IMG/VR virus record: IMGVR_UViG_3300032315_001657
Span: 11,109 to 75,108 of that record
Direction: 5' to 3' (one strand)
Length of the DNA stretch: 64,000 nucleotides
Source: a virus
A model generated the notes under the pieces. The model did not search any database and was not told where the DNA came from. It saw nothing but the letters and a program-made list of their open reading frames with translations. This document shows positions 1-64,000 of the stretch, in pieces. The position numbers were made by a program, and so were the translations under genes. Numbering within the stretch: position 1 is the first letter of the stretch; every line of letters begins with the position of its first letter.

Positions 1-837
1 AGACATATAAATTATACCTTATTTCATTCAGAAAAAAAGGTAATAACTCACCCTTGGGGCCCAGTGCATTATGTACATCCGGAAAATGATATGCATTTAA
101 CTACTGTTAACTATCTAGGGGTATTAAATGATGACTATACCTGGAAATATTATTCTCGGGTAGACACTTCCCTATTAGATAAAGAACCTATCTGGGAATT
201 TATAGGTTTAGAAGACGGAAGAGTTGTCCGCTGGAACGATAAATTGTATTTAACAGGTGTTAGAAGAGACACTACAACTAACGGCCAGGGACGAATGGAG
301 TTATCAGAAATAGTAGAAGAAAATCAGACCTTTAAAGAAGTTTCTCGCAAAAGAATACCGGCTCCAGGAGATGATGGCTCGTATTGTGAAAAAAATTGGA
401 TGCCGGTGCTAGATAGACCCTTCGAGTATGTTAAGTGGTGTAACCCTACTCAAGTAGTTAGGGCCGGGTTAAATGATAATCCAACTATTGAAGTACATTT
501 AGGGGAATATCAGTATCAAAATTGGGATTTTCGTGGTAGTTCTCAAATTGTGCCTTACAAAGATTATTATATTTGTATTGTACATACTTGTTATCTTTAT
601 AAAAGTGCAACCGGGAGAAGGGATGCTAAATACCGGCATTTGTTTATAGTGTGGGACAAAAACTGGAATGTTATAAAGTATGGAGAACCCTTTTCTTTTT
701 TAAACGGAGATATCGAATTTTGCTGCGGTATGTGTATTTGGAAGGATAAATTTTTAATTACTTTTGGTTTTCAAGACAATTCTTCATTTTTATTAGAATG
801 TCCAAAAGATTTTATAGAAGAGTTTTTATCGATATGA
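1..837 (+). CDS. Beta-propeller glycosidase-like protein (GH130/GH43-like), 5' truncated
   Basis: Frame is open from base 1 (RHINYTLFHSEKK...). Motifs GLEDGRVV, EKNWMP, RGSSQIV and IEFCCG are typical of phage predicted glycosylases. Confidence 0.55.
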   Translation, partial: RHINYTLFHSEKKVITHPWGPVHYVHPENDMHLTTVNYLGVLNDDYTWKYYSRVDTSLLDKEPIWEFIGLEDGRVVRWNDKLYLTGVRRDTTTNGQGRMELSEIVEENQTFKEVSRKRIPAPGDDGSYCEKNWMPVLDRPFEYVKWCNPTQVVRAGLNDNPTIEVHLGEYQYQNWDFRGSSQIVPYKDYYICIVHTCYLYKSATGRRDAKYRHLFIVWDKNWNVIKYGEPFSFLNGDIEFCCGMCIWKDKFLITFGFQDNSSFLLECPKDFIEEFLSI

Positions 838-3782
838 ATGAAGAAATTAGAAATATTTTAATGGGTAATTCTTTTTTAGAAAAGGAATACGTTTTTCCCT
901 CTTTACCTGTTAATAAAAAATTTACTATTATAATACCCTATAGAGATAATTCTGAACAAAAACGTAAACAGCAATTAAAAATTCTAATACCCCATTTAGA
1001 GAACAAGCTAAAAAGTAAAAATGCTAACTTTAATATTATTGTTATAGAACAAAATAACTATAAAGAATTTAATAGGGGAGCTCTATTAAATGTTGGTGCT
1101 GATTTAGCACATAAATCAAATTCGTCTTATATAATTTTGCATGATGTAGATATACTACCTGATGATGATTTAATTGAATATTATTTAACAGAACCTAAGA
1201 CTGATGAAGTATGGCATATAGGTAAACAAATAACAAAGTACAAATATAATACTTTTTTTGGAGCCGCAAATAGTTTTTCTTTAAAAACCTTTAAAAAAAT
1301 TAACGGTTACCCTAACAGTTTTTGGGGCTGGGGAGGAGAGGATGATTGTTTATTAATAAGATTTACTAATCTTAAGCATGCAAAAATTATTAGACCAAAT
1401 AAGGGTAAGTATAAGGAACTACAAGTTGAGGTAATTCGACAAGACCCTTTAAGAGAAGAATTAAAAACAAAAAAAATTATAAATGACAAAAAAAATTGGA
1501 CTAATGATGGTTTCAATCAAATAAGTTACGAAATTTTAAATACTAAAAATTTAAATTCCAATACTCAAAAACTTACAGTTAATTTATTATTAGATAAATT
1601 TAAAATTGACCCTCCAAAAGAGCAGGATATTTTTACAGAATTTGCATACAACACAGAAGATGCTGAATTAAACTTTAAATTAGGGTTACATTATCATGGT
1701 ATGAATCAGACTGCTTCAGCATTTAGTCATTATTATCGCTGTGCAGAAAGAACAACAGATGAGACATTGAGATATGAGTGTTTATTACGGTGTTATATGT
1801 GTTTTATGAGTCAGACAAATAGGGACTTTACAGCACTTCATTGCTTAAAACAAGCAGTTTGTTTATTGCCCGAGAGGCCTGAAGCTTATTTCTTAATAGC
1901 TAAACATTACGAAGATCATAAAGAATATTACGATTGTTATACATACTGTAACATAGCATTAAATCTATGTAATTTTAATCTCCCTAGTTTAAAAACTTGG
2001 GTCAATTACCCAGGCAAGTACGGTTTACTTTTTCAAAAAGCTATCTCGGGGTGGTGGTGGGATAAAATAGATGAAACATATGATATTTTAACTGGGTTAT
2101 TAACAGATTACCCGGATTTACCAGAAGAGTATAAAATCATAATAAAAAATAATTTAAAAAACTTTTATAAAGAGGCAAAATATAGATACACATTACCCGA
2201 AGAAATTGTACAAACAAAAAATGTTATTGACTGTTTTAGTTTCTTTTCAGGATACGGAAAAGAAATGCTTGAGCTTAGATACAACATATTAAAAGATCAT
2301 GTAGATTATTTTGTACTATGCGAGCTTAATACAACTCATACTGGCACATTAATAAAGCTAGAGGCAGCTAATTTAATAGAGCAGCTCGGCTTACCTAAAG
2401 AAAAATTTATTATTATAAATTTAAATATTCCTGAAGAAGAAAACTTAGAGATACAGGAAATAGACCGGTTGAACTGTATGTGCGGTAATCATGAAAATAA
2501 AGATTCTTTATACAGTCGAGTACGTGAAAGATTACAGAAAGATGCTATACAGCAAATTTATGATGTTTTTAATAATGATACAGTTTTTATACATAGTGAT
2601 TTAGACGAAATTATTAACCCTAAATATCTTAAATGGTTTGCCGACCAAGCAAGAAGAACACCTGACAACATTATAAAGGTACCTCTTGTTTATTTACAAG
2701 GAAGAGCTGATTTAAGAACATATTTTAAGGACTCTAATACCCCTGCTCCTTGGGATGATAATCTTTTTCTATGTCTCAAATCTCATTTACAAAATGCAAG
2801 TCCGACCCAAATAAGATCAAATAAATTTACCCCCTATAGTAATGTATACATTACACAAAATAATGAAATTGTTCGAGACGCTGGGTGGCATTTTTCATGG
2901 ATGGGAAATTCTGATATTAAAAAAATAAAACAAAAATCGTTTATACATTATACTGATAAATTTGACTTTGTAGCGGGGGGTAGCTACAACAATACTGAGC
3001 TTAATAATATTCTTAATGTAGAAGATTTAGAAAATAAAATACCTCCAAGCGGAGAAAAGGATAAAATTTTACAAAAATATAATGTTAATTTATTACCTAA
3101 TGAAATTTTTAAACTTGACAGAGTAAAGAAGTTTTTATTACCAAATTGTAAAGAAGTTAATTTTTTAGAAAATATACCAGATGTATTGCAAAATATATAT
3201 GGGTTTTGTAGTGTTAAAAAAGCTACAGTATTAATAGACTTAATAACAAAAAATAAATTACAAACGATTGTTGAAATAGGGGTGTTAGAAGGAAGCTCTC
3301 TTATGCCTCAGGCATTAGCCGTTAAGCAGGCTGGTTCAGGTAAAGTATATGGTATAGATCCTTGGTCTCAAGAAGAGTCTTTACAGTATACAAAAGATGA
3401 AAATCATAAAAATTATTGGGGCACTATTAATCATGATGTTTTTTATAACAACTTTTTAAATCACTTACAGAATTATAATGTTGAGGGGGTTGTTGAAGTT
3501 CTTAAGACTACTAGTAAAGAAGCATCTGAAAAATTTTTACCTAATACTATAGATTTGTTACATGTTGATGGTAATCATTCTGAAGAAAAAAGCTTTGAGG
3601 ATGTTTGTTTATATTTACCTCTTGTAAAAAAAGGTGGTTTTATAGTATTTGACGATTTACATTGGGTAGATGGTGGTAAGAATACTACTCATAAAGCTGC
3701 AAAATATCTACAACAACATTGTGCTGAAATAGAACAAATAACAGATGAGCTTGGAAATTTCTTTGTTATTTTTCAAAAGTAA
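834..3782 (+). CDS. Multidomain protein: GT7 (beta-1,4-GalT-like) + TPR + GT17-like + class I SAM methyltransferase (Methyltransf_24)
   Basis: GT7: FNRGALLNVG, HDVDILP, NGYPNSFWGWGGEDD. TPR-like helices (LLPERPEAYFLIA). GT17: VIDCFSFF, VDYFVLCE, SDLDEI, GWHFSW. MTase: EIGVLEGSS, GIDPW, HVDGNH, GGFIVFDD. ATG at 834 overlaps the upstream TGA. Confidence 0.8.
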   Translation: MNEEIRNILMGNSFLEKEYVFPSLPVNKKFTIIIPYRDNSEQKRKQQLKILIPHLENKLKSKNANFNIIVIEQNNYKEFNRGALLNVGADLAHKSNSSYIILHDVDILPDDDLIEYYLTEPKTDEVWHIGKQITKYKYNTFFGAANSFSLKTFKKINGYPNSFWGWGGEDDCLLIRFTNLKHAKIIRPNKGKYKELQVEVIRQDPLREELKTKKIINDKKNWTNDGFNQISYEILNTKNLNSNTQKLTVNLLLDKFKIDPPKEQDIFTEFAYNTEDAELNFKLGLHYHGMNQTASAFSHYYRCAERTTDETLRYECLLRCYMCFMSQTNRDFTALHCLKQAVCLLPERPEAYFLIAKHYEDHKEYYDCYTYCNIALNLCNFNLPSLKTWVNYPGKYGLLFQKAISGWWWDKIDETYDILTGLLTDYPDLPEEYKIIIKNNLKNFYKEAKYRYTLPEEIVQTKNVIDCFSFFSGYGKEMLELRYNILKDHVDYFVLCELNTTHTGTLIKLEAANLIEQLGLPKEKFIIINLNIPEEENLEIQEIDRLNCMCGNHENKDSLYSRVRERLQKDAIQQIYDVFNNDTVFIHSDLDEIINPKYLKWFADQARRTPDNIIKVPLVYLQGRADLRTYFKDSNTPAPWDDNLFLCLKSHLQNASPTQIRSNKFTPYSNVYITQNNEIVRDAGWHFSWMGNSDIKKIKQKSFIHYTDKFDFVAGGSYNNTELNNILNVEDLENKIPPSGEKDKILQKYNVNLLPNEIFKLDRVKKFLLPNCKEVNFLENIPDVLQNIYGFCSVKKATVLIDLITKNKLQTIVEIGVLEGSSLMPQALAVKQAGSGKVYGIDPWSQEESLQYTKDENHKNYWGTINHDVFYNNFLNHLQNYNVEGVVEVLKTTSKEASEKFLPNTIDLLHVDGNHSEEKSFEDVCLYLPLVKKGGFIVFDDLHWVDGGKNTTHKAAKYLQQHCAEIEQITDELGNFFVIFQK

Positions 3783-3797
3783 TATATACTACCTAAT

Positions 3798-4064
3798 ATG
3801 CAGGAAATTGTTAAAGAGGTAGCAGGCATCATAATGACTTTATGTTTTATGTTTTGCTATATTCCACAGATTATTAAAATATACAAAAACAAATCATCGG
3901 AAGGTGTCTCTCTAATGTTAATTTTAATGTGTATTGGAGGGTATGTTTCTGGAATGGTGTACTTATTTCTTGGAACTTTCGGACTTTGGTGGTTTATGAA
4001 TTATTGTGTTGGGCTCATTATGTGCTCAATTCTTGTGTACGCTTGGTTTAAGTATAAGAAATAA
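3798..4064 (+). CDS. SemiSWEET / PQ-loop family transporter
   Basis: 88 aa, three hydrophobic helices, YIPQIIKIYKNKSSEGVS PQ-loop motif. Confidence 0.8.
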   Translation: MQEIVKEVAGIIMTLCFMFCYIPQIIKIYKNKSSEGVSLMLILMCIGGYVSGMVYLFLGTFGLWWFMNYCVGLIMCSILVYAWFKYKK

Positions 4065-4065
4065 T

Positions 4066-4140
4066 GCGCGCGTAGCTTAGCGGTAGAGCAGGTCCTTTAC
4101 ACGGACAAGGTCGGGAGTTCAATCCTCTCCGCGCGTACCA
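4066..4140 (+). tRNA. tRNA-Val(TAC)
   Basis: Cloverleaf with GCGCGCG/CGCGCGT acceptor, loop TT-TAC-AC, GTTCAATCC T-loop and encoded CCA. Confidence 0.95.
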
Positions 4141-4155
4141 TTCTTAAATAATGCT

Positions 4156-4518
4156 ATGAAAAGAGTAGTGACGATAGATTTTGACGAAACCCTTGCAACA
4201 GAAAAAAATATGGGTTGGGGTAAGTCTTTGGTTCCGTATCAAACTATTTTAGATTTAATAAACAAGGAACATAAACAAGGGTCTGAGATTCATATTGTTT
4301 CTTTTAGATCTGAAAAAGAAAGACCAGAAGTTGAGCGTTTTGTTAGAATGTACAATCTACCTATTAAATCTATTGTTTGCACTAATCTACAAAGCAAAAC
4401 GCCTTATCTTCTTAAGCTCAGTTCAAACCTTCATGTTGACGATATGAAGTTTGCTTTAGATGATGCTCAAGAGGCGGGCATAGAAACTCTTCATTTTAAA
4501 GAAGGTAAATTTATTTAA
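4156..4518 (+). CDS. HAD-superfamily phosphatase-like protein
   Basis: DFDETL motif I and HVDD motif IV; TAAATA at 4145-4150 upstream. Confidence 0.7.
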   Translation: MKRVVTIDFDETLATEKNMGWGKSLVPYQTILDLINKEHKQGSEIHIVSFRSEKERPEVERFVRMYNLPIKSIVCTNLQSKTPYLLKLSSNLHVDDMKFALDDAQEAGIETLHFKEGKFI

Positions 4519-4527
4519 ATTTTTTTC

Positions 4528-4555
4528 TTGCAGTTCAGACTGAACTCCGTATAAT
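4528..4555 (+). promoter_or_regulatory. Sigma70-type early promoter with a palindrome in the spacer
   Basis: TTGCAG-16 nt-TATAAT; inverted repeat AGTTCAG-A-CTGAACT at 4532-4546. Confidence 0.65.
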
Positions 4556-4567
4556 GGTGAGTGCAAT

Positions 4568-5638
4568 ATGAACGCAACATTAACTAAAGCCTACAACAAA
4601 CAGGCAAACATCGTCCGGGAGAGCTATTCGCATTTTCGGAAACAACCGGTCCGTCTTTCGAATATTCGTCGGGATGGAAAACTATTCACAGTCAATGATG
4701 TGGAAGTCACATCCAGGGCTCTTAATGATCTGGCAAATATCTTCTCGATTAAAGCGAGTTTGGTGGACCAGATTGAAAATGACAAAGAACAATGGCAGCC
4801 ACTTCAGCATGCCTTGACTAACATCAAAAAAGATCGCACAGTTACAGCAATTGTGAATGAAGGTTCAACTTCTCGTCCTTTCATTACAAAATTTGTTGAT
4901 GCCTCAATTGAAGAAGCAACACCTCTAAACTTCGATAAGGGTATCGAACAAATCGGGGGGTATCTTGAAACAGCAGAAGGAGATCTTGAAATTCGTAATT
5001 TTCACTTCAATTCTGATAGTTTGAGTCTTGAGCTCAACATACAAGATAAGTCTAACAACATTGACGTCTTTAAAGATGGTAATGATATCTGGAATCCGGG
5101 GTTCGGTATTAACTATGGAGAAAATCGCACCTCGATTGCTCCGTATTACCTCCGTCTAGTGTGTACTAACGGTATGACCGCGGCGCATGAAATTCTTCAA
5201 CGCTATTTTAACAATAAGCCTATGAAGCAAGAAACATTTAATAAGTTGATTAACAATGTTGTTGAAAGAGACATGCACGTCCTTTGTCAAGCAAATGGTA
5301 GCCGCTTAAAGAATGTTAATTGCTCCCTTCGGGAGTTCTTCGCAGCTCGTAGTATTTTGAGTGGTAAAAAAGAGCCACAAAAAGAGTACTTTGATGACAC
5401 CGAGATTCAAGAGGCTTATAAGCCTTATAGTATTCGGTATAAGAACAAACGTTGGTTAGCATCTGCTAATAGCAATGTTAACGGTTACGATCTGTTCAAC
5501 CGACTCACTCATGCTGCTAGTCACAAGGCGACCTTGCCTATGGCTACTAGAACAGCTTTGAATGCCTTAGCTTCAGAATTGTTCTTCAAAGGACCAGACC
5601 TATCTTTTCAAGCTCCTAATCCGTTTAGTAGGAATTAA
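4568..5638 (+). CDS. DUF932-like phage protein
   Basis: RLVCTNGM motif; C-terminal YDLFNRLTHAASH. Confidence 0.6.
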   Translation: MNATLTKAYNKQANIVRESYSHFRKQPVRLSNIRRDGKLFTVNDVEVTSRALNDLANIFSIKASLVDQIENDKEQWQPLQHALTNIKKDRTVTAIVNEGSTSRPFITKFVDASIEEATPLNFDKGIEQIGGYLETAEGDLEIRNFHFNSDSLSLELNIQDKSNNIDVFKDGNDIWNPGFGINYGENRTSIAPYYLRLVCTNGMTAAHEILQRYFNNKPMKQETFNKLINNVVERDMHVLCQANGSRLKNVNCSLREFFAARSILSGKKEPQKEYFDDTEIQEAYKPYSIRYKNKRWLASANSNVNGYDLFNRLTHAASHKATLPMATRTALNALASELFFKGPDLSFQAPNPFSRN

Positions 5639-5656
5639 AAAATAGTAATATTAAAC

Positions 5657-5689
5657 AAGCACCCCTCGGCGCGCCGAGGGGTTTGCTTT
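5657..5689 (+). terminator. Rho-independent terminator
   Basis: ACCCCTCGGC-GC-GCCGAGGGGT hairpin followed by TTGCTTT. Confidence 0.8.
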
Positions 5690-5728
5690 AACTATTGATG
5701 TAAATATAATTTCCTTTATTATAAGCTT

Positions 5729-6118
5729 ATGAAAGTAGAGTATTTTAAAGATTGTGGAGGTTCTCCTGAGCATGAACGTAATGACTGTACTGTAAGAGCT
5801 TTAGCTATATCAACTGGAGGCTCGTATCATGAGGCTTATATGGTTCTTAATAGTTTTGGTCGAAGAGCTAATAAAGGGACTAACATCCGCAAATTTTTTA
5901 AAAATAATTGTATAGTCTTAAACAAAGTGTTTACGAAGTTGAAATTTCGTAAACAAATTACACTTAATAAATTTGTACAAAAATACCCTACCGGTACATT
6001 TTACGTAAGAATAACTCGGCACGTTTTTGTAGTTAAAGATGGAGTAGCCATAGATATGACTAGACCTAAAACCTTTTGTCGTATTACCGATGCCTGGGAA
6101 GTTACCGAAATTGTTTAA
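5729..6118 (+). CDS. Hypothetical phage protein (DCTVRALAI motif)
   Basis: 129 aa ORF; Cys...His pair reminiscent of a papain-like fold. Confidence 0.6.
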   Translation: MKVEYFKDCGGSPEHERNDCTVRALAISTGGSYHEAYMVLNSFGRRANKGTNIRKFFKNNCIVLNKVFTKLKFRKQITLNKFVQKYPTGTFYVRITRHVFVVKDGVAIDMTRPKTFCRITDAWEVTEIV

Positions 6119-6126
6119 ATATTAAT

Positions 6127-6405
6127 ATGCAATTTGATAGATTAGTTGAAGAACTACTAACAGAGATGCCTTATATAGAAATTGGAGATCAAATTATTGA
6201 TTTAGAAGTTGAGCTATATAAGGAAAGACCAGAAGAATTTATTGACAAATTAAAAAGTATCTTACAGGGTAATAGGGTAACAGGTAAATACAACTCCTCC
6301 ATACAATTAACAACGCCGGAAGAAAAACAAGAGTTTCTCAAAAAAATAAAATTAAATTACATGTTAAAAGGATTTATACCTGGAGATCTTATCGATAGTT
6401 TATAA
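6127..6405 (+). CDS. Hypothetical late protein
   Basis: ATG at 6127 after TAAATA (6116-6121); N-terminus MQFDRLVEELLTE. Confidence 0.6.
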   Translation: MQFDRLVEELLTEMPYIEIGDQIIDLEVELYKERPEEFIDKLKSILQGNRVTGKYNSSIQLTTPEEKQEFLKKIKLNYMLKGFIPGDLIDSL

Positions 6406-6416
6406 AATAGTGCATT

Positions 6417-6908
6417 ATGGGCCCAACCTCGATTGCACCTGATGAAATTTTAGATATTAAAAAACAATATTACTCTTGGAATCGTTTTCATGAACTTATT
6501 AATAGGGTTAAGAAACAAATTGATATTCCACCTAATTTAATTGTATCTATTGGTAAAGGGGGATCCATTCCCGGTGTTGTTTTAGCTGAAATGTTTGAGT
6601 GTAATAATATAAATTTAGGTTTAAAATCCTATAAGGGACACTCTCGGGGTAACATTCATGAGTATCAATCTATTGGCTGTTTTAATGGGTTTAGAGATGC
6701 TAATATTCTTATTGTTGATGATCTTGCCGATTCAGGTGAAACTTTTCTTTATGCGGTTAAAAAGTTTAAAGGTAATGGTTGTGAGAATATAAGAACAGCC
6801 TCAGTATTTTATAAGCCTTGTTCAAGGTTTAAGCCTGACTATTTTGCAGAAGAAGTGGATAGCAAGATCTGGATCGTGCTGCCTTGGGAGACTATGGAAG
6901 TTCAGTAA
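6417..6908 (+). CDS. Type I purine phosphoribosyltransferase (Gpt-like)
   Basis: SIGKGG, PRPP-binding ILIVDDLADSGET, WIVLPWE. Confidence 0.85.
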   Translation: MGPTSIAPDEILDIKKQYYSWNRFHELINRVKKQIDIPPNLIVSIGKGGSIPGVVLAEMFECNNINLGLKSYKGHSRGNIHEYQSIGCFNGFRDANILIVDDLADSGETFLYAVKKFKGNGCENIRTASVFYKPCSRFKPDYFAEEVDSKIWIVLPWETMEVQ

Positions 6909-7308
6909 TAAACTTCTTATATAAATCCCAATACGATTTAAAAACAGAAGTTAATTTCTCCGGCTTAACCTTTTTATAGTTAATCCATTTATAGTCTATA
7001 TGCTCCCAGGATAGAGTGGGCATAAAACTATCATTAACCACCATAAAAAATGAGTAAACAGGCTGTTTTTCTCCTTCTTTAGTAATCTTTAATTTACCCA
7101 CTAAATTACCCTCAGGCATTAGTCCAATCTCTTCTATACACTCTCTCTGAGCAGTTTCTAGAGGTGAATATTCATCTTCCTCCCTGTGACCTCCGGGAAA
7201 TGTATATTTACCGTTTTCTTTTTGTAGTAGAAGTACCTCTTTTTGTGGGGTAACAAAAACTATACCTGCACCGATGTATTTTATTTTAATAAATTCTGCA
7301 AAGCTCAT
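6892..7308 (-). CDS. NUDIX hydrolase
   Basis: Nudix box PGGHREEDEYSPLETAQRECIEEIG. Confidence 0.9.
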   Translation of the reverse strand: MSFAEFIKIKYIGAGIVFVTPQKEVLLLQKENGKYTFPGGHREEDEYSPLETAQRECIEEIGLMPEGNLVGKLKITKEGEKQPVYSFFMVVNDSFMPTLSWEHIDYKWINYKKVKPEKLTSVFKSYWDLYKKFITELP

Positions 7309-7310
7309 GG

Positions 7311-7338
7311 TTGATGTTTAATATAAATAATTTATAAT
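7311..7338 (+). promoter_or_regulatory. Nested early (sigma70) and late (T4-type) promoters for bS21
   Basis: TTGATG-16 nt-TATAAT with a perfect TATAAATA at 7322-7329 inside the spacer. Confidence 0.55.
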
Positions 7339-7345
7339 ACAACTC

Positions 7346-7570
7346 ATGGAAAATATAGCAGTTTATTTACAAAAAGGGGAATTTTCAGGTAGAGAACATA
7401 TTGATCGAGTACTCAAAAGGCTTAAAGGCAAAATGGAGTCAGAGGGTATTTTAGATACCGTCCGCTCCAAAAAGGCCTTTGAGAATGAAACTCAAAAAAG
7501 ACAACGTAAAGCTAAGAAGCTAGCAAAACAACGTAAGCTTCAAAAGCTTAAGCGGCAGCACCAGTCTTAG
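7346..7570 (+). CDS. rpsU: Ribosomal protein bS21
   Basis: IDRVLKRLKGKMESEGILDTVRSKKAFENETQKRQRK matches the S21 pattern (I/VDxALKRxK...GIL..VR...FE.PT..R.RK). Confidence 0.85.
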   Translation: MENIAVYLQKGEFSGREHIDRVLKRLKGKMESEGILDTVRSKKAFENETQKRQRKAKKLAKQRKLQKLKRQHQS

Positions 7571-7751
7571 CAGCTTTGCGGGAGTTCTTCTCTTCTTGAA
7601 TGGCTTTACGTTCGTTTTTGACATATTTACCAATCTCTTGAAGGGCTTTACGAGCACGAGACCCTGCAGCATTGTTCCCTCCGTAAAACTTTTCAGCTTC
7701 TACGGAAAAAGTTTCAACGATTTGTTTTAGTGTGTCTGTAGTATTAGGCAT
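7548..7751 (-). CDS. Histone H1-like (Hc1 family) small basic protein
   Basis: GNNAAGSRARKALQEI matches the GNKAAGTRARK signature. Confidence 0.8.
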   Translation of the reverse strand: MPNTTDTLKQIVETFSVEAEKFYGGNNAAGSRARKALQEIGKYVKNERKAIQEEKNSRKAAKTGAAA

Positions 7752-7804
7752 AATATCAATAGTTATTTGCATTTGTATGCTTTTTCAACTAATTAATTTT
7801 ACCT

Positions 7805-8560
7805 ATGAATAAAAAAAGTTTAAATTTGGATATGTCAACTAGTGGCTATACGAATTTAGCAGGTATAGCTACTCTTTATAATGAATTTTTTTCTCGGCAT
7901 GATTATAGATGGTGGTATGAGGTACACCCTGGAGATATTGTTGTGGATGTTGGTGGTTGTATTGGTATGTTTACCTGTTTAGCTTTAGATAGCGGTGCAA
8001 GTAAAGTTTTTACAGTAGAACCTAATCCATCCCTCGCAAAAACTATTCTCAAAAATGCATCAATACACATTTTTAATAAAAAAGACTCACCTGTAACTAT
8101 TATTAATAAAGCTATTGGTACTGACAGTACTTATTTTAAACACATATATGGTAATAAATATATGAACTCAAATGATATTGGTGCTGAATTAACTGAAGAA
8201 GAATTTAATGCTTTAGAGCTAATATCCTTTAAAGAATTTATAAAGCAATACGACATTAAGCATATAGATTATCTTAAGATAGATTGTGAAGGTGGAGAGT
8301 TTGATATTTTAACTGCTGAAAACCTTGATTTTATAAAAAATAATGTAAAGCATATAGCTGTAGAGTTTCATATAGGGGCTTTTGAAGATGGCCCAGAAAG
8401 ATATAATAAATTTAAAGATACTTTTTTATCTCAATTTGATAAAAGTAAAATTAAGTTTTTAAACTCTGAAGATTATGAAAAAGCTTTTAATATAGACTGG
8501 ACAAAACGACAAGAGGGATGGAGAACAAGTGTCTTTATGATATACATATGTAATTTTTAA
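7805..8560 (+). CDS. FkbM-family methyltransferase
   Basis: VVDVGGCIGMF, VEPNP, IDYLKIDCEGGE, VEFH. Confidence 0.9.
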   Translation: MNKKSLNLDMSTSGYTNLAGIATLYNEFFSRHDYRWWYEVHPGDIVVDVGGCIGMFTCLALDSGASKVFTVEPNPSLAKTILKNASIHIFNKKDSPVTIINKAIGTDSTYFKHIYGNKYMNSNDIGAELTEEEFNALELISFKEFIKQYDIKHIDYLKIDCEGGEFDILTAENLDFIKNNVKHIAVEFHIGAFEDGPERYNKFKDTFLSQFDKSKIKFLNSEDYEKAFNIDWTKRQEGWRTSVFMIYICNF

Positions 8561-8626
8561 AAAATTACTAAAGAAATTAAACTTTATATTTGCAATACCT
8601 TATTAATACAATAAATTTATAGTGTT

Positions 8627-8740
8627 ATGAAATACATCCTACTCGCAGTTTTGGTAGTCTCTGCTGTTATGACTACTGCTTGTGCCTCTAAAAAAGAATG
8701 CACACCATGTAATAAAACTGTCGTCACCACGACTAAATAA
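8627..8740 (+). CDS. Small putative lipoprotein (37 aa)
   Basis: Manual translation MKYILLAVLVVSAVMTTA-CASKKECTPCNKTVVTTTK shows a signal peptide and a lipobox-like Cys; below the ORF-track cutoff. Confidence 0.6.
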   Translation: MKYILLAVLVVSAVMTTACASKKECTPCNKTVVTTTK

Positions 8741-8821
8741 TAATAATGTTTTATTACATACAAAACGAAAATAATAGAAAACCTCCCTTTACGGGCTGAG
8801 TTCTTGATTCGTTTTGTTTTG

Positions 8822-8854
8822 AGACCCGGCCCTAAAAAGCCGGGTTTTCTTTTT
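8822..8854 (+). terminator. Rho-independent terminator upstream of the tRNA array
   Basis: ACCCGGC-CCTAAAAA-GCCGGGT followed by TTTCTTTTT. Confidence 0.75.
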
Positions 8855-8888
8855 GATCTTTGATAGCTTTAATCTTAAATAATTTTTC

Positions 8889-8970
8889 GGGTAGATCGCA
8901 TAGTGGCAATTGCCGGAGACTGTAAATCTCCTCTCATTAGAGTTCGTAGGTTCGAGTCCTACTCTACCCA
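8889..8970 (+). tRNA. tRNA-Tyr(GTA)
   Basis: GGAGA-CTGTAAA-TCTCC anticodon arm, long variable arm, GGGTAGA/TCTACCC acceptor. Confidence 0.95.
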
Positions 8971-8983
8971 TATTTTAATAATT

Positions 8984-9054
8984 TGGCTCGTAGTGTAATG
9001 GTAACACCAGAGAATTTGGATCTCTTAATCATAGTTCGAGTCTATGCGAGCCAG
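8984..9054 (+). tRNA. tRNA-Gln(TTG)
   Basis: TGGCTCG/CGAGCCA acceptor; AGAGA-ATTTGGA-TCTCT arm. Confidence 0.9.
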
Positions 9055-9061
9055 TTTTTAG

Positions 9062-9090
9062 TTGCACAATTTAAAAGATTCCGACATAAT
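9062..9090 (+). promoter_or_regulatory. Sigma70-type promoter
   Basis: TTGCAC-17 nt-CATAAT, ATG 7 nt downstream. Confidence 0.55.
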
Positions 9091-9097
9091 AACAACA

Positions 9098-9271
9098 ATG
9101 AAGCTTTTAAAGCAGCCCTGGGAAAAATATGGCATAACCGAAATGGCATATTTAATGGCTTACACACAGGGATACCAAGGGGCATTTAGATCTCCTGACA
9201 CCACCTATAAGCATGGTACAGTACTTAGAAAAATTTATAATAAAGGAAGAAGAGAGGCTAAACAATATTAA
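9098..9271 (+). CDS. Hypothetical protein
   Basis: ATG at 9098 right after a promoter (MKLLKQPWEK...). Confidence 0.55.
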   Translation: MKLLKQPWEKYGITEMAYLMAYTQGYQGAFRSPDTTYKHGTVLRKIYNKGRREAKQY

Positions 9272-9438
9272 TGAAATTAGACTTAGACATTTTATATGCT
9301 TTTGTACTCTGCATACTCATAGCTGTTTTTACAATTCAATCGCGAGAAATTAAAATTTTGCAAACTGAAATTAAAGAGCTTAGAATTATTGTTGATCAAA
9401 AATTCTTACCTCCAGTAAATACAGATAAAAATTTGTAA
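9271..9438 (+). CDS. Small single-TM/coiled-coil protein (55 aa)
   Basis: Manual translation MKLDLDILYAFVLCILIAVFTIQSREIKILQTEIKEL...; start overlaps the upstream stop. Confidence 0.5.
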   Translation: MKLDLDILYAFVLCILIAVFTIQSREIKILQTEIKELRIIVDQKFLPPVNTDKNL

Positions 9439-9478
9439 TATGGAAGACTTTGACGGTTTAGGAATTTAATGAATTCTA

Positions 9479-9569
9479 GCTGGGTTAGTGTAATTGGAAG
9501 CACCGACAGTCTTATAAACTGTGTGCCCTAGATGAGGGCCGAGCATGGGTTCAATTCCCATACCCAGCA
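9479..9569 (+). tRNA. tRNA-Ile(TAT) with a long variable arm
   Basis: GCTGGGT/ACCCAGC acceptor; ACAGT-CTTATAA-ACTGT arm; V-arm GCCCT-AGATG-AGGGC; ATGGG-TTCAATT-CCCAT T-arm. Confidence 0.85.
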
Positions 9570-9597
9570 TATTTTTTTTTTGATCTTTTACATTTTA

Positions 9598-9670
9598 GGG
9601 GTGGTAGCTCAATGGTTAGAGCAGTCGGCTCATAATCGATAGGTTGACGGTTCGAATCCGTCCCGCCCCA
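9598..9670 (+). tRNA. tRNA(CAT), most like Ile2 (lysidine type); elongator Met possible
   Basis: GTCGG-CTCATAA-TCGAT arm; paired G1-C72 and no three consecutive G-C pairs, so not an initiator. Confidence 0.85.
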
Positions 9671-9677
9671 CATTTTC

Positions 9678-9749
9678 GGAACGGTAACTCAATGGTAGAG
9701 TAGCGCCCTTTTAAGGCGTAAGTTCTGGGTTCGAGCCCCAGTCGTTCCA
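9678..9749 (+). tRNA. tRNA-Lys(TTT)
   Basis: GCGCC-CTTTTAA-GGCGT arm, canonical cloverleaf. Confidence 0.95.
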
Positions 9750-9768
9750 TATTAAATAGCTCTTTAAT

Positions 9769-9843
9769 ACCTAGGTAGCACAGCGGTAGTGCAGCGCACT
9801 GTTAATGCGCGGGTCGTTGGTTCGAATCCAACCCTAGGTGCCA
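9769..9843 (+). tRNA. tRNA-Asn(GTT)
   Basis: GCGCA-CTGTTAA-TGCGC arm; G73 plus CCA. Confidence 0.95.
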
Positions 9844-9851
9844 TTTTAAAA

Positions 9852-9923
9852 GTCTCGTTCGTTCAAGGGATAGGACCGAAAACTTCTAATTTTCTAATGT
9901 AGGTTCGAGTCCTACACGAGACA
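9852..9923 (+). tRNA. tRNA-Arg(TCT)
   Basis: GAAAA-CTTCTAA-TTTTC arm; GTCTCGT/ACGAGAC acceptor. Confidence 0.92.
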
Positions 9924-9944
9924 TACATTTAAATATACAATAAC

Positions 9945-10016
9945 GTCGCCATCGTCTAACGGTTAGGACACATGGTTTTCATCCATGTAATCGGGGTTCG
10001 ATTCTCCGTGGCGATG
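9945..10016 (+). tRNA. tRNA-Glu(TTC)
   Basis: CATGG-TTTTCAT-CCATG arm; GTCGCCA/TGGCGAT acceptor. Confidence 0.92.
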
Positions 10017-10070
10017 CTTTATATTTTTAGTTGCCGGTCTATTAATCCCCTCTATACTTTTCATAACTCT

Positions 10071-11240
10071 ATGTCTAAAATTCAATTACCTAAAAACATA
10101 GGTCAAGGCAAACCAGCTAAAATTAAGGAAAATGTTCAGTATTTTGATACATCTCATCATGGTTCATTTTTTCCTTTTGGTGTATATTTCACTACTACTC
10201 ATGGAGTAATGCCTTCTACTATTCATATTAACAAAACGTATACAGAAGATTTAATTTTCTTTTTAAGAGAAAAAGGCGAAATCTTTCAAGATCTTGTCTC
10301 TATTCCTGCAACTTCTCCTCGATCCATGACTCTTAGTATGTATCAAGATGACTTTGAAACAGAAGAGCCAGAATATAAAGGTACTTTCCTTTATAAGGAT
10401 TGTGTAATTAATTTTCAAAGAACACCTTCTCGTAAACATAAAAAGTCTGCTGAAACACCACCGCTTTTTACTATCTCAATTTATTATAAACCTGGTACTA
10501 CACCTCCAGTAAAGGATTTTGATAAATTTTTATTTGAAGAAAAACTTAATAGTGTAATTCATACTATTTTTCGAGATGAGCACGGAGGAATTGTTTTTGA
10601 GCCTTTTGAAACTGTTGTACCTGAAGGTTATTCAGTAGAAAAATATTACACTAAAGACTTTCAACCGATTCATAAACATATTGTTGATACTCTTCAAAAA
10701 AATGAATCTGGGTTATACCTCTTTCATGGGGAGCCTGGAACTGGTAAAACAACTTATATTAAATACTTAGCAAGTGTTCTTAAAAGAGATGTAATTTATG
10801 TTCCGGTTGCTTTTATCGACTCTCTAGTTGATCCGTCGTTCTTACCAGCATTGCTTAAAAAGCGTCATTCGGTTCTTGTTATTGAGGATGCTGAAAAAGC
10901 CTTATTAGCTCGAGAGCCAGGCGATTCGTCCTCCCTTGTTTCAGCTATCCTCAATATAACTGATGGTATTATGGGTAATGTGTTTAGTATATCGGTTATA
11001 GCTACTTACAATTCCCCTAGAGCAGGGATTGATAAAGCTTTGCTTCGTAAGGGAAGATTAAAGGGAGAGCATAAATTTGATAAACTTCCCGTAGAACAAG
11101 TTCAAAAAATTCTGGATGATAATAAGATTAATTTTACCGCTAAAGAGCCTATGTCCTTGGCAGAAATATTTAACACCCAAGAGCCCGACTCTTTGAATAC
11201 TAAATCTTTAGTCGAAGAAAAAAGAATGGGCTTTTTTTAA
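10071..11240 (+). CDS. AAA+ ATPase
   Basis: Walker A GEPGTGKT, Walker B LVIEDAE, DKALLRKGRL. Start moved to 10071 because 9972 lies inside tRNA-Glu; promoter TTGCCG-16-TATACT at 10031-10058. Confidence 0.9.
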   Translation: MSKIQLPKNIGQGKPAKIKENVQYFDTSHHGSFFPFGVYFTTTHGVMPSTIHINKTYTEDLIFFLREKGEIFQDLVSIPATSPRSMTLSMYQDDFETEEPEYKGTFLYKDCVINFQRTPSRKHKKSAETPPLFTISIYYKPGTTPPVKDFDKFLFEEKLNSVIHTIFRDEHGGIVFEPFETVVPEGYSVEKYYTKDFQPIHKHIVDTLQKNESGLYLFHGEPGTGKTTYIKYLASVLKRDVIYVPVAFIDSLVDPSFLPALLKKRHSVLVIEDAEKALLAREPGDSSSLVSAILNITDGIMGNVFSISVIATYNSPRAGIDKALLRKGRLKGEHKFDKLPVEQVQKILDDNKINFTAKEPMSLAEIFNTQEPDSLNTKSLVEEKRMGFF

Positions 11241-11286
11241 AAAGTTAGTGGAAAAGCTTAAAACCTCATATATTATTAAACGCGTT

Positions 11287-11526
11287 ATGAAAAACACAAA
11301 CATCACGACAATGAACCTCGAACAGATCGCTGACTTCTACATTCCGGCCAATGCGCCTAAGAATGTTAAGTCCTGCATCGTCGAGAACTACCTCGATACA
11401 ACACGTTACGAGTTTCTCGGTTTCGTTGATCGCTCGAACACCGCTGTTCTTCGCCAACGCTTTCATAGCGTTCGTGATAACAACGGCCGTTTCGCTAAGA
11501 TCCGCGCTACCCGTAGTGCTCGCTAA
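11287..11526 (+). CDS. Small basic hypothetical protein
   Basis: Distinct C-ending codon usage; RDNNGRF motif; followed by a terminator. Confidence 0.65.
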   Translation: MKNTNITTMNLEQIADFYIPANAPKNVKSCIVENYLDTTRYEFLGFVDRSNTAVLRQRFHSVRDNNGRFAKIRATRSAR

Positions 11527-11544
11527 GTTGTTGTAGCGTTACAC

Positions 11545-11589
11545 GAACCCGGCTTTGAGCTTGACTTAAGGCCGGGTTCCTTTTATACT
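11545..11589 (+). terminator. Terminator hairpin overlapping a sigma70 promoter
   Basis: GAACCCGGC...GCCGGGTTC-CTTTT; TTGACT(11561)-17-TATACT(11584). Confidence 0.7.
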
Positions 11590-11595
11590 AACAGT

Positions 11596-11886
11596 ATGAA
11601 AAAATTAGAAAAAACGTTTGTTAAAAAAGGATTTAAATATACCCAAGTTGAACGTAAGGGAGAGTTTGCTATCTACAAACAAGAAAGCGCTAAAATAAAA
11701 GACTCGAAGGCTAACTACGAAGTAGTGCAAATTAAGTCTCATAACGGCTATGAGATCGGTGGCTCAAAAATTGCCGCAGCTGAAGTCTACCCCGGCTCTA
11801 CTCAATGGGGCATTCTTGGATGGACTCATCTTGATCTCCCATCTGCTGAAAAAAGATTTAAAAAGCTTATTCGAGGATCGAACTAA
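11596..11886 (+). CDS. Hypothetical phage protein
   Basis: 96 aa ORF with YEVV...EVYPGSTQWG. Confidence 0.65.
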   Translation: MKKLEKTFVKKGFKYTQVERKGEFAIYKQESAKIKDSKANYEVVQIKSHNGYEIGGSKIAAAEVYPGSTQWGILGWTHLDLPSAEKRFKKLIRGSN

Positions 11887-12046
11887 CTAGGTCTTCAAAA
11901 GATTCTTTTTTAAGAAACTTTTTAATTTCTTTTTTAGGCATTTCTTTAGCTACTTTTTTAGCAGCACCTTTAACACCCTTTTGACCCTCTTTGGCTCCCA
12001 TTACGGCACCAAAAAATTTACGCTGTTTTTCTGACTTTGCTGGCAT
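11867..12046 (-). CDS. DUF3008-like small basic protein (59 aa)
   Basis: Manual translation MPAKSEKQRKFFGAVMGAKEGQKGVKGAAKKVAKEMPKKEIKKF...; not in the ORF track. Confidence 0.65.
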   Translation of the reverse strand: MPAKSEKQRKFFGAVMGAKEGQKGVKGAAKKVAKEMPKKEIKKFLKKESFEDLVSSILE

Positions 12047-12075
12047 ATTATGATTAATTAAGCAATATATTACTA

Positions 12076-12630
12076 ATGGCCGCTAAAAAACAAACACGTC
12101 AAAAAAGAGTGGATCTAGTCTGTATACTGACTGGTGAAATAATACCTAAGCAGCCAAGAGCGCGGGTTGAGAAACAGGCCAAGAAACTTAAATTTGATGA
12201 TGTTGAAGATTACATCAATTATTTTATAAGCAGGGATGCTCGTAAATTATTATCGAAAGGTAATTCAGAATTAGAAATTCGTAAACAGTTTAATTGTAAA
12301 GAAACAAAGTCAATACCTTTCCCTATACTGAAGTGTTACGTTAAGAAATTTAAATCGAAGGACGCTGTAGATAGAAAGCGACAAAAGAAGGTCGCAGAAG
12401 AGTACAAACAAAAGCCTATTGTAATGCAATGGAAAGGTTCTGAGCCTATTAGTATGCTCAAGAACAAAGAAATGTGCGAACAGGTAACTCAGTTTGCTTG
12501 TTGGAGGCCGGACATATATCTTGATTTAGGATGTGAGGCCTGTATACTTAAAGACAATTGCGCCTGTCCTATTAAAAATCTCAAGCGGAAACCTAATGAT
12601 AGAAGAGTTAAAAAAGCTAAAAGTATTTGA
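12076..12630 (+). CDS. Hypothetical basic protein with a C-terminal Cys cluster
   Basis: CWRPDIYLDLGCEACILKDNCAC. Confidence 0.65.
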   Translation: MAAKKQTRQKRVDLVCILTGEIIPKQPRARVEKQAKKLKFDDVEDYINYFISRDARKLLSKGNSELEIRKQFNCKETKSIPFPILKCYVKKFKSKDAVDRKRQKKVAEEYKQKPIVMQWKGSEPISMLKNKEMCEQVTQFACWRPDIYLDLGCEACILKDNCACPIKNLKRKPNDRRVKKAKSI

Positions 12631-13399
12631 TCGAATCACTTATTTCGATAAAGACCATACATATAAAATTGATGGTCAGCCTAGCGCAAGAGTTTCAGTA
12701 ACTGGTCTTGTTGGGTCTGTTAAAGAGAAGTTTGACGAAAATAAATGGTCAGCAATTAAGGCTAAGGAGCATGGTATTACACCAGAAGAGATGAGACTTG
12801 TCTGGAAAAAAAATAACCAGATGTCTACCTACCAAGGTTCTACTCTTCATAACTACATTGACAATTATTATCAGAATAAAGTAGTTCCGTACAACCGCAA
12901 TCTTGCTGAAGCTATTTTAGGGCAAACCTTGCATGAAATGATGCAAAAAAATCTTGTAGTCCTTGTTAAGCAGTTTAATAATTTTTACAATACTACAAAA
13001 GATTATATTCTACCTATTAAGAACGAATTTGTGGTTGGAGATCTATCAAATACAAAAGTATGCGGTATGCTGGATATGCTCGCATACAATACTGAAACAA
13101 ATGCATTTGAAATTTACGACTTTAAAACTAATAAACGTTTTAGTTTAGAGTCAGAATACGAAAAAAAGCTCCTACCCCCTGTAGAGCATCTCGACGAATG
13201 TGAATTTAGTTCTTATAGCTTACAGCTATCTTTGTACAAAATATTCATAGAAAAGTATACTAGTATTAAGATCGGGGATATTAAAGTTATTTGGTTCTCG
13301 GTTAACAACGAAGACTATAAAATAGTGCCTTTGAAGTTTATGCCTGATGAATGTGCGGCAATAATGGAAAAGTTCCTAATTGAGCAGCGCGTTTTATAA
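12596..13399 (+). CDS. PD-(D/E)XK exonuclease (RecB/Cas4-like fold)
   Basis: SVTGLV, GSTLHNY, CGMLDML, IYDFKTN, YSLQLSLY. Confidence 0.85.
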   Translation: MIEELKKLKVFDRITYFDKDHTYKIDGQPSARVSVTGLVGSVKEKFDENKWSAIKAKEHGITPEEMRLVWKKNNQMSTYQGSTLHNYIDNYYQNKVVPYNRNLAEAILGQTLHEMMQKNLVVLVKQFNNFYNTTKDYILPIKNEFVVGDLSNTKVCGMLDMLAYNTETNAFEIYDFKTNKRFSLESEYEKKLLPPVEHLDECEFSSYSLQLSLYKIFIEKYTSIKIGDIKVIWFSVNNEDYKIVPLKFMPDECAAIMEKFLIEQRVL

Positions 13400-13750
13400 T
13401 AGGCGGCTAAATAAAAGGTATACTGCTAAAGTTACAAGAAACACCACTGGGATATACAAAGCTGTTAAGAATAGACAAGCCCCTAAAATACTTAGCCATA
13501 GAGCTAAACAGAGCGGGCAAGTGATTAACTCTATTAAAAACATACAAGCATTACAATTAAAAAGTAAGTTACGCTTAACATAGAGATATTGAGGAAAAGT
13601 TAAACCGTCTGTATTAGTGTCATAACCAGCTAGTAGTTTTTTTAAACCTAATACCTTACAATACGCTGGAAAAGCTCCAGAATTAAACCAAACTATCATA
13701 ATAGTTACTAATAAAGCTATTACTTTAAGAAAAACTATTAAATCTACCAT
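13394..13750 (-). CDS. Membrane protein, DUF1360-like
   Basis: Hydrophobic segments and ELITCPLCLALW. Confidence 0.55.
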   Translation of the reverse strand: MVDLIVFLKVIALLVTIMIVWFNSGAFPAYCKVLGLKKLLAGYDTNTDGLTFPQYLYVKRNLLFNCNACMFLIELITCPLCLALWLSILGACLFLTALYIPVVFLVTLAVYLLFSRLL

Positions 13751-13770
13751 AAATATACTTATAAAGATAT

Positions 13771-14214
13771 ATGAAATTTGACACCCTTTACAGAAACGTA
13801 TTTATCACTGAACAAGATGATTTATCTGTTCCTACTGATGAGCCCATGGATGGAGATATGACTGGAGAAGAGCCAGCACCAGAGCCTGCTGCTGACGGAG
13901 TGCCAATGCCTGATAATTTTGATGTAGACCCTGCGCCTGTAGCTTCACCAGCTGGCGATGCCGGAACTGTTAAGAATCATGTTATGAAGCTCGATCAATT
14001 TGCTGATGAATTGAACGGTATTGATACAGGTTCCCTTCAACAAATGGTAACAGACCTTGACAAACAAGGTTCATTATTTCAAGGAATTTCTCGAGAAACA
14101 TCTTCAAAGATTATTAAACTCGCAGAACAAGCTAGAGAGTTATCAGAAATCTTTAAAGGTTTTATTATTAATTCAGCTAAACGTCAAAGAGATATTGCTG
14201 CCGGCCAAGGTTAA
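13771..14214 (+). CDS. Acidic hypothetical protein (possible head/core protein)
   Basis: MKFDTLYRNVFITE N-terminus, D/E/P-rich linker. Confidence 0.6.
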   Translation: MKFDTLYRNVFITEQDDLSVPTDEPMDGDMTGEEPAPEPAADGVPMPDNFDVDPAPVASPAGDAGTVKNHVMKLDQFADELNGIDTGSLQQMVTDLDKQGSLFQGISRETSSKIIKLAEQARELSEIFKGFIINSAKRQRDIAAGQG

Positions 14215-14228
14215 TATATAATATAGAG

Positions 14229-15233
14229 GTGGAAGGACTACCTCAAGATTATGTTATACAGGCTCTTTACTCTCACTGTAAAAGACCTGTATACAAAAAG
14301 TATCAAAGAGTTTACAACGCAGAGTGCTGTGTTTGCGGGGAAGGTCATTCTGCTGGTCGTAAGCGTCGTTTATTTTATTTTCCAGACGATCGGTATTTTT
14401 ATTGTTTTAATTGTAGTAGGTCTTGGTCTGAGCTTAATTGGATTCATGAGATTTCTAAAAAACCTGTTCATGAAATTTTAAAAGAAACTAAAATGTTTCA
14501 TAGCAGTAAAGAGATTCAGACTAAAATTGCTAAACAAAACGAAGTCGTAAAAGTAGTTGATGTACCCGCGCTTCCTGATGACGCAATTGATATATTTGAT
14601 AGCAATCAGGTAGCCTTTCATAAAGAAGAAAAACTCGTTAAGAGTTCTATTGAATATGCCCAAAAAAGAAGACTCTTCACTGCTGTAAATAGACCGAAAT
14701 CTCTTTATGTATCTTTAAGGGATAAAGTGCATAAAAATCGACTTATTATACCCTTTTATGGGGAGTTAGGTAAAGTGGAGTCCTACCAGTCTCGGAGTTT
14801 AGATGGGGATGTATATCCGAAATATCTAACAAAGTACGGAGAGAAGAGTCTTTACGGTGAAAACAATATAGATAATGATATTCCTTATATCTTTATCTTT
14901 GAGGGTCCAATTGATGCTATGTTTGTTAAGAACGCTGTAGCTGTTGGCGGTGCTTCAATGACTGATAAACAAGAAGCCTTTATTAAGAAATGCGTCGATA
15001 AAGAAATTATCTACGTTTACGATAATGATAAGAACAATAAAGAGATGTCTAAGAAGATTAAGAATCTTATTAAACAAAATAAAAAACTTTTTGTATGGCC
15101 TAAAGAGTTTAAGAAGTTTAAAGATGTGAACGAGATTTGTTGTAACCTTTGCTTAGACGAATTACCTTACAAATTTATTGTACAGAACTCCTATTCGGGA
15201 GTAGAAGCCTTAATGAAACAAAAGTCTACTTAA
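14229..15233 (+). CDS. DNA primase (T4 gp61-like)
   Basis: Zn finger CCVCG...YCFNC, RLIIPF, KYLT, TOPRIM FEGPIDAMF and YDND. Confidence 0.92.
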   Translation: MEGLPQDYVIQALYSHCKRPVYKKYQRVYNAECCVCGEGHSAGRKRRLFYFPDDRYFYCFNCSRSWSELNWIHEISKKPVHEILKETKMFHSSKEIQTKIAKQNEVVKVVDVPALPDDAIDIFDSNQVAFHKEEKLVKSSIEYAQKRRLFTAVNRPKSLYVSLRDKVHKNRLIIPFYGELGKVESYQSRSLDGDVYPKYLTKYGEKSLYGENNIDNDIPYIFIFEGPIDAMFVKNAVAVGGASMTDKQEAFIKKCVDKEIIYVYDNDKNNKEMSKKIKNLIKQNKKLFVWPKEFKKFKDVNEICCNLCLDELPYKFIVQNSYSGVEALMKQKST

Positions 15234-15465
15234 GATTGCTTACACAGAAGTTAACAGCTTTTAAAAACTTATCTTTATAATTACGGATAGGTTTAACTTC
15301 TATATCTGTCTCTGCTTCTTCAATCATTTGAAGTCTTGAAAACTCCTCTTTAAGAGACTTTAAAAATTTTTCAGAGAACTGAATTTGTTTCGGGTAACGA
15401 ACCCTTGTAACAAACTTCATAGTTCTCGGAAAAAAACTTTCGCAAAGCTGATCAAACTTATTCAT
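15226..15465 (-). CDS. Hypothetical protein
   Basis: 79 aa ORF, tightly packed. Confidence 0.55.
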   Translation of the reverse strand: MNKFDQLCESFFPRTMKFVTRVRYPKQIQFSEKFLKSLKEEFSRLQMIEEAETDIEVKPIRNYKDKFLKAVNFCVSNLK

Positions 15466-15466
15466 A

Positions 15467-15997
15467 TTAACCGTAAAGTTTAGCGCCGCCGAATGCTGCT
15501 AATGCACCTAAAGCTTGAGTTGCATAATCTAAACGACTTTTACCTGGTTCTTTTCCGAGAGCATTAGCTACTAGCCCGTTTGTTACTTCCCATTGTTTTT
15601 TATTTGTATATTTAACAATAACATCTCTTTCTTGAGCGCCGTTTTTCTCCACACTTTTATTATTAAGAAAATCCCGTAAGTTTTTCGCTGGTTTCGGTGA
15701 AGCACTTTCCCATAAGTTTTTTAAAACATCTAAAATTAAAATATTTTTTCCTACTGCACGGGCATCTTGACCTGCAATATAACCTTTAGTAACAATAGGG
15801 AATATTCTATTAATATCAGATTCTGTAACTTCCCCTAAACCGAGCTCTTTATGTTTTGCTAAAATATCTTTTAACCAATCTTGAGAATTCTGTTGTAATG
15901 CTGGTGACGGTAGAGGTGGTGCACCTGCAGGTGTAGCGACCGGTGTTGGTTTAGGCTGCTCTAAAACTAAATGTACTGTTTTTTCAAAATTAAACAT
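15467..15997 (-). CDS. Hypothetical late protein
   Basis: TAAATA upstream (16012-16017, minus strand); Pro-rich linker. Confidence 0.6.
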   Translation of the reverse strand: MFNFEKTVHLVLEQPKPTPVATPAGAPPLPSPALQQNSQDWLKDILAKHKELGLGEVTESDINRIFPIVTKGYIAGQDARAVGKNILILDVLKNLWESASPKPAKNLRDFLNNKSVEKNGAQERDVIVKYTNKKQWEVTNGLVANALGKEPGKSRLDYATQALGALAAFGGAKLYG

Positions 15998-16024
15998 AGT
16001 GATAGTATTATTATTTAATACAAA

Positions 16025-16657
16025 TCACATATTAGCTAGCAGAGAACCATCTTCTTCATGAAAGAACTTACCGGAAGGTTTAATATACATAGGTATCTGT
16101 TCAATACGTAGATCTGGAGGACCTTCAAGTGTAATAACAGCAGGACAATCTTCTCTTGGAAAGAAAATACCTTGATTCTTTTCATACGTACCGACAACAG
16201 CTCTAAAAAGATTGTCAATTTCTTGTCGATAAATAGGATCTAAAGCTCGGCCTTTTTTAGGTACTATTGTTATTTCCTCTCTTAACGGTATATAAAATAT
16301 AATATCAAACATTTTTATGGCTTGAAAAGCAATATGCTTAGTATCCATAATAAACTCATCAGATACTTTGCCCTTTTCATTAAGCCAAAGGGAATAAACA
16401 ATGTTATCTATAACACAGCGATCAAATACTAAAAAGTCATCTCCTTTTGCAGTAGCATTTTGAGTATCATCTATAATTGCATTTAAAATAGCTTTTTGAG
16501 AATCAGCTGTACCCTCTTCGTTATTAGTTACCTTACCAGTCTTAATAAGTTTACGATAAGTCGACTTAACCTCTTTGTACATAGGCCATCTTTTAATAAA
16601 TTCTTTAATTAGTGTACTCTTTCCGTTACACTGTGTACCCATAAATGCAATTTTCAT
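16025..16657 (-). CDS. P-loop nucleotide kinase (AAA_28 / dNMP-kinase-like)
   Basis: GTQCNGKST and FDRCVID. Confidence 0.75.
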   Translation of the reverse strand: MKIAFMGTQCNGKSTLIKEFIKRWPMYKEVKSTYRKLIKTGKVTNNEEGTADSQKAILNAIIDDTQNATAKGDDFLVFDRCVIDNIVYSLWLNEKGKVSDEFIMDTKHIAFQAIKMFDIIFYIPLREEITIVPKKGRALDPIYRQEIDNLFRAVVGTYEKNQGIFFPREDCPAVITLEGPPDLRIEQIPMYIKPSGKFFHEEDGSLLANM

Positions 16658-16659
16658 AA

Positions 16660-17418
16660 TTATACCTTAAGGGCTTTATCCCAGATTACCAACTGTAATC
16701 TTGGAGAAAAGTTTACATGCATAGCTTTAGCATATTCTGCTACAGCAGTACTTTTTTCAACGTGCTCTTCTCGAGAACCACAGCAGGGCATAAACCAAAT
16801 ACGGAATAAAGGTACGTTAATACCTAAATCATCATAAACATACTTACGCCAAATTTCTTCAATATCTTTATCAGAATTAATAACAAATTTAAACCCTGAA
16901 CCATTTGTAACATGCCATTTCAACACTTCAGGTTTATAAGTTTTCTCCTCCGGATCTCCGTTTGAAATAAGCTTAGGAGAGGTAGTAAAGGTTGCTTTAA
17001 ACTCTTGCCGCCAACGAGGAGAGGGGGTTAAAGTAGCATTAGTTTCAAAGTCGATACGAGGTATAAAATGATACCTGTCTCTAAAAGCTTCAATAAACTT
17101 TAGCAATTGCTTTTCCTGAATAAAGGGCTCTCCACCTGTAAGTTTAAGAATAGCATTATGGCGAAGATGTTCAATATAGTTATTATTCTCCATTAACTCA
17201 AAGACCTCAGTAAAGGTCTTTTTATTCTTTACCGACCAAGATACAAATGAGTCACAACCATTAGGTGAATCCTCTGATGCAAAGCCAATACAAGTTAAAT
17301 TACACATAGACATCCGCATAAAAACAGATGGCTGACCAATATATTCCCCTTCACCTTCAATGGTATAAAATACCAAATCGTCAGATAGAAATAATGTTTC
17401 TTTATCGTTATCAATCAT
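16660..17418 (-). CDS. queE: 7-carboxy-7-deazaguanine synthase (radical SAM)
   Basis: FYTIEGEG, PSVFMR..CNLTC...CDS, LTGGEP, ETN, SPK, FSPRLQ; near queD. Confidence 0.9.
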   Translation of the reverse strand: MIDNDKETLFLSDDLVFYTIEGEGEYIGQPSVFMRMSMCNLTCIGFASEDSPNGCDSFVSWSVKNKKTFTEVFELMENNNYIEHLRHNAILKLTGGEPFIQEKQLLKFIEAFRDRYHFIPRIDFETNATLTPSPRWRQEFKATFTTSPKLISNGDPEEKTYKPEVLKWHVTNGSGFKFVINSDKDIEEIWRKYVYDDLGINVPLFRIWFMPCCGSREEHVEKSTAVAEYAKAMHVNFSPRLQLVIWDKALKV

Positions 17419-17421
17419 AAA

Positions 17422-17628
17422 TTAACCTCCAATAATAAATTTAAAAAGTAAAGAACAGATTACAATAGCAATCCATCCAATAGGATTAAACAATAATAGA
17501 TAAAGTAAGGCAAAAATCAAGACAGATACTAAAGATAAAAATTCCCAAAAACCTATTTTACGATCTTTAAGCCATACTTGTTCAAATTTAGCTGTAATTA
17601 CTTCAAGGTCTTTTTTCATAGATTGCAC
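17422..17628 (-). CDS. Small membrane protein
   Basis: Two hydrophobic segments. Confidence 0.5.
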   Translation of the reverse strand: MQSMKKDLEVITAKFEQVWLKDRKIGFWEFLSLVSVLIFALLYLLLFNPIGWIAIVICSLLFKFIIGG

Positions 17629-18049
17629 TATTTAGCTCATGTTCCCACACTTCAACTCTATTAAGCCAGCAACGACCTACAGACATATCTCTTATCATAG
17701 GATCAACAGTCTTAAAACACCATTCAGCCGTCTTTTCAATACCTACACCATCCATAACACGAAGCTGGCAACCTCCATTATCCGCTAATTGAATAAAACT
17801 AGGTAGCAACGGATCATCTTGAGCAATACAAAGAGTGTGATCAAATTGATCCTGTAATAACCTTTTAACGTCTTTTAAGCCTCCAAAATTTATAACCCAA
17901 TTCTTATCATCTAATCCCTGACATCCAAACCAAAACTTAGCTTTAAGCTGATATCCATGTACATATTTACAATGAGTACCTTCAGCTCTCCACTGCCTGA
18001 AGGCACAAGAGCCAAGTTCTATAATCTTAGTTGATTCAAATCTAACCAT
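17603..18049 (-). CDS. queD: 6-carboxytetrahydropterin synthase
   Basis: HCKYVHGY, NFGGLK, FDHT, VEVWEH. Confidence 0.9.
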   Translation of the reverse strand: MVRFESTKIIELGSCAFRQWRAEGTHCKYVHGYQLKAKFWFGCQGLDDKNWVINFGGLKDVKRLLQDQFDHTLCIAQDDPLLPSFIQLADNGGCQLRVMDGVGIEKTAEWCFKTVDPMIRDMSVGRCWLNRVEVWEHELNSAIYEKRP

Positions 18050-18050
18050 T

Positions 18051-18338
18051 TTAAGCTTGCTGTAAAGGTACTATATTAAGATCACCTCTAAAAAAGTTAA
18101 ACACATCTTGTGTCCATTTATCTTCGTAATTTTCTTCTTCGTAAAAAACAATATGATTAAGTTTAGTAGAGCCATTTAATTGCTGTTTAAGCTTTTTAGA
18201 TAGAGTAACCATTTTATTAATATCTCTTTCAGACCAATTTGCTCCAACATTAATGGATGATGCAAACAATAAAGCTTCGAGCAATGTATTAGCTTCCTCC
18301 TGTTTAAGATCTAAGGTTACGGTACTACTAGTTTTCAT
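18051..18338 (-). CDS. Hypothetical protein
   Basis: 95 aa ORF in an operon. Confidence 0.55.
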   Translation of the reverse strand: MKTSSTVTLDLKQEEANTLLEALLFASSINVGANWSERDINKMVTLSKKLKQQLNGSTKLNHIVFYEEENYEDKWTQDVFNFFRGDLNIVPLQQA

Positions 18339-18365
18339 ATAGAGGTATTATACTACCTCTGGAAC

Positions 18366-18980
18366 TTATTTCAACTTTTTATTAAACAAGTTATAGATAC
18401 CGTTATCAAATTTTCCGTAGAGGTCTACAATTATTTGTTTTCTTTCTGCCTCTGAAACATGTTTGTACATATCTCTAATTTGGGTAGCACTTGTTATATT
18501 TTTACCTAAAACTTTAAAAGGGAAAACAGGGGCAACAGTAATGTATCCCTTTTCCCCTAAAGGTAACATTTCGTTAGCATCTTGAAGTTTTTGAAAATAG
18601 CTTGGTGAACCGTCTTTTTTTGGTTTGTATGAAAATCTATCTATATCTTTTTCTGATACAGCATATATAAGTCTGTCTTTTAAGTCGTTATATTTTAATG
18701 TAATTTCTTTTGCTACATAAGGAGACACAACCTGTACAATTTTATCAGCTGGTACACCGGCCTTGACTAAAGCTAACTTGCGCTCTTGAAAGCTAAAAGG
18801 AGATTTTTCATCAACTTTATTACTTGTAGCTACATACACATCTGCCCCTGGGTACTGCTCTACAAGAGAATTATAGACCTGAGCATGCCCTCTGTGGGCT
18901 GGTTGAAAGCGGCCAGGGTAAATTACAACTAGCTTGCCATTTCTAGTTTGTTCTGTAAAAAACTGATTAAATGCTATCAT
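18366..18980 (-). CDS. Cytidylyltransferase-like (HxGH) nucleotidyltransferase
   Basis: YPGRFQPAHRGH, SPFSFQER, SATQIR. Confidence 0.85.
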   Translation of the reverse strand: MIAFNQFFTEQTRNGKLVVIYPGRFQPAHRGHAQVYNSLVEQYPGADVYVATSNKVDEKSPFSFQERKLALVKAGVPADKIVQVVSPYVAKEITLKYNDLKDRLIYAVSEKDIDRFSYKPKKDGSPSYFQKLQDANEMLPLGEKGYITVAPVFPFKVLGKNITSATQIRDMYKHVSEAERKQIIVDLYGKFDNGIYNLFNKKLK

Positions 18981-20230
18981 TTAAATTTTTCCTCCCTTGA
19001 GATAGCAAAATTAGCCCGAGAAAACTCCAATCGATCTACAAGCTTTACCATATTACCAGATCTATCTACAGCTACAAAGCCCTCTCCGGGAGTAACCTTT
19101 AATGTACCATCAGGCTGAGTTAAAAATTGTTTTGTCTTGATAGCAGTACTATATTTGTTAAAGAAAATCTTTTTTATGTCTGCTATTTTTTTGGTAAGAT
19201 TAAAAATATTAACAATAGACATTTTATTTGTATTAAAAAACTTTATAGCTTTATTTTTACCTTCAATTTTTTTTTGCTTACCTGCTTCAGATTTTAATTT
19301 TTCAATTTCTTTATCTACCCGGCCATTATACCACTCTATAAACCCGTTAAACGTTTCTTCTGGATTTTCAACAAATTTACCTTGACGTATAAGGGTATTA
19401 ATATAGGTATTTGCTAAAGTATAAAAATTATTAGGTAAACCGACCCAATCAGTTATACCCGCTATCTTCTGTATTGAATTCAGACCTTCAGATACTGCTG
19501 TTTTTTCATCATCAGTTAATGTAACAGTGCCAGACATGTCTTTAAACTTTGCATCGTCAAACCATACATCAGGGGATTGACTAAACTCAGAAACATTAAC
19601 GTCAGCAGATTTAGAAAGCTGTTGTAAGTTAGGTCCTGTGTAGCGAGTATGAAACACAACACCAATTTGGGCTGTTTGTATTTTTTTACCTAACTCAGAA
19701 TCTACCTCTACAGCGTATGTAATTGTATTAGGTTTGAAGGTTATTAATTTTTCTCCTTGAAACTCTATTTGCTGCAATGTTGCCTTATCAAACATGAAAT
19801 CACCTTGATAAACATTGCTTTTAATAACTTTTGGTAAATAAAGTAGTGCTAACCTCATCTTTTCAACTAAGCCTGGTGCTTGGCTGTAGTTTTGCTGAAT
19901 GTCTTGATTCGTGTAACATATCTTTGGTGTTTTGGCCGCAGCACTCTTTGTTGCAACAAAGAACTTGTTATTTTCAGGGTTATATCCACATATTATAGCA
20001 GGGGCACCGTCATATTTGACTGTTGTAAAAACACCAGAATCCGCATTACCGTTAAATGTCTCGGTTAAAGCCTTAATAAACTCTACAGCAATATCTAGAC
20101 CTGCTTTCTGTTGAGTTAAAATGTACTCTTCAAGATGGGTAAGATGCTTAATAATACCTTCTTGTTGCTCAATGACAAGATATTTACTAATACTATCTTT
20201 ATAAAAGCTATTGAAAGCTTGTTCAATCAT
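18977..20230 (-). CDS. Conserved T4-like phage protein with an ATP-dependent RNA-ligase-like fold (DUF6267-like)
   Basis: HLTHLEE, TVKYDGAP (KxDG), YQGDFMF, GEGFVA, VKLVDRLEFS. Confidence 0.65.
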   Translation of the reverse strand: MIEQAFNSFYKDSISKYLVIEQQEGIIKHLTHLEEYILTQQKAGLDIAVEFIKALTETFNGNADSGVFTTVKYDGAPAIICGYNPENNKFFVATKSAAAKTPKICYTNQDIQQNYSQAPGLVEKMRLALLYLPKVIKSNVYQGDFMFDKATLQQIEFQGEKLITFKPNTITYAVEVDSELGKKIQTAQIGVVFHTRYTGPNLQQLSKSADVNVSEFSQSPDVWFDDAKFKDMSGTVTLTDDEKTAVSEGLNSIQKIAGITDWVGLPNNFYTLANTYINTLIRQGKFVENPEETFNGFIEWYNGRVDKEIEKLKSEAGKQKKIEGKNKAIKFFNTNKMSIVNIFNLTKKIADIKKIFFNKYSTAIKTKQFLTQPDGTLKVTPGEGFVAVDRSGNMVKLVDRLEFSRANFAISREEKFK

Positions 20231-20239
20231 AACGCTCTA

Positions 20240-20608
20240 TTATTTAAGCGTTAAGAGATAGCGTAGTCTATTAATAACAGCTAGAATTTCGTCTCTAATA
20301 TTGAGACAATCAGTATCCTTTACAGGGTCGTGCATTTCATTGAATGGACCAGATAGGTAATCGTTTAACTGAATTAAAATATCCTCAAGATCTATTTCAT
20401 CTTGATTAACTAAACCTAAATCAATAGGGGTTTCAAAGGTTAATCTTCCGTATTTGCCTTGATGAACTTCAACTAAACTATCAATTAATCCGTCAAGGCC
20501 TTCATACGCATTACCTAAAGCTTTATGAGCAGCATAAGAAAGAGTCTGCCAATGCAGTATTCTCAACTGATTCTGTATTTTAATTAAATTGACAATTACT
20601 TTGTCCAT
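20240..20608 (-). CDS. Ferritin/Dps-like protein (DUF5856-like)
   Basis: LHWQTLSYAAHKAL...DSLVE..QGKYGR, NIRDEI. Confidence 0.75.
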   Translation of the reverse strand: MDKVIVNLIKIQNQLRILHWQTLSYAAHKALGNAYEGLDGLIDSLVEVHQGKYGRLTFETPIDLGLVNQDEIDLEDILIQLNDYLSGPFNEMHDPVKDTDCLNIRDEILAVINRLRYLLTLK

Positions 20609-20856
20609 TAGACAGCTGGCTGTTGATTTGGAGCAGGTTGTTGCCCGGGTTTAGCAGCTTGTAATGCCTGCATTTTTTGTAAAGCTATTTGAACCTGTTG
20701 TTCTGTTTTAGCAGCAATTAGCTCTTGTACTATTTTTGGATCCAATGGAAGCTGTTGAGCTGCAGCAGCGCTAGGCGCTGGTTTTGGTTGTGGCTGTCCA
20801 GGTGTAACGGGCAGCATTTCTTCTATTCTTTTATAAACGGCATCAAATTTACTCAT
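20608..20856 (-). CDS. Hypothetical P/Q/A-rich late protein
   Basis: TAAATA upstream (20863-20868, minus strand). Confidence 0.6.
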   Translation of the reverse strand: MSKFDAVYKRIEEMLPVTPGQPQPKPAPSAAAAQQLPLDPKIVQELIAAKTEQQVQIALQKMQALQAAKPGQQPAPNQQPAV

Positions 20857-20928
20857 ATGTATTATTTAATCGGGAACAATATATTTCTAGAATCTATTTG
20901 GCGAAGTCCCAATCTTCCATACATGCAC

Positions 20929-21417
20929 TTAAACATTATTTTCAGTTAAATCCACTGATCCTAAAGAAAAAGTTTTAGATTTTTTATTCTTCTTTTGAAA
21001 GCTGTAAAGGGCATTCTTATTCAGAAACTTTTGTAACTTAGAGCTCACCAGACGGTTTACATTGAGAGTTCGGGTTAATGCCATTTCTGTGTCGGGGGAG
21101 TCAAAGGAACTAACTTTAACCCAGGGTACAGGTAATACCTTCAAGATAGTTTCAAAGTGCTTGTCCGTAAAGCCTACACCTTTAGGCAAAGGATGTATGA
21201 CAAAAGCTTTTGGGTATTTTGAGCTGCATTTTTGATAACCGTAACAAAACTTTTCTAAGCAATAATGATAAAAGAATTTTTGTATATCTTTGTTTTTAAA
21301 ACTATAAGGTATTTTATATTTCTTACAAAATGCATAAGACTCTTTAAGAGCTTCTATAAAATAAGGATAATAATCAATCCCACATACTCTTGATTTAGGA
21401 TATTCTATAAAATGCAT
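20929..21417 (-). CDS. Hypothetical protein
   Basis: 162 aa ORF. Confidence 0.55.
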   Translation of the reverse strand: MHFIEYPKSRVCGIDYYPYFIEALKESYAFCKKYKIPYSFKNKDIQKFFYHYCLEKFCYGYQKCSSKYPKAFVIHPLPKGVGFTDKHFETILKVLPVPWVKVSSFDSPDTEMALTRTLNVNRLVSSKLQKFLNKNALYSFQKKNKKSKTFSLGSVDLTENNV

Positions 21418-21419
21418 TA

Positions 21420-22028
21420 TTATAATAATGCTTGAACCTGCTCGATACTCAAGCCTTCTTTTAAAGCCTCTTCTGCTGTTTTGTAAAGTTCAGCAATAAT
21501 ATTATTAATTTTTTCTTCGTAACGTAAGACTGTTTTATGATTTTCTTTATTGTAGTTCAGTTTGGAGGCAGATTCAAGAACAGCAGTTTGATTAATGAGG
21601 TCTAGCTTAGAACCTAAATACTTTTTAACTTTGAGAATAGTTTTTGTTTCTGGAGAATAAGCAGCTAGCTCTTGTTCAGTTACTGGCTCTTTAATCTTAT
21701 CACCGTTACTGTTTATTATGCCTAGTTTGTAAGCTTCAAAATCTTTAAAGTTTTTGTTAAGGGAAGAGAGAAGAAATTTGTTTTTCATAGATTCATTAAA
21801 CATTTTATTATAATCAATACCATGAAGATGGATATCTGAAAATGGGTTTAACTTACAACCCTTACCATAAGAGGTAGAACCGCAATAAGAACACCTTTTA
21901 GGATCTTGAGGATGAAAGTGAACCCCCTTAGGCGCAAATCTACATCCCTTGCCGTAAGAGGTTGAATTGCAGTACAGACACCTTGAGACAGGCTTGAACA
22001 CAGATACTTTTTCACTAACTGGAGTCAT
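21420..22028 (-). CDS. Protein with two tandem Cys/His Zn-binding-like repeats
   Basis: CxYCxSTSYGKGCxxxP..xHxH twice; C-terminal part contains AYKLGII. Confidence 0.65.
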   Translation of the reverse strand: MTPVSEKVSVFKPVSRCLYCNSTSYGKGCRFAPKGVHFHPQDPKRCSYCGSTSYGKGCKLNPFSDIHLHGIDYNKMFNESMKNKFLLSSLNKNFKDFEAYKLGIINSNGDKIKEPVTEQELAAYSPETKTILKVKKYLGSKLDLINQTAVLESASKLNYNKENHKTVLRYEEKINNIIAELYKTAEEALKEGLSIEQVQALL

Positions 22029-22034
22029 TGTGTA

Positions 22035-22448
22035 TTATTTAAGGAGGCTCTTAGGGGGAGTCCCTATGCGTACGTTGATTATTCCGTTGTAATAGTCATC
22101 TCTTCGGAGAACGTCTCGTGCTATTTGTTCTTTAATTTCTTCATATCCGAGCTCCCATTTTGATCCGCATATTTTAAGAATACGAAATTCAAAATTATCT
22201 TTACCGTGCTTTTGAATATCTTCGTTTAAATCGTTAGAAGATGAAGTATAAGTCTTCCAATCTGATTCTTTATGATCAATTCTATTACGAGTCTTACCTT
22301 TAAGAGGTTTGCGTTTAATCTTACGTATACACTGCTTTTTACCAATATATTTTTTGCCGTTAACTTTGTTGGTTATTTCATAAATAAAACCAAACATGTT
22401 TTCAAAAATATAAACATCTTCATTTAGTAACCAATGCCCGGTATCCAT
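22035..22448 (-). CDS. GIY-YIG nuclease domain protein
   Basis: FGFIYEITN...KKYIGKK, ESDWKTY, E...YYN. Confidence 0.8.
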   Translation of the reverse strand: MDTGHWLLNEDVYIFENMFGFIYEITNKVNGKKYIGKKQCIRKIKRKPLKGKTRNRIDHKESDWKTYTSSSNDLNEDIQKHGKDNFEFRILKICGSKWELGYEEIKEQIARDVLRRDDYYNGIINVRIGTPPKSLLK

Positions 22449-22450
22449 TA

Positions 22451-22678
22451 TTAACTTTTACGTTTATTTTTACGTTTCTTTCTGCGCTTAATTAAGCCCC
22501 CACGTGTAACAATACCACCGTATAAGCTCTTAGGCACTCGGGCATCCCCAGGTGCATAATTATCTCCGGAGAATTGAGTAGCCGTCGCCTGCACACCTGG
22601 ACCGAAAGCTGAACCTGCACCACCAGCCATATTCTCTTCTTTTAATACATTTAGGATTATATTTTTTAAATTTATCAT
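22451..22678 (-). CDS. Small protein with a basic C-terminus
   Basis: 75 aa; DNYAPGDAR; poly-K/R tail. Confidence 0.6.
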   Translation of the reverse strand: MINLKNIILNVLKEENMAGGAGSAFGPGVQATATQFSGDNYAPGDARVPKSLYGGIVTRGGLIKRRKKRKNKRKS

Positions 22679-22821
22679 TTCACCTGCCCCCTTCTACATC
22701 TCACCATATAACCAGATGCATATGCAGATGGAAATACTTTATATTTTCTTTTAGCCTTGTAGTAACACCTATCTTTTTTTTCTAAGATTTGTTGTTTAAA
22801 AAATTCTTTAAATGTTTGCAT
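22675..22821 (-). CDS. Small conserved phage protein (48 aa)
   Basis: Manual translation MQTFKEFFKQQILEKKDRCYYKAKRKYKVFPSAYASGYMVRCRRGQVK; TAAATA upstream; stop overlaps the next ATG. Confidence 0.7.
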   Translation of the reverse strand: MQTFKEFFKQQILEKKDRCYYKAKRKYKVFPSAYASGYMVRCRRGQVK

Positions 22822-22830
22822 TTGGAGTAT

Positions 22831-23088
22831 TTATTTCTTTTTAGACCATTTAATTCTTTTTGGTCCTTTTTTCTTTACTTTTGATCCAGTACATTGAGAT
22901 AAAGTCGGTCGACAAGCCGGGTAGCCCTTAGAGGGGCCCTTAGTACCTTTTTCTCTACCACAAGGAACAAGTTTACCCGGCTTTGATTTTTTACAGTTTA
23001 TCCAGCCTTTGCCCTTATTTCTCTTGAACCATTTATGAAGAGACTCTTCGTTTAACAGCTCTGTTACTGTATTAATAAAGTCTAACAT
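22831..23088 (-). CDS. Small basic Cys-containing phage protein (DUF5872-like)
   Basis: SLHKWFK...W.NC...PCGR...YPACRP. Confidence 0.6.
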   Translation of the reverse strand: MLDFINTVTELLNEESLHKWFKRNKGKGWINCKKSKPGKLVPCGREKGTKGPSKGYPACRPTLSQCTGSKVKKKGPKRIKWSKKK

Positions 23089-23143
23089 ACTATTATTTAA
23101 GTTGTTTACTCTTTAAAAGACTCTATTATATTAGGTAATAGTT

Positions 23144-23563
23144 ATGGAAGAACAGGAACAAACACCAATTTCATTAATTGCAAAATACAACGACGAGATC
23201 AAAAAATATGTATCTGTTGATGAATTTAACATGAAACAGATACAAATGGATCTACCAGCTACTCGTCACTACTGGGTTGGTCGTCTTATGTTTCATAAAC
23301 AAGAAATTTTAAAGTTAAAGAGACTCCGGAAAGAAGCTCAGAAAAAAATTGCTGACAGATTGGAGCATGAATCCCCTGTTGGCCTTAACCCTAAGACCTT
23401 AGAACAAGCTCAACAGCATCATCCGCTTGTAGGTAAGATCGACGGTCAAATTGCTGAACATGAACTTGTTGTTGAGTATCTAGGAAAGATTGAAGCTAAC
23501 TTTAGATCTATCTCATTTGATATTAAGAATCTTATTGAGATAGTTAAGCTTGAGACAACATAA
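23144..23563 (+). CDS. Probable UvsY-like recombination mediator
   Basis: Helical, 139 aa, ends FDIKNLIEIVKLE, directly upstream of UvsW. Confidence 0.6.
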   Translation: MEEQEQTPISLIAKYNDEIKKYVSVDEFNMKQIQMDLPATRHYWVGRLMFHKQEILKLKRLRKEAQKKIADRLEHESPVGLNPKTLEQAQQHHPLVGKIDGQIAEHELVVEYLGKIEANFRSISFDIKNLIEIVKLETT

Positions 23564-25008
23564 TGGTACAAATAACTCTTGATTACGACTCCACTCGAAA
23601 GAAAGGTATAATAGTCTCAGATTACTTACCGAATATTAGAGAGCATTTTTCAGTTGAAGACAAACAACAAGTCTTTAAGCGCCGTTATGCTATAGGTTAT
23701 AGACCTCAGACCAGACTTTACGCAATAACCCCTCAGGGTAGGTTTGAGACTCGTTTAGTTTTTTCTATTCTAGAATTTTTACAAAATCAGGATATTAAAT
23801 TTAATATTGAATTAACAGATAAGTTTAAAGAAGTAATTTTTATTCCTGAATTAAAAGAGAATTTAACAAAATTAAATCTTGACCTTAGAGATTATCAAGA
23901 AGAGTCTGTTAGGTTAGCTTTAAAGAATAAATCAGGAGTTATTATTTTGCCTACCTCAGCAGGTAAAACTCTTGTTATTGCCACTTTAGTAAAATCTATC
24001 CAGGATCAACATGACTTCAAAGCTCTAATACTTGTCCCTGATATACAGCTTGTTGCACAAACATACTCTGACTTTATCGATTACGGAATACCGGAATCTG
24101 AAATTACTAAGTGGACTGGCTCTACAGAACCAGATAAGAATGCTAAGATAGTAATTTCAAATGCACAAATTTTACTCTCTGAAAAACAAGACCTATCTTT
24201 ACTAAAAGATATTAAATTGCTTGTTATTGATGAGGTACACAAACTAAAATATGGAAACAAAATTAACAAAGTTGTTGAGCAAATTCCTGCACTTTTTCGC
24301 TACGGATTTACAGGAACTCTGCCAGACTATAAAATCGACCAATGGAACATTTTCGGGAAGATAGGTAGAGTTATATATTTTAAAGAATCGATAGATTTGA
24401 GAGATCAAAATTATATCTCTCAAGTTCATGTAGCTGCTTTAAAATTGACCTATAAAAACACTCCTCAATTTACTACTCCCTCTATGCATAATCCAACTGC
24501 GGGTTACGAGGAAGAGATAACTTGGTTACAAACTAACCCGTATAGAAACGCAATTATTATAAAATTAGTCAATAAGTCAGATAAAAATACTCTTATTATG
24601 GTAGATAGAATTGCTCATGGAGAAGAGTTATTAAGGGTATTACAGGAAAGTACTAAAAAACAAGTACACTTTGTTCATGGCGCTGTTGAAATTGAAGAAC
24701 GAGAAATGATTCGTAAGCTTATGGAAGAACACGATAATGTAGCTTGTATAGCTATCTCTAAGATATTCTCTACCGGTATTAATATTAAGAACCTACATAA
24801 TATTATTTTTGCTGCTATTGGCAAAGCTCGTATTAAAATTATTCAGTCTATTGGCAGAAGTTTGAGAAAACATTCTAGTAAAAAATTAGCTACAATTTTT
24901 GATATTTGGGATAATCTTCGTTATGGTAATAAACATATGGTAGAAAGATTAGCTCTATACGATAGAGAACAAATACCTTATTCCGTTACTGAATTAACGG
25001 AGAGTTGA
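23563..25008 (+). CDS. uvsW: UvsW-like SF2 helicase
   Basis: LRDYQ, PTSAGKT, DEVH, GFTGT, STGINI, IQSIGRSLR. Confidence 0.92.
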   Translation: MVQITLDYDSTRKKGIIVSDYLPNIREHFSVEDKQQVFKRRYAIGYRPQTRLYAITPQGRFETRLVFSILEFLQNQDIKFNIELTDKFKEVIFIPELKENLTKLNLDLRDYQEESVRLALKNKSGVIILPTSAGKTLVIATLVKSIQDQHDFKALILVPDIQLVAQTYSDFIDYGIPESEITKWTGSTEPDKNAKIVISNAQILLSEKQDLSLLKDIKLLVIDEVHKLKYGNKINKVVEQIPALFRYGFTGTLPDYKIDQWNIFGKIGRVIYFKESIDLRDQNYISQVHVAALKLTYKNTPQFTTPSMHNPTAGYEEEITWLQTNPYRNAIIIKLVNKSDKNTLIMVDRIAHGEELLRVLQESTKKQVHFVHGAVEIEEREMIRKLMEEHDNVACIAISKIFSTGINIKNLHNIIFAAIGKARIKIIQSIGRSLRKHSSKKLATIFDIWDNLRYGNKHMVERLALYDREQIPYSVTELTES

Positions 25009-25040
25009 TTTATTGTTAATTTATAATAGACTTACTTATT

Positions 25041-25610
25041 ATGCCGTTTCCTCGTAAAAGAAAAATAAAAGATGAAGAGTTTGTTAATGATCCAAACGAA
25101 GAGGATTTTACCTCTTTGTGGGATTCTGAACCAAAGAAAAAAAAGAAACGGGTAAGGAGAACTAAGGAAGAACTAAAACCTAATTACGTTGACCCTATTG
25201 AGATGGAAAATTTTATTATTCAGTACTACGAACAGGGAGGTAAAGATATACCCTCTGAACTAGCTGACATGATTCAAAAAATTGCTACCCGTCTTGGTTA
25301 TGCACAAAATTTTATTAACTATTCTTACAAAGAAGAAATGATTGGAGATGCTATCATAAAGATGATAACAGCAGTAACCCGTCAACGCTTTAAATGTAGG
25401 TCTGGCTATAACCCCTTTTCATATTTTACTAAAGTAGCTTATAGAGCTTTTCAGAATCGTATTAAAAAAGAAAAGAAAGAGCATGACACCATTCATCGCT
25501 ATCAAACAGAGGTATACACACTTTTGACTGAGTCAGGTCAAATACCATCTCAGAAAAATACTAAGTTTGATACAGACTATGATGACTCATACCGTCAAGA
25601 AAACGCCTGA
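25041..25610 (+). CDS. Late-transcription sigma factor (T4 gp55-like)
   Basis: NFINYSYKEEMIGDAI, NPFSYFT..AYRAF..RIKKEKK. Confidence 0.9.
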   Translation: MPFPRKRKIKDEEFVNDPNEEDFTSLWDSEPKKKKKRVRRTKEELKPNYVDPIEMENFIIQYYEQGGKDIPSELADMIQKIATRLGYAQNFINYSYKEEMIGDAIIKMITAVTRQRFKCRSGYNPFSYFTKVAYRAFQNRIKKEKKEHDTIHRYQTEVYTLLTESGQIPSQKNTKFDTDYDDSYRQENA

Positions 25611-26671
25611 TGCATTTTAGTTCAAACAAAGTAGCTTGTATTTCTGACATACATTTAGGGGTGCATCAGAATGCACATACCTGGCATGAAATAGCTTTAG
25701 ATTTTGCTCGATGGCTTGATCAAGAGTTAAAGCTTAGAGATATCAAGGATATTATTATAGCTGGTGACATCTTTCATAATCGTCATGAAATCGGAGTTAA
25801 TACTATCCATTGTGCTCGCAAATTCTTTGATACACTCTCCAACTACAACATTGTAACTATAACCGGCAATCATGACTGCTATTACAAAGATAAGTCAGAT
25901 ATTAACTCAATATCTATTCTTAATGGGTATAAAAATGTCACTGTATATCAAGAGCTAGCTACCCAGACAATAAACAACAAAAAGTTTGTATTCTGCCCTT
26001 GGGGAGTAGATTTACAAGAAATTCCTTTATGTGATATTATTGTTGGTCATTTCGAGATTCTTAATTTTAAAATGAGTTCTCACAAAGTATGTGATCACGG
26101 GTTAGAGAGTGATTCATTACTAGAAAAATCTAAGCTTGTCATTACTGGGCACTTCCATTGCCGGGATCATAGAAAGTATTCAAATGGCAAATCAATTATC
26201 TATCTTGGTTCACCTTATGAGTTAGATTTTGGTGATAGAGAGCAAACAAAAGGTTTTACTATTTTAGACACTGATGATCTATCTCTGGAGCTAATAGAAA
26301 ACAACATAACACCTAAGCATAAAAAAATTAAGATATCTGATCTTCTTGATAATAAAATTAACTTAGAAAACGTTTCTGGTGAATTACAAAATAACTTTGT
26401 CAGTCTTTGTATTGATAGGAACGTAAATGAGCAAGTTCTTAATTTAATGCTCTCAAAATTTAATCAATATAAGCCTAGACATGTTCGAACTGATTTTAAT
26501 ATTTTTGAATCCGTACAGTTATCTGCTACTGAGCTTAATGAAGTATCCATAGATATTGATACAGCTTTGCATGAGTTTGTTAATCTTTTAGATACACCCG
26601 TGCCTAAGAAGGATATTCTCGATAAATGTATAGATCTTTATAGAATATCCCAAACCGTAAATGAGCACTAA
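25610..26671 (+). CDS. Recombination endonuclease subunit (gp47, Mre11/SbcD-like)
   Basis: SDIHLG, GDIFH, GNHD, GHFH, YLGSPY. Confidence 0.92.
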   Translation: MHFSSNKVACISDIHLGVHQNAHTWHEIALDFARWLDQELKLRDIKDIIIAGDIFHNRHEIGVNTIHCARKFFDTLSNYNIVTITGNHDCYYKDKSDINSISILNGYKNVTVYQELATQTINNKKFVFCPWGVDLQEIPLCDIIVGHFEILNFKMSSHKVCDHGLESDSLLEKSKLVITGHFHCRDHRKYSNGKSIIYLGSPYELDFGDREQTKGFTILDTDDLSLELIENNITPKHKKIKISDLLDNKINLENVSGELQNNFVSLCIDRNVNEQVLNLMLSKFNQYKPRHVRTDFNIFESVQLSATELNEVSIDIDTALHEFVNLLDTPVPKKDILDKCIDLYRISQTVNEH

Positions 26672-27506
26672 AATTGGAGTAGGAATTATAACTTGTGATA
26701 GACCTGATTACCTTAAAGGTCTTCTTAATTCTTTAGACGGGGTAAATATCGATTGTCTTTACATCATTAATGATGGTAAACCTTTAAAAGAGCACAATCT
26801 TAATATTGAGCTAAATGAGAGACTTTGTTTATATGAACAAATACCTCAAAGACAAGGGGTTGCGAAAGCTAAAAACCAGGCAATGAAGTATCTTCTTAAC
26901 AAAAATTGTGATTATATTTTTGTAATAGAAGAAGATATGCTAATCTTAGATAAAGAAGTATTTAACAAGTATATCGAGGCGCATAAACTATCAGGCATTC
27001 ATCACTTTAACTACGGGCCCGGATCACCTTTTAATCGTAAACAAAATATTCAATTTGATCTTTATAATAGACATTTACTCAAACAAGATACGGAAGTTAA
27101 TCCAAAGCTCATTATTGAATATTCTAAAGATATTAAAGTAGCTCTATATGAACATACTGTTGCTATGTTTTCTTTTTTTACTAAAGAAATTTTAGAAAAA
27201 GTGGGGTTAATTGACGAGCAGTTTTATAATGCCTGGGAGCATGTAGACCATACATATAGGATCATAAAAGCAGGTTACCATCCACCTTTTTGGTGGTTTG
27301 CAGATCTCGCTGATAGTCATAAACTCTTAACAGAAGCACCTGGAGCTATTGATAATTCTTCTATCGCGAATAAATCTGATGAATGGGCTAAAAATGTTTA
27401 TGGGGGTAGAGAAATATACCTTAAGAAGCACGGACATTATCCCAATCAACCTCCTTTTGTTTCTAAAGAAGAGGTTATAAAAATTATTAAAAAATTAAAG
27501 TCATGA
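26661..27506 (+). CDS. GT2-family glycosyltransferase
   Basis: IITCDR, INDG, GVAKAKN, EEDM, VGLIDE..WEHVD. Confidence 0.8.
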   Translation: MSTKIGVGIITCDRPDYLKGLLNSLDGVNIDCLYIINDGKPLKEHNLNIELNERLCLYEQIPQRQGVAKAKNQAMKYLLNKNCDYIFVIEEDMLILDKEVFNKYIEAHKLSGIHHFNYGPGSPFNRKQNIQFDLYNRHLLKQDTEVNPKLIIEYSKDIKVALYEHTVAMFSFFTKEILEKVGLIDEQFYNAWEHVDHTYRIIKAGYHPPFWWFADLADSHKLLTEAPGAIDNSSIANKSDEWAKNVYGGREIYLKKHGHYPNQPPFVSKEEVIKIIKKLKS

Positions 27507-28090
27507 TATTATCAGAAAATGAATTAGATAGTCAAAATTTAGATGAATTTACAGAACTTTTAAAAGAGTATATAAAGTTAAAACCTTATTGTTTTATAGA
27601 GATTGGTTCTATGTATGGCTGGTCTTTACAACATTTTATACATTACAGTGAAGAAGGTTCAACGGGTATTGCAATTGATTTACCAGTCCGACACTTTGTA
27701 GGCTCTAATGATTGGAGAGTAGAAAAACAAGAATTAAATTATAAAAATGTTTGGCCTAAATGGGCTAAAGAAAAAAAATGTAAATTGTACTTATTACCTT
27801 GTTGTTCTTATAAACCTGAAACGTTATTAAAGGTAAAAGAAATTATAAAAGACAAAAAAATAGATTTTCTTTTTATTGATGGAGATCATCGCTATGAGGC
27901 AATTAAAAATGATTATAATTTATATTCACCGCTTGTTAGAGATGGCGGAGTGATTGCTTTTCATGATATCGGAGAAAATGAAGAGGGTGGCGGTCGCATG
28001 TTTTGGGATGAAATAAAAAATAACTTCAAACATAAAGAAATTTTAAAGGATTCAAATAAAGGTAAAGGAATAGGTATTTTGTATGTCTAA
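27503..28090 (+). CDS. Class I SAM methyltransferase (Methyltransf_24)
   Basis: EIGSMYG, DFLFIDGDH, GGVIAFHD. Confidence 0.85.
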   Translation: MILSENELDSQNLDEFTELLKEYIKLKPYCFIEIGSMYGWSLQHFIHYSEEGSTGIAIDLPVRHFVGSNDWRVEKQELNYKNVWPKWAKEKKCKLYLLPCCSYKPETLLKVKEIIKDKKIDFLFIDGDHRYEAIKNDYNLYSPLVRDGGVIAFHDIGENEEGGGRMFWDEIKNNFKHKEILKDSNKGKGIGILYV

Positions 28091-28907
28091 AATTGCAGTC
28101 GGAACAAACCTATTTGGTTATGGTAGTCGCCAAGAATTTGGTATTCAAAGCCTCCTAAAATGTAAGGAAAAAATGCCTGATCAAATTGATCTGTTTAATT
28201 TACAATTTAAAAACGAAAAAGATATTCGGGAACAGGAAGGATTTATAACTCTAAAATGTCTAGAAAAAACTAGTAAAGATGTTTGTAACGGTGATAGAGG
28301 TTTACCGATTGTACGTGAGATGTTTGATTGTCTTGCAGATCTAAATTACGATTATTTTTGTTTTATTAATTCTGATATAATAGTCTCTTTAAACTTTTTT
28401 AAAGAATTAGAAAATAATAAGAGTTATGATGCTTATATCGGTTCTCGATTAGCTATTGAGAAGGAAAACGTAAAAGACCTCAATTTTGAAATAAGACTCA
28501 ACGACCCAACTTCCCCTGTTAAAAACAGTCATTATCAAGTTTCAGGATTTGATACATTTACAATTAATACGAAGTGGTGGAAAGAAAATCGTAATTTATT
28601 TCCAGAATACGTATACGCAGTAGTGTATTGGGATACCCACTACGCCACTTTATTGCTAAAAAACGGTAATACGTTTATGCAAAATAAAAAACCAACTTTA
28701 TTTCATATTATTCATGAAGATGCATCTTCTGCTCAATGCATCGAATTTACTTACAATCAAAGCACATTTTATAATAATTACAGAGAAGATTTTGATAGAT
28801 GGCATTATTATTTTTTTAATGTACTCGTAAAACGAGGAGTAGAACAAAATTATTTGCATCCTTTTAAAAATGAGTTAGAATTAGAAAAACAATACTTTAA
28901 AACATGA
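28083..28907 (+). CDS. Putative GT-A glycosyltransferase
   Basis: FINSDII DxD-like motif, GFDTF, WD; cluster context. Confidence 0.55.
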   Translation: MSKIAVGTNLFGYGSRQEFGIQSLLKCKEKMPDQIDLFNLQFKNEKDIREQEGFITLKCLEKTSKDVCNGDRGLPIVREMFDCLADLNYDYFCFINSDIIVSLNFFKELENNKSYDAYIGSRLAIEKENVKDLNFEIRLNDPTSPVKNSHYQVSGFDTFTINTKWWKENRNLFPEYVYAVVYWDTHYATLLLKNGNTFMQNKKPTLFHIIHEDASSAQCIEFTYNQSTFYNNYREDFDRWHYYFFNVLVKRGVEQNYLHPFKNELELEKQYFKT

Positions 28908-29773
28908 TCGTACAAATTACAATGACAAGAAATGAATGCTTTTTGCTTAAAGAACTCTTACCTCTTTGGCAAAAATATGCTGACGGCTTTATATTTTACA
29001 ACCATTTTTCTGACGACGGTACTGCTGAGTTTTTAGAGGCTAATAAAGAAAAATATAATATATTAAAAGTAATTACCCCCGATCCTAATGAAACAGACCC
29101 GTCAAATCCTTACGCTATTATGGAAACATCTATGCGTCAACAATTATTTGATGAGGCCTTAAAATATACAAATAATATTATCTGTTTAGACAGTGATGAA
29201 TACTTCGACGGAAAAATGACGAAACAGGATTTAGTATTAACTCTTGAAAAATACCCAAATACTATTTTTTACAGCTTATGGGCACAGTATGCAAGTAAAA
29301 ACACATTAAGAGTAGATGGTGATTGGTCAAGATCTTTCAACGACCGTATTGGTAACTATCAACAGCGTTTTGAAATACCAATAAGATCTCGACATTCCCT
29401 ACATATGCCCCCTGCCTTAAATGTTGCTCGAATTAATCCAGAAGATCTTTTTATAGCACATTTACAATGGATAGATAAAAGATGGGTAGGGGTTAAACAG
29501 TATTTTTGGAAGGTTACAGATTATGTGATGCATAAAAACTGTGGTTTTACAGATATTGTAGGTAAAGAAGCGTATGATAACTCTATTAATAATTTTACCT
29601 GGTCTTATGCCCCTGCTTCAATAGAACTTAAAGTTCCAGAAGATATTTACAAAATTCAAGACATTAAAAATAATTACAAATTAAAAGAAATTGTTAAATT
29701 TACAAAACAATATAATATACCTAATCTCGGGGATTGGGGAATGGGTATTTATGAATACTGTTTAAAACATTGA
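28904..29773 (+). CDS. GT2-like glycosyltransferase
   Basis: TRNE, SDDGTAE, CLDSDE. Confidence 0.7.
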   Translation: MIVQITMTRNECFLLKELLPLWQKYADGFIFYNHFSDDGTAEFLEANKEKYNILKVITPDPNETDPSNPYAIMETSMRQQLFDEALKYTNNIICLDSDEYFDGKMTKQDLVLTLEKYPNTIFYSLWAQYASKNTLRVDGDWSRSFNDRIGNYQQRFEIPIRSRHSLHMPPALNVARINPEDLFIAHLQWIDKRWVGVKQYFWKVTDYVMHKNCGFTDIVGKEAYDNSINNFTWSYAPASIELKVPEDIYKIQDIKNNYKLKEIVKFTKQYNIPNLGDWGMGIYEYCLKH

Positions 29774-29806
29774 CTTACTTTATTTTTAGTATAGAATATA
29801 CATTAT

Positions 29807-31135
29807 ATGGTGACAAAAGAAGAAATATTAAAACTTGTAGGCAGTTTTATAAGTGAAAAAAATGCAAATAAAAAATGGGAAGCAGGCAAAGACTGGGTTC
29901 AATATGCAGGTCCCTGTTTTGACGAACAGGAATATATTGCTTCAATAGAAACTCTACTAGATGGGTGGTTAGTTCTAGGTAAAAAGGGTATTAGTTTTGA
30001 AAATATTTTTCCAAAACACCTTAATAAAGATTATGGTATACTTACAAATAGTGGTAGTAGCTCTAATTTAATTATGATGTCTGCTTTAACATCAAAGAGA
30101 CTATACAACTTACAAAAAGGCACCAAGGTTATTACACCTATTGCAGGTTTTCCAACTACAATTAACCCTATTTTTCAATTAGGGTTTGAACCACTATTTG
30201 TTGATATAGATCTTGACACACTTAATCTAAATTTAGAACAGGTCGAATTACGTGCAAAAGAAGGAGCAAAGGTTATTACATTTGCTCATGTACTCGGTAA
30301 TCCTCCTAATATGGATGAATTAATGTGTATTATTGAAAAATATAATCTTATTTTACTTGAAGATTGTTGTGACGCGCTTGGATCTACATATGACGGAAAA
30401 CCGCTTGGCTCGTTCGGAGAATTTGCTAGCTGTTCCTTCTATCCAGCTCATCATATTACAATGGGAGAGGGTGGGTTTGTTGCCTGTAAGACCCACCAGC
30501 AAGAGATTATTGCACGTAGCTTTAGAGAATGGGGCCGCGGTTGTTATTGTATTGGAATGAAAGCTGGTCTACTTAAAAATGGTACTTGTGGAAATAGATT
30601 TGATAACTGGCTACCTTCATTACCAGATGAAATTTTTGATCACAAGTACGTATATGATGAAATAGGTTATAACCTGAAGCCTATTGAAGTGCAGGCAGCA
30701 ATGGGACTTGAGCAAATTAAAAAACTCCCTTATATTAATGAAAGACGTAATCACAATCATAAACGCTTGTGTGAAATATTTAGCAAATATGAAGAGTGCT
30801 TTATTATACCTAAAGCAACTGAAAAGAGTGACCCGAGTTGGTTTGCTTTTGCTGTAACTATTAAAGACGGTACTAATTTTAAGAGACGGGATATTATTAA
30901 TCATTTTGAAAGTAATAAAATTCAAACCCGTCCATACTTTGCTGGTAATATTATGCTGCAACCAGCATATGAGGGTTTAATGAATCAACAAGACGTTATT
31001 AAAAATTACCCTAATGCAAGAAAAGTAACTACTGATACCTTTTTTCTTGGAACAAGTCCGGTTATAACCGATGAGCAATTAGATTATATAGAAATAATAT
31101 TAAAAGATTTCTTTAAAGAAAACTCCCTATTATAA
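29807..31135 (+). CDS. rfbH: NDP-4-keto-6-deoxyglucose 3-dehydrase (RfbH/DdhC, E1)
   Basis: NSGSSSNL, EDCCDALG, SFYPAHHITMGEGG (His in place of the Schiff-base Lys), WGRGCYC...TC Fe-S motif, DHKY. Confidence 0.92.
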   Translation: MVTKEEILKLVGSFISEKNANKKWEAGKDWVQYAGPCFDEQEYIASIETLLDGWLVLGKKGISFENIFPKHLNKDYGILTNSGSSSNLIMMSALTSKRLYNLQKGTKVITPIAGFPTTINPIFQLGFEPLFVDIDLDTLNLNLEQVELRAKEGAKVITFAHVLGNPPNMDELMCIIEKYNLILLEDCCDALGSTYDGKPLGSFGEFASCSFYPAHHITMGEGGFVACKTHQQEIIARSFREWGRGCYCIGMKAGLLKNGTCGNRFDNWLPSLPDEIFDHKYVYDEIGYNLKPIEVQAAMGLEQIKKLPYINERRNHNHKRLCEIFSKYEECFIIPKATEKSDPSWFAFAVTIKDGTNFKRRDIINHFESNKIQTRPYFAGNIMLQPAYEGLMNQQDVIKNYPNARKVTTDTFFLGTSPVITDEQLDYIEIILKDFFKENSLL

Positions 31136-31142
31136 TACCTAT

Positions 31143-31808
31143 ATGAGTAAACTAGATTTAACTAATACAACCCTGTGGTGTTTAAATGGTATTAATCCTG
31201 AGCTCGGTGTACAGGCATTACGATATAGTATGAAAAGTTTACAATTTAAAAAAGCTTTACTATTCTCCCATATCAAACCAAACAATCTAACACCAGATAT
31301 TGAATTTATTAAAATTGATAAGATTGATCATACAATGTCAAGCTATTTTTCTATGAAGGGAATTTACCCGTATATCGATACAGATTATAGCTTATCAATT
31401 CATGATGATGGTTTTGTTATTAACCCACATCTATGGAACCCGGAATGGTTAAAATATGATTATATAGGGGCACCTTGGGCTGTGGGTCATGTACACAGAG
31501 TAGGCAATGGAGGGTTTTGTTTAAAGAGTAAAAAGTTTATAGATGTATGTCAAACAGTTCCCTGGAATGGCGAACATGATGATACGCATACCTGTATGAC
31601 GTATCATGACTATTTTGTTGAACAAGGGTGTAGATTTGCACCGGTGGAAGTAGCAATGAAATTTTCTCTCGAATCTAAGATACCTGAATGTGATTATAAT
31701 TTAGATAATTGTTTCGGTTTTCATGGTCGAGGGGAGGTCTACCCTACTAATCAAGATGGAGGTCAACAATTTAAAGATAAAATAAAATTGCTTGACAATA
31801 TACCTTGA
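31143..31808 (+). CDS. DUF5672-family glycosyltransferase-like protein
   Basis: HDDGFV, YDYIGAPW, VGNGGFCLKS, FGFH. Confidence 0.8.
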   Translation: MSKLDLTNTTLWCLNGINPELGVQALRYSMKSLQFKKALLFSHIKPNNLTPDIEFIKIDKIDHTMSSYFSMKGIYPYIDTDYSLSIHDDGFVINPHLWNPEWLKYDYIGAPWAVGHVHRVGNGGFCLKSKKFIDVCQTVPWNGEHDDTHTCMTYHDYFVEQGCRFAPVEVAMKFSLESKIPECDYNLDNCFGFHGRGEVYPTNQDGGQQFKDKIKLLDNIP

Positions 31809-31838
31809 TTTACCTTATTTTAAGCTATAATATAATAT

Positions 31839-32669
31839 ATGAACTCTCATGATAAGCTAAGTATTCTTAAGTCTCTTTTAAATATAGAATTAAAGCACGA
31901 ACCGTTCACTTACGGTGTTATTGATAACTTTTTGCCACACGATCTTGCTAAAAACTTAGCTAAAGAATTTCCGGATTTTAATGACGAAGTTTGGTTTAAC
32001 TACAAAAATCAGATTGAAGATAAAAAACTTTTAAGTGATTGGAGAAAATTTCCTAAAGAAACATATCAAATATTTAGTTTTTTAAACTCAAACCTTATAC
32101 TCGAAACTCTTTCAACAATTATAGGTACAAAATTACAAGAAGATCATGGACTACATGGGGGCGGGTGGCACATTCATGCAAATGGTGGGAAGCTAAACCC
32201 TCACTTAGATTATTCGTTACACCCATCACTTAAACTTCAGCGTAAGCTTAACTTGATTGTGTACCTTTGTGAAGACTGGAAGGAAGAATATGGTGGCCAT
32301 TTCGGTCTCTGGAATTGTGACCCTGAAACTAAAAGAGCAGGTAAGCTACACACAGAACTACCAGTAGCATTTAATAGAGCTGTTATTTTTGATACTACTC
32401 AGGGTTCCTGGCACGGCTTGAGTCGTGAAGTTAGTTGCCCTAATGACAAATACAGAAAAAGTCTTGCTGTATATTATTTGTGTGAGCCCCCTGTCAATGC
32501 TGACAGTAGAAGCAGAGCTTTGTTTGCTGCAACAGAAGAACAGCAAGACAATAAAGAAATCAAAGAGTTAATTCAAAAACGCTCAGTTGAATCATCAGCA
32601 AAAAATGTCTACGTCCAAAAATACAACAATCCCACGTCTACAGATAAACCTGTTTACGTGCAACCCTAA
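31839..32669 (+). CDS. 2OG-Fe(II) oxygenase (prolyl-hydroxylase-like)
   Basis: IDNFLP, HLD, FNRAVIF, SWHG, RKS. Confidence 0.88.
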   Translation: MNSHDKLSILKSLLNIELKHEPFTYGVIDNFLPHDLAKNLAKEFPDFNDEVWFNYKNQIEDKKLLSDWRKFPKETYQIFSFLNSNLILETLSTIIGTKLQEDHGLHGGGWHIHANGGKLNPHLDYSLHPSLKLQRKLNLIVYLCEDWKEEYGGHFGLWNCDPETKRAGKLHTELPVAFNRAVIFDTTQGSWHGLSREVSCPNDKYRKSLAVYYLCEPPVNADSRSRALFAATEEQQDNKEIKELIQKRSVESSAKNVYVQKYNNPTSTDKPVYVQP

Positions 32670-33591
32670 AAAAAACAGATCAAGATTTACTCTTCGTATG
32701 ATCGAAGAGTTACTGAAATGTAAATATTTAAATCAGTGTAGCCTGTTTATTTACACTGAAAGAGATGGCGTAGACACGTTAAAACAGTTTTTTAGTTCAA
32801 AAAAAACAGAGCTTACAACATCTTTAGTTGTTTTAGGAGACTCGAATTACACTGACAGAGTTAAAAATGCACATAAAAGTATAGCTGAATTTTCTTGTAA
32901 GATGGATGATGACGTCTTAATGAGTCATTATGTATGGGACTTTTTATTTGAAAGCTTAGATAAGATTACATCAGAACATCCAATTATATCTCCTATTTTT
33001 ACAAACGGTATTCCATCAGCTAATACCTTTGTTGAAGATTTTATAGAAAGACAAGAAGATGTACAAACCGCTCACAATTGGTTTTTAACAGAACGTATTG
33101 CTGACACAGAATGGGGATTAAATTATACACCTATTAATGAAAAACTGAGTAGTATGAAGTTATGGTGTGATAGGGAGTATTGGGAAGCAGTTACGGATAT
33201 TAATACCGAATGGGATACGAGACCTTTACCCTGGTATTACTTTATGGTACGTGGTGTACATCCTGCTAGATACTCAAGACATTACAATATGTTTATCGCA
33301 GATCAAATTATTAACAATAAAGATAAATTTTTTAGAAAAAATAATTACTGGCTGGATACAATTACAGCTCCTTACTTTTGTAATAATTTATTTGTCGCTA
33401 AGACAGAGTATTGGAAGAACTCTGCTAATCTGTTTACTGATGGCTGGGATGAAGGTCAATTAACATTACAAATGAAACTTGATAACACTACCCCGCTTTA
33501 TATAAGAAATGGTTTTGCTATTCATATGGCGTATGGTATGACGCGTAACCAACAAGAAATTGAAACATACTATATGCAACATTTAACATAA
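32605..33591 (+). CDS. Putative glycosyltransferase
   Basis: KMDDDV DxD motif, DEGQL, H.AYG; cluster context. Confidence 0.5.
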   Translation: MSTSKNTTIPRLQINLFTCNPKKNRSRFTLRMIEELLKCKYLNQCSLFIYTERDGVDTLKQFFSSKKTELTTSLVVLGDSNYTDRVKNAHKSIAEFSCKMDDDVLMSHYVWDFLFESLDKITSEHPIISPIFTNGIPSANTFVEDFIERQEDVQTAHNWFLTERIADTEWGLNYTPINEKLSSMKLWCDREYWEAVTDINTEWDTRPLPWYYFMVRGVHPARYSRHYNMFIADQIINNKDKFFRKNNYWLDTITAPYFCNNLFVAKTEYWKNSANLFTDGWDEGQLTLQMKLDNTTPLYIRNGFAIHMAYGMTRNQQEIETYYMQHLT

Positions 33592-33592
33592 T

Positions 33593-34369
33593 ATGAAATA
33601 CGTAATAATTAAAAATAATGGAGATTGTGGTTTGTGTGGTTATGTTTGGCAGGTATTACGAGCAATACATAAGTACCCGAACCGCAAATACTATATTGAT
33701 TTTTCACAAGGGTGCAAGTATCAAGATGCTTATATTACAGATACCGGAAATGTATGGGAGTACTATTTTAAACAACCAGGGAATTCAACATACCCTCTTA
33801 GTAGTGATATCGAGATAATATTAGAATCTATTATAGACGAGCCAGAGAGTGAATTTCGAGATATTTACATGGTAAATCCTACCCTCGAATATATTTCTAA
33901 CCGTCGTTACGAATTTAATAAAATTCTAACTGAAAATATACATTTACAGCCAGCCATAGAAAAAAAAATACAAAAATTTATTACTGACAATTTCACTAAT
34001 AAGCGTGTATTAGGTGTACATTTTAGAGGAACTGATCATCCTGATAAGCAATCTGTTTTTAATTACTTTCAAAGTATAAAAGATAAAGCTGCTAATTATG
34101 ATGTTATTTTCTGTGCATCCGATGAAGAATATCGCATAAATGCTCTCAAAGCTGTTTTTGGAAAAAAGGTAGTAAACTATAATAGTATCCGTAGTGAATC
34201 TGAACAACCTCTTCATTATAGTAATAAACCTAAATTTAAAATAGGGGAAGATGTAATAATAGAAACATATATTATGGCTAATACAGATTTTTTATTTTGC
34301 TGCAGTAATTCAAATGTAAATTATCTTGCAAGAGCTATAAATCCGAAATTAGAATCGATAGCATTATAA
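33593..34369 (+). CDS. NodZ/GT23-like fucosyltransferase-fold protein
   Basis: LGVHFRGTD, IFCASD, SNSNV. Confidence 0.75.
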   Translation: MKYVIIKNNGDCGLCGYVWQVLRAIHKYPNRKYYIDFSQGCKYQDAYITDTGNVWEYYFKQPGNSTYPLSSDIEIILESIIDEPESEFRDIYMVNPTLEYISNRRYEFNKILTENIHLQPAIEKKIQKFITDNFTNKRVLGVHFRGTDHPDKQSVFNYFQSIKDKAANYDVIFCASDEEYRINALKAVFGKKVVNYNSIRSESEQPLHYSNKPKFKIGEDVIIETYIMANTDFLFCCSNSNVNYLARAINPKLESIAL

Positions 34370-34373
34370 CAAT

Positions 34374-35228
34374 ATGTCAGATAAAATTTCTGTATTTGGT
34401 TCAACGGGGTTTATTGGTAAAAGATTTTGTGAATTATATAAAGATGATGTAGTACAAATTGAACGCAATACATATTCTTCTGATACTAATAATATTTTAT
34501 ATATGATTAGCACTGTAGATAACTACAATGTTCATAGTGATTTACACATTGATGTGGATACTAATTTAACGGTGCTCTTAAAAGTAATCGATAATATTAA
34601 AGATAAAAAAGATGTTATCTTTAATTTTATTAGTTCTTGGTTTGTATATGGAAAAAACAACGAAATTCCATTTAGAGAAGATTACTCTAAATGTAGTCCA
34701 ACGGGATTTTATTCTATAACCAAACATTGTGCAGAACAATTATTAATTTCGTTTTGCGAAACATACGATATCAAATATAGAATATTTCGACTAGCAAATG
34801 TAATTGGAGAAGGAGATACAAAGATATCAAAGAAAAAAAATGCTCTGCAGTTCCTTATTAAAGAAATAGTTCACAATAATGAAGTCCCACTATATTATGG
34901 AGGAGAAGTATTAAGAGATTATATCTACGTAGATGACGTATGTGATGCAATTAAACTTTGTATGGACAAAGCTCCAACTGATCAAATTATTAATATAGGT
35001 AGCGGAAAACCGTATAGATTTTTAGATTTAATTGAGAATGCAATTGCTTACTCTAATTCTACTTCGGAAATTAAAGAAATTAAACCAACAAATTTTCATA
35101 ATATAGTACAAGTACGACATTCATATCTCAATACGACTAAATTACAATCATACGGGTTTGAAATAAAGTACAATATTAATACTATAGTAGAACGTCTTGT
35201 TGATTTTTATAGACAAAACAGTAAATAA
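34374..35228 (+). CDS. NAD-dependent epimerase/dehydratase (extended SDR)
   Basis: GSTGFIG, SSWFVYG, YSITK, RDYIYVDD. Confidence 0.88.
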   Translation: MSDKISVFGSTGFIGKRFCELYKDDVVQIERNTYSSDTNNILYMISTVDNYNVHSDLHIDVDTNLTVLLKVIDNIKDKKDVIFNFISSWFVYGKNNEIPFREDYSKCSPTGFYSITKHCAEQLLISFCETYDIKYRIFRLANVIGEGDTKISKKKNALQFLIKEIVHNNEVPLYYGGEVLRDYIYVDDVCDAIKLCMDKAPTDQIINIGSGKPYRFLDLIENAIAYSNSTSEIKEIKPTNFHNIVQVRHSYLNTTKLQSYGFEIKYNINTIVERLVDFYRQNSK

Positions 35229-35241
35229 GATAAATTTTAAA

Positions 35242-36189
35242 ATGAAAAAAGTTGTATATATAACTGGCTGCCTTGGTTTTATCGGTTCATATATTGTTAG
35301 AGCTTGTCTTTTAAAGGGTTGGTACGTAAAAGGCGTGGATAAAATTACATACGCCGCTAATAGAACATTACTAAAAGAGTTTAATGATTATACCAATTTC
35401 ACTTTTGTAAATTGTGATATAAATGAATTAAAATTTTTGTACGAGTGTGACTATATTATTAATACTGCTGCGGAAACACATGTTGGTAATTCTATTGCAA
35501 ATAGTGACGAGTTTGTGAGCTCCAACATTACAGGGGTTCACAATATTCTTGAGTTAATTAAAAATTATAGACAGGAAACTAATAGAAAACCAATATTAAT
35601 ACATTTTAGTACTGATGAGGTATATGGAGACATAATTAAAGGTGCTCATACAGAAGCAGACTTACTTAAACCTAGCAACCCATATTCTGCTACAAAAGCT
35701 GCAGCTGACATGTTAGTAATTGCTTGGAATAGAACCTACAATATACCTTATATTATTGTAAGACCTACTAACAATTATGGTATTGGACAATATGTAGAAA
35801 AGCTTATACCTAAAGCTTGTAAATACTTAATGCTTGATAAAAAACTACCATTACATAATAATGGTACACCTATACGCAATTGGCTTCATGCTCGAGACAC
35901 TGCATCAGCAATTATTAAGATAATTGAAAGTAGTGTTAAAAATGAAATATACAATATTAACGGTGATTACGAGCAAAGTAATTATCAAACATTTGAAAAA
36001 ATAGTAGCTCTTTATGATAAAAAGAACGTTGAAGATTATATAGATTTTTCCTACAATAGAGAAGGTCAAGATTTGAGATATGCTCTTGATGATAGTAAAT
36101 TAAGAAATTTAGGATGGAAACCAGAAGCTGACTTTAATAAAGAACTTTTTGAGATTGTGAAATACTATAAAGAAAAATATATATGGTAA
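35242..36189 (+). CDS. rfbB: dTDP-glucose 4,6-dehydratase
   Basis: TGCLGFIG, DKITYA, AAETHV, STDEVYG, PYSATKAAAD, NNYG. Confidence 0.9.
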   Translation: MKKVVYITGCLGFIGSYIVRACLLKGWYVKGVDKITYAANRTLLKEFNDYTNFTFVNCDINELKFLYECDYIINTAAETHVGNSIANSDEFVSSNITGVHNILELIKNYRQETNRKPILIHFSTDEVYGDIIKGAHTEADLLKPSNPYSATKAAADMLVIAWNRTYNIPYIIVRPTNNYGIGQYVEKLIPKACKYLMLDKKLPLHNNGTPIRNWLHARDTASAIIKIIESSVKNEIYNINGDYEQSNYQTFEKIVALYDKKNVEDYIDFSYNREGQDLRYALDDSKLRNLGWKPEADFNKELFEIVKYYKEKYIW

Positions 36190-36812
36190 CTGCAGAAGAG
36201 TTGATAAAATTTGAGCGAGAAATCGGGGATACGTTTGATAGTGGTGCAATTAAAGCCCCTATTCATCTATATCACGGCAATGAAGATGTAATGCTTGAGA
36301 TTTTTAAGTATATTAATATTGAAGAAGACTGGGTGTGTTGTACTTGGCGAAATCATTATCAAGGACTTTTAAAGGGTATACCTCAAAATGTTTTAAAGGA
36401 AAATATTGTTAGCGGTAAGTCAATGGTTCTAACGTTACCAGAGTATAAATTTATTTGTAGCTCAATTGTAGGGGGTATACCCTCTATTGCAGCTGGTATT
36501 GCGTTATCAATTAAATTAAAAGGCAAGACAAATAAAGTTTGGTGTTGGGTTGGAGACATGAGTGCAGAAACTGGAGCGTTTCATGAAGCTTATAAATACA
36601 GCCTAAATCACAATTTACCTATCACTTTTATTATTGAGGATAATAAAAAATCAGTATGTACCCCAACGGCCCCTATTTGGGGTAGAGAAAATCCGTATTA
36701 TCTTAATACAGAATATACAGGCGGGATAGTTAAACAAAAAAACTTAATTTATTATCAATATAGTAATACTGAGTACCCTCACGCAGGGGCAGGTAAGCGT
36801 GTCCAGTTTTAA
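36183..36812 (+). CDS. TPP-dependent enzyme, E1-alpha-like subunit
   Basis: HLYHGNE, TWRNH, SIVGG, GD...EDN TPP motif. Confidence 0.85.
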   Translation: MVTAEELIKFEREIGDTFDSGAIKAPIHLYHGNEDVMLEIFKYINIEEDWVCCTWRNHYQGLLKGIPQNVLKENIVSGKSMVLTLPEYKFICSSIVGGIPSIAAGIALSIKLKGKTNKVWCWVGDMSAETGAFHEAYKYSLNHNLPITFIIEDNKKSVCTPTAPIWGRENPYYLNTEYTGGIVKQKNLIYYQYSNTEYPHAGAGKRVQF

Positions 36813-36817
36813 ATAAT

Positions 36818-37354
36818 ATGAAATATTTTAATGAATTAAAAAAAGCTATGACTATACTAGCTGAACACCCTAATACTATTTTTATTGGTCAAGCAGTAGA
36901 GTATGAGGGTACAGGTCTTTACGATTCTTTAGAGCATCTCCCTAAACATAAAAAAATGGAACTACCTGTTGCTGAATATTTGCAGTCAGGAATTGCTAAC
37001 GGTTTAGCTATAGAGGGAATGATACCTGTATCTATTTTTCCGAGATGGAATTTTTTACTTATGGGCACTGATCAAATTATTAATCATCTTGATAAATTTT
37101 CTTTAATGTCAAGAGGTGGATGTAATCCAAAAGTAATAATTAGAGTTGCCGCAGGTAGTGAAAGACCTGTTGATCCGCAAGATCAACATAAAGGAAATTT
37201 CAGTGAGGCATTTAGACTAATGTGTAAAACACTTGATATAATAGAACTGTTTGAGCCTGAAGATATTGTTCCCAGTTATGAAAAAGCTCTAAACAGAACT
37301 GATGGTAGGAGCACTATCTTAGTTGAGTTTGGAGATTTTAGTAAAGAAAAATGA
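36818..37354 (+). CDS. TPP-dependent enzyme, E1-beta/transketolase pyrimidine-binding subunit
   Basis: IGQAV, ELPVAE, GLAIEG, DQIIN, QH. Confidence 0.85.
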   Translation: MKYFNELKKAMTILAEHPNTIFIGQAVEYEGTGLYDSLEHLPKHKKMELPVAEYLQSGIANGLAIEGMIPVSIFPRWNFLLMGTDQIINHLDKFSLMSRGGCNPKVIIRVAAGSERPVDPQDQHKGNFSEAFRLMCKTLDIIELFEPEDIVPSYEKALNRTDGRSTILVEFGDFSKEK

Positions 37355-38151
37355 ACGTGCTTATTACAGGTGGCAACGGGTTTATAGCAAAAAATATAAA
37401 AAACAGTTTAAAAAGTTTTTTTGATATAGATACCATTTCAAGACAAGATTTTAATTTATTAGATACTAATAAAGTTAATGATTTTTTTAAAAATAAATTT
37501 TATGATGTAATTATTCACACTGCTATCGCAGGGGGTAGTAGGCTAAAAGAAGACAACCCTTCAATAGTGTATGAAAATACTTTAATGTTGTATAATATTT
37601 TAGACAATAAAAGTAGTTATAGAAGATTAATAAATTTAGGATCAGGAGCTGAACTAACTTATCCTAAAACCCCTTACGGTATGAGCAAAAATATAATCTC
37701 TAATACTATAAAACCTTTAAAAGAACATTACAATTTACGTATATTTGCTGTTTTTAGTGAAAATGAACTAAACACTAGATTTATTAAATCAAATATTTTA
37801 AGATATTTAAATAAAAAAAATTTAATTATACATCAAAATAAATTTATGGATTTTTTTAGTTTAAATGACTTTATAAAGGTTATAAAAATGTATATCACCG
37901 CAGAGACTATACATCTGGACAAAACATTTGACTGCTGTTATAATAAAAAATACTCGTTATTAGATATTGCTAATATTATTAATAGTTTAGATGATTATAA
38001 GGTTAATATAAATATTTTAAACAGCTTGACTACAGGCTCGAGCTACACGGGAAATAAACCTACAAAGTGTAATTTAAAGTACTATGGTTTAGAAAGTAGT
38101 ATAAGAAAGGTTTTTAAAGCTCTTAAAAAAAACAAACTACAAATTAGTTAG
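37351..38151 (+). CDS. NAD-dependent epimerase/reductase (SDR)
   Basis: TGGNGFIA, GSGAE, YGMSK. Confidence 0.85.
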   Translation: MNVLITGGNGFIAKNIKNSLKSFFDIDTISRQDFNLLDTNKVNDFFKNKFYDVIIHTAIAGGSRLKEDNPSIVYENTLMLYNILDNKSSYRRLINLGSGAELTYPKTPYGMSKNIISNTIKPLKEHYNLRIFAVFSENELNTRFIKSNILRYLNKKNLIIHQNKFMDFFSLNDFIKVIKMYITAETIHLDKTFDCCYNKKYSLLDIANIINSLDDYKVNINILNSLTTGSSYTGNKPTKCNLKYYGLESSIRKVFKALKKNKLQIS

Positions 38152-38198
38152 CTTTATTAAAGTAGATATTTTTTAACTTTTTATTATAATCAATAGTA

Positions 38199-39995
38199 GT
38201 GCGTTTAGTAAATTTTAAATCTCTTACGATCAAGAACTTTCTCTCTGTTGGAGAAACACCAGTAACTATTAATTTCCAAACCGGGGTTAACGTTATTACA
38301 GGTATTAATTACGACAAAGAAGACTCTAAGAACGGTGTCGGTAAATCTACCATAGCAGATGCACTTTACTTTTCGTTGTTTGGAACAACTATTAGAGATT
38401 TACCTAAAGACTTAATAGTCAATTCTTTTACTAAGAAAAAATGTGAGGTAATTTTAGACTTCGATATTGAAAACGGTAACGGCTTATCTCAGTATCGTAT
38501 CATAAGGACTATTAATCCTACTAAATGTCATATGACAAAGAACGGGGAGGATATAACCCGTTCTACTATGGCTAAGACAAACGAGTTTATTCAAAGACTT
38601 GTTATGTCCAATGGTAAGATTTTTCAAAACTCTGTCATAATGACTATTAATACAACTGTACCTTTTATGGCACAGTCTAAGATCGATAAGAGAAAGTTTA
38701 TCGAGAGTATTCTTAGTCTTGAAGTCTTTTCAGATATGCTTTCAAAAGCTAGAGAAGAGCATAACATACTTAAAAAAGATTATGAAGTGTTATTTACTAA
38801 GGTAGAAGGTATTGAAAAAGGTTACAAATTTAATAAAGAGCAACTTGATGCTTTTGAAGAAACAAAAAAATTAAAGATCGAAACTTTAACAAAACGTATT
38901 GAAGAGAGTAAAGCTAAAATTGAAGATCTTAAAAAGAGTATTAAAGTTCTTCCTAATGATGTTATAGAAAAACTCGACATTAAACTTCAGCAATGCAATG
39001 AAGAACTACAAGAATCACAAAAACTTTATAAAATTGCCTATCAGGTTTTAGCTGATGTTAAAAGTAAAATTAGTCATATTGAAGATCAGTTAAAAGAAAT
39101 TGAAAAAGTTGGTGCTATTTGTACAACTTGTAAGAGAGCATACTCTGACGATGATCTCAAACATAAAGAATCTAATAAAAAAGAACTTAACAATAAATTA
39201 AAAGTTCTAACAAAAGAACTTAATACTGCTCAAAAGACTCTTGATGAAGTAAATGCCTTTCAGGTTAAAAAAGAAAAAGAAATAAAGGATATTCAAGATA
39301 ATAAAAATATTGTAAAAGATATCTTAAACAATAATAAAAATACTGAAACTAAGATCGGGCTTATTAACGAAAATATTCAAGAACTCTTAAAAGAAATTGA
39401 AGAGGTTAAAGGACAGACAAATGAAGCTTTAGAGAATGTTGTAAAAGAGCTCGAACAAAAGCTTAAAACTGGAAAAGTTGATTTAGAAAAATTAGATCAT
39501 GAATGTAATGTTCTCGAATGTGTTAAGTTTGTAGTATCTGAAGAGGGTGTTAAGTCATACATTGTTAAAAAGATCTTAGCTGTCTTAAACGGAAGAATGG
39601 CATACTACCTCGAGAAACTTCATGCTAACTGTTTGTGTCAATTCGATGAGTTCTTTGACGAACAGATTACAGATGAAAAAGCAGAACATAAATCCTATTT
39701 TAACTTCTCTGGCGGAGAGCGTAAGAGAATTGATTTAGCTTGTCTGTTCTCATTCTTAGATATTCGTAGAATGCAAGGAGATGTGCACTTCTCAACTATC
39801 TTCTATGATGAGCTTTTAGATTCTTCTTTAGATGATAAAGGGGTAGAACTAGTTTTAGACGTTCTCCGGGAAAGAGCTTTAAAGCATAACGAAAACTGTT
39901 ATATTATTACTCATCGAGGTACTACTATTACAGAGAAAATTGATAATACAATATTTCTGGAAAAACGTAACAATTTTACATATTTATTACCATAA
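38199..39995 (+). CDS. Recombination ATPase subunit (gp46, Rad50/SbcC-like)
   Basis: KNFLSVG, NGVGKST, coiled coil with CTTC hook, FSGGE, YDELLDSSLD, ITH. Confidence 0.93.
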   Translation: MRLVNFKSLTIKNFLSVGETPVTINFQTGVNVITGINYDKEDSKNGVGKSTIADALYFSLFGTTIRDLPKDLIVNSFTKKKCEVILDFDIENGNGLSQYRIIRTINPTKCHMTKNGEDITRSTMAKTNEFIQRLVMSNGKIFQNSVIMTINTTVPFMAQSKIDKRKFIESILSLEVFSDMLSKAREEHNILKKDYEVLFTKVEGIEKGYKFNKEQLDAFEETKKLKIETLTKRIEESKAKIEDLKKSIKVLPNDVIEKLDIKLQQCNEELQESQKLYKIAYQVLADVKSKISHIEDQLKEIEKVGAICTTCKRAYSDDDLKHKESNKKELNNKLKVLTKELNTAQKTLDEVNAFQVKKEKEIKDIQDNKNIVKDILNNNKNTETKIGLINENIQELLKEIEEVKGQTNEALENVVKELEQKLKTGKVDLEKLDHECNVLECVKFVVSEEGVKSYIVKKILAVLNGRMAYYLEKLHANCLCQFDEFFDEQITDEKAEHKSYFNFSGGERKRIDLACLFSFLDIRRMQGDVHFSTIFYDELLDSSLDDKGVELVLDVLRERALKHNENCYIITHRGTTITEKIDNTIFLEKRNNFTYLLP

Positions 39996-39999
39996 CCTT

Positions 40000-41259
40000 A
40001 TGTCTCAATTTGTAATTCAGCAATCCGGTCTATCCAATATTATGGGCGCACCCATTGGACTACCCCCTTTTATACCCTCTACCACTCAAGTACTTCATGC
40101 TAGACCTAATGGAGATTTACCACCACCTGAAATACCAGGGGAAGGTTTGTCAAGAGCTATAAATTACCTTGCTGATTATGGTGGATGTTCTTGGTACCGT
40201 TGCATGGCTCCAAACCTAATGCTTAATCTCTACCAAAAAGCAGTTCTTTTAGAACTAACTACAATGGTGCTTGATCCGAGATTTTATAATGGAGTGAAGG
40301 CAGTTAAAATTCAGCGTCAGGCAACACCCATTCAAAGAGACTTTGTTAAGATGCTTAAAGAGATTTCTCGTCAAATGCCTGATGGAGGATTCAAACTTAT
40401 CTATGAAATTGACGATATTGTTTTTAGAGAAGATATTCCTGACTTTAATAGAAACAAAGATGCTTTTGTTGCAGATGAAATTCGTAACTCGATCTTAGAG
40501 ATTCTTGATATGTGTGATGAAGTCACAGTAACTTGTGAGTTCATGAAGGATTATTTTGACGAAAAAATGGGAATTAAAAAATCAACCGTGATACCTAACT
40601 ACCTTCTTAAATGGTGGTTTGACCGGTATTACAATCTTGGAGAATTGGTTAAAAATTTCGAAAAAAATAAAAAGAAACCTGTTGTATCTATTTTTGCTTC
40701 AGGCACTCACGTTGATGTTACAAACAGAACTGGACAGAAGGACGACTTTGAAATGGTAGTACCTGCTATTATTAAGACGAGAAAAGACTTTAGGTGGAAG
40801 TTCTACGGAAGTTACCCACTGCCCTTAAAACCTTTTATTGATCGAGGTGAGATGGAGTTTCATCAGTGGGCTCCATTGCCCGAGTTTCCAGCTACTATGG
40901 CTGAATCTGGTACTCAATTAACTTTTGCAGCTCTTCAGGACAACAACTTTAACCGTGCTAAAAGTAATATTAAGTTGCTTGAAGCCGCCGCACTAGGTAT
41001 TCCTTGTGTGTGCCCAGATATGTGTACATACAAGGATGCCTTCTTAAAATATTCTAATGCTAACGAGTTTATTGATTGTATTAAAACTGCTACTAAGAAT
41101 CAGTCTGTTTATGCTGATCTTTGTAAAAAGTCTCGCGCATATGCCGATAACTTCTGGTTAGAAGACGAAAAGAATCTCATGAAGCATCATGAGGCATATT
41201 TTACCCCGTTTGGTTCCCCTGATCGTAAGTATTTGCTTGAGACTAACCCAAAACCATAA
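40000..41259 (+). CDS. GT-B fold glycosyltransferase
   Basis: GCSWYR, YEIDD, FNRAKSNIKLLEAAALGIP. Confidence 0.75.
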   Translation: MSQFVIQQSGLSNIMGAPIGLPPFIPSTTQVLHARPNGDLPPPEIPGEGLSRAINYLADYGGCSWYRCMAPNLMLNLYQKAVLLELTTMVLDPRFYNGVKAVKIQRQATPIQRDFVKMLKEISRQMPDGGFKLIYEIDDIVFREDIPDFNRNKDAFVADEIRNSILEILDMCDEVTVTCEFMKDYFDEKMGIKKSTVIPNYLLKWWFDRYYNLGELVKNFEKNKKKPVVSIFASGTHVDVTNRTGQKDDFEMVVPAIIKTRKDFRWKFYGSYPLPLKPFIDRGEMEFHQWAPLPEFPATMAESGTQLTFAALQDNNFNRAKSNIKLLEAAALGIPCVCPDMCTYKDAFLKYSNANEFIDCIKTATKNQSVYADLCKKSRAYADNFWLEDEKNLMKHHEAYFTPFGSPDRKYLLETNPKP

Positions 41260-41273
41260 TACAATAGGTCTTA

Positions 41274-43820
41274 GTGTATAGGAACGCATCATACAACCCT
41301 CGAGAAGGAACTGTCTTCTTACGGACATGGACTGAAGATGGAGATAGAATCGATACCGATGTCCCCTTCACTCCCTATCTCTTTACAGAGCATAAGGACT
41401 CTAAAGACGCTACATCTATCTTCAAGACACCTCTTAAGAAGCATTATTTCAAAAATACCTTTGAACGTTCTAAGTTCGTTCAAGAAACTAAGAATCCGAG
41501 ACTATTTGGTAATCTATCTGTAGACCAGCAATTCTTAGTTGATCAGTTTAAGGAAGATGTACATAAACCTGAATTTAGTCAATTCCCTCTTAAAGTATTC
41601 TTTATTGATATTGAGACCTACTCTCCAGGTGCCTTCCCTATACCGAAGTACGCTAAAGACCCAGTTAATCTTATAACAGTACTAGACACACTTAGCGGTA
41701 AAATACATACTTGGGGTCTAAGACAGGACTATAAACCTAAGCTTGACAATGTCACATATTATTGTTGTAAGACAGAAGGAGAGCTATTTGAGAGGTTTGT
41801 TAATTTCTGGAAAAAAGACCCTCCTGATATTTTAACAGGTTGGAATACTGAGCAGTTTGACATTCCCTATATTATTAACCGTGCTAAGAACTTACTTGGA
41901 GAAGACTTTATTAAACAGCTCTCTCCAGTAGGTCAGGTACATTATAGAGAGAACTTCGCTAAGTTTGGTAAAGAGATGGGTAGGTGGTATATTTCTGGTG
42001 TTAGCTGTTTAGATTACATGGAAATTTACAAGACATATTCTAAGGGTGATAGAGAGTCTTTCTCTCTTAACTATATTTGTGAATACGAGCTTGGTGAAGG
42101 TAAACTTGCTATTAATGCTACAAACCTTTCTTCCCTATCTGAAACAGACTGGGAAAACTTTGTAGATTATAATATTCAAGACGTTGATCTACTTCGTAAG
42201 TTAGAAGAGAAGCTAAACTACTTAAAAATTATTCGTTTGTTGTCTTATAAGGGGTGTACTAACTTCGAAAGAGCATTAGGAAAGGTATCTATTGTAACTG
42301 GCGCTATGACTCTCCAGGCACAAAAGCAGGGATATGTTATACCTACCTTTAAAAACGAAACTACTAGGGAATCTTTAGAAGGGGGTTATGTAAGAGAGCC
42401 TGAAAGAGGTCTAAAGGAAGCTATTGTATCCTTTGACGTTAACTCTCTATACCCTAATACCATTATTACTCTTAATATTGGATCTGAGACTAAGCTTGGT
42501 AAAATTGTTACTGGAGACCCTGAGTACGATAAAGAGGTTGAAATTAAACTCGAGTCTGGTGGTATGTTTAAAGTAACTACTGCTAAACTGAAGAAGTTCT
42601 TGACTGATGAAAACGTGGCTCTATCAAAGGCTGGTGTTTTATATTCTCAAAAGTTTAAAGGGGTTTGTCCGAATCTAATTAATAGTATTTACGATGAGCG
42701 AGTTTATGCTCGTAATGAAATGCTTAAACTAAAAAAGACAAAGCAGAAGGATAAAGATACCACTAGTAAGATTCAGTACTTTGATACCCTTCAATACACG
42801 TTAAAGATTCTTCTCAACTCCATCTACGGTACGTTTGCTAATAAGCACTCGGCCTTTATGGATATTGATAACGCTTCATCTATTACCCTAACGGGTCAAG
42901 CAGTTGCTAAAGCGGGCGGAGCTATTATTAATGCTTGGGCTAAAGATAAGTTTGGAGTTACTGAGTCTCTTATCTTAGCAGGAGATACTGACTCTCTATA
43001 TACAACAATTCAACCTATTCTCAATAAACTTAAACTACCACTTGTTAAGGACGGCAATATTACAACCGAAGTCCATAAGATCGTAGATGCGATGGAAAAG
43101 CATCTCAATACTGAGATTATTAACTGGGCTAAGGCTGATCTTAATTCTGCTGATCCTCGCTTTGTTTTTAAACGAGAAGCTATTGCTGATGTAGGTTCGT
43201 TCTTAATGAAGAAGCGTTATATTCTTCATATTTTGGATGAAGAAGGGGTTCCTACTAATAAGTTTAAATATGTAGGCGTTGAACTGGCTCGTTCAACAAC
43301 CCCTAAGGAAGTTAAGGCCTTGATTAAGAAAACCATTGATACAGCGTTCTTAACCAAAGATGTTAAAAAGACTAACGAAGTCTTTCGAGAAGCTTACGAT
43401 CACTTTAAAACTCTTGATATCTCTGAAGCGGCCTTTCGTAAAGCTGCTAAAGAGCTTGAGAAGTATTCTGCAGATGCCTCTTTACATAAATTTAATAAAG
43501 GCACACCCTGCCATGTTAAAGCTGCTTTGGCTTACAACTTTCTTCTCGAGAAAATGAATATACAGAAAAGATATGAGAAGATTACTTCCGGACAAAAAAT
43601 TAAGTTCTTCTATGCAATGAAAAACCCTTATGGTTTAGATGCCGTAGGGTTTAGTAGTGAGTATCCGAAGGAGTTTCACGAGATTAAGATTGACTATGAC
43701 AAGATGTTTGGTAAGATTGTTGTGCCACCTATTGAAGCAGTTTATGATGCAATTGGATGGAGGATACCTCAGATTGGTAAAGAGGTTCAAACAGATTTAT
43801 TTGATTTATTTGGAGACTAA
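41274..43820 (+). CDS. Family B DNA polymerase (gp43)
   Basis: Exo DIET, GWN..FDIPY, YNIQD; pol SFDVNSLYP, KILLNSIYG, GDTDS. Confidence 0.97.
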   Translation: MYRNASYNPREGTVFLRTWTEDGDRIDTDVPFTPYLFTEHKDSKDATSIFKTPLKKHYFKNTFERSKFVQETKNPRLFGNLSVDQQFLVDQFKEDVHKPEFSQFPLKVFFIDIETYSPGAFPIPKYAKDPVNLITVLDTLSGKIHTWGLRQDYKPKLDNVTYYCCKTEGELFERFVNFWKKDPPDILTGWNTEQFDIPYIINRAKNLLGEDFIKQLSPVGQVHYRENFAKFGKEMGRWYISGVSCLDYMEIYKTYSKGDRESFSLNYICEYELGEGKLAINATNLSSLSETDWENFVDYNIQDVDLLRKLEEKLNYLKIIRLLSYKGCTNFERALGKVSIVTGAMTLQAQKQGYVIPTFKNETTRESLEGGYVREPERGLKEAIVSFDVNSLYPNTIITLNIGSETKLGKIVTGDPEYDKEVEIKLESGGMFKVTTAKLKKFLTDENVALSKAGVLYSQKFKGVCPNLINSIYDERVYARNEMLKLKKTKQKDKDTTSKIQYFDTLQYTLKILLNSIYGTFANKHSAFMDIDNASSITLTGQAVAKAGGAIINAWAKDKFGVTESLILAGDTDSLYTTIQPILNKLKLPLVKDGNITTEVHKIVDAMEKHLNTEIINWAKADLNSADPRFVFKREAIADVGSFLMKKRYILHILDEEGVPTNKFKYVGVELARSTTPKEVKALIKKTIDTAFLTKDVKKTNEVFREAYDHFKTLDISEAAFRKAAKELEKYSADASLHKFNKGTPCHVKAALAYNFLLEKMNIQKRYEKITSGQKIKFFYAMKNPYGLDAVGFSSEYPKEFHEIKIDYDKMFGKIVVPPIEAVYDAIGWRIPQIGKEVQTDLFDLFGD

Positions 43821-43835
43821 TTTATACTTTTAACC

Positions 43836-44666
43836 ATGCTTATTTCACATGAAACGCCTGTCTCGTTGTTGCCTTATTCCTGGGGATACAATGATTATGA
43901 TTACTGCTTAGTACATTTGTTACCCGAGAATCAAAAGTACAAAGATTTCTACTTTAAGTCTGTAGAGTATGGACGTAGAGTTCTACTTGATAATTCTATC
44001 TTTGAATTAGGTACATCCTTTGACCCTGAGCAATTTGCTTACTGGGTTAAAGAGCTTAAACCCTTTGAGTATGTTATACCTGATGTCTTAGAAGATACTG
44101 AAGGTACTTGTGTATCTATGGATAACTTCCTATCGAAGTATTCTGATCTCCCTGGTCGTAAGATTGGGGTGGTGCAGGGTAAAACTTATCAAGAACTTAT
44201 CGATTGCTATGATTATATTGCACCAAAGGTAGACAAAGTAGCTATCTCGTTTGATTATTCTTATTATCTTGAGAATTGTGATTGGTCGCAAATTAATGTA
44301 CCTGGCTTTGTTAAGGGACAAGAAGAAAACAAATGGCTCAAATATGCCGTAGGAAGAGTTCAACTACTGGATAATCTTTATGATGATGATGTACTTGATG
44401 TAAATAAACCTCACCATTTACTTGGTGCCTCTCTACCTTGGGAATTTGCTCTTTATTCTGAAAACTTCTTATCTGAGTATATTGAAACAATTGATACATC
44501 AAACCCGATTGTAGCAGGTATTTTAGGAAAGAAATATGAACCTGAGTTTGGTTTATCGGAAAAGTGGTCAGTAAAGCTTGTTGACTTTATTGATGCTGAA
44601 TTAACTGAGCAGCAAATTACTAATTCGTTTTGGAACATTACTCAATTTAAAAAGCTATGTCGATAA
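43836..44666 (+). CDS. TGT-fold 7-deazaguanine transglycosylase-like protein (DpdA-like)
   Basis: LLDNSIFE, IPDV, GVVQG, HHLLG, IDTSNP parallel TGT motifs (DSG, VQG, HLLG, D); next to queF. Confidence 0.7.
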   Translation: MLISHETPVSLLPYSWGYNDYDYCLVHLLPENQKYKDFYFKSVEYGRRVLLDNSIFELGTSFDPEQFAYWVKELKPFEYVIPDVLEDTEGTCVSMDNFLSKYSDLPGRKIGVVQGKTYQELIDCYDYIAPKVDKVAISFDYSYYLENCDWSQINVPGFVKGQEENKWLKYAVGRVQLLDNLYDDDVLDVNKPHHLLGASLPWEFALYSENFLSEYIETIDTSNPIVAGILGKKYEPEFGLSEKWSVKLVDFIDAELTEQQITNSFWNITQFKKLCR

Positions 44667-45205
44667 AAAAGCCCTGGGTTACTTTATTTTCTCAGACAGG
44701 TTCCGAAATTTACAAGATATCTAAAAAACTTGAACGAGTTCCTGATATTATTGTAACTAATAAACCAAAAGATAAAATTCTTGAAATTAACCCTAACCTA
44801 TCTGAAGAGTATCTAGATAGGTTTGTATGGTTACCTAAAAAACCAACTGTAGAAGATTACAAACATGCTATTCCAGAAAGAGCTTTAGTGACCCTTCACG
44901 GATGGTTAAGAATTATACCGCCTGAAGTATGTGGGCTGTTTGAGATTTATAATTTACACCCAGCGCCTATACATCTTGAAGGTTATGAAAAATACAAAGG
45001 AAAAGATCCTCAAGTCAGAATCTTCGAAGATAAAGCAAAGTATTCTGGAAACGTAATTCATGAATGTATCCCGGAATTAGATGCCGGAAAAATATTAGCT
45101 AAAAATCAGTTTGATGTATCTGGCTTTGATTTAGATATGGTGTTTAAATTAACTCATGCAAAAGCTTCTGAACTTTGGAGTAGCTTTTTAAAGGATAGAG
45201 TTTAA
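44657..45205 (+). CDS. PurN-like formyltransferase (candidate preQ1 formyltransferase, DpdN-like)
   Basis: FSQTGSE, LHGWLRII, YNLHPA, HECIPELDAGKI align with PurN motifs. Confidence 0.75.
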   Translation: MSIKKPWVTLFSQTGSEIYKISKKLERVPDIIVTNKPKDKILEINPNLSEEYLDRFVWLPKKPTVEDYKHAIPERALVTLHGWLRIIPPEVCGLFEIYNLHPAPIHLEGYEKYKGKDPQVRIFEDKAKYSGNVIHECIPELDAGKILAKNQFDVSGFDLDMVFKLTHAKASELWSSFLKDRV

Positions 45206-45217
45206 TATTAAGAAGTC

Positions 45218-45763
45218 ATGAGAGTTTCATTCACAGGTGCTCAGAGTACTGGTAAGACTACTTTACTCAACAAGTGTAAAGAAGTATACAAAGACTATAA
45301 ATTTGTTGATGAGGTAACACGTTATGTTCGTAAGACGTATGATGTTAAGATTAATGAGATTGGTGGAACTGAAACTCAACTGTATATTTTAGCAGAACAT
45401 ATTAAGAATCATTTAAAGCCAGATGAAAATTTGATACTTGATCGTTGTATATTAGATGGCTATGTTTATACAAAATATCAGGTAGAGAATAGAAAAGTTT
45501 CAGAACAAGTCTTACAGGCTTTTAATGGAGTATTTGCTGTTTTAATTGATAAGTTGGATTATATTTTTTATACTGATCCATCTGATGTAAAATTAGTTGA
45601 TGATGGTGAACGTTCAGTGGATTATAATTTTAGATGCGATATAATTGATATATTTGAAGATCTTATTTCGTATAAGATGTCTCCGAAGAATAGAGAGAAA
45701 GTAGTTCGTCTCAGCGGTACTGTAGAAGAAAGAATGAAAACTATAGAAAAATATTTAAAATAA
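45218..45763 (+). CDS. P-loop nucleotide kinase (AAA_28 / dNMP-kinase-like)
   Basis: GAQSTGKTT, LDRCILD, DDGER, GTVEER. Confidence 0.75.
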   Translation: MRVSFTGAQSTGKTTLLNKCKEVYKDYKFVDEVTRYVRKTYDVKINEIGGTETQLYILAEHIKNHLKPDENLILDRCILDGYVYTKYQVENRKVSEQVLQAFNGVFAVLIDKLDYIFYTDPSDVKLVDDGERSVDYNFRCDIIDIFEDLISYKMSPKNREKVVRLSGTVEERMKTIEKYLK

Positions 45764-46707
45764 TGAATACAAACCTAAATGATATTGCCTCTAAGACCTT
45801 AGGGTCTTCAGCCTCATACGCCATCTATACAGACCGTTATGATGCTTCACTTCTTAACCCAATGCCTCGAAAGCTAGCTCGCGAAGGATGGGGTATTAAA
45901 GGAGATGAATTTGTAGGCTGGGATACATGGCACTGTCATGAAGCAACCTTTCTTCTTGATAATGGTGCACCAGTTGCTGGAACATTAAAGTATGTTTACT
46001 CTTCTGATTCAAAGTATATGGTAGAATCTAAGTCTGCTAAACTATATCTTAATACTTTTGATATGTGTAAGATGGGCCAAACTATAGATACAGCAATTCA
46101 AAATTACGAACTACAAGTTAAAGCAGATTTAGAAAAAGTTTTAGAAACAGAAGTATCTGTTAAATTCTTTAAGTCGGGTGAAGACTCCCAAGGCATCTTC
46201 CCTATGTCAGGGTATATTGACCTTCAAGGGTTCTTAGATAAGAGTTTAGAAGATTTAGAAATTACAGACTACAGTGCTGAACGTAATCATTTAGAGTTTG
46301 AAAAAGTAAATTTTGCAGGTATTGGTTATAGTGCAAAAGATAATAAAAAGATTTATGTTAATAAGTTCTTTACAAATGCTTTAAGATCTCGCTGCAGACA
46401 CACTAAACAAAAAGATACGGGTACAGCTTTTATCTCTGTTAATACTCTCGATTGCACACTTATTCCGTCGTCTCTATTTAAACAGATTGTATCCTTAAGA
46501 GAGATTAATGAATTCCATGAGTTCTGTGCTGAAAAACTTTATACAGAAATTATGAAATACCCTGAGGTTGAGTCCTGTTGTGTAACGTTACTTTACGCAC
46601 GTAGAGGCTCTCTTGATATTAATCCTTGCAGGGCAACTACTCTTAATATGCTACCACCAGTACTTATCAATCCGAAATACTATACTAATAAGGCAATGGG
46701 ACAGTAG
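45763..46707 (+). CDS. queF: NADPH-dependent preQ0 reductase, bimodular type
   Basis: VESKSAKLYLN, RSRCRHTKQKDTG (catalytic Cys/Asp), FHEFCAE, YARRGSLDINP. Confidence 0.92.
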   Translation: MNTNLNDIASKTLGSSASYAIYTDRYDASLLNPMPRKLAREGWGIKGDEFVGWDTWHCHEATFLLDNGAPVAGTLKYVYSSDSKYMVESKSAKLYLNTFDMCKMGQTIDTAIQNYELQVKADLEKVLETEVSVKFFKSGEDSQGIFPMSGYIDLQGFLDKSLEDLEITDYSAERNHLEFEKVNFAGIGYSAKDNKKIYVNKFFTNALRSRCRHTKQKDTGTAFISVNTLDCTLIPSSLFKQIVSLREINEFHEFCAEKLYTEIMKYPEVESCCVTLLYARRGSLDINPCRATTLNMLPPVLINPKYYTNKAMGQ

Positions 46708-46739
46708 ATTTTTGAATTCGTTTTGATTTAATATAATTT

Positions 46740-47114
46740 ATGAGTAATACAGAAAACAAAATTGTGGTGTTCTTCGATTCCGTCGGTAGAACAATCCTTG
46801 GTGAAAGACTAGAAGACAAGACAACAAACGAGGTTCTCACTATTAAGAACCCTGCTGTTGTTCATATTATGCCTAACCAACAAAGCGGGCAATTGCAGCT
46901 TCAAATTCTTCCTTTATTCTTTAAAGAGTTTTTAGCTGATAAAGATACTGGTACGGTTTGGAATTACAGCCGAGCTAATATTACTGAAGCTGTGGATGTA
47001 ACATTTGATTTCAAACTAGAAGCACAATACCGTCAGATCTTTGCAGCAGGTCCAGCACCAGCTCCTCAACAACCACAAGGCTCACCTGAAGTAATAAAGT
47101 TGTTTGATGATTGA
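46740..47114 (+). CDS. Hypothetical protein (Sm-like fold possible)
   Basis: GRTILGE...LTIKNPAVV pattern. Confidence 0.55.
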   Translation: MSNTENKIVVFFDSVGRTILGERLEDKTTNEVLTIKNPAVVHIMPNQQSGQLQLQILPLFFKEFLADKDTGTVWNYSRANITEAVDVTFDFKLEAQYRQIFAAGPAPAPQQPQGSPEVIKLFDD

Positions 47115-47152
47115 TAGGTTGCATTACCGTAAGGTTCCTGCACAATAGATAT

Positions 47153-48259
47153 ATGGCAAAAAAGACAAATACCTTAGACGGTCTCAAAGACATTTTTAAG
47201 TCTGTTGACGATTTAAACCCTGATGCAGCTATTTTAGAAGCATCTACTCTTTCAACAGCAGATGAGTGGATTGATACTGGTTCATATGCTTTAAATGCTA
47301 TTATTTCAGGCTCTATGTATAAAGGTATACCTGTAGGTAGAATCTCAGGATTTTCAGGTCCGTCAATGGCCGGTAAGACTCTTATTATGAATAAGATTAT
47401 GGCTAATGCTCAAAAAGAAGGCTTTATTGCTGTGATTTGGGATTCTGAAGTAGCAGTAGATAAAAAAGGAGCTGAGGCTATTGGTATGGATGCATCTCGT
47501 ACTAAGTACTACCCTGTTGAGACGATTGAAGATTGTCGTAACCAAATTTGTGCATTTCTAGATAACGTTATTAAGGCTGATAACCCCGAGCTTAAATTTA
47601 TCATATCAATCGATTCTTTAGGTAACCTAGCTTCTGCAAAAGAAATTAGAGATACCGCTTCTAACAAAGATGCTTCTGATGTCGGACAAAGAGCTAAGGC
47701 TATTAAGTCTATGATGCGGGTTCTTACATATAAGGCTGCTAAGGCTCGGGTACCCATCCTTTTCTCCAACCACGTCTATGATTCAATGGAGATGTTTCCT
47801 ACTCTGGTAAAAACCCAATCAGGAGGCAAAGGACCAATTTATCTTGCCTCTGTATTAGTACAGCTTAGTACTAAGAATGAAAAGGTGTCTGATAACCCAA
47901 ATGAGAATTCAGTAGCTATTGCCCATAATATCTCGGGAGTTACATTGGGTGCACTAACGATTAAAAACCGTTTTGTACCTAACTATCTTAAAACTGAATT
48001 GTATCTTAATTTTAAAACTGGTCTAGATAAACATACCGGTCTTTTTGAAATCGCAGAGGCTTTTCAAGTTATTGAAAAACCAGGCCGTACTGTTATGTTC
48101 AATGGGGAGTCTTTAGGTTACCGTAAAGATCTTGAAAAGAATCCAGAGTTCTGGGCTAAAGTTATGCCTAAACTCGAAGAGGTTCTTCAAGAAAAACTTT
48201 GCTATGGCGGCGGTGATACATCAGTTGATATTAAAGAAGAAGTCGATAATATTGATTAA
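47153..48259 (+). CDS. uvsX: RecA-like recombinase UvsX
   Basis: DTGSYALN, GPSMAGKT, DSE, IDSLGNL, NHVY, SGGKG. Confidence 0.92.
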   Translation: MAKKTNTLDGLKDIFKSVDDLNPDAAILEASTLSTADEWIDTGSYALNAIISGSMYKGIPVGRISGFSGPSMAGKTLIMNKIMANAQKEGFIAVIWDSEVAVDKKGAEAIGMDASRTKYYPVETIEDCRNQICAFLDNVIKADNPELKFIISIDSLGNLASAKEIRDTASNKDASDVGQRAKAIKSMMRVLTYKAAKARVPILFSNHVYDSMEMFPTLVKTQSGGKGPIYLASVLVQLSTKNEKVSDNPNENSVAIAHNISGVTLGALTIKNRFVPNYLKTELYLNFKTGLDKHTGLFEIAEAFQVIEKPGRTVMFNGESLGYRKDLEKNPEFWAKVMPKLEEVLQEKLCYGGGDTSVDIKEEVDNID

Positions 48260-49608
48260 TGTCTTCGAAACTTGATCTCGACTATTACGAGAATATCATA
48301 CTCTTTAACTCTCTCCTGAGTCAAGAGTACCTTTCCTCAATAATAGAGCATACCGATCCTGAATACTTTAGTGATCGAATCGTTAAGACAATATTCAAAG
48401 CTATTGTATCTTACTTTAATGAGAGAGGTCAATGCCCTACAGCTACTGAACTTAAATCTCGCTTAACAACTGAAGAAGAGAAAAAAGCCTTTAATGAAGT
48501 AGCTTCTAAGTTTAAAGAGTTTGATACTAACTTTAATAAAGAAGAGTTACTAAACAATACAGAGCGCTTTCTTAAAGAACGCTGTTTATATAAGACGATT
48601 GTTGAAACAGCTGAGAAGTATGCTCAGGGTAAAGCTGATCCTGCTGAGACGCTTAGAGACTTCGAAAAGGCTTACAATATTAATTTAGCAGAAGATATCG
48701 GTTCTTGGTATTTCGAAGATATTGATGAACATATTAAAGAACTTACCAAGATTTATAATCCTATACCTACAGGGTGGAAGTTTTTAGATGAAAGACTTGA
48801 AGGTGGGTTGTTCGCTAAAACATTAACTTGTTTAGTTGGTCAGGTCAATGTAGGTAAGAGTATATTTTTAGGTAACTTAGCTGCTAATATGGTAATGAGG
48901 GGTAAGAACACCCTTTTAATATCGCTTGAAATGTCTGAGTTTATGTATGCTAAGAGAGTAAGTACTCAGCTAACTCAAATACCTCATAGTGATTTAAAAG
49001 TCTATACTGACGAACTCAAACAACAGATCGGGCACTTACATAAGCAACTTGATTCAAAGCTTATTATTAAAGAGTATGCACCAAAGACTGTAACAGTTCG
49101 TCATATTGATGGTTATATCGGGAAGTTAAAACATAAAGGGTTTGTACCTGAAGTTGTTGTTATTGATTATATCAATCTTCTTAAACCTACTTCTAAAAAT
49201 TTAAACTCATATGCTGAAATTAAAGAGATAGCCGAACAGCTTAGAGCTCTTTCCTTTAAGCATAGCATACCCTTTGTAACTGCATCTCAGTTAAATAGGG
49301 GTGCATTTAATACAGTATCCCCTGGCATGGAAGGCATTTCAGAAAGTATTGGGCTGGCTGCTACATGTGACGTTATTTGTTCTCTTTGGCAGGAAGCTGA
49401 AGATAAAGAATTAGGACTCATTCACCTCGGTATGCAGAAGAATCGCTTTGGTGTTAATTACGGTCACTGTACCTTTAAGGTCAAATATGAAACGTTAACT
49501 CTTACAGAAGTTAACCCGGATCACTTTGCACAGGAAAATACCCAGCAGGCGGTACAAGAGGCTGAAAATACTTTAACAAAGTTAACAGAAGAAAAAAGCA
49601 CACCTTAA
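48259..49608 (+). CDS. Replicative DnaB-like helicase (gp41)
   Basis: IPTGW, GQVNVGKS, ISLEM, IDYINL, TASQLNR, SES, KNRFG. Confidence 0.93.
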   Translation: MSSKLDLDYYENIILFNSLLSQEYLSSIIEHTDPEYFSDRIVKTIFKAIVSYFNERGQCPTATELKSRLTTEEEKKAFNEVASKFKEFDTNFNKEELLNNTERFLKERCLYKTIVETAEKYAQGKADPAETLRDFEKAYNINLAEDIGSWYFEDIDEHIKELTKIYNPIPTGWKFLDERLEGGLFAKTLTCLVGQVNVGKSIFLGNLAANMVMRGKNTLLISLEMSEFMYAKRVSTQLTQIPHSDLKVYTDELKQQIGHLHKQLDSKLIIKEYAPKTVTVRHIDGYIGKLKHKGFVPEVVVIDYINLLKPTSKNLNSYAEIKEIAEQLRALSFKHSIPFVTASQLNRGAFNTVSPGMEGISESIGLAATCDVICSLWQEAEDKELGLIHLGMQKNRFGVNYGHCTFKVKYETLTLTEVNPDHFAQENTQQAVQEAENTLTKLTEEKSTP

Positions 49609-49649
49609 CTTGATTAATAGCATTTTATGTAGTAAATACTCTACATCAG

Positions 49650-49958
49650 ATGTTTAACGAAAAAGTCCTTAATGACTTTAACTCCAGAACTAACCCTTTA
49701 AGTCAAATTTGTACCAAAGAGTATATTCTCGGGGTATTTAAATTCGGCTCTTACCTTTCTATTATTCATAATAAAAGACTTAACCCATCTGCAATTTTTG
49801 TATGTGTTTTAGAAAACAGAGAAATAAGAGATATGTTTGTGGAAATTACACATTCAGACTCTGTACACGAAGCTTTACTTGGCCTGTTGCAATTATACCC
49901 CCCGCTATTAAAATCGAAGAACACCAAACGGTTGTTTAAGAAATCAATAGCAAAATGA
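49650..49958 (+). CDS. Hypothetical protein
   Basis: 102 aa ORF in the replication module. Confidence 0.55.
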   Translation: MFNEKVLNDFNSRTNPLSQICTKEYILGVFKFGSYLSIIHNKRLNPSAIFVCVLENREIRDMFVEITHSDSVHEALLGLLQLYPPLLKSKNTKRLFKKSIAK

Positions 49959-50623
49959 CGAACCTAGAACAGCGTATATTCAATAAACACTTAGCCGTAT
50001 CTCGTTCCCTTCGTAATAAACCTTTCAAGCTTCGTCAGAACTTTGATAACTTCGAACAAGATCCGAAATATATTCATATAAAAAGACTTTCAATATTCTT
50101 TTCAAAGTATCCAGATGTTAATATGGATACCTATTTTTTATCTCCCTATAAACTTTATCCTGATGTTCAGTATTTTGATTTAGCTTACTTTGCTTCACCT
50201 AGAGCAATAAAGTCATATACAATTTATAAACAACAATTATTTCAAGAATCTCCAGATGCTCAAAAAGATGATGTGAAAGAGTCTCTACAATTTTTAGTTC
50301 GTTATTGCTTACAGAATAAAATACAACTCCACGATTATATCTATCATAAAGATAAAAGCATTGAACCTATCTGGACCTATCATATTAAGCATAACAAAAT
50401 TAACCCTTATGTTTTAATGGAGTTTCCTAATATATTTCATACAATACAGGAAATGCCTAAAGATGAGAGAGAGTTCCTTTTAGGACGTTTCGGAACTAAC
50501 TTTCTTGATTACCGGACAAAGTATATGAATTCTAAAGAACTCAGGCCGTTTTTGGAAAAAGCTTTTTTCCGTCTAAAACTTTTTGTAGATAAAAACTTGA
50601 ACTCTGCAAAATACAATACATAA
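49955..50623 (+). CDS. Possible gp59-like helicase loader
   Basis: Size (222 aa), aromatic/basic helical composition and position immediately before gp32; based mainly on synteny. Confidence 0.4.
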   Translation: MTNLEQRIFNKHLAVSRSLRNKPFKLRQNFDNFEQDPKYIHIKRLSIFFSKYPDVNMDTYFLSPYKLYPDVQYFDLAYFASPRAIKSYTIYKQQLFQESPDAQKDDVKESLQFLVRYCLQNKIQLHDYIYHKDKSIEPIWTYHIKHNKINPYVLMEFPNIFHTIQEMPKDEREFLLGRFGTNFLDYRTKYMNSKELRPFLEKAFFRLKLFVDKNLNSAKYNT

Positions 50624-50633
50624 TATATCAACT

Positions 50634-51554
50634 ATGACATTCACAAAAAATATGTTTAACGAAATTAAGGCCTCCTTGTCTGATAAAAAAGATAGCTCAT
50701 ATAAGGATATCATGAAATTTGAACCCGGGAAGACTTACGTTGTTCGTCTTGTCCCTAACGTAACTGATCCTAAGACTACAATGTATCATTACTATCACCA
50801 TTCCTGGAATAGTCTTTGTACTGGTCAGTTCGTTACTACCCTTTGTCCTTCTACTTACGGAGAGCAATGCCCGATCGATCAATACGTTCTTAAGACCTAC
50901 AATACCGGGTCTGCTGAAGATAAAGAAAAAATTAAACCGATCACACGTAAAGAGAATTGGTTTGTTAATGCCTATATTATCTCTGATCCTACTAATGCTG
51001 AAAACGAAGGTAAAGTTAAGGCTATTCGCTACGGTAAAGAGTTAGCTAAGGTTATCAACGCAGCTATTGACGGAGATGATGCTGATGAGTTTGGTGTTAA
51101 GATCTTTGATGTTGCTGAAGGCTGTTCCCTCAAGATTAAATGCGAGTCTCGTACCGGCATGGGTGGCTCTAGAGCCTTTGTTACATACTCGGCTTCAAAG
51201 TTTACTTCGCCCTCTAAGCTTGAAGGTGTAGATGCTAAGAAGATTGATGGCATCTATGAGTCTGTTCTTGAGCTTGATAAGTTCAATAAGCCGAAAACCT
51301 ATGCTGAACTTCAGCGTATGCTTGATCAGCACTTCTTTTGTATTCAGGATGTTACCTCTGTGGAAGAAGATGATGAACCCGTCTCTAAACCTACCCCTTC
51401 AAAGAAGGATGAAGCATTAAACTCCATCTTTGCAGGTATTAAAGAGGCTACTTCAACTATTGAGCCATCTGTTTCTAAAGTCGAAGTATCTGAAGAAAAG
51501 CCGGCTGTTGATGATACTGATGCTAAACTCAAAGAACTTCTCGCAAGTCTTTAA
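50634..51554 (+). CDS. Single-stranded DNA-binding protein (gp32)
   Basis: VRLVP, H...CP.T.GE.CPI, NEGKV...YGK, acidic tail. Confidence 0.9.
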   Translation: MTFTKNMFNEIKASLSDKKDSSYKDIMKFEPGKTYVVRLVPNVTDPKTTMYHYYHHSWNSLCTGQFVTTLCPSTYGEQCPIDQYVLKTYNTGSAEDKEKIKPITRKENWFVNAYIISDPTNAENEGKVKAIRYGKELAKVINAAIDGDDADEFGVKIFDVAEGCSLKIKCESRTGMGGSRAFVTYSASKFTSPSKLEGVDAKKIDGIYESVLELDKFNKPKTYAELQRMLDQHFFCIQDVTSVEEDDEPVSKPTPSKKDEALNSIFAGIKEATSTIEPSVSKVEVSEEKPAVDDTDAKLKELLASL

Positions 51555-51557
51555 TTT

Positions 51558-52223
51558 ATGTTAAGAAGTAAAAAGAAACTCCAATACGCTAATCATAACA
51601 TTCTTCATTCACCTGAAGAAGTTGAAGGGCTTATTAATAATGCTGCAAAGGCTTATGAAGCTTATCTTGATGCTTTAGGCTTTGATTGGCGTAACGATCC
51701 GAATAGTGCTGATACACCTCGACGGGTTGCTAAGGCTTTTGTTACTGATTTAGCTATGGGGTGTTATTCTGCACCCCCTAAAGTAACCGCCTTCGATAAC
51801 GTGGATGGTTATGATGGTATGGTTTGTCAGAACAATATCAAAGTTGTTTCAATGTGCTCTCACCATCATGCACCTTTTATGGGTGTAGCTCATGTAGCTT
51901 ATTTACCCGCTAAGAATGGTAAAGTAATTGGACTATCAAAGCTTAATCGTATTGTAGATTGGTTTTCAAGAAGGCCTCAAGTTCAAGAAAACTTAACTAT
52001 GCAGGTTCATGAGTACATTGATCAAGTTTGCGAGAAGAATAAAGGAGTAGCTATATTAATTGAAGCTAATCATACTTGTTGTTCTAACCGTGGGATTAAG
52101 CATGATTCAACTATGAGAACTGCTAGAATGTCTGGTTCCTTTTTAGATGAAAAAGATAATTCAAGGGCTGAGTTTTACAAATTTGTGGAGTTTGCCCAAA
52201 ATAATAAAGGACATATTTCATAA
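51558..52223 (+). CDS. folE: GTP cyclohydrolase I
   Basis: DTPRRVAK, SMCSHHHAPF, IGLSKLNR, RRPQVQE, HTCCSNRG. Confidence 0.95.
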   Translation: MLRSKKKLQYANHNILHSPEEVEGLINNAAKAYEAYLDALGFDWRNDPNSADTPRRVAKAFVTDLAMGCYSAPPKVTAFDNVDGYDGMVCQNNIKVVSMCSHHHAPFMGVAHVAYLPAKNGKVIGLSKLNRIVDWFSRRPQVQENLTMQVHEYIDQVCEKNKGVAILIEANHTCCSNRGIKHDSTMRTARMSGSFLDEKDNSRAEFYKFVEFAQNNKGHIS

Positions 52224-52224
52224 A

Positions 52225-52662
52225 ATGAGTACAATTGAAGAACAACTTGCAACAGCTATTGTAGCTAAGATGGCAGGAGTTGAACTACAAAAAGTAGACG
52301 AACACACCATAACCCAGTCTTCTACTGGTCCAGCTAGAAAGTTAGACCCTAAGTCATTTCTACCAGGTATGCAGCAGCATCAACAGAGGCAACAAGATGC
52401 AATTGTTGCTGCCGCTAACCGAGAGGCTGAAATGGCATACCCTTTGCCAGTTGATTATGGAAATCAGTCCCAGCCCGTACTTCAAACGTCTCCAGGTGCA
52501 CCGCCAGTTTTAGCACAACCTCAAGCTGATCCTAATCAACTCACCTTTGATTTCTTAGATGAAGCTACTACTAAAAAATCTTTAAAACAGCTTGATTTAA
52601 TTGTCGATTACCTGTATTCTATTAATAACAAATTAGATAAGGTACTCTCAAAACGTGACTAA
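52225..52662 (+). CDS. Hypothetical protein
   Basis: Q/P-rich; DPNQLTFDF motif. Confidence 0.6.
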   Translation: MSTIEEQLATAIVAKMAGVELQKVDEHTITQSSTGPARKLDPKSFLPGMQQHQQRQQDAIVAAANREAEMAYPLPVDYGNQSQPVLQTSPGAPPVLAQPQADPNQLTFDFLDEATTKKSLKQLDLIVDYLYSINNKLDKVLSKRD

Positions 52663-53392
52663 CATTCTGTCTCTCAATAAAGAATCTTTTGTTCAGAAGT
52701 TTCTTTCACCTATTAGTAAACTAGCTGATAACGTTTCCATCACTATTGATGATAACGAGGTATTTACTACTTGCGCCTCTCAGGATGGCTCAGTGGTACT
52801 CTTAGCTAGTTACAAAACCGATACAGCTGTTAGAGGTATACCCCGGATAAACCTTCCTGATGTTAAAAAGTTTGTCCGTCTTCTTGATTGCGTTGAAGAG
52901 AGTGACATAGCATTGACTATTGAAGATAATCATCTCAAATATACTACACCATCTTTTAAGTTTAATTACTACCTTCTAGAAGATAGCTACATGCAGAGGT
53001 GCCCTGTTAATCCAGAGAAGATTAAAAAGCTAAAATACGATACTGCTTTTATTCTACCTAACTCAAAATTTAATGAAGTATTAAAAGGCAGCTCTATAGC
53101 TACAGACTCAGATAAGTTATACTTTTATACGAAAGATGGTAAAGTTTATTGTGAGCTTAACGATCTTGAGAGACAGAATATTAATAATATTACATACCTT
53201 GTAACAGACAAATATGTAGGAGAGGATATTAAAAATACTCTACCTCTTAATTTAGAGAATATTCGCTTACTTGCTGGTACTAAATGCAATGAATTTACCG
53301 TAAAGGTTAATAACGAGTTAAAAGTAACACTTTTTCAAATTGAAGAAAAAGATATTGATATAAAATTTATTATATCTGCGCTTGTAAAATAA
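52655..53392 (+). CDS. Sliding clamp (gp45/PCNA-like)
   Basis: 245 aa, two-domain alternating beta/alpha pattern, located in the replication module. Confidence 0.7.
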   Translation: MTNILSLNKESFVQKFLSPISKLADNVSITIDDNEVFTTCASQDGSVVLLASYKTDTAVRGIPRINLPDVKKFVRLLDCVEESDIALTIEDNHLKYTTPSFKFNYYLLEDSYMQRCPVNPEKIKKLKYDTAFILPNSKFNEVLKGSSIATDSDKLYFYTKDGKVYCELNDLERQNINNITYLVTDKYVGEDIKNTLPLNLENIRLLAGTKCNEFTVKVNNELKVTLFQIEEKDIDIKFIISALVK

Positions 53393-53415
53393 CCCTATGA
53401 GGTATAAGTCTTAAT

Positions 53416-53754
53416 ATGTCAAATAAATTATCCACTCTTGGCTATACTCTGAAACGTCTAAGAGATTCAGGTTACTACGCCCACAAACTTTTTACAGAGT
53501 ACAATGATGCAGACCCTCGGGCATGGACTATTATAATTGATCCAGGTATTACTTCAGTCTTTTGTACCTGCTTTGTCAACCAACCTTTTTACGGAGAATC
53601 TTTTTTTGAGTTAACTGATGGGGATCAAAGAATTCCAGGCCGTTTAAAATTATCTACTTCTTCTTTTGAAGTTCTTGTAGAACATCTTGTAAAGTTTAAC
53701 ATTAATAACAAGGCTCCAGGGTATAATAAGAAGTTTGCTAATATTAATAAATAA
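53416..53754 (+). CDS. Hypothetical phage protein
   Basis: 112 aa; KRLRDSGY, DPRAWT. Confidence 0.6.
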   Translation: MSNKLSTLGYTLKRLRDSGYYAHKLFTEYNDADPRAWTIIIDPGITSVFCTCFVNQPFYGESFFELTDGDQRIPGRLKLSTSSFEVLVEHLVKFNINNKAPGYNKKFANINK

Positions 53755-53760
53755 TTGTAT

Positions 53761-54141
53761 ATGGCTAAGAGTGATAAAGATAAAAATAAGCCATCTAAAA
53801 GAGTTTATCGTAAAAAGAAAACAGAGTCTCTTGGCTTGAGTGCTCTGGAGGACTCTGAAGCTAAAATACTTCCGGAAAAACAGCTTGCTCAAGTTGAAGA
53901 GGTTATTAAGAATGCATTCCTTCGCTTTTACGATAACGCTACTTTAAAACAGTATAAAGTAAAAGATCTTGAACACCTGGATAGTGTTGTGTCTGAGTTT
54001 TTAAAGACCTTTATGATTTTGGGTTATGATCTAAATGGGGAGAAAGCATTTATTATGCACGCAACTAACCCCCACGACAAAGACGCTTTAGTTGAACATC
54101 TTCGTACAACTCTACTAGGTATTATTAATGCTCAGAGTTAA
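53761..54141 (+). CDS. Hypothetical protein
   Basis: ORF with FMILGYDLNGE. Confidence 0.6.
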   Translation: MAKSDKDKNKPSKRVYRKKKTESLGLSALEDSEAKILPEKQLAQVEEVIKNAFLRFYDNATLKQYKVKDLEHLDSVVSEFLKTFMILGYDLNGEKAFIMHATNPHDKDALVEHLRTTLLGIINAQS

Positions 54142-54169
54142 ATATCTCTAATTAGGGATAAATAACTCT

Positions 54170-55957
54170 ATGTCAAAAAAAGTTAAAGAAGAGATATTTA
54201 AAGATCCCTACGAAGACGTTATAATTGAAAACCCTATAGACGATTCTCAGTTTTATAGAGGGGATAAAAATGTACCAAAAGAGGATGCCCAGTTTGAGTG
54301 GACCCCGGCTATGGTCAAAGAGCTCAAAAAGTGTAAAGAGAATATCGTTCACTTTGCTGAAAGTCATTTTTGGATTGTAAACCTAGATCAGGGTAAAATG
54401 AAGATTGAGCTCTATAAGGCTCAAAAACGCGCTCTTAAGTCTCTAGCAGATAATAGGTTTGTCTGTGTCTTAGCCTCCCGTCAATGCGGTAAGACAACAA
54501 TTACCACTATCTACGCACTTTGGAATACCTGCTTCTTTGACGATCAACGTGTCATTATTGTTGCTAATAAAGAGAACACTGCCATTAATATTTTTAAAAG
54601 AATAAGAATGGCCTATGAAATGTTACCCAACTATCTTAAGCCCGGGGTAAAAGAGTACGGTAAAACTGGAGTAACATTTGCTAACGGTTCTAGTATTGGT
54701 ATTAGTACTACTACCTCAACTGCAGCTCGTGGCGATACTGCTTCTATTCTCTGTATTGACGAGGCGGCCTTTATTGATCCTCATTTTATGGATGAGTTTT
54801 GGAAATCTGTTATACCAATTGTGTCATCTGGTAAGAAGACTAAAATTTTTATGGTTAGTACTCCAAATGGATCTAGTAATAAGTTTTATGAAATTTATTC
54901 TGGAGCTGAAAAAGAAACAAACGGTTGGAAAGCTGAAAGGATTGATTGGTGGGATGTACCTGGAAGAGGTGAAAAGTGGCGCAAACAAATGGTATCAGCT
55001 TTAGGTTCTGATGAAGCGTTTCAACAAGAGTTTGGCAACACATTTCTTGATGCCGGTAACTCAGCTGTAGGAGCTGCTGTCATTGAAAGATTTAAAGAAC
55101 AAAAGAAGCCAGCTATCTACACTGGAGAGGAAGGAGCCTACAAGGTATTTGAGGCTCCAGACACTTCCAAGTTATATGCCATAGGTGTTGATGTCGGGGA
55201 AGGCATTGGGAGAGCTGCATCCGTGGCCCAAGTCCTTGATATTACAGACCTAACTGAGATAAAGCAAGTAGCTGTTTACGGAACCAATATTGTTGAACCC
55301 TATCATTATGCCAATAAGTTAGTCAATTTATGTTCCCAATGGGGCAACCCACCACTGCTTGTAGAGAGAAATAACTGTGGAGCTCAAATTATCGATGCTT
55401 TGTTTCATAAACATATGTACGAAAAAATCGTATCGTGCTCAAAACTCGCTAATACAGGGTCATTTTCTAATACAAGACATTTAGGAATTTTATCTCATAA
55501 TAATCTACGCTTTGCAGGTGTTGCTAATATGCGTTATTGGGTAAACTTTTTACAGACTGTTCATATAAATGATGTGGACACAATTAAAGAGTTTGAAACC
55601 TTTATTCGATACCCTAACGGCACTTACAGAAAGAAGAATGATTTGTTTTATGATGACAGAATTATGTCTCTTGTTTGGTCTTTGTTTATTCTAGAACCTG
55701 AAATTTGTCAACAATATTTTGAAATTCAAGAATTTGATGAACAAAATAAACCATTAAAGATAAGCAATTTAGATTATTTTGAAGTGGATAAAAGTTTATA
55801 TAAGGTGAAAGACTTAAGTAATAGTAATAATATAACAACTTTGGGTATTGATGATGATTCAAAGTATCAGCCATTAGTTTCTGAAAAAGAAATGGAAAAA
55901 ATGTTTGATACCTCAGATATGGATGATTTAATGTCCCAGGGTTGGAAGCCAATGTGA
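54170..55957 (+). CDS. Terminase large subunit (gp17)
   Basis: SRQCGKTT, IDEAAF, VSTPNG, FQQEF, GVDVGEG, VERNN, DDRIMS. Confidence 0.96.
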   Translation: MSKKVKEEIFKDPYEDVIIENPIDDSQFYRGDKNVPKEDAQFEWTPAMVKELKKCKENIVHFAESHFWIVNLDQGKMKIELYKAQKRALKSLADNRFVCVLASRQCGKTTITTIYALWNTCFFDDQRVIIVANKENTAINIFKRIRMAYEMLPNYLKPGVKEYGKTGVTFANGSSIGISTTTSTAARGDTASILCIDEAAFIDPHFMDEFWKSVIPIVSSGKKTKIFMVSTPNGSSNKFYEIYSGAEKETNGWKAERIDWWDVPGRGEKWRKQMVSALGSDEAFQQEFGNTFLDAGNSAVGAAVIERFKEQKKPAIYTGEEGAYKVFEAPDTSKLYAIGVDVGEGIGRAASVAQVLDITDLTEIKQVAVYGTNIVEPYHYANKLVNLCSQWGNPPLLVERNNCGAQIIDALFHKHMYEKIVSCSKLANTGSFSNTRHLGILSHNNLRFAGVANMRYWVNFLQTVHINDVDTIKEFETFIRYPNGTYRKKNDLFYDDRIMSLVWSLFILEPEICQQYFEIQEFDEQNKPLKISNLDYFEVDKSLYKVKDLSNSNNITTLGIDDDSKYQPLVSEKEMEKMFDTSDMDDLMSQGWKPM

Positions 55958-55958
55958 T

Positions 55959-56567
55959 ATGCCAGATAACGACCTTTGCGAGACTCCACAACCAACCCAG
56001 CAATCAGTTCTTAATAGATCTGGTAAGGATAAGTTTTTACTCGTTTTAAATTTACCTCAGGTTTTAAGAAAACAAACTCTTTCAAACAATTTACTAAAAA
56101 TTGATCCTTTGCAAATTAGTATCTTCGGAACTGTTATACCCCCAATACAGGTTCCAAGCAATGAGGTTCGTTTTGCAGGACAGTCCTATAATGTCTCTTC
56201 ATATACCCGTCCGAATTACCCCCCTTTGCCAGTAAATTTCATAGTAGATAACAGTTTTTATAACTACTGGGTACTATGGAAATGGTTATCTGTTTTAAAT
56301 GACCCTAACTCTAGCTATTACACTGGCACAGACCCTAAACTAGAAACTTGGAAAGATAGAACTGAAACTGGCATAGTTACTGAGTATCAAACAAATTTTT
56401 CTATTTTAGGTTTAAATGAATATAATCAAAAAAGTATAGAATTTGTATTCTATAATGCTTTTATTACTAATTTAGGCGGTATTAATTACGACTATAATGA
56501 TACTGAATTTATAAAATCTTCTGTAGAATTTCAATTTTCTAAACTAGATGTAATTATACCTACATAA
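55959..56567 (+). CDS. Tail-tube-fold protein (gp3 tail terminator / gp19-like)
   Basis: VNFIVD...NY..LWKW, FYNAFITNLG, VEFQF. Confidence 0.7.
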   Translation: MPDNDLCETPQPTQQSVLNRSGKDKFLLVLNLPQVLRKQTLSNNLLKIDPLQISIFGTVIPPIQVPSNEVRFAGQSYNVSSYTRPNYPPLPVNFIVDNSFYNYWVLWKWLSVLNDPNSSYYTGTDPKLETWKDRTETGIVTEYQTNFSILGLNEYNQKSIEFVFYNAFITNLGGINYDYNDTEFIKSSVEFQFSKLDVIIPT

Positions 56568-56586
56568 AAAAATACCATAAAAAGCA

Positions 56587-56592
56587 TAAATA
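56587..56592 (+). promoter_or_regulatory. T4-type late promoter core TAAATA (representative)
   Basis: Same core precedes the terminase (54159), tube (58712), and ORFs 61114 (TATAAATA at 61100) and 61959 (61943); gp55 is encoded. Confidence 0.65.
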
Positions 56593-56605
56593 ATAATACA
56601 AGATT

Positions 56606-58711
56606 ATGGCACGTTCAATTAATTCACCAGGTGTACAGATTACGGAAACAGATTTATCAAACTATCAGCAAATAGCTGGCGGTACAACCGTGCTTGTACC
56701 AGGTTTTGCTAAACAGGGTCCAACTGATGAAGTACTTTTAATCACTTCAGCTTCTGAGCTCGAGCAAGTTTATGGAGCACCATCAACACCAGCTGAAAAA
56801 TACTTTTACTATACAGCTAAAGAAGTTTTAAATTCCCCTGCTACTCTTTTAACTACTCGTATGCCTTATGGTTCAGGTAATGGCACAGGGTTTACTAATC
56901 AGTATAGCGCTCTTTTATATCCAGTAGCATCAGGCACTAATAGCTTCACTATTGGTCAACCAACACATATACCTCTTAATGATAGTCAGTATAGTAAATT
57001 AGTTCAAAATAATTTCGCATGGACCAGTCTATCAAGTACTTCTCTTACACCTAGTTTTTCAGCAACTTCAACAGGGGACGTATTAAATGCTGGTATCGTT
57101 ATTATCAATAATGCACAAACTACTCAAAATGAAATGTTTGAAGGTTATTATGTTAACTTAGCTGATAATACAGGCTTTGGTGGTAGTACTGATTTTGACG
57201 CTGTTACAGAATTCAAGGGTTTAACTGGCACTGGTGGTTTTTATACAGTTCCATCTACTAGAGTGGGTTTTGCTCTTTCTGGAACATTAGCAAATATCGG
57301 TTCTAACTCAATTTCTGAAACCATTGAGTTCTCTACTCAACTTCCTTTTAATAATAGTTCCTATAAAGATTCTCTCGTTTTATCAGTCTTTAAGATTCGT
57401 AATTCTATCTATGAGCCTGAGCTATTAACATTCACTCTTCAAGAATCTTATGTAGGCTCTCTTGATTCTAATAGATTTACGACTGAAGGAGTGACTTTTT
57501 CTTTACAAAGTAAGGTTAATGCCTCATCCCAAAATCTACGCATTTTACTTAACCCAAATATTTCAGACAAAACTAATTGGTCAAGTCTAACATCAGGTGA
57601 TCCAAGTACATCAGTTACAGTAAATTCAAACAATAAAGCCTTATACCCTGTAGGTGTTTACCTGCCGGAATATGAGTTCTCTACTTCAAAAGAAATAGGC
57701 AGTGTAAATCTTAAAATAGAGAGAGCCTTATCATTAGTTGATTCTACAGAAACAATTGATATTGATGTTGTAACTGATGCCGGTCTAAGTACAATATTTG
57801 CAACAGCCTCTGGTGCTCAGACTTTTGATGATACAGTCTTTATATCTGCTGCTGAACTAGCTAGCGAAAATTCTTCTGTTGTACAGCGCTGGAAAACAAT
57901 TTTTAATACTTTCAACGGCTTTGTGCAAAACACTCGTAAGGATTGTATGTTTATAGCAGACCCATTAAGACAGATTTTTGTTACAGGTCCTGATACCAAG
58001 ACATTATCAATTAGAGGTAATACATTTTCAGCAAACATTTATAACCCTCTTAAGAATCTTATCAGTACAGTTAATTCAAACTATGCTGCTCTGTATGGTA
58101 ACTGGGTAAAACAATATGATAGTGTTTCAGATAAATTTATGTGGATGCCATCTTCAGGTTATGTTGCTGCTATATACTCTCGCACAGATGATGTAGCTCA
58201 ACCATGGATTGCACCTGCAGGTTTAAATCGTGGTGCTATTAATAGTATAGTGGATTTAGGTTTTAATCCTAACCAAAAACAAAGAGACTTCTTATATACA
58301 ATTTCAATTAACCCAATAGTATCTTTTGCTAGAGACGGTTTTGTAGTATTTGGTCAAAAGACATTACAAAATAAACCATCTGCATTTGATAGAGTAAATG
58401 TACGTCGTCTATTCTTAACACTTGAGCGTGCTACACAAAAATCATTAAAGTATTTCGTATTTGAGTCGAATACTGAATTTACACGTACAAGACTTAAAAA
58501 TACTATTACACCCGTATTTGAATTAGCTAAAAATACAGAAGGTTTATATGATTATCTAATTATCTGCGACGAGAGAAATAACACACCTGATGTTATTGAT
58601 CGTAACGAACTTGCAGTAGATGTTTATATTAAGCCTGTTAAAGCAGCAGAGTTTATTTTAGTTAACTTTATTGCAACACGCACTGGTCAAAACTTTCAAG
58701 AACTTATCTAA
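56606..58711 (+). CDS. Tail sheath protein (gp18)
   Basis: SPGVQITETD, RKDC, PWIAPAGLNRG, FGQKT, AFDRVNVRRLF, EFILVNF. Confidence 0.96.
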   Translation: MARSINSPGVQITETDLSNYQQIAGGTTVLVPGFAKQGPTDEVLLITSASELEQVYGAPSTPAEKYFYYTAKEVLNSPATLLTTRMPYGSGNGTGFTNQYSALLYPVASGTNSFTIGQPTHIPLNDSQYSKLVQNNFAWTSLSSTSLTPSFSATSTGDVLNAGIVIINNAQTTQNEMFEGYYVNLADNTGFGGSTDFDAVTEFKGLTGTGGFYTVPSTRVGFALSGTLANIGSNSISETIEFSTQLPFNNSSYKDSLVLSVFKIRNSIYEPELLTFTLQESYVGSLDSNRFTTEGVTFSLQSKVNASSQNLRILLNPNISDKTNWSSLTSGDPSTSVTVNSNNKALYPVGVYLPEYEFSTSKEIGSVNLKIERALSLVDSTETIDIDVVTDAGLSTIFATASGAQTFDDTVFISAAELASENSSVVQRWKTIFNTFNGFVQNTRKDCMFIADPLRQIFVTGPDTKTLSIRGNTFSANIYNPLKNLISTVNSNYAALYGNWVKQYDSVSDKFMWMPSSGYVAAIYSRTDDVAQPWIAPAGLNRGAINSIVDLGFNPNQKQRDFLYTISINPIVSFARDGFVVFGQKTLQNKPSAFDRVNVRRLFLTLERATQKSLKYFVFESNTEFTRTRLKNTITPVFELAKNTEGLYDYLIICDERNNTPDVIDRNELAVDVYIKPVKAAEFILVNFIATRTGQNFQELI

Positions 58712-58724
58712 TAAATAATAGTAT

Positions 58725-59300
58725 ATGGCACAAAACATCTCAGATTTCTACAGAGTAGTACAACAAAACGATTTTGCACGTCAATTTCAATTTAGAGTTG
58801 TACAGTTAGCAAATACAAACTTCAATGAAGATCAGCTCGTATATCTGGAAACAGCAACACTACCAGGTCGTTCATTAAACAATGTTCAGGTCCCGTTCAT
58901 GGGTCTAAATTTTAATGTACCCGGTACAGCATCATATCCAGGATCAGAAAGCTATAGTGTCACATTCCGTTGTGACCAAAACTATAATATCCGTGCAGTA
59001 TTAGAAAATGCTACATTTAACTCTTTTGATGATGGTACCTCAACTGGGGACTACAACATCGCAAGAAACTCTTCAGTAATTACTTTAAACCTTCTCGGTA
59101 AAAATGGTTCAACAATTCGTCAATACACCCTATACGGTGCTTATGTAGTATCTGTACAAGATTCAACATATAACTTAGGTGATGCTGGCTCAATTGTAAC
59201 TGTACCTGCTACATTAGCTTATCAGTACTGGAGAGTTACTACGGCAACAACACAAGCCGTTCCTACTACTACTGAAACAGTTGGTCCTCTTGGCCTTTAA
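58725..59300 (+). CDS. Tail tube protein (gp19)
   Basis: Follows the sheath; ARQFQF, ATLPG, VPFMG, TLAYQYW. Confidence 0.88.
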   Translation: MAQNISDFYRVVQQNDFARQFQFRVVQLANTNFNEDQLVYLETATLPGRSLNNVQVPFMGLNFNVPGTASYPGSESYSVTFRCDQNYNIRAVLENATFNSFDDGTSTGDYNIARNSSVITLNLLGKNGSTIRQYTLYGAYVVSVQDSTYNLGDAGSIVTVPATLAYQYWRVTTATTQAVPTTTETVGPLGL

Positions 59301-59331
59301 AATAGTTTAAAGCAATAAGTAATATTGCACC

Positions 59332-60108
59332 ATGGCCAAGCCAGAACTAGGCAGTCAAATATCGTTTTTTTTAGAAAACTTTCTAAGTAAACCAGCCAGC
59401 GCCCTCCCTAAAGGCTCTCAATGGATACTGGTTTTTGAAGGACCGTTTCAGGATGGTTCAACTAGTGAAAGAGATTTTAATGAAGTATTGCCTGTCCCAG
59501 CTATTCGTTTAGCAAGTAATTACGAACCTCGTAACTGGGATACAGAAGCTGCTATCAGCACCACCCTTACTAAAGATTACCAAGAAACAAAAGGCTGTCT
59601 ATTTGTGCAGGCAGTTTCTATACCCGGAGAATCTAATGTTGCAAACCCTGAAGGATTAATGCAATCAGGTTACATAAGAACTTTTGTTGGCGGCGGCAGA
59701 GACCCGTTTCAAAATTTACAAATCTCATTTTTAGAAACTAATGTTAGTTTTGTGGATAATGTTATTAGACCCTGGGTTGTTGCTACAGCACATTTAGGTC
59801 TAATTGCACGCACTGGAGCTAAAAACTATCGGTGTAATATTTCTGTTTATAAGCTCGGTGTTATTACTCCTGCAGAAACACCATTCGTATTAATGAAGTA
59901 TACCTTTTACGGGGTATGTCCTATAAGTGTAACAGGGGAAGAATATAATTACACTCAAGTTAGCACAGCTATTAATAGAGAGGCTACATTTATATATCAC
60001 TACTACACAGTAGAGTCTAGTGCAGGCAATTTAGCTGCTATTAATAATAATGCCAATATACCCTTACCTTTAAGCACGAAGGACCCTCGAGTTAATATTC
60101 TTAGATAG
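59332..60108 (+). CDS. Baseplate tail-tube initiator / tube paralog (gp54-like)
   Basis: VSIPG, ISFLET, YTFYGVCPISV, F.YHYY tube-fold pattern. Confidence 0.6.
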   Translation: MAKPELGSQISFFLENFLSKPASALPKGSQWILVFEGPFQDGSTSERDFNEVLPVPAIRLASNYEPRNWDTEAAISTTLTKDYQETKGCLFVQAVSIPGESNVANPEGLMQSGYIRTFVGGGRDPFQNLQISFLETNVSFVDNVIRPWVVATAHLGLIARTGAKNYRCNISVYKLGVITPAETPFVLMKYTFYGVCPISVTGEEYNYTQVSTAINREATFIYHYYTVESSAGNLAAINNNANIPLPLSTKDPRVNILR

Positions 60109-60143
60109 CTTGTTAATTTCATTTTAAAAGATAAGTTATATAA

Positions 60144-61079
60144 GTGAGTGTAGATTTTATAAATACAACCTCTATTAGCAATATTAATATTGACTATAAA
60201 GAGTTGAAGGTCAAACACCTAAAAGTAATATACAAGACTTTAATTGGAGAGACGCCTGAACCTTCAAATGTTTTTAATAACTTCAATAATATACTTTGTA
60301 ATGTTACAAATTTATCAAAAACAAAAATATTAGAGCTTTCTATAATTGAGTACTTCCTTCTACTATTCACTATAAGATGTACAAGTGTAGGTGATACAAT
60401 ATTTGCTGAATTAACTGATACTAAAAATACAAAAATAGAAATTAATATTAATAAGCTTATTACCTTACTACAAGATATTAATACTATAGAAATATTAACC
60501 CCTAATAATGTAGCTGACTTTACTATTTTTTACAGAATACCTTCTATAAGGGATTGTATTACTTTTAATACCGAAAAAAACTTAGATAGTTTATATTCGT
60601 ACTTTGTTCATAGTATAATCTGTAAAGATGTGTCAATTAATTTTTATGAAAAAGACTTTGCTACTAAGCAACTTCTACTAAATGAATTACCAGCTAAATT
60701 AACAGCAACAATAATTAAAAAGGTGTATGAAATTATTGAAACTTTTAACAAGATTAATTTACTTGGAAATATAACACCCCTAAAAAGTAAGTCTTTATCT
60801 TTTAATTTTAATATTGAAAATTTAATTTTTATTATAAAGTTATTGTTTGGAGATCAGTTAATGTCTTTGTATGACAACATTCTAACTTTATGTAAGTATA
60901 CTCATTTCACTCCCGAGTATATTGAAGAGAGTACCCCTGGTGAATATTTTCTTTATATTAAGAAACTTAAAGCTCTAAACTCTAAACAGGATAATAATAT
61001 ACCGCCACAAAATGAAAACTTTTCAGAACCTTTTTCAGATTTGCCTCCGATAACCTCTCGTTCCGAATTTACTCCATAA
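60144..61079 (+). CDS. Baseplate hub assembly protein (gp26-like with a gp51-like C-terminus)
   Basis: FLLLFTIRCTSVGD; C-terminal FTPEYIEE.TPGE; GTG start. Confidence 0.6.
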   Translation: MSVDFINTTSISNINIDYKELKVKHLKVIYKTLIGETPEPSNVFNNFNNILCNVTNLSKTKILELSIIEYFLLLFTIRCTSVGDTIFAELTDTKNTKIEININKLITLLQDINTIEILTPNNVADFTIFYRIPSIRDCITFNTEKNLDSLYSYFVHSIICKDVSINFYEKDFATKQLLLNELPAKLTATIIKKVYEIIETFNKINLLGNITPLKSKSLSFNFNIENLIFIIKLLFGDQLMSLYDNILTLCKYTHFTPEYIEESTPGEYFLYIKKLKALNSKQDNNIPPQNENFSEPFSDLPPITSRSEFTP

Positions 61080-61113
61080 TGGATATTTTAATTATACTAT
61101 ATAAATACTTTCA

Positions 61114-61929
61114 ATGAGTGCTAATACAGATGATATTTTAAAGATGTTAAAGGACATTGAAAGTACCTTTAGCTACTCTGTCTATATACCCTCATTAAAA
61201 AAGGAAGTAAACTTTAAGCAACTTACCACCGAGCAACTTAAAACACTTTATAAAACTACTATCAATAGAGCTATTCTAAATTTAGAATTTAACACCAATT
61301 TTAATAACATTATAAAAGAAAATTGCCTAGATGTAGAAGTAGATATTAATAAATTAACAATTTATGATAAAATTTTTATTTTTGTTAAAACCAGAATTGA
61401 GTGTTTATCGCCTGATATTAAGTTTTATTTAAATGAAGACGAAAAAGATAAACTTAACACAACTGATAACACTGTTGTAATATCAATTTTAGAGCACTAT
61501 AATAAGTTTGTCGATAAAAAAATATGCTTTGAAAAACAGACATATAATGCAAACCAGTGTAGTATTGTTTGTGATATTCCTGAGCTAGAGGTTGAGAATA
61601 AATTTCAAAAAGAGTTAACAGCAGCAACCTTAGCTGATACAAGAACAGTTCAATTAGCTGAAATAGTTGGAGATACGTTTGTTAATGAAATTACTAAATT
61701 TATAGTTTTTTTAAAAATAGAAGATACTGAAATTAACTTAAAAGAAACTGACTTTAAAACTAGATTAGATATCGTTAAAGCTCTTCCAGCTAATTTAATT
61801 AAGAATGTTTTAGAATATATAGAAGATTACAAGCTAAAAATAAATGAGCTTTTATCTATTAAAATAGATATAAACGGACAAATAGTTACTAAAGAAATAC
61901 CTTTAGACGCCTCTTTTTATAGTATATAA
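61114..61929 (+). CDS. Baseplate hub assembly protein (gp26-like paralog)
   Basis: IPSLKKEVNFKQLT, LTIYDK..IFVKTR, DASFY. Confidence 0.65.
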   Translation: MSANTDDILKMLKDIESTFSYSVYIPSLKKEVNFKQLTTEQLKTLYKTTINRAILNLEFNTNFNNIIKENCLDVEVDINKLTIYDKIFIFVKTRIECLSPDIKFYLNEDEKDKLNTTDNTVVISILEHYNKFVDKKICFEKQTYNANQCSIVCDIPELEVENKFQKELTAATLADTRTVQLAEIVGDTFVNEITKFIVFLKIEDTEINLKETDFKTRLDIVKALPANLIKNVLEYIEDYKLKINELLSIKIDINGQIVTKEIPLDASFYSI

Positions 61930-61958
61930 ACAATTCTCTTCTTAAATATTAAGAGAAG

Positions 61959-63431
61959 ATGAATGAGTTAAATTTAACAGATAATACCCAGCAGCTTATA
62001 GGGGAAATGTTTCGTAATAGATTTGGTATTATATTAGAGGAGCTTTCTCAAAAAAATCCTAAAGCTTTTGAATCTATCTTAAAAGAAGCTGTTGCTCAAG
62101 AGGCTATTAAAAAATTTAGTTTTAAAGGACTCTTTACAAGTTTAGAAAAAGGAGGTTTATTTGGTCGTAATGGTGTATTTAGTTTTTTAGGTAAAACGCT
62201 GTTTAAGAAACCTACCTCTACTGATTTAGTTGCTAAACCACCCTTAGGTAGAGACGGGGGTACTAATATTGATACTTCATCAATAGTATCTTCATCCCCT
62301 TTACAAACAAATACAAGACAGGTCAAACAGCCTAGAGAGAAAGAATTTTTTCAAAAGGAAGTTAAGCCTATACCTATAGAGTTTGATGGGTTTACTCAAA
62401 AAGGCAAAGACGAATTTGCTGAAGTACTACCCCCTATATTTGAAGATATTTTAAAGAATGTTTTTAAAGGAGAAGCATTTACAAGTTTACTGGGAGGATT
62501 GCAACCTGAAAAAGAAGAAGAATATGGCTCAGGTCTAATACCCGGTTTATTAAGCTTTTTAGGGGCAAGCTCTTTATTTGGCGGTAAGGGAAGAGCATCA
62601 AGTAAAAGAAGTATTTTAAGAAATCCGTTTCGCAGATCTAGAACGAGCCAGGTAAGGGCCCCAAGAGCTGGTCAAACAACAGGTACTGCTCTTCCGAAGA
62701 CTGCTCCCCCTATAGCCGCAAAGCCTGCTCTTCCTACATCTACAACAACTACATCTCCAGCTGTAAAAGGAGCTACTAAAGCTGCAGGTACAGGTGCGCT
62801 TAAGGGAGCAGGCCGCGGCCTCGCTCGAGGGGTACCTATCTTAGGAACAGTACTAACAGCAGGTATGCTTGCCTCTGATCTTTCTGGTGTATCTGAACAA
62901 GAAGAAAAAGGAGAAATAACCCAAAAGGAAGCCTATCAAGCTAAAGGAGGAGCAATAGGAGGCGCTGGTGGGGCATTAGCGGGGGCCGCAGGAGGTGCTG
63001 CGCTGGGCACTTTATTACTTCCAGGGGTAGGTACAGTAATTGGAGGCATTGCAGGAGGTATTCTAGGAAGTATGGCTGGAGAAGCTGGAGGAGCAGCTAT
63101 AGGTAGTACCATGGCTCCAGAAGAAGAACAGCCTATGGTTGCACCTGTCCCATCTCCTGAAATTCCTCAAATTGATATACCCGAACCAAGAGATTATTCT
63201 AAAACCCTTGATGATATTGCTAGTAACACTAATACTACTAGTAATAAAATTTCACGTCTTAGTGACGCCATTTTTGCTTTAGCAGGTACCCTTAAAACTC
63301 AACCATCCAACTCAACACCAAACGTTGCAGTAGTTAATAACCAGCAATCTCAAACCTCTTCTGCCTCTCAAATAGCTGCTTCTAATATAGATGCTATTCG
63401 TAGTGTACGTAGACAGTTTAACTTAGCCTGA
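61959..63431 (+). CDS. Tape-measure/baseplate-hub-like protein with a glycine zipper
   Basis: GGAIGGAGGALAGAAGGAALG...PGVGTVIGG; position after the gp26-like genes. Confidence 0.55.
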   Translation: MNELNLTDNTQQLIGEMFRNRFGIILEELSQKNPKAFESILKEAVAQEAIKKFSFKGLFTSLEKGGLFGRNGVFSFLGKTLFKKPTSTDLVAKPPLGRDGGTNIDTSSIVSSSPLQTNTRQVKQPREKEFFQKEVKPIPIEFDGFTQKGKDEFAEVLPPIFEDILKNVFKGEAFTSLLGGLQPEKEEEYGSGLIPGLLSFLGASSLFGGKGRASSKRSILRNPFRRSRTSQVRAPRAGQTTGTALPKTAPPIAAKPALPTSTTTTSPAVKGATKAAGTGALKGAGRGLARGVPILGTVLTAGMLASDLSGVSEQEEKGEITQKEAYQAKGGAIGGAGGALAGAAGGAALGTLLLPGVGTVIGGIAGGILGSMAGEAGGAAIGSTMAPEEEQPMVAPVPSPEIPQIDIPEPRDYSKTLDDIASNTNTTSNKISRLSDAIFALAGTLKTQPSNSTPNVAVVNNQQSQTSSASQIAASNIDAIRSVRRQFNLA

Positions 63432-63447
63432 GGTTATAAGTATTTAT

Positions 63448-64000
63448 ATGGCATCTCCAAATACAACACCATCCACTGGCTCTGGTCACTATGATGATGA
63501 TAAAGAGCTTTTTGGAAAATCAGCTACCTATCTTACGAGAAATCAAGGTCTTGTTTATGATGTTGTAAAAGAATATCCCTGGACCTTATCTAAAAATCAA
63601 GATTTACTTAATGAAGTACCGTACGTTAATTTAGTTGAGTTTGCAGTTGATGAGTCCACCATACAACAGCAAATTAGCTATTATGGTACAGCTGTTGCAG
63701 ATGCTGTTGCAAGTAATACTAATGTTTTAGCTCCTTATGAAAAACTATTTCCAAGAAATACTACTGGTAATGTTTATTCTTTTCCTTATTTTTCTGATAT
63801 TAATTTTCAGATAAATACACCCTCATGGCAATCTCTTGATGGACTAGAACAAGGTCAAAAATTTGCTGAAGGTGTTGGCGGACTCCTTTTTGGGGATGAA
63901 GGTGCTAGAAATGTTGGCAGAATAATTGAAGGGGCAGCTACTACCGCTGGCCTTGCCATGGCTGCAGCCTACCCTAAGATCGGTATAATGGACCGCCCTA
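63448..64000 (+). CDS. Baseplate protein (gp48-like?), 3' truncated
   Basis: Open frame MASPNTTPST...YPWT...FPYF to the window end; TATAAGTA upstream. Confidence 0.5.
   Translation, partial: MASPNTTPSTGSGHYDDDKELFGKSATYLTRNQGLVYDVVKEYPWTLSKNQDLLNEVPYVNLVEFAVDESTIQQQISYYGTAVADAVASNTNVLAPYEKLFPRNTTGNVYSFPYFSDINFQINTPSWQSLDGLEQGQKFAEGVGGLLFGDEGARNVGRIIEGAATTAGLAMAAAYPKIGIMDRP

Follow-up and report, generated by a model that had tools for sequence, protein, structure and literature searches.

Late genes of an uncultured, distant relative of T4 with short N-terminal leaders like the capsid-targeting sequence of T4 internal proteins

Leader-bearing genes of the locus

The window analysed here is a stretch of 64,000 nucleotides (positions 11,109 to 75,108 of the viral record IMGVR_UViG_3300032315_001657) and belongs to a contig of 75 kb. 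Between its positions 6127 and 23088 there are ten genes whose products start with a leader of 9-21 residues. The last leader residue (P1) is Glu in 10/10, and P3 is L or I in seven, V in two and F in one. A preliminary description of this DNA had quoted ten N-termini sharing the motif M-x(1-2)-F...(L/I/F)-x-E in unrelated ORFs; translation of the window reproduces 10/10 of them as quoted, with correct starts and strands.

Two of the products are of enzyme type. The DUF6267 protein (417 aa; 18977..20230, minus strand) has a leader of about 21 residues, MIEQAFNSFYKDSISKYLVIE, ahead of its family domain (Pfam match from residue 28). Among 27 orthologues the length of the stretch ahead of the conserved G-[IV]-x-x-H-L-T-H-L-E-E is variable, and hydrophobic-x-E is kept in most of them. 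Residues K72, D74, G75, E383 and G384 are invariant, of which the first three would fit ligase motif I (K-x-D-G), and the AF2 model (pLDDT 72) is weak around both motifs. No credible match to a covalent nucleotidyltransferase (RNA or DNA ligase) came from Foldseek, VIA-align, a PDB profile search or hhalign against T4 RnlB. A hairpin (AACGC / TTAAATAATAG / AGCGTT; 20231..20252, minus strand; -10.5 kcal/mol, z = -3.1) includes the late box and extends to the start codon of the DUF6267 gene; its stem is altered on both sides in the relatives L017 (AACC/GGTT) and L019 (AACT/AGTT). The start of the second gene (18366..18980, minus strand; PF01467) overlaps the end of the DUF6267 gene and encodes a cytidylyltransferase-like, NMNAT-like enzyme of 204 aa with the 10-residue leader MIAFNQFFTE. 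Residue 8 of the archaeal NMNAT aligns with residue 21 of this enzyme, so the leader is an add-on. In both proteins it lies outside the enzyme fold, and in the AF2 model of the DUF6267 protein it is disordered (pLDDT about 30 for residues 1-31).

The remaining cargo proteins are of other kinds. The ORF at 6127..6405 (plus strand; 92 aa) has the 13-residue leader MQFDRLVEELLTE and a TAAATA box at 6116-6121, 5 nt before the ATG; its cargo has no family match in Pfam or PHROG. The acidic product of 13771..14214 (plus strand; 147 aa, net -14 after the leader; TAAATA at 13750-13755) carries the 14-residue leader MKFDTLYRNVFITE; seven distinct orthologous leaders keep F3, D4, L6, V10, F11, [IL]12, T13 and E14, and the late box is found in 10/10 members of this family. 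In the 176-aa product of 15467..15997 (minus strand; TAAATA at 16012-16017) the leader MFNFEKTVHLVLE is followed by a Pro/Ala-rich linker, and the leader persists in orthologues (174-456 aa) despite their differing cargo lengths. Directly downstream, a basic ORF of 79 aa (15226..15465, minus strand) starts with the 9-residue leader MNKFDQLCE, which appears in orthologues as M-[SNL]-K-F-[DNE]-Q-[LI]-[CV]-E and is followed by SFFP; it lacks its own box and, from this arrangement, is read as co-transcribed with the 15467-15997 gene. The ORF at 20608..20856 (minus strand; 82 aa, rich in Pro, Gln and Ala) has the leader MSKFDAVYKRIEE and TAAATA at 20863-20868, 6 nt before the ATG; among the orthologues, 11/12 distinct leaders conform to M-S-K-F-D-x-[VIL]-[YL]-x-x-[IL]-x-E.

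Three small proteins are encoded at the right end of the region, all on the minus strand. The very basic product of 22831..23088 (85 aa, net +22 after the leader MLDFINTVTELLNE; TAAATA at 23094-23099, 5 nt before the ATG) is weakly similar to a small basic protein of the head module of the relative L035 (29% over 80 aa, E = 0.01). The 48-aa basic protein of 22675..22821 (net +11; TAAATA at 22828-22833) has the leader MQTFKEFFKQQILE, whose first seven residues, MQTFKEF, are those of T4 ipI except at position 2; its cargo gives matches to internal stretches of long PHROG profiles. The 75-aa product of 22451..22678 starts with MINLKNIILNVLKE, and its body is a copy of the N-terminal arm that the major capsid protein has around its maturation site (alignment with the L035 capsid protein: 47% identity over 51 aa, E = 2e-8). 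Its Glu-14 aligns with the C-L-N-E site of the capsid protein, which in turn aligns with the T4 gp23 cut site F-L-T-E.

A further candidate, and the weakest member of the cohort, is a Cys-rich basic ORF of 202 aa (21420..22028, minus strand; TAAATA at 22036-22041) with a possible 6-residue leader, MTPVSE. The leaders of its orthologues (MELIDE, MELINE or MSFLTE) are like MEGLIE of T4 gp67, and 19/19 family members have the late box.

Enrichment of the motif and predicted late expression

For the statistics, the motif was recast as a strict regular expression and internal pseudo-N-termini of the same proteins, which match at a rate of 0.6%, were taken as null. In the region under study 5/34 ORFs match (p = 2e-6). 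Bases 1-11108 of the contig (11 kb) are a true hold-out, outside the window and never seen when the preliminary description was made; there 4/26 ORFs match (p = 1.7e-5), against 1/39 among the core replication and tail genes of window positions 23100-64000, where the single match falls inside a TPP-enzyme fold and is a false positive. With shuffled N-termini the mean is 0.7 matches, against 10 observed. All-against-all blastp of the mature parts returned one weak pair among 21, and the cargo proteins belong to different families. The observation of a common N-terminal motif on unrelated ORFs is thereby borne out. Three look-alikes absent from the earlier list (QueD, 17603-18049; a gp32-like protein, 50634; a TPP enzyme, 36818) were rejected as leaders.

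TAAATA stands 5-15 nt before the ATG in 7/10 cohort genes. The genes starting at 18980, 15465 and 22678 have no box of their own and begin only a few bases from the stop codon of a box-bearing gene, so that the earlier remark that many of these ORFs have TAAATA just upstream also holds. Contig-wide, 26/112 ORFs have the box in -30..-1 where 1.9 are expected from its density (13-fold enrichment before starts), and at family level leader and late box are associated (odds ratio 7.4, p = 0.001). The protein that reads T4-type late promoters is a gp55-type late sigma factor, and one is encoded in the window at 25041..25610 (plus strand; phrog_234 'late sigma transcription factor', E = 2e-24). From these promoters, the cohort genes are predicted to be expressed late, like head genes.

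Proposed prohead targeting and alternative explanations

Taken together, at least ten unrelated late proteins of this uncultured, distant T4 relative bear, by sequence comparison, a short leader near-identical to the T4 head-loading tag. It has been reported that IPI, IPII and IPIII of T4 and the T-even phages (and Alt) use a capsid-targeting sequence (Mullaney and Black 1996; Repoila et al. 1994, as cited in PMC9026906, PMC3012670 and PMC12373910). In the IPIII leader, residues 4 and 7 serve targeting and residues 8 and 10 processing, and the cleavage site of gp21 is L/I-x-E (PMC9026906). In the T4 genome (NC_000866), ipII and ipIII start with MKTYQEFIAE and ipI with MKTFKEFTSTTTPVSTITE (MKTFKEF...ITE); the counterparts in the window are MQTFKEF...ILE and MIAFNQFFTE, and leaders of relatives include MKTFKQFFTE and MNSFKTFLTE. 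The T4 head proteins offer a second control: gp24 starts with MAKINELLRE, gp22 with MLKEQLIAE and gp67 with MEGLIE, and gp23 is cut after FLTE.

Across 28 related contigs the only fixed leader residues are those relevant in T4 (4, 7, 8 and Glu). Among 16 distinct leaders of the NMNAT-like family, F4, F7, [FL]8 and E10 alone are invariant and positions 2, 3, 5, 6 and 9 vary; these leaders match the T4 key positions 4, 7, 8 and 10. The 13-14-mers are shifted (aromatic residue at 3 or 4, hydrophobic residues at P3, P4, P7 and P8); since this spacing differs from that of the T4 10-mer, their equivalence is one of pattern and the match of positions holds by analogy only. With this reservation, the likeness to the T4 capsid-targeting sequence noted earlier is confirmed at functionally mapped positions. 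The leaders are also modular. The DUF6267 cargo is found with the 21-mer or, in L028, with the 10-mer MNSFKTFLTE, and the 48-aa basic protein with its 14-mer or, in relatives, with the 10-mers MQSFKQFLAE and MQTFRQFFTE. Conversely, a leader near-identical to that of the 6127 product, MNFQMLVEELLSE, stands on a different small basic protein in L035, encoded between portal and protease.

The contig ends before any head module and its own protease is not on it, so the protease and the capsid sites come from relatives. Peptidase_S77, the gp21-type protease, is encoded in 4/5 larger related contigs, among them G001, where the DUF6267 protein has 82% identity with that of the window; for the relatives this identity is 82% or less. 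In these phages the capsid protein has L-x-E aligned with the T4 maturation cut site, and the scaffold starts with MDFKSILKE or MIKNILNE.

Because the leader is near-identical to the T4 head-loading tag, the proteins bearing it are probably loaded into the capsid and undergo trimming inside it, and it is judged likely that the cohort leaders are T4-type capsid-targeting propeptides. A description as late, prohead-targeted and protease-trimmed is well supported by comparison: by the match to T4 leaders, by the protease, capsid L-x-E and scaffold peptide of the relatives, by the late boxes and gp55, and by a homologue in cyanophage S-SM1 virions. To this extent the earlier reading as head-packaged cargo is partly supported. 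Its single motif lumps several leader forms (9-10-mer, 13-14-mer and 21-mer) and misses a second class. This class, M-N-K-D-x-x-L-L-A-E-A-Y, occurs just outside the window.

According to the proposal, a phage gp55-type sigma factor would transcribe the cohort genes late from TAAATA boxes. The leader is an amphipathic peptide of 9-21 residues that has an aromatic residue at 3 or 4, a hydrophobic residue roughly every helical turn and the end (L/I/V/F)-x-E; it would bind the scaffolding core of the assembling prohead, so that the protein would be built into the head. There the gp21-type serine protease would cut after the Glu and free the mature protein, which would stay in the capsid with the DNA and be ejected into the host. 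By analogy, the small basic members probably behave like T4 internal proteins. If this is true, the virion would carry two enzymes ready-made, the NMNAT-like one and the DUF6267 protein.

The proteins might also enter the prohead and be, in most cases, accessories of the core or scaffold that build or size the head, as T4 gp67, gp68 and gp22, being degraded and expelled before DNA entry and not reaching the host. In favour of this are the peptide of like kind at the start of the relatives' scaffold proteins, the leader-bearing small protein inside their head module, the strong acidity of the 13771 product (a feature of T4 gp67 and gp68) and the assembly role suggested by the capsid-arm copy of the 22451-22678 product. 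Nevertheless, most cohort genes are located in variable regions, well away from the head genes, and are not the same from one close relative to the next, as would be expected of T-even internal proteins rather than core parts; several products are small and very basic, as T4 internal proteins are, two are enzymes without a plausible assembly role, and the S-SM1 homologue is present in finished virions. This explanation is regarded as rather improbable.

A smaller chance is given to the view that the N-terminal helix serves as a tag with a target other than the capsid (e.g. a modifying enzyme, a phage chaperone or a partner in assembly) and that the resemblance to T4 is convergent. Short amphipathic helices are common interaction motifs and a direct link to the capsid is absent on this contig; on the other hand, the seven-residue near-identity with T4 ipI, the fixed residues exactly at T4-mapped positions, the hydrophobic-x-E end of every leader (the gp21 site), the occurrence of the same peptide type at the head of the scaffold and its alignment with the capsid cut site, and the S-SM1 virion detection argue against it. 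So does the fact that the neighbourhood has a single radical-SAM gene, coding for a QueE-like 7-deazaguanine enzyme.

It has also been considered that the leaders are alike owing to nucleotide-level needs, either initiation on leaderless A/U-rich RNA (with late messages beginning at the ATG or beside it, selection for initiation would act on the first codons) or recombination joints for gene shuffling. TAAATA mostly 5-7 nt before the ATG, which would leave many late mRNAs nearly leaderless, the almost constant TTT for F in leaders, and the promoter cassettes described as shuffling joints in T4-type phages (PMC2839356, PMC4122927) would suit it. This is very improbable: gp17, gp18 and gp19 have the same box and spacing without the peptide, TTT dominates genome-wide too (928 vs 169), and the conservation is position-specific and reaches residues 10-21, including the invariant Glu. 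It is conservation at the peptide level, not at the codon level, with many synonymous codons at conserved residues (P1 Glu GAG 9x and GAA 11x; 12 different codons at P3) and a nucleotide identity between leaders of 0.39, only 39% of bases, against a background of 0.29.

Comparison with known systems

A Sec/Tat signal is recognised by its basic n-region, by an unbroken hydrophobic core some 10-15 residues long and by cleavage at A-x-A. Such a signal peptide was rejected for the cohort: the leaders have Asp/Glu and polar residues every 2-3 positions, no hydrophobic run longer than four and a Glu end.

Phage P1 Dar, although from another phage family, is similar in that anti-restriction (counter-defence) proteins are packaged in the head and injected, and a capsid-targeting sequence is discussed for them in PMC9024508. 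Giant phages (phiKZ, 201phi2-1, SPN3US) have dozens of head-internal proteins, enzymes included, cut after Glu by a diverged gp21 homologue; they differ in that the sites are S/A/G-x-E-like and often far from the N-terminus, and no short shared N-terminal targeting leader is described for them (PMC9026906).

The virion proteins compared in cyanophage S-SM1 are T4-GC190 (a cytidylyltransferase), GC1453, GC1454 and GC1455. Table S8 of PMC3037559 (Sullivan et al. 2010) records T4-GC190 (25 counts) and GC1455 (7 counts) in purified virions by mass spectrometry, and does not include the leaderless S-SM1 DUF6267 protein (GC71). The genes of GC190 and GC1455 start with MKKFSAFLNE and MLSFKELQE and adjoin the DUF6267 homologue. 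These are the only two strict T4-like leaders genome-wide, and 2/2 are on virion proteins; with a loose expression over the whole genome, 3/9 matches are virion proteins against a background of 17%, which is not significant. DUF6267 followed by a PF01467 enzyme, with a T4-like 10-mer leader on the enzyme, is common to S-SM1 and the window, whereas the S-SM1 enzyme has 387 aa and is only distantly similar to the 204-aa one. In the available text of PMC3037559 the term 'internal protein' is absent, and its passage on the virion cytidylyltransferase makes no tie to a leader or to internal proteins.

The same cut motif is found in the propeptides of T4 gp22, gp67, gp68, gp24 and gp23, which are cut by gp21. 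As in the T4 core, the relatives' scaffold starts with a leader of the cohort type, and the second leader class outside the window (K-D-Q-E-L-I-A-E-A-Y) is similar to the N-terminus of gp22 (L-K-E-Q-L-I-A-E-A-Q). The cohort genes differ from those of T4 core and shell proteins in lying outside the head module and varying between close relatives.

What the cohort has in common with the T4 internal proteins is an N-terminal leader of 10-19 residues with the end L/I-x-E, carried by late proteins that are unrelated and in many cases small and basic; the key positions 4, 7, 8 and 10 and the location of the genes in variable regions are shared too, and some leaders are near-identical. The present phage is distant, its tail sheath having less than 40% identity with that of any cultured T4-like phage, and most of its leaders are 13-14 residues long and aromatic at position 3 or 4. 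About 20 tagged ORFs lie on its 75 kb against a handful in T4; so many packaged proteins would be far above T4, which speaks against the preferred explanation, and some may serve assembly only. One enzyme cargo, Alt, is already known in the T4 system, and here the predicted cargo includes an NMNAT-like nucleotidyltransferase and the DUF6267 protein. On this comparison, the cohort appears as a much expanded instance of the known T4 internal-protein system.

Occurrence and late control of the leader

The window corresponds to bases 11109-75108 of a single viral contig of 75,108 bases; replication and tail genes of T4 type are present, and the G+C content is about 34%. Against 50,697 phage records, megablast gave no match for the region. 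Among cultured phages none shares more than 39% identity in the tail sheath, the best matches being to vibriophages and cyanophages. CheckV estimates for related contigs point to genomes of roughly 200 kb. A head module was not found on the contig, the end of which is occupied by tail and baseplate genes.

Ten late ORFs between positions 6127 and 23088 had been described as sharing a short leader that ends in hydrophobic-x-E, and the ten N-termini quoted agree exactly with the translated sequence. A home-made Gibbs/EM motif search over all N-termini reached no useful convergence, and a reduced-alphabet PSSM anchored on the Glu placed 5 of 26 hold-out ORFs above the 95th percentile, with little power; enrichment was therefore tested with the motif of the preliminary description, turned into a fixed regular expression before the test. 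The expression matches 0.6% of pseudo-N-termini taken from inside the same proteins (the null), 5 of 34 ORFs of the region where the motif was noticed and 4 of 26 ORFs of the 11 kb of contig outside the window (p = 1.7e-5). Shuffled N-termini gave 0.7 matches against 10 observed. In the core-gene region 1 of 39 ORFs matches, and this one was rejected as a leader, being the start of a TPP-enzyme fold. The QueD start MVRFESTKIIE likewise resembles the motif by chance, since it belongs to the fold. Signal peptides and paralogy were rejected on sequence grounds as origins of the shared N-termini. A scan of every ATG found no further cohort members in the window; five further leaders of the same kind lie outside it (MKFNKIADSILKE, MNFDQLVNTIFE, MNFDEIVLE, MNKFNEVAQTVLKE and MISFTDLYNLVIGE), and contig-wide about 20 of roughly 105 ORFs are tagged.

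The late box TAAATA occurs within positions -30 to -1 of 26 of 112 ORFs (1.9 expected), including gp17, gp18 and gp19, and a gp55-type late sigma factor is encoded at 25041-25610. As had been noted for many cohort genes, the box lies upstream of most of them (7/10), and the remaining three abut a box-bearing gene. When the genes of all loci are grouped into 65 families, leader and box co-occur with an odds ratio of 7.4 (p = 0.001), an association that holds even though the family-level rule miscalls QueD and scores downstream operon members as lacking the box. Window-wide, the box mostly stands just 5-7 nt before the ATG (for instance at 6116-6121, 20863-20868, 23094-23099, 54159-54164 and 61102-61107), and no Shine-Dalgarno sequence is visible at late-box genes. 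If transcription starts at a T4-like distance past the box, little or no 5' leader would precede the coding sequence in many late mRNAs. On the minus strand, a hairpin at 20231-20252 (-10.5 kcal/mol, z = -3.1) encloses a late box and ends at the start codon of the DUF6267 gene; its stem is changed on both sides in relatives. We take it to resemble the arrangement at T4 genes e and soc, where the start is hidden in read-through early transcripts and not in late transcripts begun inside the hairpin.

Head machinery and a second class of leader

The leader probably belongs to a system of T4 type for capsid targeting and processing, whose set of cargoes is unusually large and varied. A Peptidase_S77 (gp21-type) protease is encoded by four of five larger related contigs, the capsid protein of the relatives has C-L-N-E or C-L-R-E aligned with the T4 cut site F-L-T-E, and their scaffold contains about 20 hydrophobic-x-E sites and starts with MIKNILNE (MDFKSILKE in the closest relative). 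The place of T4 gp67 and gp68, between portal and protease, is taken in the relatives by a small basic protein that bears a leader. The 75-aa ORF at 22451-22678 (minus strand) copies the N-terminal arm of the capsid protein (47% over 51 aa, E = 2e-8), and its leader Glu-14 aligns with the predicted cut site of that protein. It is a free-standing arm copy, maturation site included, fused to a basic tail with a K/R run, and could serve as decoy, protease regulator or capsid-lining peptide.

Five ORFs outside the window, at G000:C1:734-6439 (contig sequence upstream of window base 1), carry a second class of leader, M-N-K-D-x-x-L-L-A-E-A-Y (MKKKDQELIAEAY, MNKDQRLLAEQY, MNKDQKILAEKY, MNKDAELLAEAY and MSMLRRDVRLLIEAY). 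It is also present beside the head module of relatives (MVFKDLEMLQEAY), resembles the N-terminus of the T4 scaffold gp22 (MLKEQLIAEAQ), and its conservation extends beyond the putative L-A-E cut into A-Y-x-x-V-L. The main rival reading, that many members are core parts used only in assembly and not delivered cargo, would suit the small protein beside the portal; the tagged set also includes two enzymes, and as an account of the whole we judge the rival unlikely. Two ORFs with weak homology (27% over 109 aa), G000:C1:2211-2609 and G000:C1:2987-3364, bear leaders of different class, MNKDQKILAE and MNFDEIVLE, a case of leaders exchanged inside a single genome.

Cargo proteins, their relatives and virion data

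Hundreds of cyanomyophage records, and Pelagibacter phage HTVC008M as well, share a conserved pair of genes, one for a DUF6267 protein and, after it, one for a cytidylyltransferase. In cyanophage S-SM1 the enzyme SSM1_190 (T4-GC190, PF01467) starts with MKKFSAFLNE and SSM1_192 (GC1455) with MLSFKELQE. According to Sullivan et al. 2010 (PMC3037559), GC190 (25 counts), GC1453, GC1454 and GC1455 were detected in purified S-SM1 virions, and the cytidylyltransferase was called unexpected; a packaging leader would explain its presence. The S-SM1 DUF6267 homologue is without such a leader, and it is absent from the virion table of that study (PMC3037559). Only two strict T4-like leaders exist in the S-SM1 genome, and both belong to virion proteins. 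With a looser expression, 3 of 9 matches genome-wide are virion proteins, one of them baseplate gp53, against a background of 17%, which is neither significant nor predictive. A tag unrelated to the capsid is a further rival, which fits the data poorly and which we consider very unlikely. The same cluster occurs in HTVC008M (103767-109011) and Syn9 (148771-153199), with leader-like starts among the neighbours: MLSFTGYSNLSE, MYNDLLVE (DUF6267), MIPFILKE (a zeta-toxin-like P-loop kinase) and MKKFSAFLSE (Syn9 gp184).

Searches with the DUF6267 protein (18977..20230, minus strand) recovered 28 IMG/VR loci from relatives, with identities of 39-92%. In the orthologues the family domain starts at G-[IV]-x-x-H-L-T-H-L-E-E, and the preceding stretch varies in length and sequence; most of them retain an initial M-x-x-x-x-F-x-x-F and the terminal hydrophobic-x-E, and the most distant has the plain 10-mer MNSFKTFLTE. 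The Pfam model begins at residue 28, and residues 1-31 are disordered in the AlphaFold model. The NMNAT-like enzyme (18366..18980, minus strand) has about 13 extra residues compared with archaeal NMNAT. A 48-aa basic cargo bears a 14-mer leader in the window and 10-mers in relatives, and the leader at 6127, MQFDRLVEELLTE, has a counterpart in MNFQMLVEELLSE, which heads a different protein, small and basic, of the related locus L035. The leaders are thus modular; the mature parts are unrelated, apart from two paralogues outside the window, and several are very basic (+22, +11, +10), as T4 internal proteins are.

Conservation is at the level of the peptide and not of the nucleotides: the final Glu (P1) is encoded by GAG nine times and by GAA eleven times, and 12 different codons are used at the hydrophobic position two before it (P3). 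A nucleotide-level artefact is highly improbable and fits these data poorly, base identity between leaders being 39% against 29% for unrelated gene starts, and structural genes with equal promoter box and spacing having no leader peptide.

As for DUF6267 function, phmmer, a profile search against PDB, Foldseek, VIA-align wide, hhalign against T4 RnlB, Pfam to E 10 and the ESM Atlas gave nothing usable; the protein is possibly ligase-like, an idea drawn from motifs only. The 34-aa basic cargo at 22675-22821 (minus strand), S-A-Y-A-S-G...V-R-C-R, matches internal stretches of the long PHROG profiles phrog_727 and phrog_3477, so the same module also occurs within large multi-module phage proteins. 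A SegE-type GIY-YIG homing endonuclease gene without leader or late box (22035-22448, minus strand) lies between cohort genes and may help to move neighbouring cassettes. An AAA_28 (NadR-like) kinase, a QueE-like radical-SAM enzyme and a QueD-like PTPS enzyme form one leaderless block at 16025-18049 (minus strand).

Significance and comparison with T4

Injected proteins are the first phage tools active in an infected cell, and all three T4 internal proteins block restriction enzymes (PMC12373910). A leader readable from sequence would allow the injected proteins of uncultured phages to be listed; here it points to some 20 candidates, mostly orphans, and also to two enzymes with homologues among the core genes of ocean cyanophages and a pelagiphage. 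In the available part of the literature on the 'capsid targeting sequence' from 2019 on, no treatment of marine or uncultured T4-like phages was found. A more far-reaching and doubtful proposal is that the capsid delivers a large, fast-changing toolkit of about 20 tagged proteins which enter with the DNA and act before phage gene expression, and that the leader classes (10-mer, 14-mer and K-D-x-x-L-L-A-E-A-Y) determine how many copies are loaded or where in the head they lie. Such cargo would include a ready-made NMNAT-like enzyme and a DUF6267 enzyme, possibly ligase-like, with NAD+-depleting or RNA-damaging host defences as example targets.

The likeness to the T4 capsid targeting sequence, proposed in the preliminary description, was compared with leaders taken from the T4 record itself: MKTYQEFIAE for ipII and ipIII and MKTFKEFTSTTTPVSTITE for ipI, together with the propeptides of gp24 (MAKINELLRE), gp22 (MLKEQLIAE) and gp67 (MEGLIE) and the gp23 cut after F-L-T-E. 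One window leader, MQTFKEFFKQQILE, equals ipI over its first seven residues, position 2 excepted, and MIAFNQFFTE is built on the ipIII pattern, as are its orthologues MKTFKQFFTE and MRTFRQFFKE. In T4, gp21 cleaves after L/I-x-E, internal protein propeptides measure 10-19 residues, and IPIII residues 4 and 7 serve targeting and 8 and 10 processing (PMC9026906). The NMNAT-like family provides 16 distinct leaders; in these, F4, F7, F/L8 and E10 are exactly the invariant residues, and positions 2, 3, 5, 6 and 9 vary, so the proposed likeness extends to the positions mapped in T4. By this comparison the T4 leader code is conserved even between superfamily members that are very distant from one another, a point relevant to the loading of foreign proteins into other phage heads. 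The capsid-targeting system probably at work here is of a kind already known from T4, of which the present case is a new, expanded member.

Follow-up and report, generated by a model that had tools for sequence, protein, structure and literature searches.

A probable leader-peptide attenuator ahead of a tRNA array in an uncultured T4-like phage

The phage, the leader and the tRNA array

The window analysed here is a stretch of 64,000 nucleotides, part of a 75 kb viral contig in IMG/VR whose completeness is estimated at about 35%. The contig encodes a helicase, a family-B DNA polymerase, a large terminase, a tail sheath and a tape-measure-like protein, and the large terminase shares 30-37% identity with those of T4-like phages of cyanobacteria, Pseudoalteromonas and Rhizobium. 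This gene content, together with the terminase identities, indicates that the phage is an uncultured, distant T4-like myovirus. No close relative was found among cultured phages, where the matches were limited to tRNA genes. The T4 late-promoter octamer TATAAATA is depleted in the window, with 6 copies against 14 expected (7322, 36591, 38007, 60158 and 61100 on the forward strand and 63441 on the reverse strand). Most of the copies lie directly upstream of ORFs, which would fit real late promoters in a T4-like phage.

What stands in front of the tRNA genes of this phage? The features are collected in Table 1, where the array in the window is called array 2 and the element ahead of it leader 2. 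The initial annotation of the stretch had pointed to a TAAATA, a 17-codon ORF embedded in a long hairpin, and a strong terminator before tRNA-Tyr. All of these are there: the TAAATA at 8734-8739, the ORF at 8746-8799 inside a hairpin spanning 8760-8817, and the terminator at 8821-8854, 34 nt ahead of the tRNA-Tyr gene that starts at 8889. The peptide encoded by the 17 sense codons is MFYYIQNENNRKPPFTG. The hairpin is closed by the arms ACAAAACGAA (8760-8769) and TTCGTTTTGT (8808-8817), and the terminator stem pairs 8821-8830 with 8839-8848 (-16.1 kcal/mol), followed by a T-run through 8854. The stretch 8725-8860 folds at -33.2 kcal/mol with z = -4.3, and none of 200 shuffles folded as well. 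No Rfam family was found for the leader. A T-box riboswitch was ruled out, as no T-box model matched within 8000-10500 at E up to 1.

Table 1. Features of leader 2, tRNA array 2 and the second leader (window positions unless another contig is named)
Feature	Position	Strand	Remarks
Attenuator-like element of leader 1	L044:7760-7897 (G000 contig, 3.3 kb upstream of window start)		ORF with predicted helices 1:2, 2:3 and 3:4
Promoter-like site TTTATA-18-TACAAT	8583..8612	+	consensus scan, 9/12 matches; ahead of the lipoprotein gene
Lipoprotein-like ORF, 37 aa	8627..8740	+	stop codon 5 nt before the leader ATG
Gene-junction motif TAAATAATA	8734..8742	+	stop of one gene, then start region of the next; core invariant in all variants
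Leader ORF	8746..8799	+	17 codons and UGA stop; ATG at 8746, TGA at 8797-8799
Putative regulatory codons 3-12	8752..8781	+	Tyr Tyr Ile-AUA Gln Asn Glu Asn Asn Arg-AGA Lys
Region 1	8760..8787	+	5' strands of hairpin 1:2: ACAAAACGAA, then AGAAAACCUCCC
Region 2	8793..8817	+	invariant GGGCUGAGUUC (contains the UGA stop) and UUGAUUCGUUUUGU; predicted partner region 1 or 3
Region 3	8819..8832	+	terminator 5' arm UUGAGACCCGGCCC; predicted partner region 2 (antiterminator) or 4 (terminator)
Region 4	8839..8854	+	terminator 3' arm GCCGGGUUUU and U-tract
tRNA-Tyr(gta), tRNA-Gln(ttg)	8889..9055	+	first genes past the terminator
tRNA-Ile(tat), Met(cat), Lys(ttt), Asn(gtt), Arg(tct), Glu(ttc)	9479..10017	+	remainder of array 2

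The promoter-like site ahead of the lipoprotein-like ORF might be where the leader-carrying transcript starts. This ORF is retained in most relatives; in three others (L008, L009 and L040) it has been lost through an internal deletion, and the leader is still present there. Its product has a signal peptide, a lipobox Cys and a further conserved Cys, and could be a spanin or an exclusion lipoprotein.

On the other side of the terminator, tRNA-Tyr lies downstream of leader 2 in every copy long enough to tell. It starts 31-40 nt past the terminator in the window and in L036, L043, L009, L035 and L041. In 8 of 14 relatives (L002, L005, L006, L008, L015, L038, L040 and L042) a conserved reverse-strand gene of 55-68 aa is placed between the two, for example L006:2806-3012 (-) and L005:3077-3244 (-). 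It has the shared motif LG[FY]VY[GS]MYG and is absent from the window. After this reverse gene, still in the same gap, there is a sigma-70-like promoter TTGACA-N16-TTAAAT in each of the three relatives read (L002, L005 and L006). A sigma-70 promoter in the corresponding gap of the window was also considered and not accepted, the sole candidate being a weak TTGATC-N16-TTAAAT (8/12) seen by eye and lying below the scan threshold. In relatives with the reverse gene, readthrough would be antisense to that gene, and the array of L002, L005 and L006 would have a promoter of its own. The arrangements with and without the reverse gene are interleaved among the leader types. Thus an attenuator would not be the sole route to expression of these tRNAs.

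The array itself shows two further peculiarities. It is interrupted at 9062-9438, between tRNA-Gln and tRNA-Ile, by two small ORFs (69 and 55 aa), and inserts at this and other gaps of array 2 vary in size among relatives, reaching 2.3 kb in L010. Its tRNA-Ile(UAU), at 9479-9569, has a long variable arm and measures 91 nt, which is unusual for an Ile tRNA; the length is 90-95 nt in most relatives and, according to ARAGORN, 72 nt in L002 and L035.

Conservation and alternative structures of leader 2

For comparison, 15 distinct copies of leader 2 were gathered from viral and metagenome contigs, of which 14 are full length and one, L022, is incomplete. They came from a protein scan with the downstream AAA-ATPase and from pattern scans of both kinds of contigs. 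Note that the metagenome pattern was constrained by the invariant 11-mer and the terminator, and the body of the ORF was left free. The variants are closely related, with a mean column identity of 82%. A diverged leader 2 was sought in the more distant contigs G005 and G006, where array 2 itself was not found. In L010/G004, array 2 stands behind a plain promoter without leader 2, and the other leader described below is present.

The leader ORF is open in 15/15 copies. It varies from 15 to 18 codons, with the identical ATG and the identical GGC-UGA end. Two or three indel events have occurred within the ORF, all of them 3 or 6 nt in size, and the indels directly past the stop codon measure 1 nt. 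The N-terminal part of the peptide, M-F-Y-Y-I-Q-N, is conserved. In the C-terminal half the type of residue varies freely, with the frame and the RNA pairing retained. Within this otherwise variable element one 11-nt block, GGGCUGAGUUC, is invariant, which is explained by its double pairing role and the stop codon it contains.

How would translation of such an ORF start? The motif TAAATAATA at its front is over-represented in the window, with 10 matches versus 5.0 +/- 2.1 expected. Nine of these precede a same-strand ORF start by 0-12 nt (sites at 8734, 16009, 20238, 20860, 22033, 23091, 36810, 56587 and 58712), and an overlap with the previous gene's stop is frequent. In a phage that is mostly without Shine-Dalgarno sequences, it has the look of a signal for gene junctions or for initiation. 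Because the motif stands so close ahead of many ORF starts, the leader ATG appears to sit in the normal stop-restart junction of this phage, and for TAAATA this reading seems to fit better than a T4-type late promoter giving a leaderless mRNA. The missing Shine-Dalgarno sequence at the leader is normal here, since just 5 of the 64 long ORFs of the phage have one.

A search for alternative, antiterminating structures had been proposed in the initial annotation, and a candidate was found by folding transcripts truncated just before the 3' arm of the terminator. In the window this helix 2:3 pairs GGGCUG (8793-8798) with CGGCCC (8827-8832), G8800 with C8826, and UCUUGA (8802-8807) with UUGAGA (8819-8824). 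It uses the 3' strand of hairpin 1:2 together with the 5' arm of the terminator (8793-8807 with 8819-8832), and since it shares strands with both it excludes both. It is predicted in 14/14 full-length variants at -15.3 to -19.2 kcal/mol, and only 0-4.6% of dinucleotide shuffles of region 2 reach the native energy. Across the variants hairpin 1:2 is predicted at -11.9 to -19.5 kcal/mol and the terminator 3:4 at -16.1 to -20.6 kcal/mol, so that by these calculations the three helices are comparable in stability and energetically balanced. RNAalifold recovered hairpin 1:2 and the terminator; the compensatory changes are confined to the terminator stem, and the paired columns hardly vary. Helix 2:3 is conserved, and no covariation was detected for it in a chimera test of region 2 against region 3, in which native and chimeric pairs folded equally well (-17.7 vs -17.5). 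Another candidate antiterminator, in which AGAAAACC pairs with the 3' arm of the terminator and the U-tract and so abolishes the terminator, came from equilibrium folding of the full-length RNA with a masked ribosome and was dropped: it is confined to the window and its two nearest copies and is unconserved elsewhere.

The effect of a ribosome was modelled by masking a footprint assumed to run from -15 to +12 nt of the A-site. When transcripts ending before region 4 were folded in this way, helix 2:3 formed with the ribosome at codon 5, 8 or 11. With the ribosome on the UGA (8797-8799), which is positioned inside region 2, region 2 was covered, helix 2:3 did not form and the terminator arm stayed free. 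In equilibrium folding of the full-length leader with a masked ribosome, the terminator is favoured in most relatives, whatever the stall position. Therefore a switch of this kind must be kinetic, as in trp.

Codon content of the two leaders

Which codons would a stalled ribosome be reading? The stall span, over which a stalled ribosome can mask region 1 with region 2 still accessible, was defined as codon 3 to the last codon at which the footprint ends before GGGC, which is codon 12 in the window. The initial annotation had read the consecutive codons of the leader as those decoded by the downstream tRNAs for Tyr, Ile, Gln, Asn, Glu, Arg and Lys. The tRNA calls of array 2 bear this out: codons 3-12 in the window are array-2 codons in 10/10 cases (P = 0.004 against stop-free shuffles with the 63% A kept), compared with 6/9 and 3/9 in the other two frames. 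Outside the span, codon 2 (Phe) and codons 13-17 (Pro, Pro, Phe, Thr and Gly) include none of the array-2 set; in some relatives one late codon (AAG, AGG, CAG, ATG or AAC) falls within it. Among the variants, 13 of 15 have a complete match over the span, from 8/8 to 10/10, and the other two have 9/10 with a CGY at codon 3. The match gives P values of 0.0003-0.01 versus stop-free shuffles of the same composition, which control for A-richness at the level of mononucleotide composition only, and the other frames reach 3-7 of 7-9. The correspondence is above what AT bias would give in every relative compared, which was one of the checks named in the initial annotation. At positions 8, 9, 10 and 12 the relatives show 13 codon states, all 13 of them inside the array-2 set, and the isoacceptor-specific codons AUA and AGA are invariant.

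Several facts bear on how surprising this match is. In the long ORFs of the phage, 36% of all codons belong to the array-2 set. A six-frame count over the 64-kb window gives 5 runs of at least 10 array-2 codons, so a codon run by itself is unusual but not unique. The array-2 set consists largely of A-rich NAN codons and includes 8 of the 9 sense codons with at least two A; region 1 needs A-richness to pair with its U-rich arm, and the codon match is thus partly forced by the structure. A relaxed tRNA search found the content of array 2 to be nearly identical among relatives, so that a test of covariation between leader and array among them is without power. There is a lone anecdote, that L002 has neither tRNA-Met nor an internal Met codon and L022/L003 have both.

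Is there an independent case? Outside the window the contig carries another array, array 1, with 15 tRNAs: Gly x2, Thr, Cys, Ile(GAU), Pro, His, Ala, Leu(UAG), Ser x2, a tRNA with anticodon CAC, Trp, Asp and Arg(ACG). It too is preceded by a leader. The leader-1 ORF (L044 7760-7834) has 24 codons and is followed by a long 1:2 hairpin; helix 2:3 is predicted as GCGGGU/ACCCGC, and the terminator is CCCGCUG...CAGCGGG with U's behind it. The stretch folds with z = -6.6, and under masked folding it behaves like leader 2, with which it has no sequence in common. The ORF is open in five distinct variants of 23-25 codons with the common end TAA-GCGGGTAT. Their interiors have diverged almost beyond alignment, and what is kept is the amino-acid composition, not the sequence. 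From 18 to 20 of the 22-24 codons belong to the array-1 set (P 0.0001-0.03), compared with 9-13 of 21-23 in the other frames, and just 1-4 are codons of array 2, versus the 36% of phage codons given above. The mismatching codons are mostly codon 2 or the last three, outside the stall window. Judged by its predicted folds and codons, leader 1 is an independent second case of the four-region logic with the amino acids of its own array, and the codon correspondence of leader 2 is mirrored there. Between the leader-1 terminator and the first tRNA there is a spacer of about 95 nt (L044:7900-7994) that is well conserved in all the diverged variants, with conserved pieces such as CCTGAATCAC...CCGTGAATCCGTGGGT...GAGGTGTAGGTTCAT. 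This spacer matched no Rfam family and could be a structured RNA or serve in processing as a signal.

A mechanism, its alternatives and its meaning

We consider it probable that leader 2 is a multivalent, ribosome-mediated (leader-peptide) transcription attenuator of the trp/ilv type that gates transcription of array 2. As far as can be judged from sequence, the element itself has all the anatomical features that define leader-peptide attenuators; the tRNA genes directly follow it in the window and in five relatives, and the reverse gene intervenes in eight others. The scenario would be as follows. A transcript carrying the small lipoprotein gene continues into the 17-codon leader ORF, which is presumably translated. 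If no ribosome is on the leader, regions 1 and 2 would pair, the 3:4 terminator would form, and transcription would end 34 nt before tRNA-Tyr. If the ORF is read fast, the ribosome at the UGA would cover region 2 and the terminator would form again. Should decoding slow down anywhere within codons 3-12 (Tyr, Ile-AUA, Gln, Asn, Glu, Arg-AGA or Lys), the ribosome would cover region 1 only; region 2 would then be free to pair with the 5' arm of the terminator, and RNA polymerase would read through into the cognate tRNA genes. The outcome would be a multivalent feedback, in which the tRNA block is expressed whenever one of the charged tRNAs it encodes runs low. A ribosome-stalling sensor of array-2 transcription was what the initial annotation had proposed, and both helix 2:3 and the codon match support it. 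As to what makes the tRNAs short, phage codons rare in the host, host shut-off and host anticodon nucleases are possible causes. Anticodon nucleases target the Lys, Glu, Gln, Tyr, Asn and Arg(UCU) classes of tRNA, all of which are in array 2. The trigger named in the initial annotation was that host tRNAs are depleted or cleaved; a simple feedback on the supply of phage tRNAs would fit equally well.

Are there other explanations for the same features? One keeps the attenuator and gives it a non-specific input: any slowing of translation, by amino-acid starvation, host shut-off or ribosome shortage, would open the switch, and the codon match would be a by-product of the A-rich arm in leader 2 and of the GC-richer stems in leader 1. 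The make-up of the array-2 set, with its 8/9 of the sense codons rich in A, and the 63% A of region 1 point this way. With two leaders and two arrays, moreover, the prior for a match at the level of composition is about 1 in 2, and no covariation of leader and array is seen among relatives, whose arrays are nearly identical. However, for each leader and in every variant more codons belong to the set in frame than in the other two frames or in shuffles of equal composition, the matched codons end where the stall window ends, and the isoacceptor-specific AUA and AGA codons do not change. We therefore regard a non-specific input as rather unlikely. The element might instead be a plain 3' end of the lipoprotein unit, made of a stabilising hairpin and an intrinsic terminator between convergent genes, in which the ORF is accidental. 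A convergent gene does follow the terminator in 8/14 relatives, and among variants as close as these (82% mean column identity) the paired columns hardly vary. But the ORF is open in 15/15 copies with in-frame indels only, the element persists in the three relatives with the lipoprotein-gene deletion, helix 2:3 is better than shuffles, and before array 1 there is an unrelated twin whose ORF is far more diverged and yet open. This makes a plain 3' end improbable.

The remaining two explanations concern a product of the element. The terminated transcript, of about 110 nt from leader start to terminator and longer from the lipoprotein promoter, might act in trans as a small RNA with GGGCUGAGUUC as its seed, with or without attenuation. 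An 11-nt invariant block in an otherwise variable element would suit a seed, a hairpin followed by a terminator is the usual shape of a small RNA, and there is a precedent in rnTrpL, reportedly a small RNA derived from an attenuator. Yet two alternative pairings and the stop codon account in full for the invariant block, and no Rfam family covers the element, so there seems to be little chance that this is its role. The ORF might also encode a functional micropeptide of 15-18 aa to which the RNA structure is incidental, as the conserved M-F-Y-Y-I-Q-N would allow. Against it stand the free variation of residue type in the C-terminal half, where frame and RNA pairing are kept, and leader 1, which preserves amino-acid composition and not sequence; a micropeptide is very unlikely and is given the slightest credence here.

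How does a multivalent attenuator of this kind relate to known systems? Multivalent leaders are familiar from enterobacteria in ilvGMEDA (Ile/Leu/Val) and thr (Thr/Ile), alongside trpL, hisL and pheL. Leader 2 is like these leaders, whose ORFs have 14-32 codons, in its short leader ORF, in regulatory codons placed where a stall frees region 2, and in mutually exclusive 1:2, 2:3 and 3:4 helices of similar predicted stability. It is also like them in an intrinsic terminator ahead of the genes that would be regulated and in a stop codon placed so that a finishing ribosome would block the antiterminator. It differs in that the regulated genes would be tRNA genes in a phage and not those of biosynthetic enzymes. 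Where the enterobacterial leaders have runs of one to three amino acids, it has seven or eight codon types used once or twice each, and its ATG lies in a stop-restart gene junction without a Shine-Dalgarno sequence. Because so many codons would be sensed, the ilvGMEDA and thr leaders are the closest to it. Genes of the translation apparatus are placed under the control of tRNA charging by the pheST attenuator (with its pheM leader) and by T-box riboswitches. As in these, the output would be a component of the decoding machinery, the input would be the supply of charged tRNA, and the choice would be between terminator and antiterminator. However, pheM senses a single amino acid, and T-boxes bind the uncharged tRNA themselves, by means of a specifier codon and the T-box sequence, and involve no ribosome.

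The tRNA clusters of T4, T5 and other phages are regarded as helpers for codon usage or as a counter to host anticodon nucleases. Array 2 resembles them in being a tRNA array of a T4-like myovirus with Lys, Tyr, Asn, Glu, Gln and Arg tRNAs. It differs in its leader, as no leader-peptide control was found described for those clusters in a full-text literature search. Nor did the search turn up tRNA genes of any phage or cell under the control of a leader peptide. Among published cases of accessory tRNA arrays, the closest in regulation that we found is the trn operon of Anabaena sp. PCC 7120, a silent array of 26 tRNA genes that is induced under translational stress (PMC8421152, PMC10272220). 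Its control is at the promoter, where the repressor TrcR binds direct repeats that span the -10 box and the start site (PMC8421152, PMC10272220), and the terms 'attenuat', 'leader' and 'terminator' are absent from the text of the paper (PMC8421152). The phage array would likewise be an accessory tRNA array switched on when translation is impaired, but its control element would be a leader ORF with a terminator switch instead of a promoter-bound repressor.

What would be new, then, is tRNA genes as the target and the codon-by-codon listing of an array, the classical mechanism of attenuation being known. Phage tRNA genes are usually discussed as constitutive helpers of codon usage or as spares against tRNA-cutting defences, and to our knowledge hardly anything has been described about their regulation. 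Much more tentatively, it is possible, though in our view doubtful, that large phages commonly keep each tRNA block behind a codon-matched multivalent leader attenuator that gauges decoding speed and responds to scarcity of the matching host tRNAs, or to their cleavage by anticodon-nuclease defences, by turning the block on, as an inducible counter-defence. If the proposed mechanism is true, classical attenuation would be extended from amino-acid metabolism to the decoding machinery. The leader would also offer a compact natural sensor of codon-specific decoding speed, usable as a reporter of tRNA depletion in studies of phages and defence systems, and the tRNA supply of infected cells would be under direct closed-loop control.

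Follow-up and report, generated by a model that had tools for sequence, protein, structure and literature searches.

A phage tRNA with a UAU anticodon and a second, GAU-bearing arm: a probable isoleucine-inserting decoder of AUA

To our knowledge, AUA is the sole sense codon that nearly all bacteria read by way of an essential base modification, the lysidine made by TilS. The tRNA concerned is tRNA-Ile2(CAU), in which TilS converts C34; phages carry copies of it as well (e.g. T4 tRNA-Ile), which provide AUA decoding for AT-rich phages where AUA is rare in the host. A tRNA gene of an uncultured phage raises the question of whether AUA can also be read in another way. It has a UAU anticodon on a body with a long variable arm. 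An initial annotation of this locus proposed either an AUA decoder that is independent of TilS or resistant to nucleases, or a tRNA charged with another amino acid, such as leucine. What does ATA code for in this phage, how widespread is such a tRNA, and what is the extra arm?

The stretch of DNA analyzed, referred to here as the window, comprises 64,000 nucleotides, bases 11109–75108 of a 75,108-bp IMG/VR record that is ~35% complete by CheckV and has a G+C content of ~34%. Its gene content is that of a distant T4-like myovirus, with a T4-type large terminase, tail sheath, DnaB-type helicase, RecA-like protein and primase, and a family B DNA polymerase having no more than 33% identity to the polymerases of cyanophages and Methylophilales phages. 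A QueE-like enzyme and a sugar-modification cassette are also encoded. No TilS, IleRS or class I synthetase domain was found in the 75-kb fragment, which represents a record only ~35% complete.

ARAGORN identified nine tRNA genes in the window; the whole record has 24, in two arrays. The upstream array, outside the window, includes a tRNA-Ile(GAT). This gene and a tRNA-Gly(TCC) (G000:C1:8234-8304 and 9103-9173) have an unusual T loop, GGGGCAGTACC, and were found by Infernal only. A tRNA with an ACT anticodon and an 8-bp acceptor stem in the same array (G000:C1:8737-8825) was called as tRNA-Ser. The array within the window (Table 1) is preceded by a 17-codon open reading frame and then by a terminator-like hairpin with a T run. 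The codons of this leader include TAT/TAC, ATA, CAA, AAC/AAT, GAA, AGA and AAA, so that no tRNA of the array lacks a cognate codon in it; all seven codon sets are covered by about 0.4% of the phage's 16-codon stretches. A related phage contig, L008, has a similar leader, MFNYIQNEYRK..., in which ATA is again included.

Table 1. Position and make-up of the features discussed; positions are those of the window.
Feature	Position	Strand	Composition	Basis
Leader ORF	8746..8799	+	17 codons, MFYYIQNENNRKPPFTG	
Terminator-like hairpin	8821..8848		hairpin with T run	
tRNA array	8889..10017	+	Tyr(GTA), Gln(TTG), tRNA(UAU), Met-type(CAT), Lys(TTT), Asn(GTT), Arg(TCT), Glu(TTC)	ARAGORN; order kept in relatives
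tRNA(UAU), whole gene	9479..9569	+	91 nt, 7/5 cloverleaf, A73 at 9569, CCA not encoded	ARAGORN, Rfam RF00005, fold
Acceptor stem			GCTGGGT/ACCCAGC, 7 bp	
D arm and linker	9488..9505	+	GTGT / AATTGGAA / GCAC, then 2-nt CG linker	
Decoding arm	9506..9522	+	stem ACAGT/ACTGT, loop CTTATAA; U33, A37, A38; anticodon TAT at 9513-9515	
GT dinucleotide			between decoding arm and second hairpin	
Second hairpin ('variable arm')	9525..9539	+	GCCC, 7-nt loop TAGATGA, GGGC; GAT at 9531-9533	
Unpaired tail	9540..9544	+	CGAGC, 5 nt, from second hairpin to T stem; class I variable-loop length	
T arm and 3' acceptor strand	9545..9568	+	ATGGG / TTCAATT / CCCAT	
CAT tRNA	9598..9671		directly after tRNA(UAU)	
CDP-6-deoxy-hexulose 3-dehydrase gene	29807..31135			

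The UAU gene, called as tRNA(tat) by ARAGORN, scores 51.6 bits (E = 4e-9) against the Rfam tRNA model RF00005, well above the gathering score of 29 for that family; in the alignment, the variable region carries a long insertion and a single extra base follows position 26. A cloverleaf with an extra hairpin is also the minimum-energy fold (−33.2 kcal/mol, z = −2.7; RNAfold). The features listed in the initial annotation, i.e., a length of 91 nt, the TAT anticodon, a GCCCT/AGGGC stem, an extra base between the D and anticodon arms, and A73, are all present. The extra base makes the linker between the D arm and the anticodon stem one base longer than usual. The 5-bp stem, closing a loop AGATG, is an alternative reading of the second hairpin. 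Promoter and terminator sites around the gene were no more numerous than in shuffled sequence.

The D region has the same length as that of the phage's own tRNA-Leu(TAG), and most of the bases are alike. The D loop, AATTGGAA, is of the Leu type (A14, and G18 G19 after three bases), and A73 is present too; these are resemblances only, because IleRS substrates share both features. C4-G69, U12-A23 and C29-G41 are minor determinants for E. coli IleRS, and A37/t6A37 is a strong one (review, PMC9976931). The body of the window tRNA has G4-C69, G12-C23 and A29-U41 in place of the minor set, while its GAU arm has a C-G at the pair equivalent to 29-41. When the acceptor, D and T parts were compared with those of 789 class I tRNAs by nearest neighbor, the best matches were tRNAs for Trp, Gly and Glu, with CAT and GAT tRNAs only mildly enriched, so that the comparison pointed to no one source of the body.

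The meaning of ATA can be read from the genes of the phage and its relatives. AUA decoding is in strong demand, with ATA accounting for 525 of 22,230 codons (23.6 per 1000), along with 981 ATT and 201 ATC. Its use per gene ranges from 0 to 58 per 1000 and declines as the G+C content of the gene rises (r = -0.67), being low (0–8 per 1000) in the polymerase, the RecA-like gene and several structural genes, and high (45–58 per 1000) in AT-rich accessory genes. Aligned codon pairs were counted in orthologues shared by the phage genome and nine related contigs. ATA was found opposite ATT 317 times, ATC 66, GTA 66, GTT 35, TTA 28, CTT 20 and CTA 14. Among the 659 non-identical partners of ATA, 58.1% were Ile codons (ATT or ATC), 19.1% Val and 10.6% Leu, as compared to 51.7% Ile (ATA included), 25.7% Val and 9.8% Leu for the partners of ATT. 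This profile matches those of ATT and ATC and differs from those of Leu codons; for TTA, CTA and CTT, 66–79% of non-identical partners were themselves Leu codons.

A second test used the phage gene for CDP-6-deoxy-hexulose 3-dehydrase, for which 119 homologues with 76–96% identity were aligned. Eleven of its 12 ATA codons lie in columns with an Ile majority, six of these columns having Ile in at least 115 of the 119 sequences; none of the 12 lies in a Leu-majority column, and the TTA and CTA codons of the gene fall in Leu columns. The conserved ATA positions, which had been singled out in the initial annotation as informative, do align with isoleucine. The cognate codon of the tRNA has this meaning in its own genome, and, as judged from the alignments, the two tests show that ATA stands for Ile in this phage clade. 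Leucine inserted at ATA throughout the proteome would not be the regime under which these genes evolved, and the option of another amino acid, such as leucine, finds no support in the comparison of ATA partners with those of ATT and the Leu codons. This evidence bears on the meaning of ATA and not on which tRNA reads it, since host tRNA-Ile2 alone could decode ATA.

Relatives of the phage were found with the ATPase gene adjoining the array as the query: nine contigs with 58–90% protein identity, seven of which cover the slot that follows tRNA-Tyr and tRNA-Gln. All seven have a tRNA(tat) there. In L001, L005 and L007 it is 98–99% identical to the window tRNA. In L004, L008 and L009 it is a two-armed tRNA of 93–95 nt, 62–75% identical, with G1-U72, A73, an encoded CCA, and an extra loop AGACG or CGACG that contains GAC, not GAU; ATA is Ile-like in L004 and L008. 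The slot in L002 is occupied by a plain 72-nt class I tRNA(tat) with the full E. coli-type Ile set (C4-G69, U12-A23, C29-G41 and A73). The array as a whole is a mosaic among the relatives, and what the slot keeps is, on these comparisons, the UAU anticodon and not one given body. The tRNA(TTG) that precedes the UAU tRNA in L001 (6289-6375) and L007 (8821-8906) is 86–87 nt long, with a Leu-like D arm, GAATTGGTAG, a short extra hairpin and G73; the tRNA-Gln (TTG) of the window itself is ordinary and has 73 nt. A body of the window type, with two compensatory changes in acceptor pairs, is also present together with two other tRNAs in L164 (JBIPLL010000600.1, 3.9 kb), which was binned with a Beijerinckiaceae MAG from Lake Mendota. 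This contig is probably mis-binned phage DNA, and it hints at a freshwater origin for the phage clade.

More distant members were sought in IMG/VR with a pattern consisting of a UAU loop with two flanking pairs, 18–36 free bases and a T loop; the variable region was unconstrained, and the pattern itself fixed C32 and the two pairs next to the anticodon loop. At least 120 stretches were retrieved, of which at least 100, representing at least 66 unique sequences, were confirmed by ARAGORN as class II tRNA(tat). Of the 66 unique members listed, 58 carry GAT in the extra hairpin's loop; the other long-arm tRNAs of these loci (Ser, Leu, Tyr and others) do so in 2 of 143 cases. Among the 55 unique cores listed, all have A73, 35 have G1-U72, and 53 have the decoding loop CTTATAA or CTTATAC, whose C32 was fixed by the pattern. 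A 7-nt loop of the YAGAUNA type on a stem of 3–5 bp was seen in 47 of these 55 listed cores, in 27 of them as CAGATTA. Counting from the loop, 41 of these 47 listed arms have C-G as the third pair, their second pair covaries (GC 28, CG 7, AT 7, TA 5), and a tail of 5 or 6 nt always follows the hairpin. Across the unique members listed, the median tail is 5 nt, vs. 1–3 nt in the Leu, Ser and Tyr tRNAs of the same loci. Most of the members listed have a 4-nt D loop unlike that of tRNA-Leu.

In an alignment of 33 diverse members from the UAU arm onward, pairing is seen in 98.8% of the cells of the three helices, and both bases vary in 11 of 13 pairs. The covariation score, to which the two pattern-fixed pairs beside the anticodon loop also belong, was reached by none of 500 shuffles. 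The window tRNA gene is not a chance match, because its slot is kept in relatives and the helices covary. It has all the traits of the family: the CTTATAA loop (Y-U-UAU-A-M), A73, the GCCC/TAGATGA/GGGC hairpin with C-G as third pair, and the 5-nt tail. The comparisons show the second arm and its GAU motif to be conserved and, at the level of sequence, specific to UAU tRNAs with A73. The family would accordingly be described as a widespread phage tRNA with two anticodon-like arms, its 'variable arm' being, on this evidence, a second hairpin that displays GAU. The class II body of the Leu/Ser/Tyr type assumed in the initial annotation has to be given up, since Leu, Ser and Tyr tRNAs encoded on the same contigs have neither the conserved GAU loop nor the 5-nt tail. 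The full-text literature searched yielded no account of a phage tRNA-Ile(UAU) with a long arm or two arms.

The family is not uniform. A subfamily has Val-type triplets in the extra loop (CUAACAA, CUGACAA, UGGACGA; L024:4399-4487, L052:7063-7151, L163:1198-1287, L136 and L146). One of these contigs, L163, is 15 kb long, was binned with a Ruminococcus MAG, and carries 18 tRNAs and a CCA-adding enzyme; its arm loop CUGACAA is a perfect Val type. The gene for the CCA-adding enzyme uses ATA 15 times and ATT once, with nine of the 15 ATA codons in Ile-majority columns and one in a Val-majority column. Reading of AUA as Val in phages with a GAC arm was considered and is rejected for L004, L008 and L163 on the alignment of ATA with Ile. 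Members of the commonest subfamily are present in two cultured Synechococcus phages, S-SRM01 (MW015081.1, 32944-33031) and S-SKS1 (HQ633071.1, 178515-178593; host WH7803); no close copies of the window-type tRNA were found in cultured phages. In some contigs class I and two-armed UAU tRNAs occur side by side. Short extra hairpins, mostly with GAAA-type tetraloops, were also noted on phage tRNAs for Asn, Asp, Lys, Cys, Arg and Glu (L033, L040, L044, L067, L070, L110 and others), indicating that long variable regions in phages are not limited to Leu, Ser and Tyr.

With respect to neighboring genes, a CAT tRNA is the commonest immediate downstream neighbor among the matches listed (42 of 100 cases; 9 of 41 distinct acceptor families); CAT tRNAs make up 9.7% of all tRNAs in the family loci listed. 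When the ORFs of 99 loci were clustered, no protein family was found to be shared next to the tRNA across diverse loci, and the top clusters spanning several families had no relevant Pfam domain.

The same pattern was searched for in 596 Gb of bacterial and archaeal genomes, where it retrieved 86 stretches, 47 of them tRNA(tat). Those from bacterial genomes with a GAU loop have A73 in 10 of 11 cases, and lie for the most part in phage-like contigs with several tRNAs. G73 marks the largest of the groups that lack the GAU loop (n = 19, of which 18 are singletons); many of its members come from Acidobacteria and Planctomycetes, and it matches the Ser-type, allo-tRNA-like genes of Mukai et al. (PMC5389517).

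The findings are best explained if the window tRNA is an Ile-inserting AUA decoder belonging to a widespread, unpublished family of two-armed phage tRNAs, which we consider probable. It would be a working phage tRNA that reads AUA as Ile through a UAU anticodon without an unmodified C, and would therefore not depend on lysidine synthesis by TilS; decoding capacity would thereby be supplied for the AT-rich genes of the phage. The UAU arm, with its loop CUUAUAA, U33 and A37, would decode, and the other arm would present GAU in a YAGAUNA loop on a short, G+C-rich stem, followed by the tail of 5–6 nt. Charging would be carried out by the IleRS of the host. Also in favor is the leader ORF, in which ATA accompanies codons for all the other tRNAs of the array. 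Of the first option in the initial annotation, the part concerning a UAU decoder with no need for TilS fits well, as ATA is heavily used and Ile-like and no TilS was seen in the ~35%-complete record; its alternative, resistance to nucleases, would be a further, conjectural trait.

Two observations on E. coli bear on this explanation. Its IleRS charges the lysidine form about 360-fold better than a tRNA with a UAU anticodon, and on E. coli ribosomes an unmodified UAU anticodon misreads AUG (PMC3575796). Such misreading would count against an Ile-inserting UAU tRNA unless it is somehow avoided, and so does the difference of the body from the minor determinant set of E. coli IleRS. The CAT neighbor may be an elongator tRNA-Met or a tRNA-Ile2; if it is tRNA-Met, the extra copy could compete against misreading of AUG by the UAU tRNA.

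Poor charging by IleRS leads to the foremost, though tentative, candidate role for the second arm: it may be an identity module, a copy of the anticodon arm of tRNA-Ile1 by which host IleRS, poor on UAU, would still charge the tRNA with Ile. During charging, the GAU arm may replace the UAU arm in the stack below the D stem. This would be a refinement of the AUA-decoder explanation and not exclusive of it. Stated fully, the second arm would be a transplanted Ile identity element that copies the anticodon arm of tRNA-Ile(GAU) as a decoy and permits charging by any host IleRS without TilS, a proposal that is attractive but for the present doubtful. The specificity of the GAU loop for this family among the matches listed and the presence of A73 in all cores listed are in keeping with it, as is a tail of class I variable-loop length. 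With the phage tRNA-Ile(GAT) loop CTGATAA the GAU loop shares five of seven positions, namely the equivalents of C/U32, G34, A35, U36 and A38. The third stem pair corresponds to the E. coli IleRS determinant C29-G41, and among the matches listed it stays C-G while the neighboring pair covaries. A C-G pair at this position is seen in 87% of GAU arms, in 24% (11/46) of the family's own UAU arms but in 6/9 class I phage tRNA(UAU), in 9/21 phage tRNA-Ile(GAT), and in 13% of other tRNAs.

Other observations fit poorly with a strict form of this proposal. The same slot has the Val-type triplet GAC in L004, L008 and L009, or a plain class I tRNA(UAU) in L002, yet ATA stays Ile-like in L004 and L008; likewise the Val-type arm of L163 is accompanied by ATA codons found mostly in Ile columns. 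Class I and two-armed UAU tRNAs coexist in some contigs. Within the arm, loop positions 33 (A) and 37 (mostly U) are unlike those of a true anticodon loop, and the missing A37 is a strong determinant for E. coli IleRS (PMC9976931). An arm projecting from the tRNA core would presumably reach the anticodon-binding domain only if the helices restack.

It is rather unlikely that the second arm, or the whole RNA, serves a purpose other than charging, as a handle for modification of U34, a decoy or shield against a host tRNA nuclease, an RNase E-type processing site, or a structural brace. The loop sequence is conserved, yet GAC and AAC variants exist, which argues against pure mimicry of an anticodon; AG/AUU fits the RNase E-type motif RN/WUU. 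The minimal 4-nt D loop of many members may need compensation, and the GAAA-capped hairpins on phage tRNAs of several isotypes indicate that arms are tolerated. Against such roles, no protein family recurs beside the tRNA across diverse loci among the 99 clustered, and the motif goes together with the UAU anticodon and A73, an association suggestive of Ile-specific biology.

Charging by LeuRS, with Leu placed at AUA as recoding or as deliberate mistranslation, is highly improbable. The bacterial enzyme ignores the anticodon (PMC9976931), A73 is present, and the D region matches that of the phage tRNA-Leu(TAG) in length and most bases, so that some charging by LeuRS is conceivable. ATA is nonetheless exchanged with Leu codons at about the rate seen for ATT, and none of the 3-dehydrase columns with ATA has a Leu majority; most family members have a D loop unlike that of tRNA-Leu, and neither the loop motif nor the tail length of the extra arm is that of Leu arms. 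Recoding of AUA to Leu is rejected on the codon evidence from orthologue partners and 3-dehydrase columns.

That the tRNA is a missense or regulatory allo-tRNA, a Ser-type long-arm tRNA with a non-Ser anticodon, is scarcely credible even though UAU is the commonest anticodon among the 8/4 allo-tRNAs (PMC5389517) and long-arm tRNA(tat) singletons with G73 occur in genomes of Acidobacteria and Planctomycetes, for the window tRNA is 7/5 and not 8/4 or 9/3, the bacterial GAU loop goes with A73 where the largest loop-less group has G73, ATA behaves as Ile, and membership is rejected on the 7-bp acceptor, the 5-bp T stem, and A73 in place of G73 or U73.

A common phage tRNA that bypasses lysidine by means of a UAU anticodon and a conserved GAU arm would add a structurally new class to the elongator tRNAs. 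Provided that the arm takes part in charging, recognition of the anticodon would have been shifted away from the decoding loop in a natural tRNA, and, should the arm prove to be an Ile identity element, this would be the first natural tRNA to divide decoding and synthetase recognition between two anticodon-like arms. These points are relevant to tRNA identity, to the takeover of translation by phages, and to the design of orthogonal tRNAs. They also concern annotation: the members in S-SRM01 and S-SKS1 lack a GenBank annotation, and gene finders class the others as unusual class II tRNAs, a labeling that encourages mistaken claims of recoding.

Compared to known systems, the two-armed tRNA would serve the same supply of AUA decoding as tRNA-Ile2(CAU), with U34 and a different architecture. 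It is most like the class I tRNA-Ile(UAU) of Mycoplasma mobile, lactic acid bacteria, Bifidobacterium and Neorickettsia in having UAU, A37, A38 and A73, with AUA read as Ile and no lysidine (PMC3575796; PMC9976931). Those tRNAs have an ordinary variable loop of 4–5 nt and are served by an adapted IleRS (Arg865 in M. mobile), whereas the window tRNA has a second, GAU hairpin and is phage-encoded, and so must use whichever IleRS the host has. With the 8/4 allo-tRNA(UAU) of Acidobacteria and relatives it shares a long extra arm and a UAU anticodon, and is like them not Leu, Ser or Tyr by anticodon (Mukai et al., 2017; PMC5389517). The allo-tRNAs are 8/4 or 9/3, have G73 or U73 and insert Ser or Ala; the window tRNA is 7/5, with A73, a GAU loop and a codon that means Ile. 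The bacterial class II tRNAs for Leu, Ser and Tyr likewise have five helices, one of them a hairpin placed between anticodon arm and T arm, and tRNA-Leu has a similar D arm; the window tRNA differs from them in its UAU anticodon, the YAGAUNA-type loop of the arm, the 3' tail of 5–6 nt vs. 1–3 nt, and a codon that means Ile. In function the tRNA is like the TilS-independent class I tRNA-Ile(UAU); in architecture it lies outside class I tRNA-Ile(UAU), the class II tRNAs for Leu, Ser and Tyr, and the allo-tRNAs.

Follow-up and report, generated by a model that had tools for sequence, protein, structure and literature searches.

Three phages, CP220 of Campylobacter, phiST of Cellulophaga and immuto_2-6A of Flavobacterium, define the DpdA3 subfamily of 7-deazaguanine transglycosylases with their proteins gp056, CGPG_00065 and gp65, and in all three the replacement of dG is complete, whereas other DpdA subfamilies reach only 0.1-30% (PMC10516641). 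The DNA of immuto_2-6A contains 345,000 fdPreQ1 per 10^6 nucleotides and shows no dG peak, so that all G is replaced (NAR 2023, PMC10516641), and Crippen et al. 2019 is cited for the dADG system of CP220, in which dG replacement is likewise complete. DpdA3 expressed alone in E. coli yielded no DNA modification, and the authors allow that further enzymes may be needed (PMC10516641). The published description of immuto_2-6A makes no mention of a kinase at all (0 occurrences, PMC10516641).

In the window analysed here, a stretch of 64,000 nucleotides from IMG/VR virus record IMGVR_UViG_3300032315_001657, five genes follow each other on the plus strand in the order PolB, DpdA3, DpdN, Kin1 and QueF, with gaps of 15, -10, 12 and -1 nt, and no terminator-like sites were found on that strand between them. 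The family-B DNA polymerase (T4 gp43-like, 41274..43820, +; PF00136 and PF03104, phrog_262 at 3.7e-200), directly upstream of the cassette, is at most 33% identical to any polymerase of the cultured phages; the phage represents a deep uncultured T4-like lineage. The preliminary description had placed a TGT/DpdA-like gene, a PurN-like formyltransferase, a P-loop kinase and queF directly after gp43, and domain, PHROG and structure matches confirm all four there. Their order is that of immuto_2-6A gp65-69, with identities of 44.5% for DpdA3, 42% for DpdN, 33% for the kinase and 39% for QueF. Because the gene order is the same and the proteins are 33-45% identical to those of a phage whose DNA was measured, the cassette is very probably a 7-deazaguanine DNA-modification set of the formyl-preQ1 type, as had been proposed. 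A gene set of this kind has already been published; what is new here is its occurrence in a T4-like lineage that is deep and uncultured.

The first gene of the cassette (43836..44666, +, 276 aa) encodes a DpdA3-type 7-deazaguanine transglycosylase with a TGT-fold TIM barrel. It had no match in Pfam or NCBIfam; it matches phrog_19058 at 7e-49 and, in tblastn at 73-99% coverage, immuto_2-6A gp65 (44.5%, 1e-53), CP220 gp056 (40%, 7e-43) and phiST CGPG_00065 (24%, 2e-6), and by these similarities the gene can now be placed in DpdA3 among the DpdA subfamilies. Its AF2 model (pLDDT 89.6) retrieved Z. mobilis TGT with Foldseek at an E value of 8e-10, and in the VIA comparison it aligned with ArcTGT at Z 17.4 (rmsd 2.9, 229 residues aligned) and with DpdA 7ui4 at Z 17.0 (rmsd 3.2, 231 of 413 aligned), the next scores, from unrelated barrels, being 14.8 or lower. 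A DpdA3 sequence profile searched against the PDB reached neither TGT nor DpdA. D52 (LLDNS), D83 (PDV) and D220 (IDTSNP) do not vary among 16 diverse members, and Q114-G115 is invariant as well. The three aspartates lie at strand ends as in TGT, and by motif analogy they are candidates for the catalytic ones of the TGT double-displacement mechanism (general acid/base, base recognition, nucleophile). The protein is acidic (pI 4.55, net charge -19), as is much of its family (median pI 5.4, 83% of members below pI 6). In bacterial DpdA, Ins1 and the 128-residue Ins8 together make up a positive crescent to which DNA binds (PMC10164549). In DpdA3 the place of Ins8 is taken by about 36 residues, there is no Cys/His cluster, and the DNA-binding surface of Ins8 and Ins1 is lacking. 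The acidic pI and the missing insertion may nevertheless be compatible with DNA binding in another mode or via a partner.

DpdN, a PurN-like formyltransferase of 182 aa (44657..45205, +; PF00551 at 31 bits, cut-off 26.1), overlaps the stop of DpdA3 by 10 nt with its start and is 42% identical to immuto gp67. From residue 7 over its whole length, its profile aligns with structures of PurN, the GAR formyltransferase (E 1.6e-13); N99, H101 and D142, invariant in 12 DpdN members, align with the PurN motif NxHPS...D, and the DpdN loop SQTGSE aligns with the PurN loop SGxGSN, which binds the 5'-phosphate of GAR. The last gene (45763..46707, +) encodes a bimodular QueF, the reductase from preQ0 to preQ1 (PF14819 and PF14489), with the motif ESKSAKLY at residue 88 and with Cys211 and Asp218 of the catalytic region in RSRCRHTKQKD; judged by its TIGR03138 score of 160 bits, below the cut-off of 293, it is a divergent member. 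Natural fusions of DpdA3 were found with DpdN (P0160, P0172), QueF (P0270, P0271), homing endonucleases and unknown extensions; none of the fusions found in the searches joined DpdA3 to the kinase.

Kin1 (45218..45763, +, 181 aa; AAA_28, phrog_2107) is a P-loop nucleoside or nucleotide kinase. Its AF2 model (pLDDT 91.4) has its best structural matches, in the VIA comparison, in NadR RNK domains (Z 18.4, rmsd 2.4, 166 aligned; and 17.9), followed by human dGK (16.6), Dm-dNK (16.2) and dTMP kinases (about 15.5), and its profile finds Giardia dNK (3e-6), Aquifex dTMP kinase (5e-6) and NadR (1e-4) in the PDB. Its invariant residues are GK13T, R35, Q54, D75-R76 and R132. That the P-loop, the DR(Y/S)-type motif, the Gln and the Arg of the LID do not vary points to a small nucleoside or nucleotide as acceptor, which may be a 7-deaza-dG nucleoside or nucleotide, NR or dTMP. 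A paralogue, Kin2 (16025..16657, -, 210 aa; AAA_28, phrog_2107), begins 2 nt downstream of QueE, so that the second kinase beside queD and queE is indeed present; it is 28% identical to Kin1 and keeps the invariant residues of the latter. Three genes from Kin2 lies an NMNAT-like nucleotidyltransferase (18366..18980, -; PF01467, weak NCBIfam matches to NMN adenylyltransferase), whose membership in the modification pathway is doubtful. Kin2 is coupled to QueE, yet with this neighbour it may have a NadR-like role in NAD metabolism.

Together with QueF, the window co-encodes with DpdA3 three more base-synthesis genes: FolE (GTP cyclohydrolase I, the first step of 7-deazaguanine synthesis; 51558..52223, +; PF01227 at 2e-48), QueD (CPH4 synthase; 17603..18049, -; PF01242, phrog_2389) and QueE (radical-SAM CDG synthase; 16660..17418, -; phrog_2076 at 1.9e-40, Fer4_12). 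FolE directly follows gp32 (50634-51554), an adjacency kept in relatives; of its supposed location between gp32 and gp45 only this half is borne out, as the following open reading frame (52655-53392) matches nothing in Pfam or PHROG. A 6-oxopurine phosphoribosyltransferase-like gene (6417..6908, +; PF00156 at 1.1e-14, xanthine/HGPRT NCBIfam models) is 29% identical to immuto gp60, has homologues in other DpdA3 loci, and could possibly recycle released guanine. QueC, already reported missing from the window, was found neither in the whole 75-kb contig (about 35% complete) nor in four related contigs (about 50% complete); it lies either outside the sequenced fragment or is supplied by the host, so that even preQ1 has to be supplied by way of the host or of genes not seen here. 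Searches for MazG, MazG-like, PRA-PH and HD proteins gave no match in the same 75-kb contig (about 35% complete), nor did those for MazG or HD in the four relatives (35-53% complete, own contig included).

In 84 of the 86 loci, DpdA3 has a kinase gene just downstream of it and in the same orientation, often with overlapping starts and stops. After clustering at 85% identity into 37 non-redundant lineages, 34 have the kinase after DpdA3, whereas QueF is present in 31 and DpdN, adjacent to DpdA3, in 24. The pair is kept although its surroundings differ, with four genomic backbones in all: it follows PolB in one and FolE in another, lies between genes for baseplate and capsid in a third, and has CP220 as the fourth. 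With Kin1 as tblastn query, 50,697 phage records returned only Campylobacter firehammerviruses and immuto phages, all of them carriers of DpdA3; no DpdA1 or DpdA2 phage was matched, nor any record without DpdA3, many T4-like phages included. The kinase is thus a dedicated one, genetically linked to the modifying enzyme.

These observations could be explained if the new base were built on free nucleotides before the DNA is copied, a route whose chances I put at about even. Homology shows FolE, QueD and QueE to be the makers of the 7-deazaguanine base, QueF to convert preQ0 to preQ1, DpdA3 to be the base-exchange enzyme and DpdN to formylate the aminomethyl group. The exchange by DpdA3 would take place on a free substrate rather than on the finished duplex, dGuo or dGMP and preQ1 giving the dPreQ1 nucleoside or nucleotide and guanine; DpdN might then formylate the 5'-monophosphate, akin to the PurN substrate GAR, and Kin1, possibly aided by Kin2 and the NDK of the host, would phosphorylate the product up to the dNTP, to be incorporated by the adjacent polymerase. 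The phosphoribosyltransferase may turn the guanine set free back into GMP and GTP, from which the base is made, and in phages that have them a MazG or HD enzyme could supply DpdA3 with dGMP or dGuo. Such a route is supported because the kinase follows DpdA3 near-invariantly whereas the presence of DpdN and QueF varies, and because its phyletic pattern in phage records is that of DpdA3; because phiST has a different P-loop gene beside DpdA3, and MazG-like pyrophosphatases are encoded near DpdA3 in both immuto and phiST; because the fold of Kin1 is shared by NadR RNK domains, deoxynucleoside kinases and dTMP kinases and its motifs are invariant; and because DpdN keeps the phosphate-binding loop of PurN. 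The cytoplasm of CP220-infected cells was found to contain the ADG nucleoside, and for Campylobacter phages a modified-dGTP route was once proposed; both support the free-nucleotide route. The proposal was later dropped for a post-replicative one (PMC10516641). The preliminary description took the kinases as a sign of pre-replicative incorporation, and the linkage, phyletic pattern and fold of Kin1 make this argument stronger, though its nearest solved relatives include the NadR NR kinase and dTMP kinases; overall it is plausible. The coupling to the polymerase, also invoked there, does exist in that the cassette adjoins PolB, but it is weak as an argument, as the polymerase near DpdA3 is PolA in immuto while in phiST the one beside it is Pol III alpha, which would hold for any gene of a replication module.

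Alternatively, ordinary G-DNA may be made first, with DpdA3 flipping out every G of the polymer and putting preQ1 or formyl-preQ1 in its place, and with the P-loop protein as an ATP-using helper of the exchange, analogous to DpdB, or as an indirect supplier of nucleotides. This I regard as a serious possibility, though a rather doubtful one. The characterised enzymes of the TGT superfamily all act on a polymer (tRNA, DNA) or a protein conjugate (Cap10), and none is known to act on a mononucleotide, which speaks against exchange on free nucleotides, as do the lack of a DpdA3-kinase fusion among those found, the mapping of the DpdA3 catalytic residues by motif analogy, and the absence of QueC from the contig (about 35% complete). 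The fold of DpdA3 is that of TGT and DpdA, and its Z of 17.0 is to an enzyme that inserts preQ0 into DNA; each DpdA enzyme that was tested inserts into DNA, the bacterial one requiring the ATPase DpdB and ATP (PMC10516641, PMC10164549), and those who defined DpdA3 came to the conclusion that insertion happens post-replicatively (PMC10516641). Furthermore, the contig and its four relatives (35-53% complete) yielded no dGTPase and no other enzyme that removes dGTP. However, DpdA3 is acidic and lacks the Ins8 and Ins1 surface of DpdA, its partner has a nucleoside or nucleotide kinase fold with conserved acceptor-site motifs and is not a ParB-like DNA-binding ATPase, and the MazG and HD enzymes beside DpdA3 in three cultured lineages would have no obvious role. 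That DpdA3 by itself was inactive on DNA in E. coli likewise favours the free-nucleotide route over exchange in the polymer, as does the replacement of every G in every sequence context, compared with 0.1-30% for the other DpdAs (PMC10516641).

A general or unrelated function of the kinases, with Kin1 or Kin2 acting as a NadR-type ribosylnicotinamide kinase in NAD salvage together with the NMNAT-like gene, or as a dTMP or dNMP kinase for bulk dNTPs, and located near que genes by descent, seems improbable. The top structural match of Kin1, a nicotinamide-riboside kinase domain, does count against the free-nucleotide route, Kin1 and NadR have the LID motif VDDGxRS in common, PHROG and GenBank label the family 'thymidylate kinase' or 'NadR', and of the CP220 paralogues, gp057 and gp006, the second adjoins a dUTPase and not que genes. 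Against this, no phage record without DpdA3 has a Kin1 homologue, the adjacency to DpdA3 outlasts changes of DpdN, QueF and backbone, the P-loop gene that phiST carries in this position is not an orthologue, and Kin1 itself has no NMNAT neighbour. That the base is exchanged on DNA, with the kinase re-phosphorylating modified deoxynucleosides or nucleotides which repair or degradation sets free and thereby saving the costly base for further use, would suit the kinase fold and the salvage logic of the purine phosphoribosyltransferase-like gene in several DpdA3 phages but is very improbable, as a salvage enzyme is not expected to be the most conserved partner of DpdA3, above QueF or DpdN, and as the polymerase must still use the modified dNTP, by which a pre-replicative route would be available anyway.

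If the free-nucleotide route exists, DpdA3 would be the first enzyme of the TGT superfamily to exchange a base on free deoxynucleosides or deoxynucleotides instead of on a polymer, and all genomes with complete 7-deazaguanine replacement (fdPreQ1, dPreQ1, dADG and dDG) would be made pre-replicatively; I propose this tentatively, holding it to be slightly short of an even bet. Such a pre-replicative reading would, if true, overturn the published post-replicative assignment.

Compared with immuto_2-6A, the present phage also has FolE, QueD, QueE and a purine phosphoribosyltransferase-like gene, but its backbone is T4-like with PolB, gp32 and UvsX instead of PolA, its que genes are scattered over 35 kb instead of clustered, neither a MazG-like pyrophosphatase nor QueC is seen in the available 35% or so of the genome, and a second kinase paralogue stands beside QueE. 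CP220 and the firehammerviruses share DpdA3 (40%), directly followed by the same kinase family (34%), and two kinase paralogues per genome; unlike the present phage, CP220 has no QueF or DpdN, its end product is an amide, and its DpdA3 has gp055, a fusion of HD and P-loop parts, directly upstream. The dDG phage phiST resembles this locus in its broad-sense DpdA3, FolE, QueD, QueE, nearby polymerase, adjacent P-loop kinase-like gene and complete replacement. However, the two DpdA3 proteins share only 24% identity, QueF and DpdN are replaced by MazG and a decarboxylase (DpdL), and the kinase-like gene, directly upstream of DpdA3, belongs to another family (AAA_18) and resembles the P-loop half of CP220 gp055.

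Pre-replicative modification is known from the hydroxymethyl-dC of T4, made with the dCTPase gp56, the dCMP hydroxymethylase gp42 and the dNMP kinase gp1, and from the Z-base of S-2L and PhiVC8, with PurZ, DatZ and MazZ. The logic proposed here would be the same, with modification at the monophosphate level, a dedicated kinase and a phage polymerase, and the MazG and HD enzymes of immuto, phiST and CP220 could act in the role of gp56 or DatZ/MazZ; the differences are that the modifier would be a base exchanger of TGT fold, for which no precedent on mononucleotides is known, and that no hydrolase of the canonical dNTP was found in this lineage (records 35-53% complete). With bacterial DpdA/DpdB/DpdC and phage DpdA1 and DpdA2, which insert preQ0 post-replicatively (PMC10164549), DpdA3 has the TGT-type barrel and probably the Asp-based double-displacement chemistry in common, whereas it is about 140 residues shorter, acidic and without Ins8 and Ins1, is partnered by a kinase in place of a DpdB-like protein, and belongs to systems with 100% instead of 0.1-30% modification.

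The window belongs to a viral contig of IMG/VR, 75 kb long and about 35% complete, and the phage is a T4-like myovirus (G+C about 34%) with PolB, UvsX, a DnaB-like helicase, gp32, a gp46-like protein, a terminase and tail sheath and tube proteins; its PolB is at most 33% identical to the polymerase of any cultured phage. Five genes lie head to tail on the + strand, spaced by 15, -10, 12 and -1 nt: PolB (41274-43820), a 276-aa transglycosylase of the DpdA3 type (43836-44666), the PurN-like formyltransferase DpdN (44657-45205, 182 aa), a P-loop kinase of the AAA_28 family, Kin1 (45218-45763, 181 aa), and a bimodular form of the preQ0 reductase QueF (45763-46707, 314 aa). No terminator-like site was found on the + strand between them. 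FolE (51558-52223) follows gp32, and QueE, QueD and a second AAA_28 kinase, Kin2, are grouped on the - strand within 16025-18049. All the genes that the preliminary description placed after the polymerase were found, as were folE, queD/queE and the second kinase; its gp45 after FolE is a GTG-start open reading frame (52655-53392, +) that matches nothing in Pfam or PHROG, and the next recognisable genes beyond it are those of the terminase and tail. A glycosyltransferase-like gene (phrog_7162; 39940-41259, +) immediately precedes PolB. In 13 T4-like lineages an acidic open reading frame of 124 aa (46740-47114, +) is conserved between QueF (or the kinase) and UvsX; it had no match in Pfam, PHROG, NCBIfam or a PDB-profile search and was dropped as a candidate pyrophosphatase, nothing being in its favour. 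Six close relatives (L003, L009, L010, L020, L024 and L025) carry insertions of about 0.6-0.9 kb at the PolB/DpdA3 or DpdA3/DpdN junction, perhaps mobile genes for homing endonucleases.

The 276-aa protein has no match in Pfam or NCBIfam, and it is assigned by similarity to the phage DpdA3 subfamily, defined by phiST CGPG_00065, CP220 gp056 and immuto gp65 (PMC10516641), and by an AlphaFold model (pLDDT 89.6) with a TGT-type barrel. It is by way of this model that the protein aligns with archaeosine TGT (Z 17.4, rmsd 2.9, 229 residues), with the DNA preQ0 insertase DpdA (Z 17.0, rmsd 3.2, 231 residues) and with bacterial TGT (Z 15.8); a profile-HMM of the DpdA3 alignment did not reach TGT or DpdA among the PDB sequences. 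I rejected a tRNA-modifying role, as the tRNA-binding insertions of TGT are missing and phages with an orthologue have fully modified DNA. In Flavobacterium phage immuto_2-6A, DpdA3 is likewise followed by a small open reading frame, a PurN-like formyltransferase, a 'thymidylate kinase' and QueF, in the order seen here, and the virion DNA of this phage holds 345,000 fdPreQ1 per 10^6 nucleotides, with the dG peak absent (PMC10516641). Because the gene order is that of immuto, and because DpdN keeps the Asn-His-Asp triad of PurN and QueF its motif and the Cys and Asp of the catalytic region, the cassette belongs to the published fdPreQ1 system, though the phage backbone around it is another one. 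No phage record matched the cassette in a blastn search. The N-formyl-preQ1 DNA cassette of the preliminary description was thus correctly read, and had already been published. With it, a deep uncultured T4-like lineage joins the few phages predicted to use formyl-preQ1 for G genome-wide.

In order to compare DpdA3 loci, about 100 from IMG/VR (47-97% identity) and the three cultured systems were annotated by BLAST with the proteins of the window and of immuto. Where the sequence extends at least 1.4 kb past DpdA3, which holds for 86 loci, an AAA_28 kinase lies at most 2.3 kb downstream of DpdA3 on the same strand in 84, and start/stop overlaps are frequent. When DpdA3 is collapsed at 85% identity, 34 of the 37 lineages have the kinase, 31 QueF and 24 DpdN, so that of the three it is the kinase that accompanies DpdA3 most consistently. 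As for the remaining three lineages, the contig of one stops 210 nt after DpdA3, another has DpdN-kinase-QueF about 6 kb downstream, and the third is Cellulophaga phage phiST. The cassette takes the form DpdA3-DpdN-kinase-QueF (54 loci), DpdA3-kinase-QueF (26 loci) or DpdA3-kinase alone (4 loci, including Campylobacter phage CP220 and a sister T4-like group), and the DpdA3-kinase pair occurs in four backbones: behind PolB, behind FolE, between the baseplate and the capsid genes, and in the Campylobacter phages. A tblastn search with the kinase matched only 21 of 50,697 phage records, all Campylobacter firehammerviruses or immuto phages and all carriers of DpdA3.

Natural fusions of DpdA3 homologues to DpdN (P0160, P0172; 447 aa) and to QueF (P0270, 568 aa; P0271, 531 aa) show close cooperation of these three enzymes, and suggest that preQ1 is the incoming base. 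A fusion to the kinase was found neither among the 150 best representatives nor among longer proteins, which counts against a reaction on free nucleotides. In further long forms DpdA3 is joined to a GIY-YIG/NUMOD3 homing endonuclease (P0124), to DUF3310 (P0205) or to extensions of no assigned family (P0131, P0137, P0260).

Kin1 is predicted to phosphorylate either a nucleoside or a nucleoside monophosphate. Its model (pLDDT 91.4), which has the P-loop kinase fold, best matches the ribosylnicotinamide-kinase domains of NadR (Z 18.4 and 17.9), followed by human deoxyguanosine kinase (Z 16.6), Drosophila dNK (Z 16.2), Mycoplasma deoxyadenosine kinase (Z 15.9) and dTMP kinases (Z about 15.5); that the closest solved relative is a nicotinamide-riboside kinase speaks against the nucleotide route. 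The family profile matches a deoxynucleoside kinase of Giardia (3e-6), the dTMP kinase of Aquifex (5e-6) and the LID of NadR, and phmmer with Kin1 alone found nothing useful in the PDB. Invariant in the family are the P-loop, R35, Q54, a D75-R76 motif, Y84 and the LID R132, which Kin2 (16025-16657, -) has in common with Kin1 at 28% identity. Kin2 starts 2 nt after QueE. Three genes away is a nucleotidyltransferase with weak similarity to NMNAT (18366-18980, -), with which Kin2 might form a split NadR-like pair; the same gene run holds a DUF6267 protein (18977-20230).

Whether DpdA3 exchanges G in finished DNA or on free nucleotides is the question to which its own features bear. In bacterial DpdA, Ins1 and Ins8 form a crescent of positive charge to which duplex DNA binds; Ins8, with 128 residues, accounts for 30% of the protein. 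The enzyme also requires the ATPase DpdB (PMC10164549). In contrast, only 231 of its 413 residues align with DpdA3, which has some 36 residues from the putative nucleophile strand (IDTSNP, D220) to the last barrel helix and no Cys/His cluster; its catalytic residues are mapped by motif analogy, a point against the nucleotide route. The DpdA3 of the window has a pI of 4.55 and a net charge of -19, and in the family (245 members) the median pI is 5.4 and 83% lie below pI 6. The DpdN profile aligns along its full length with GAR formyltransferases, and the invariant SQTGSE loop superposes in this alignment on the SGxGSN loop of PurN, which holds the 5'-phosphate of GAR. In a dPreQ1 5'-monophosphate the primary amine would be about as far from the (deoxy)ribose 5-phosphate as in GAR, and this would explain the recruitment of a PurN.

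Homology shows FolE, QueD and QueE as the makers of the base (the QueC step falling to an unseen gene or to the host), QueF as the source of preQ1, DpdA3 as the base exchanger and DpdN as the formylating enzyme. The exchange could take place on dGuo or dGMP and the formylation at the monophosphate stage, after which Kin1, perhaps with Kin2 and the host NDK, would lead to the triphosphate and the phage polymerase would incorporate it. MazG-like genes, present near DpdA3 in immuto and phiST, and the HD domain of CP220 would furnish dGMP or dGuo while drawing down dGTP. I put this route, taken as a whole, at even chances. In its favour, all three DpdA3 phages analysed are modified to 100%, against at most 30% for other DpdAs, and in E. 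coli DpdA3 showed no activity on DNA, for which the authors concede that further enzymes may be required (PMC10516641). According to papers that cite the CP220 work (Crippen et al. 2019), the ADG nucleoside was detected in CP220-infected cells and a modified-dGTP route was at one time proposed for these phages, which also counts for the route; 7-substituted 7-deaza-dGTPs are polymerase substrates according to a reference in a citing paper.

Against it stands the conclusion of the discoverers of DpdA3, who favour post-replicative insertion (PMC10516641). The main rival is this published route, in which the exchange occurs in DNA and the P-loop protein would use ATP to assist it, much as DpdB does, a reading that I regard as possible rather than probable. 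The contig and four relatives yielded no MazG, HD or similar gene, a further point against the nucleotide route. No TGT-fold enzyme is known to use a mononucleotide as its substrate, which also speaks against it. MazG, MazG-like, PRA-PH and HD families were searched in the 75-kb contig, and MazG and HD in four related contigs; QueC is likewise missing from the contig and from four related contigs about 50% complete, and was found in a fifth, immuto-like record. The absence of QueC, MazG and HD is uninformative because these records are 35-53% complete. A route through a 6-oxopurine (xanthine/HGPRT-like) phosphoribosyltransferase (6417-6908, +), with base and PRPP giving a ribonucleotide for RNR, is not favoured, as this enzyme is unlinked to DpdA3 and missing from most loci; being 29% identical to immuto_2-6A gp60, with homologues in several DpdA3 loci, it could return released guanine to GMP and GTP, the precursor of the base.

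The pre-replicative reading is plausible, testable and unproven, and contrary to the published view. Among the papers searched, DpdA3 or fdPreQ1 was found mentioned in PMC10516641 only, with no later paper on the mechanism, and this one paper leaves the kinase out of account in assigning the exchange to a post-replicative step. Should the exchange occur on free nucleotides, the TGT fold would gain a new chemistry, 7-substituted 7-deaza-dNTPs, useful as reagents, would become accessible by enzymes, and the failure of DpdA3 in heterologous tests would be explained.

Among the known systems, phiST has a remote DpdA3 only and lacks the AAA_28 family. Directly upstream of its DpdA3 lies the AAA_18 P-loop kinase-like CGPG_00066 (L103:6472-6951), and likewise in CP220 the HD-P-loop fusion gp055 (L002:5868-6899), to whose C-terminal P-loop half CGPG_00066 is 35% identical; the NAR 2023 paper mentions no kinase and dismissed CGPG_00066 as unshared among other phages (PMC10516641). 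In immuto-like lineages this upstream position is taken by a conserved frame of 144-150 aa (L052:7570-8004, L055:5843-6277, L060:8717-9169), whose ID...D.K pattern is suggestive of a PD-(D/E)xK nuclease, and in another locus by a weak NERD-domain frame (L073:1945-2445); both might degrade unmodified DNA. The sister T4-like lineage (L030-L032) has PolB-DpdA3-kinase without DpdN or QueF, keeps FolE after gp32 and presumably makes another 7-deazaguanine, of the dADG, dCDG or dDG type. CP220, like the phage studied here, has two kinase paralogues, one adjoining DpdA3 and the other dUTPase, and the comparison yields a short list of enzymes and substrates that can be assayed in cultured immuto_2-6A and CP220.
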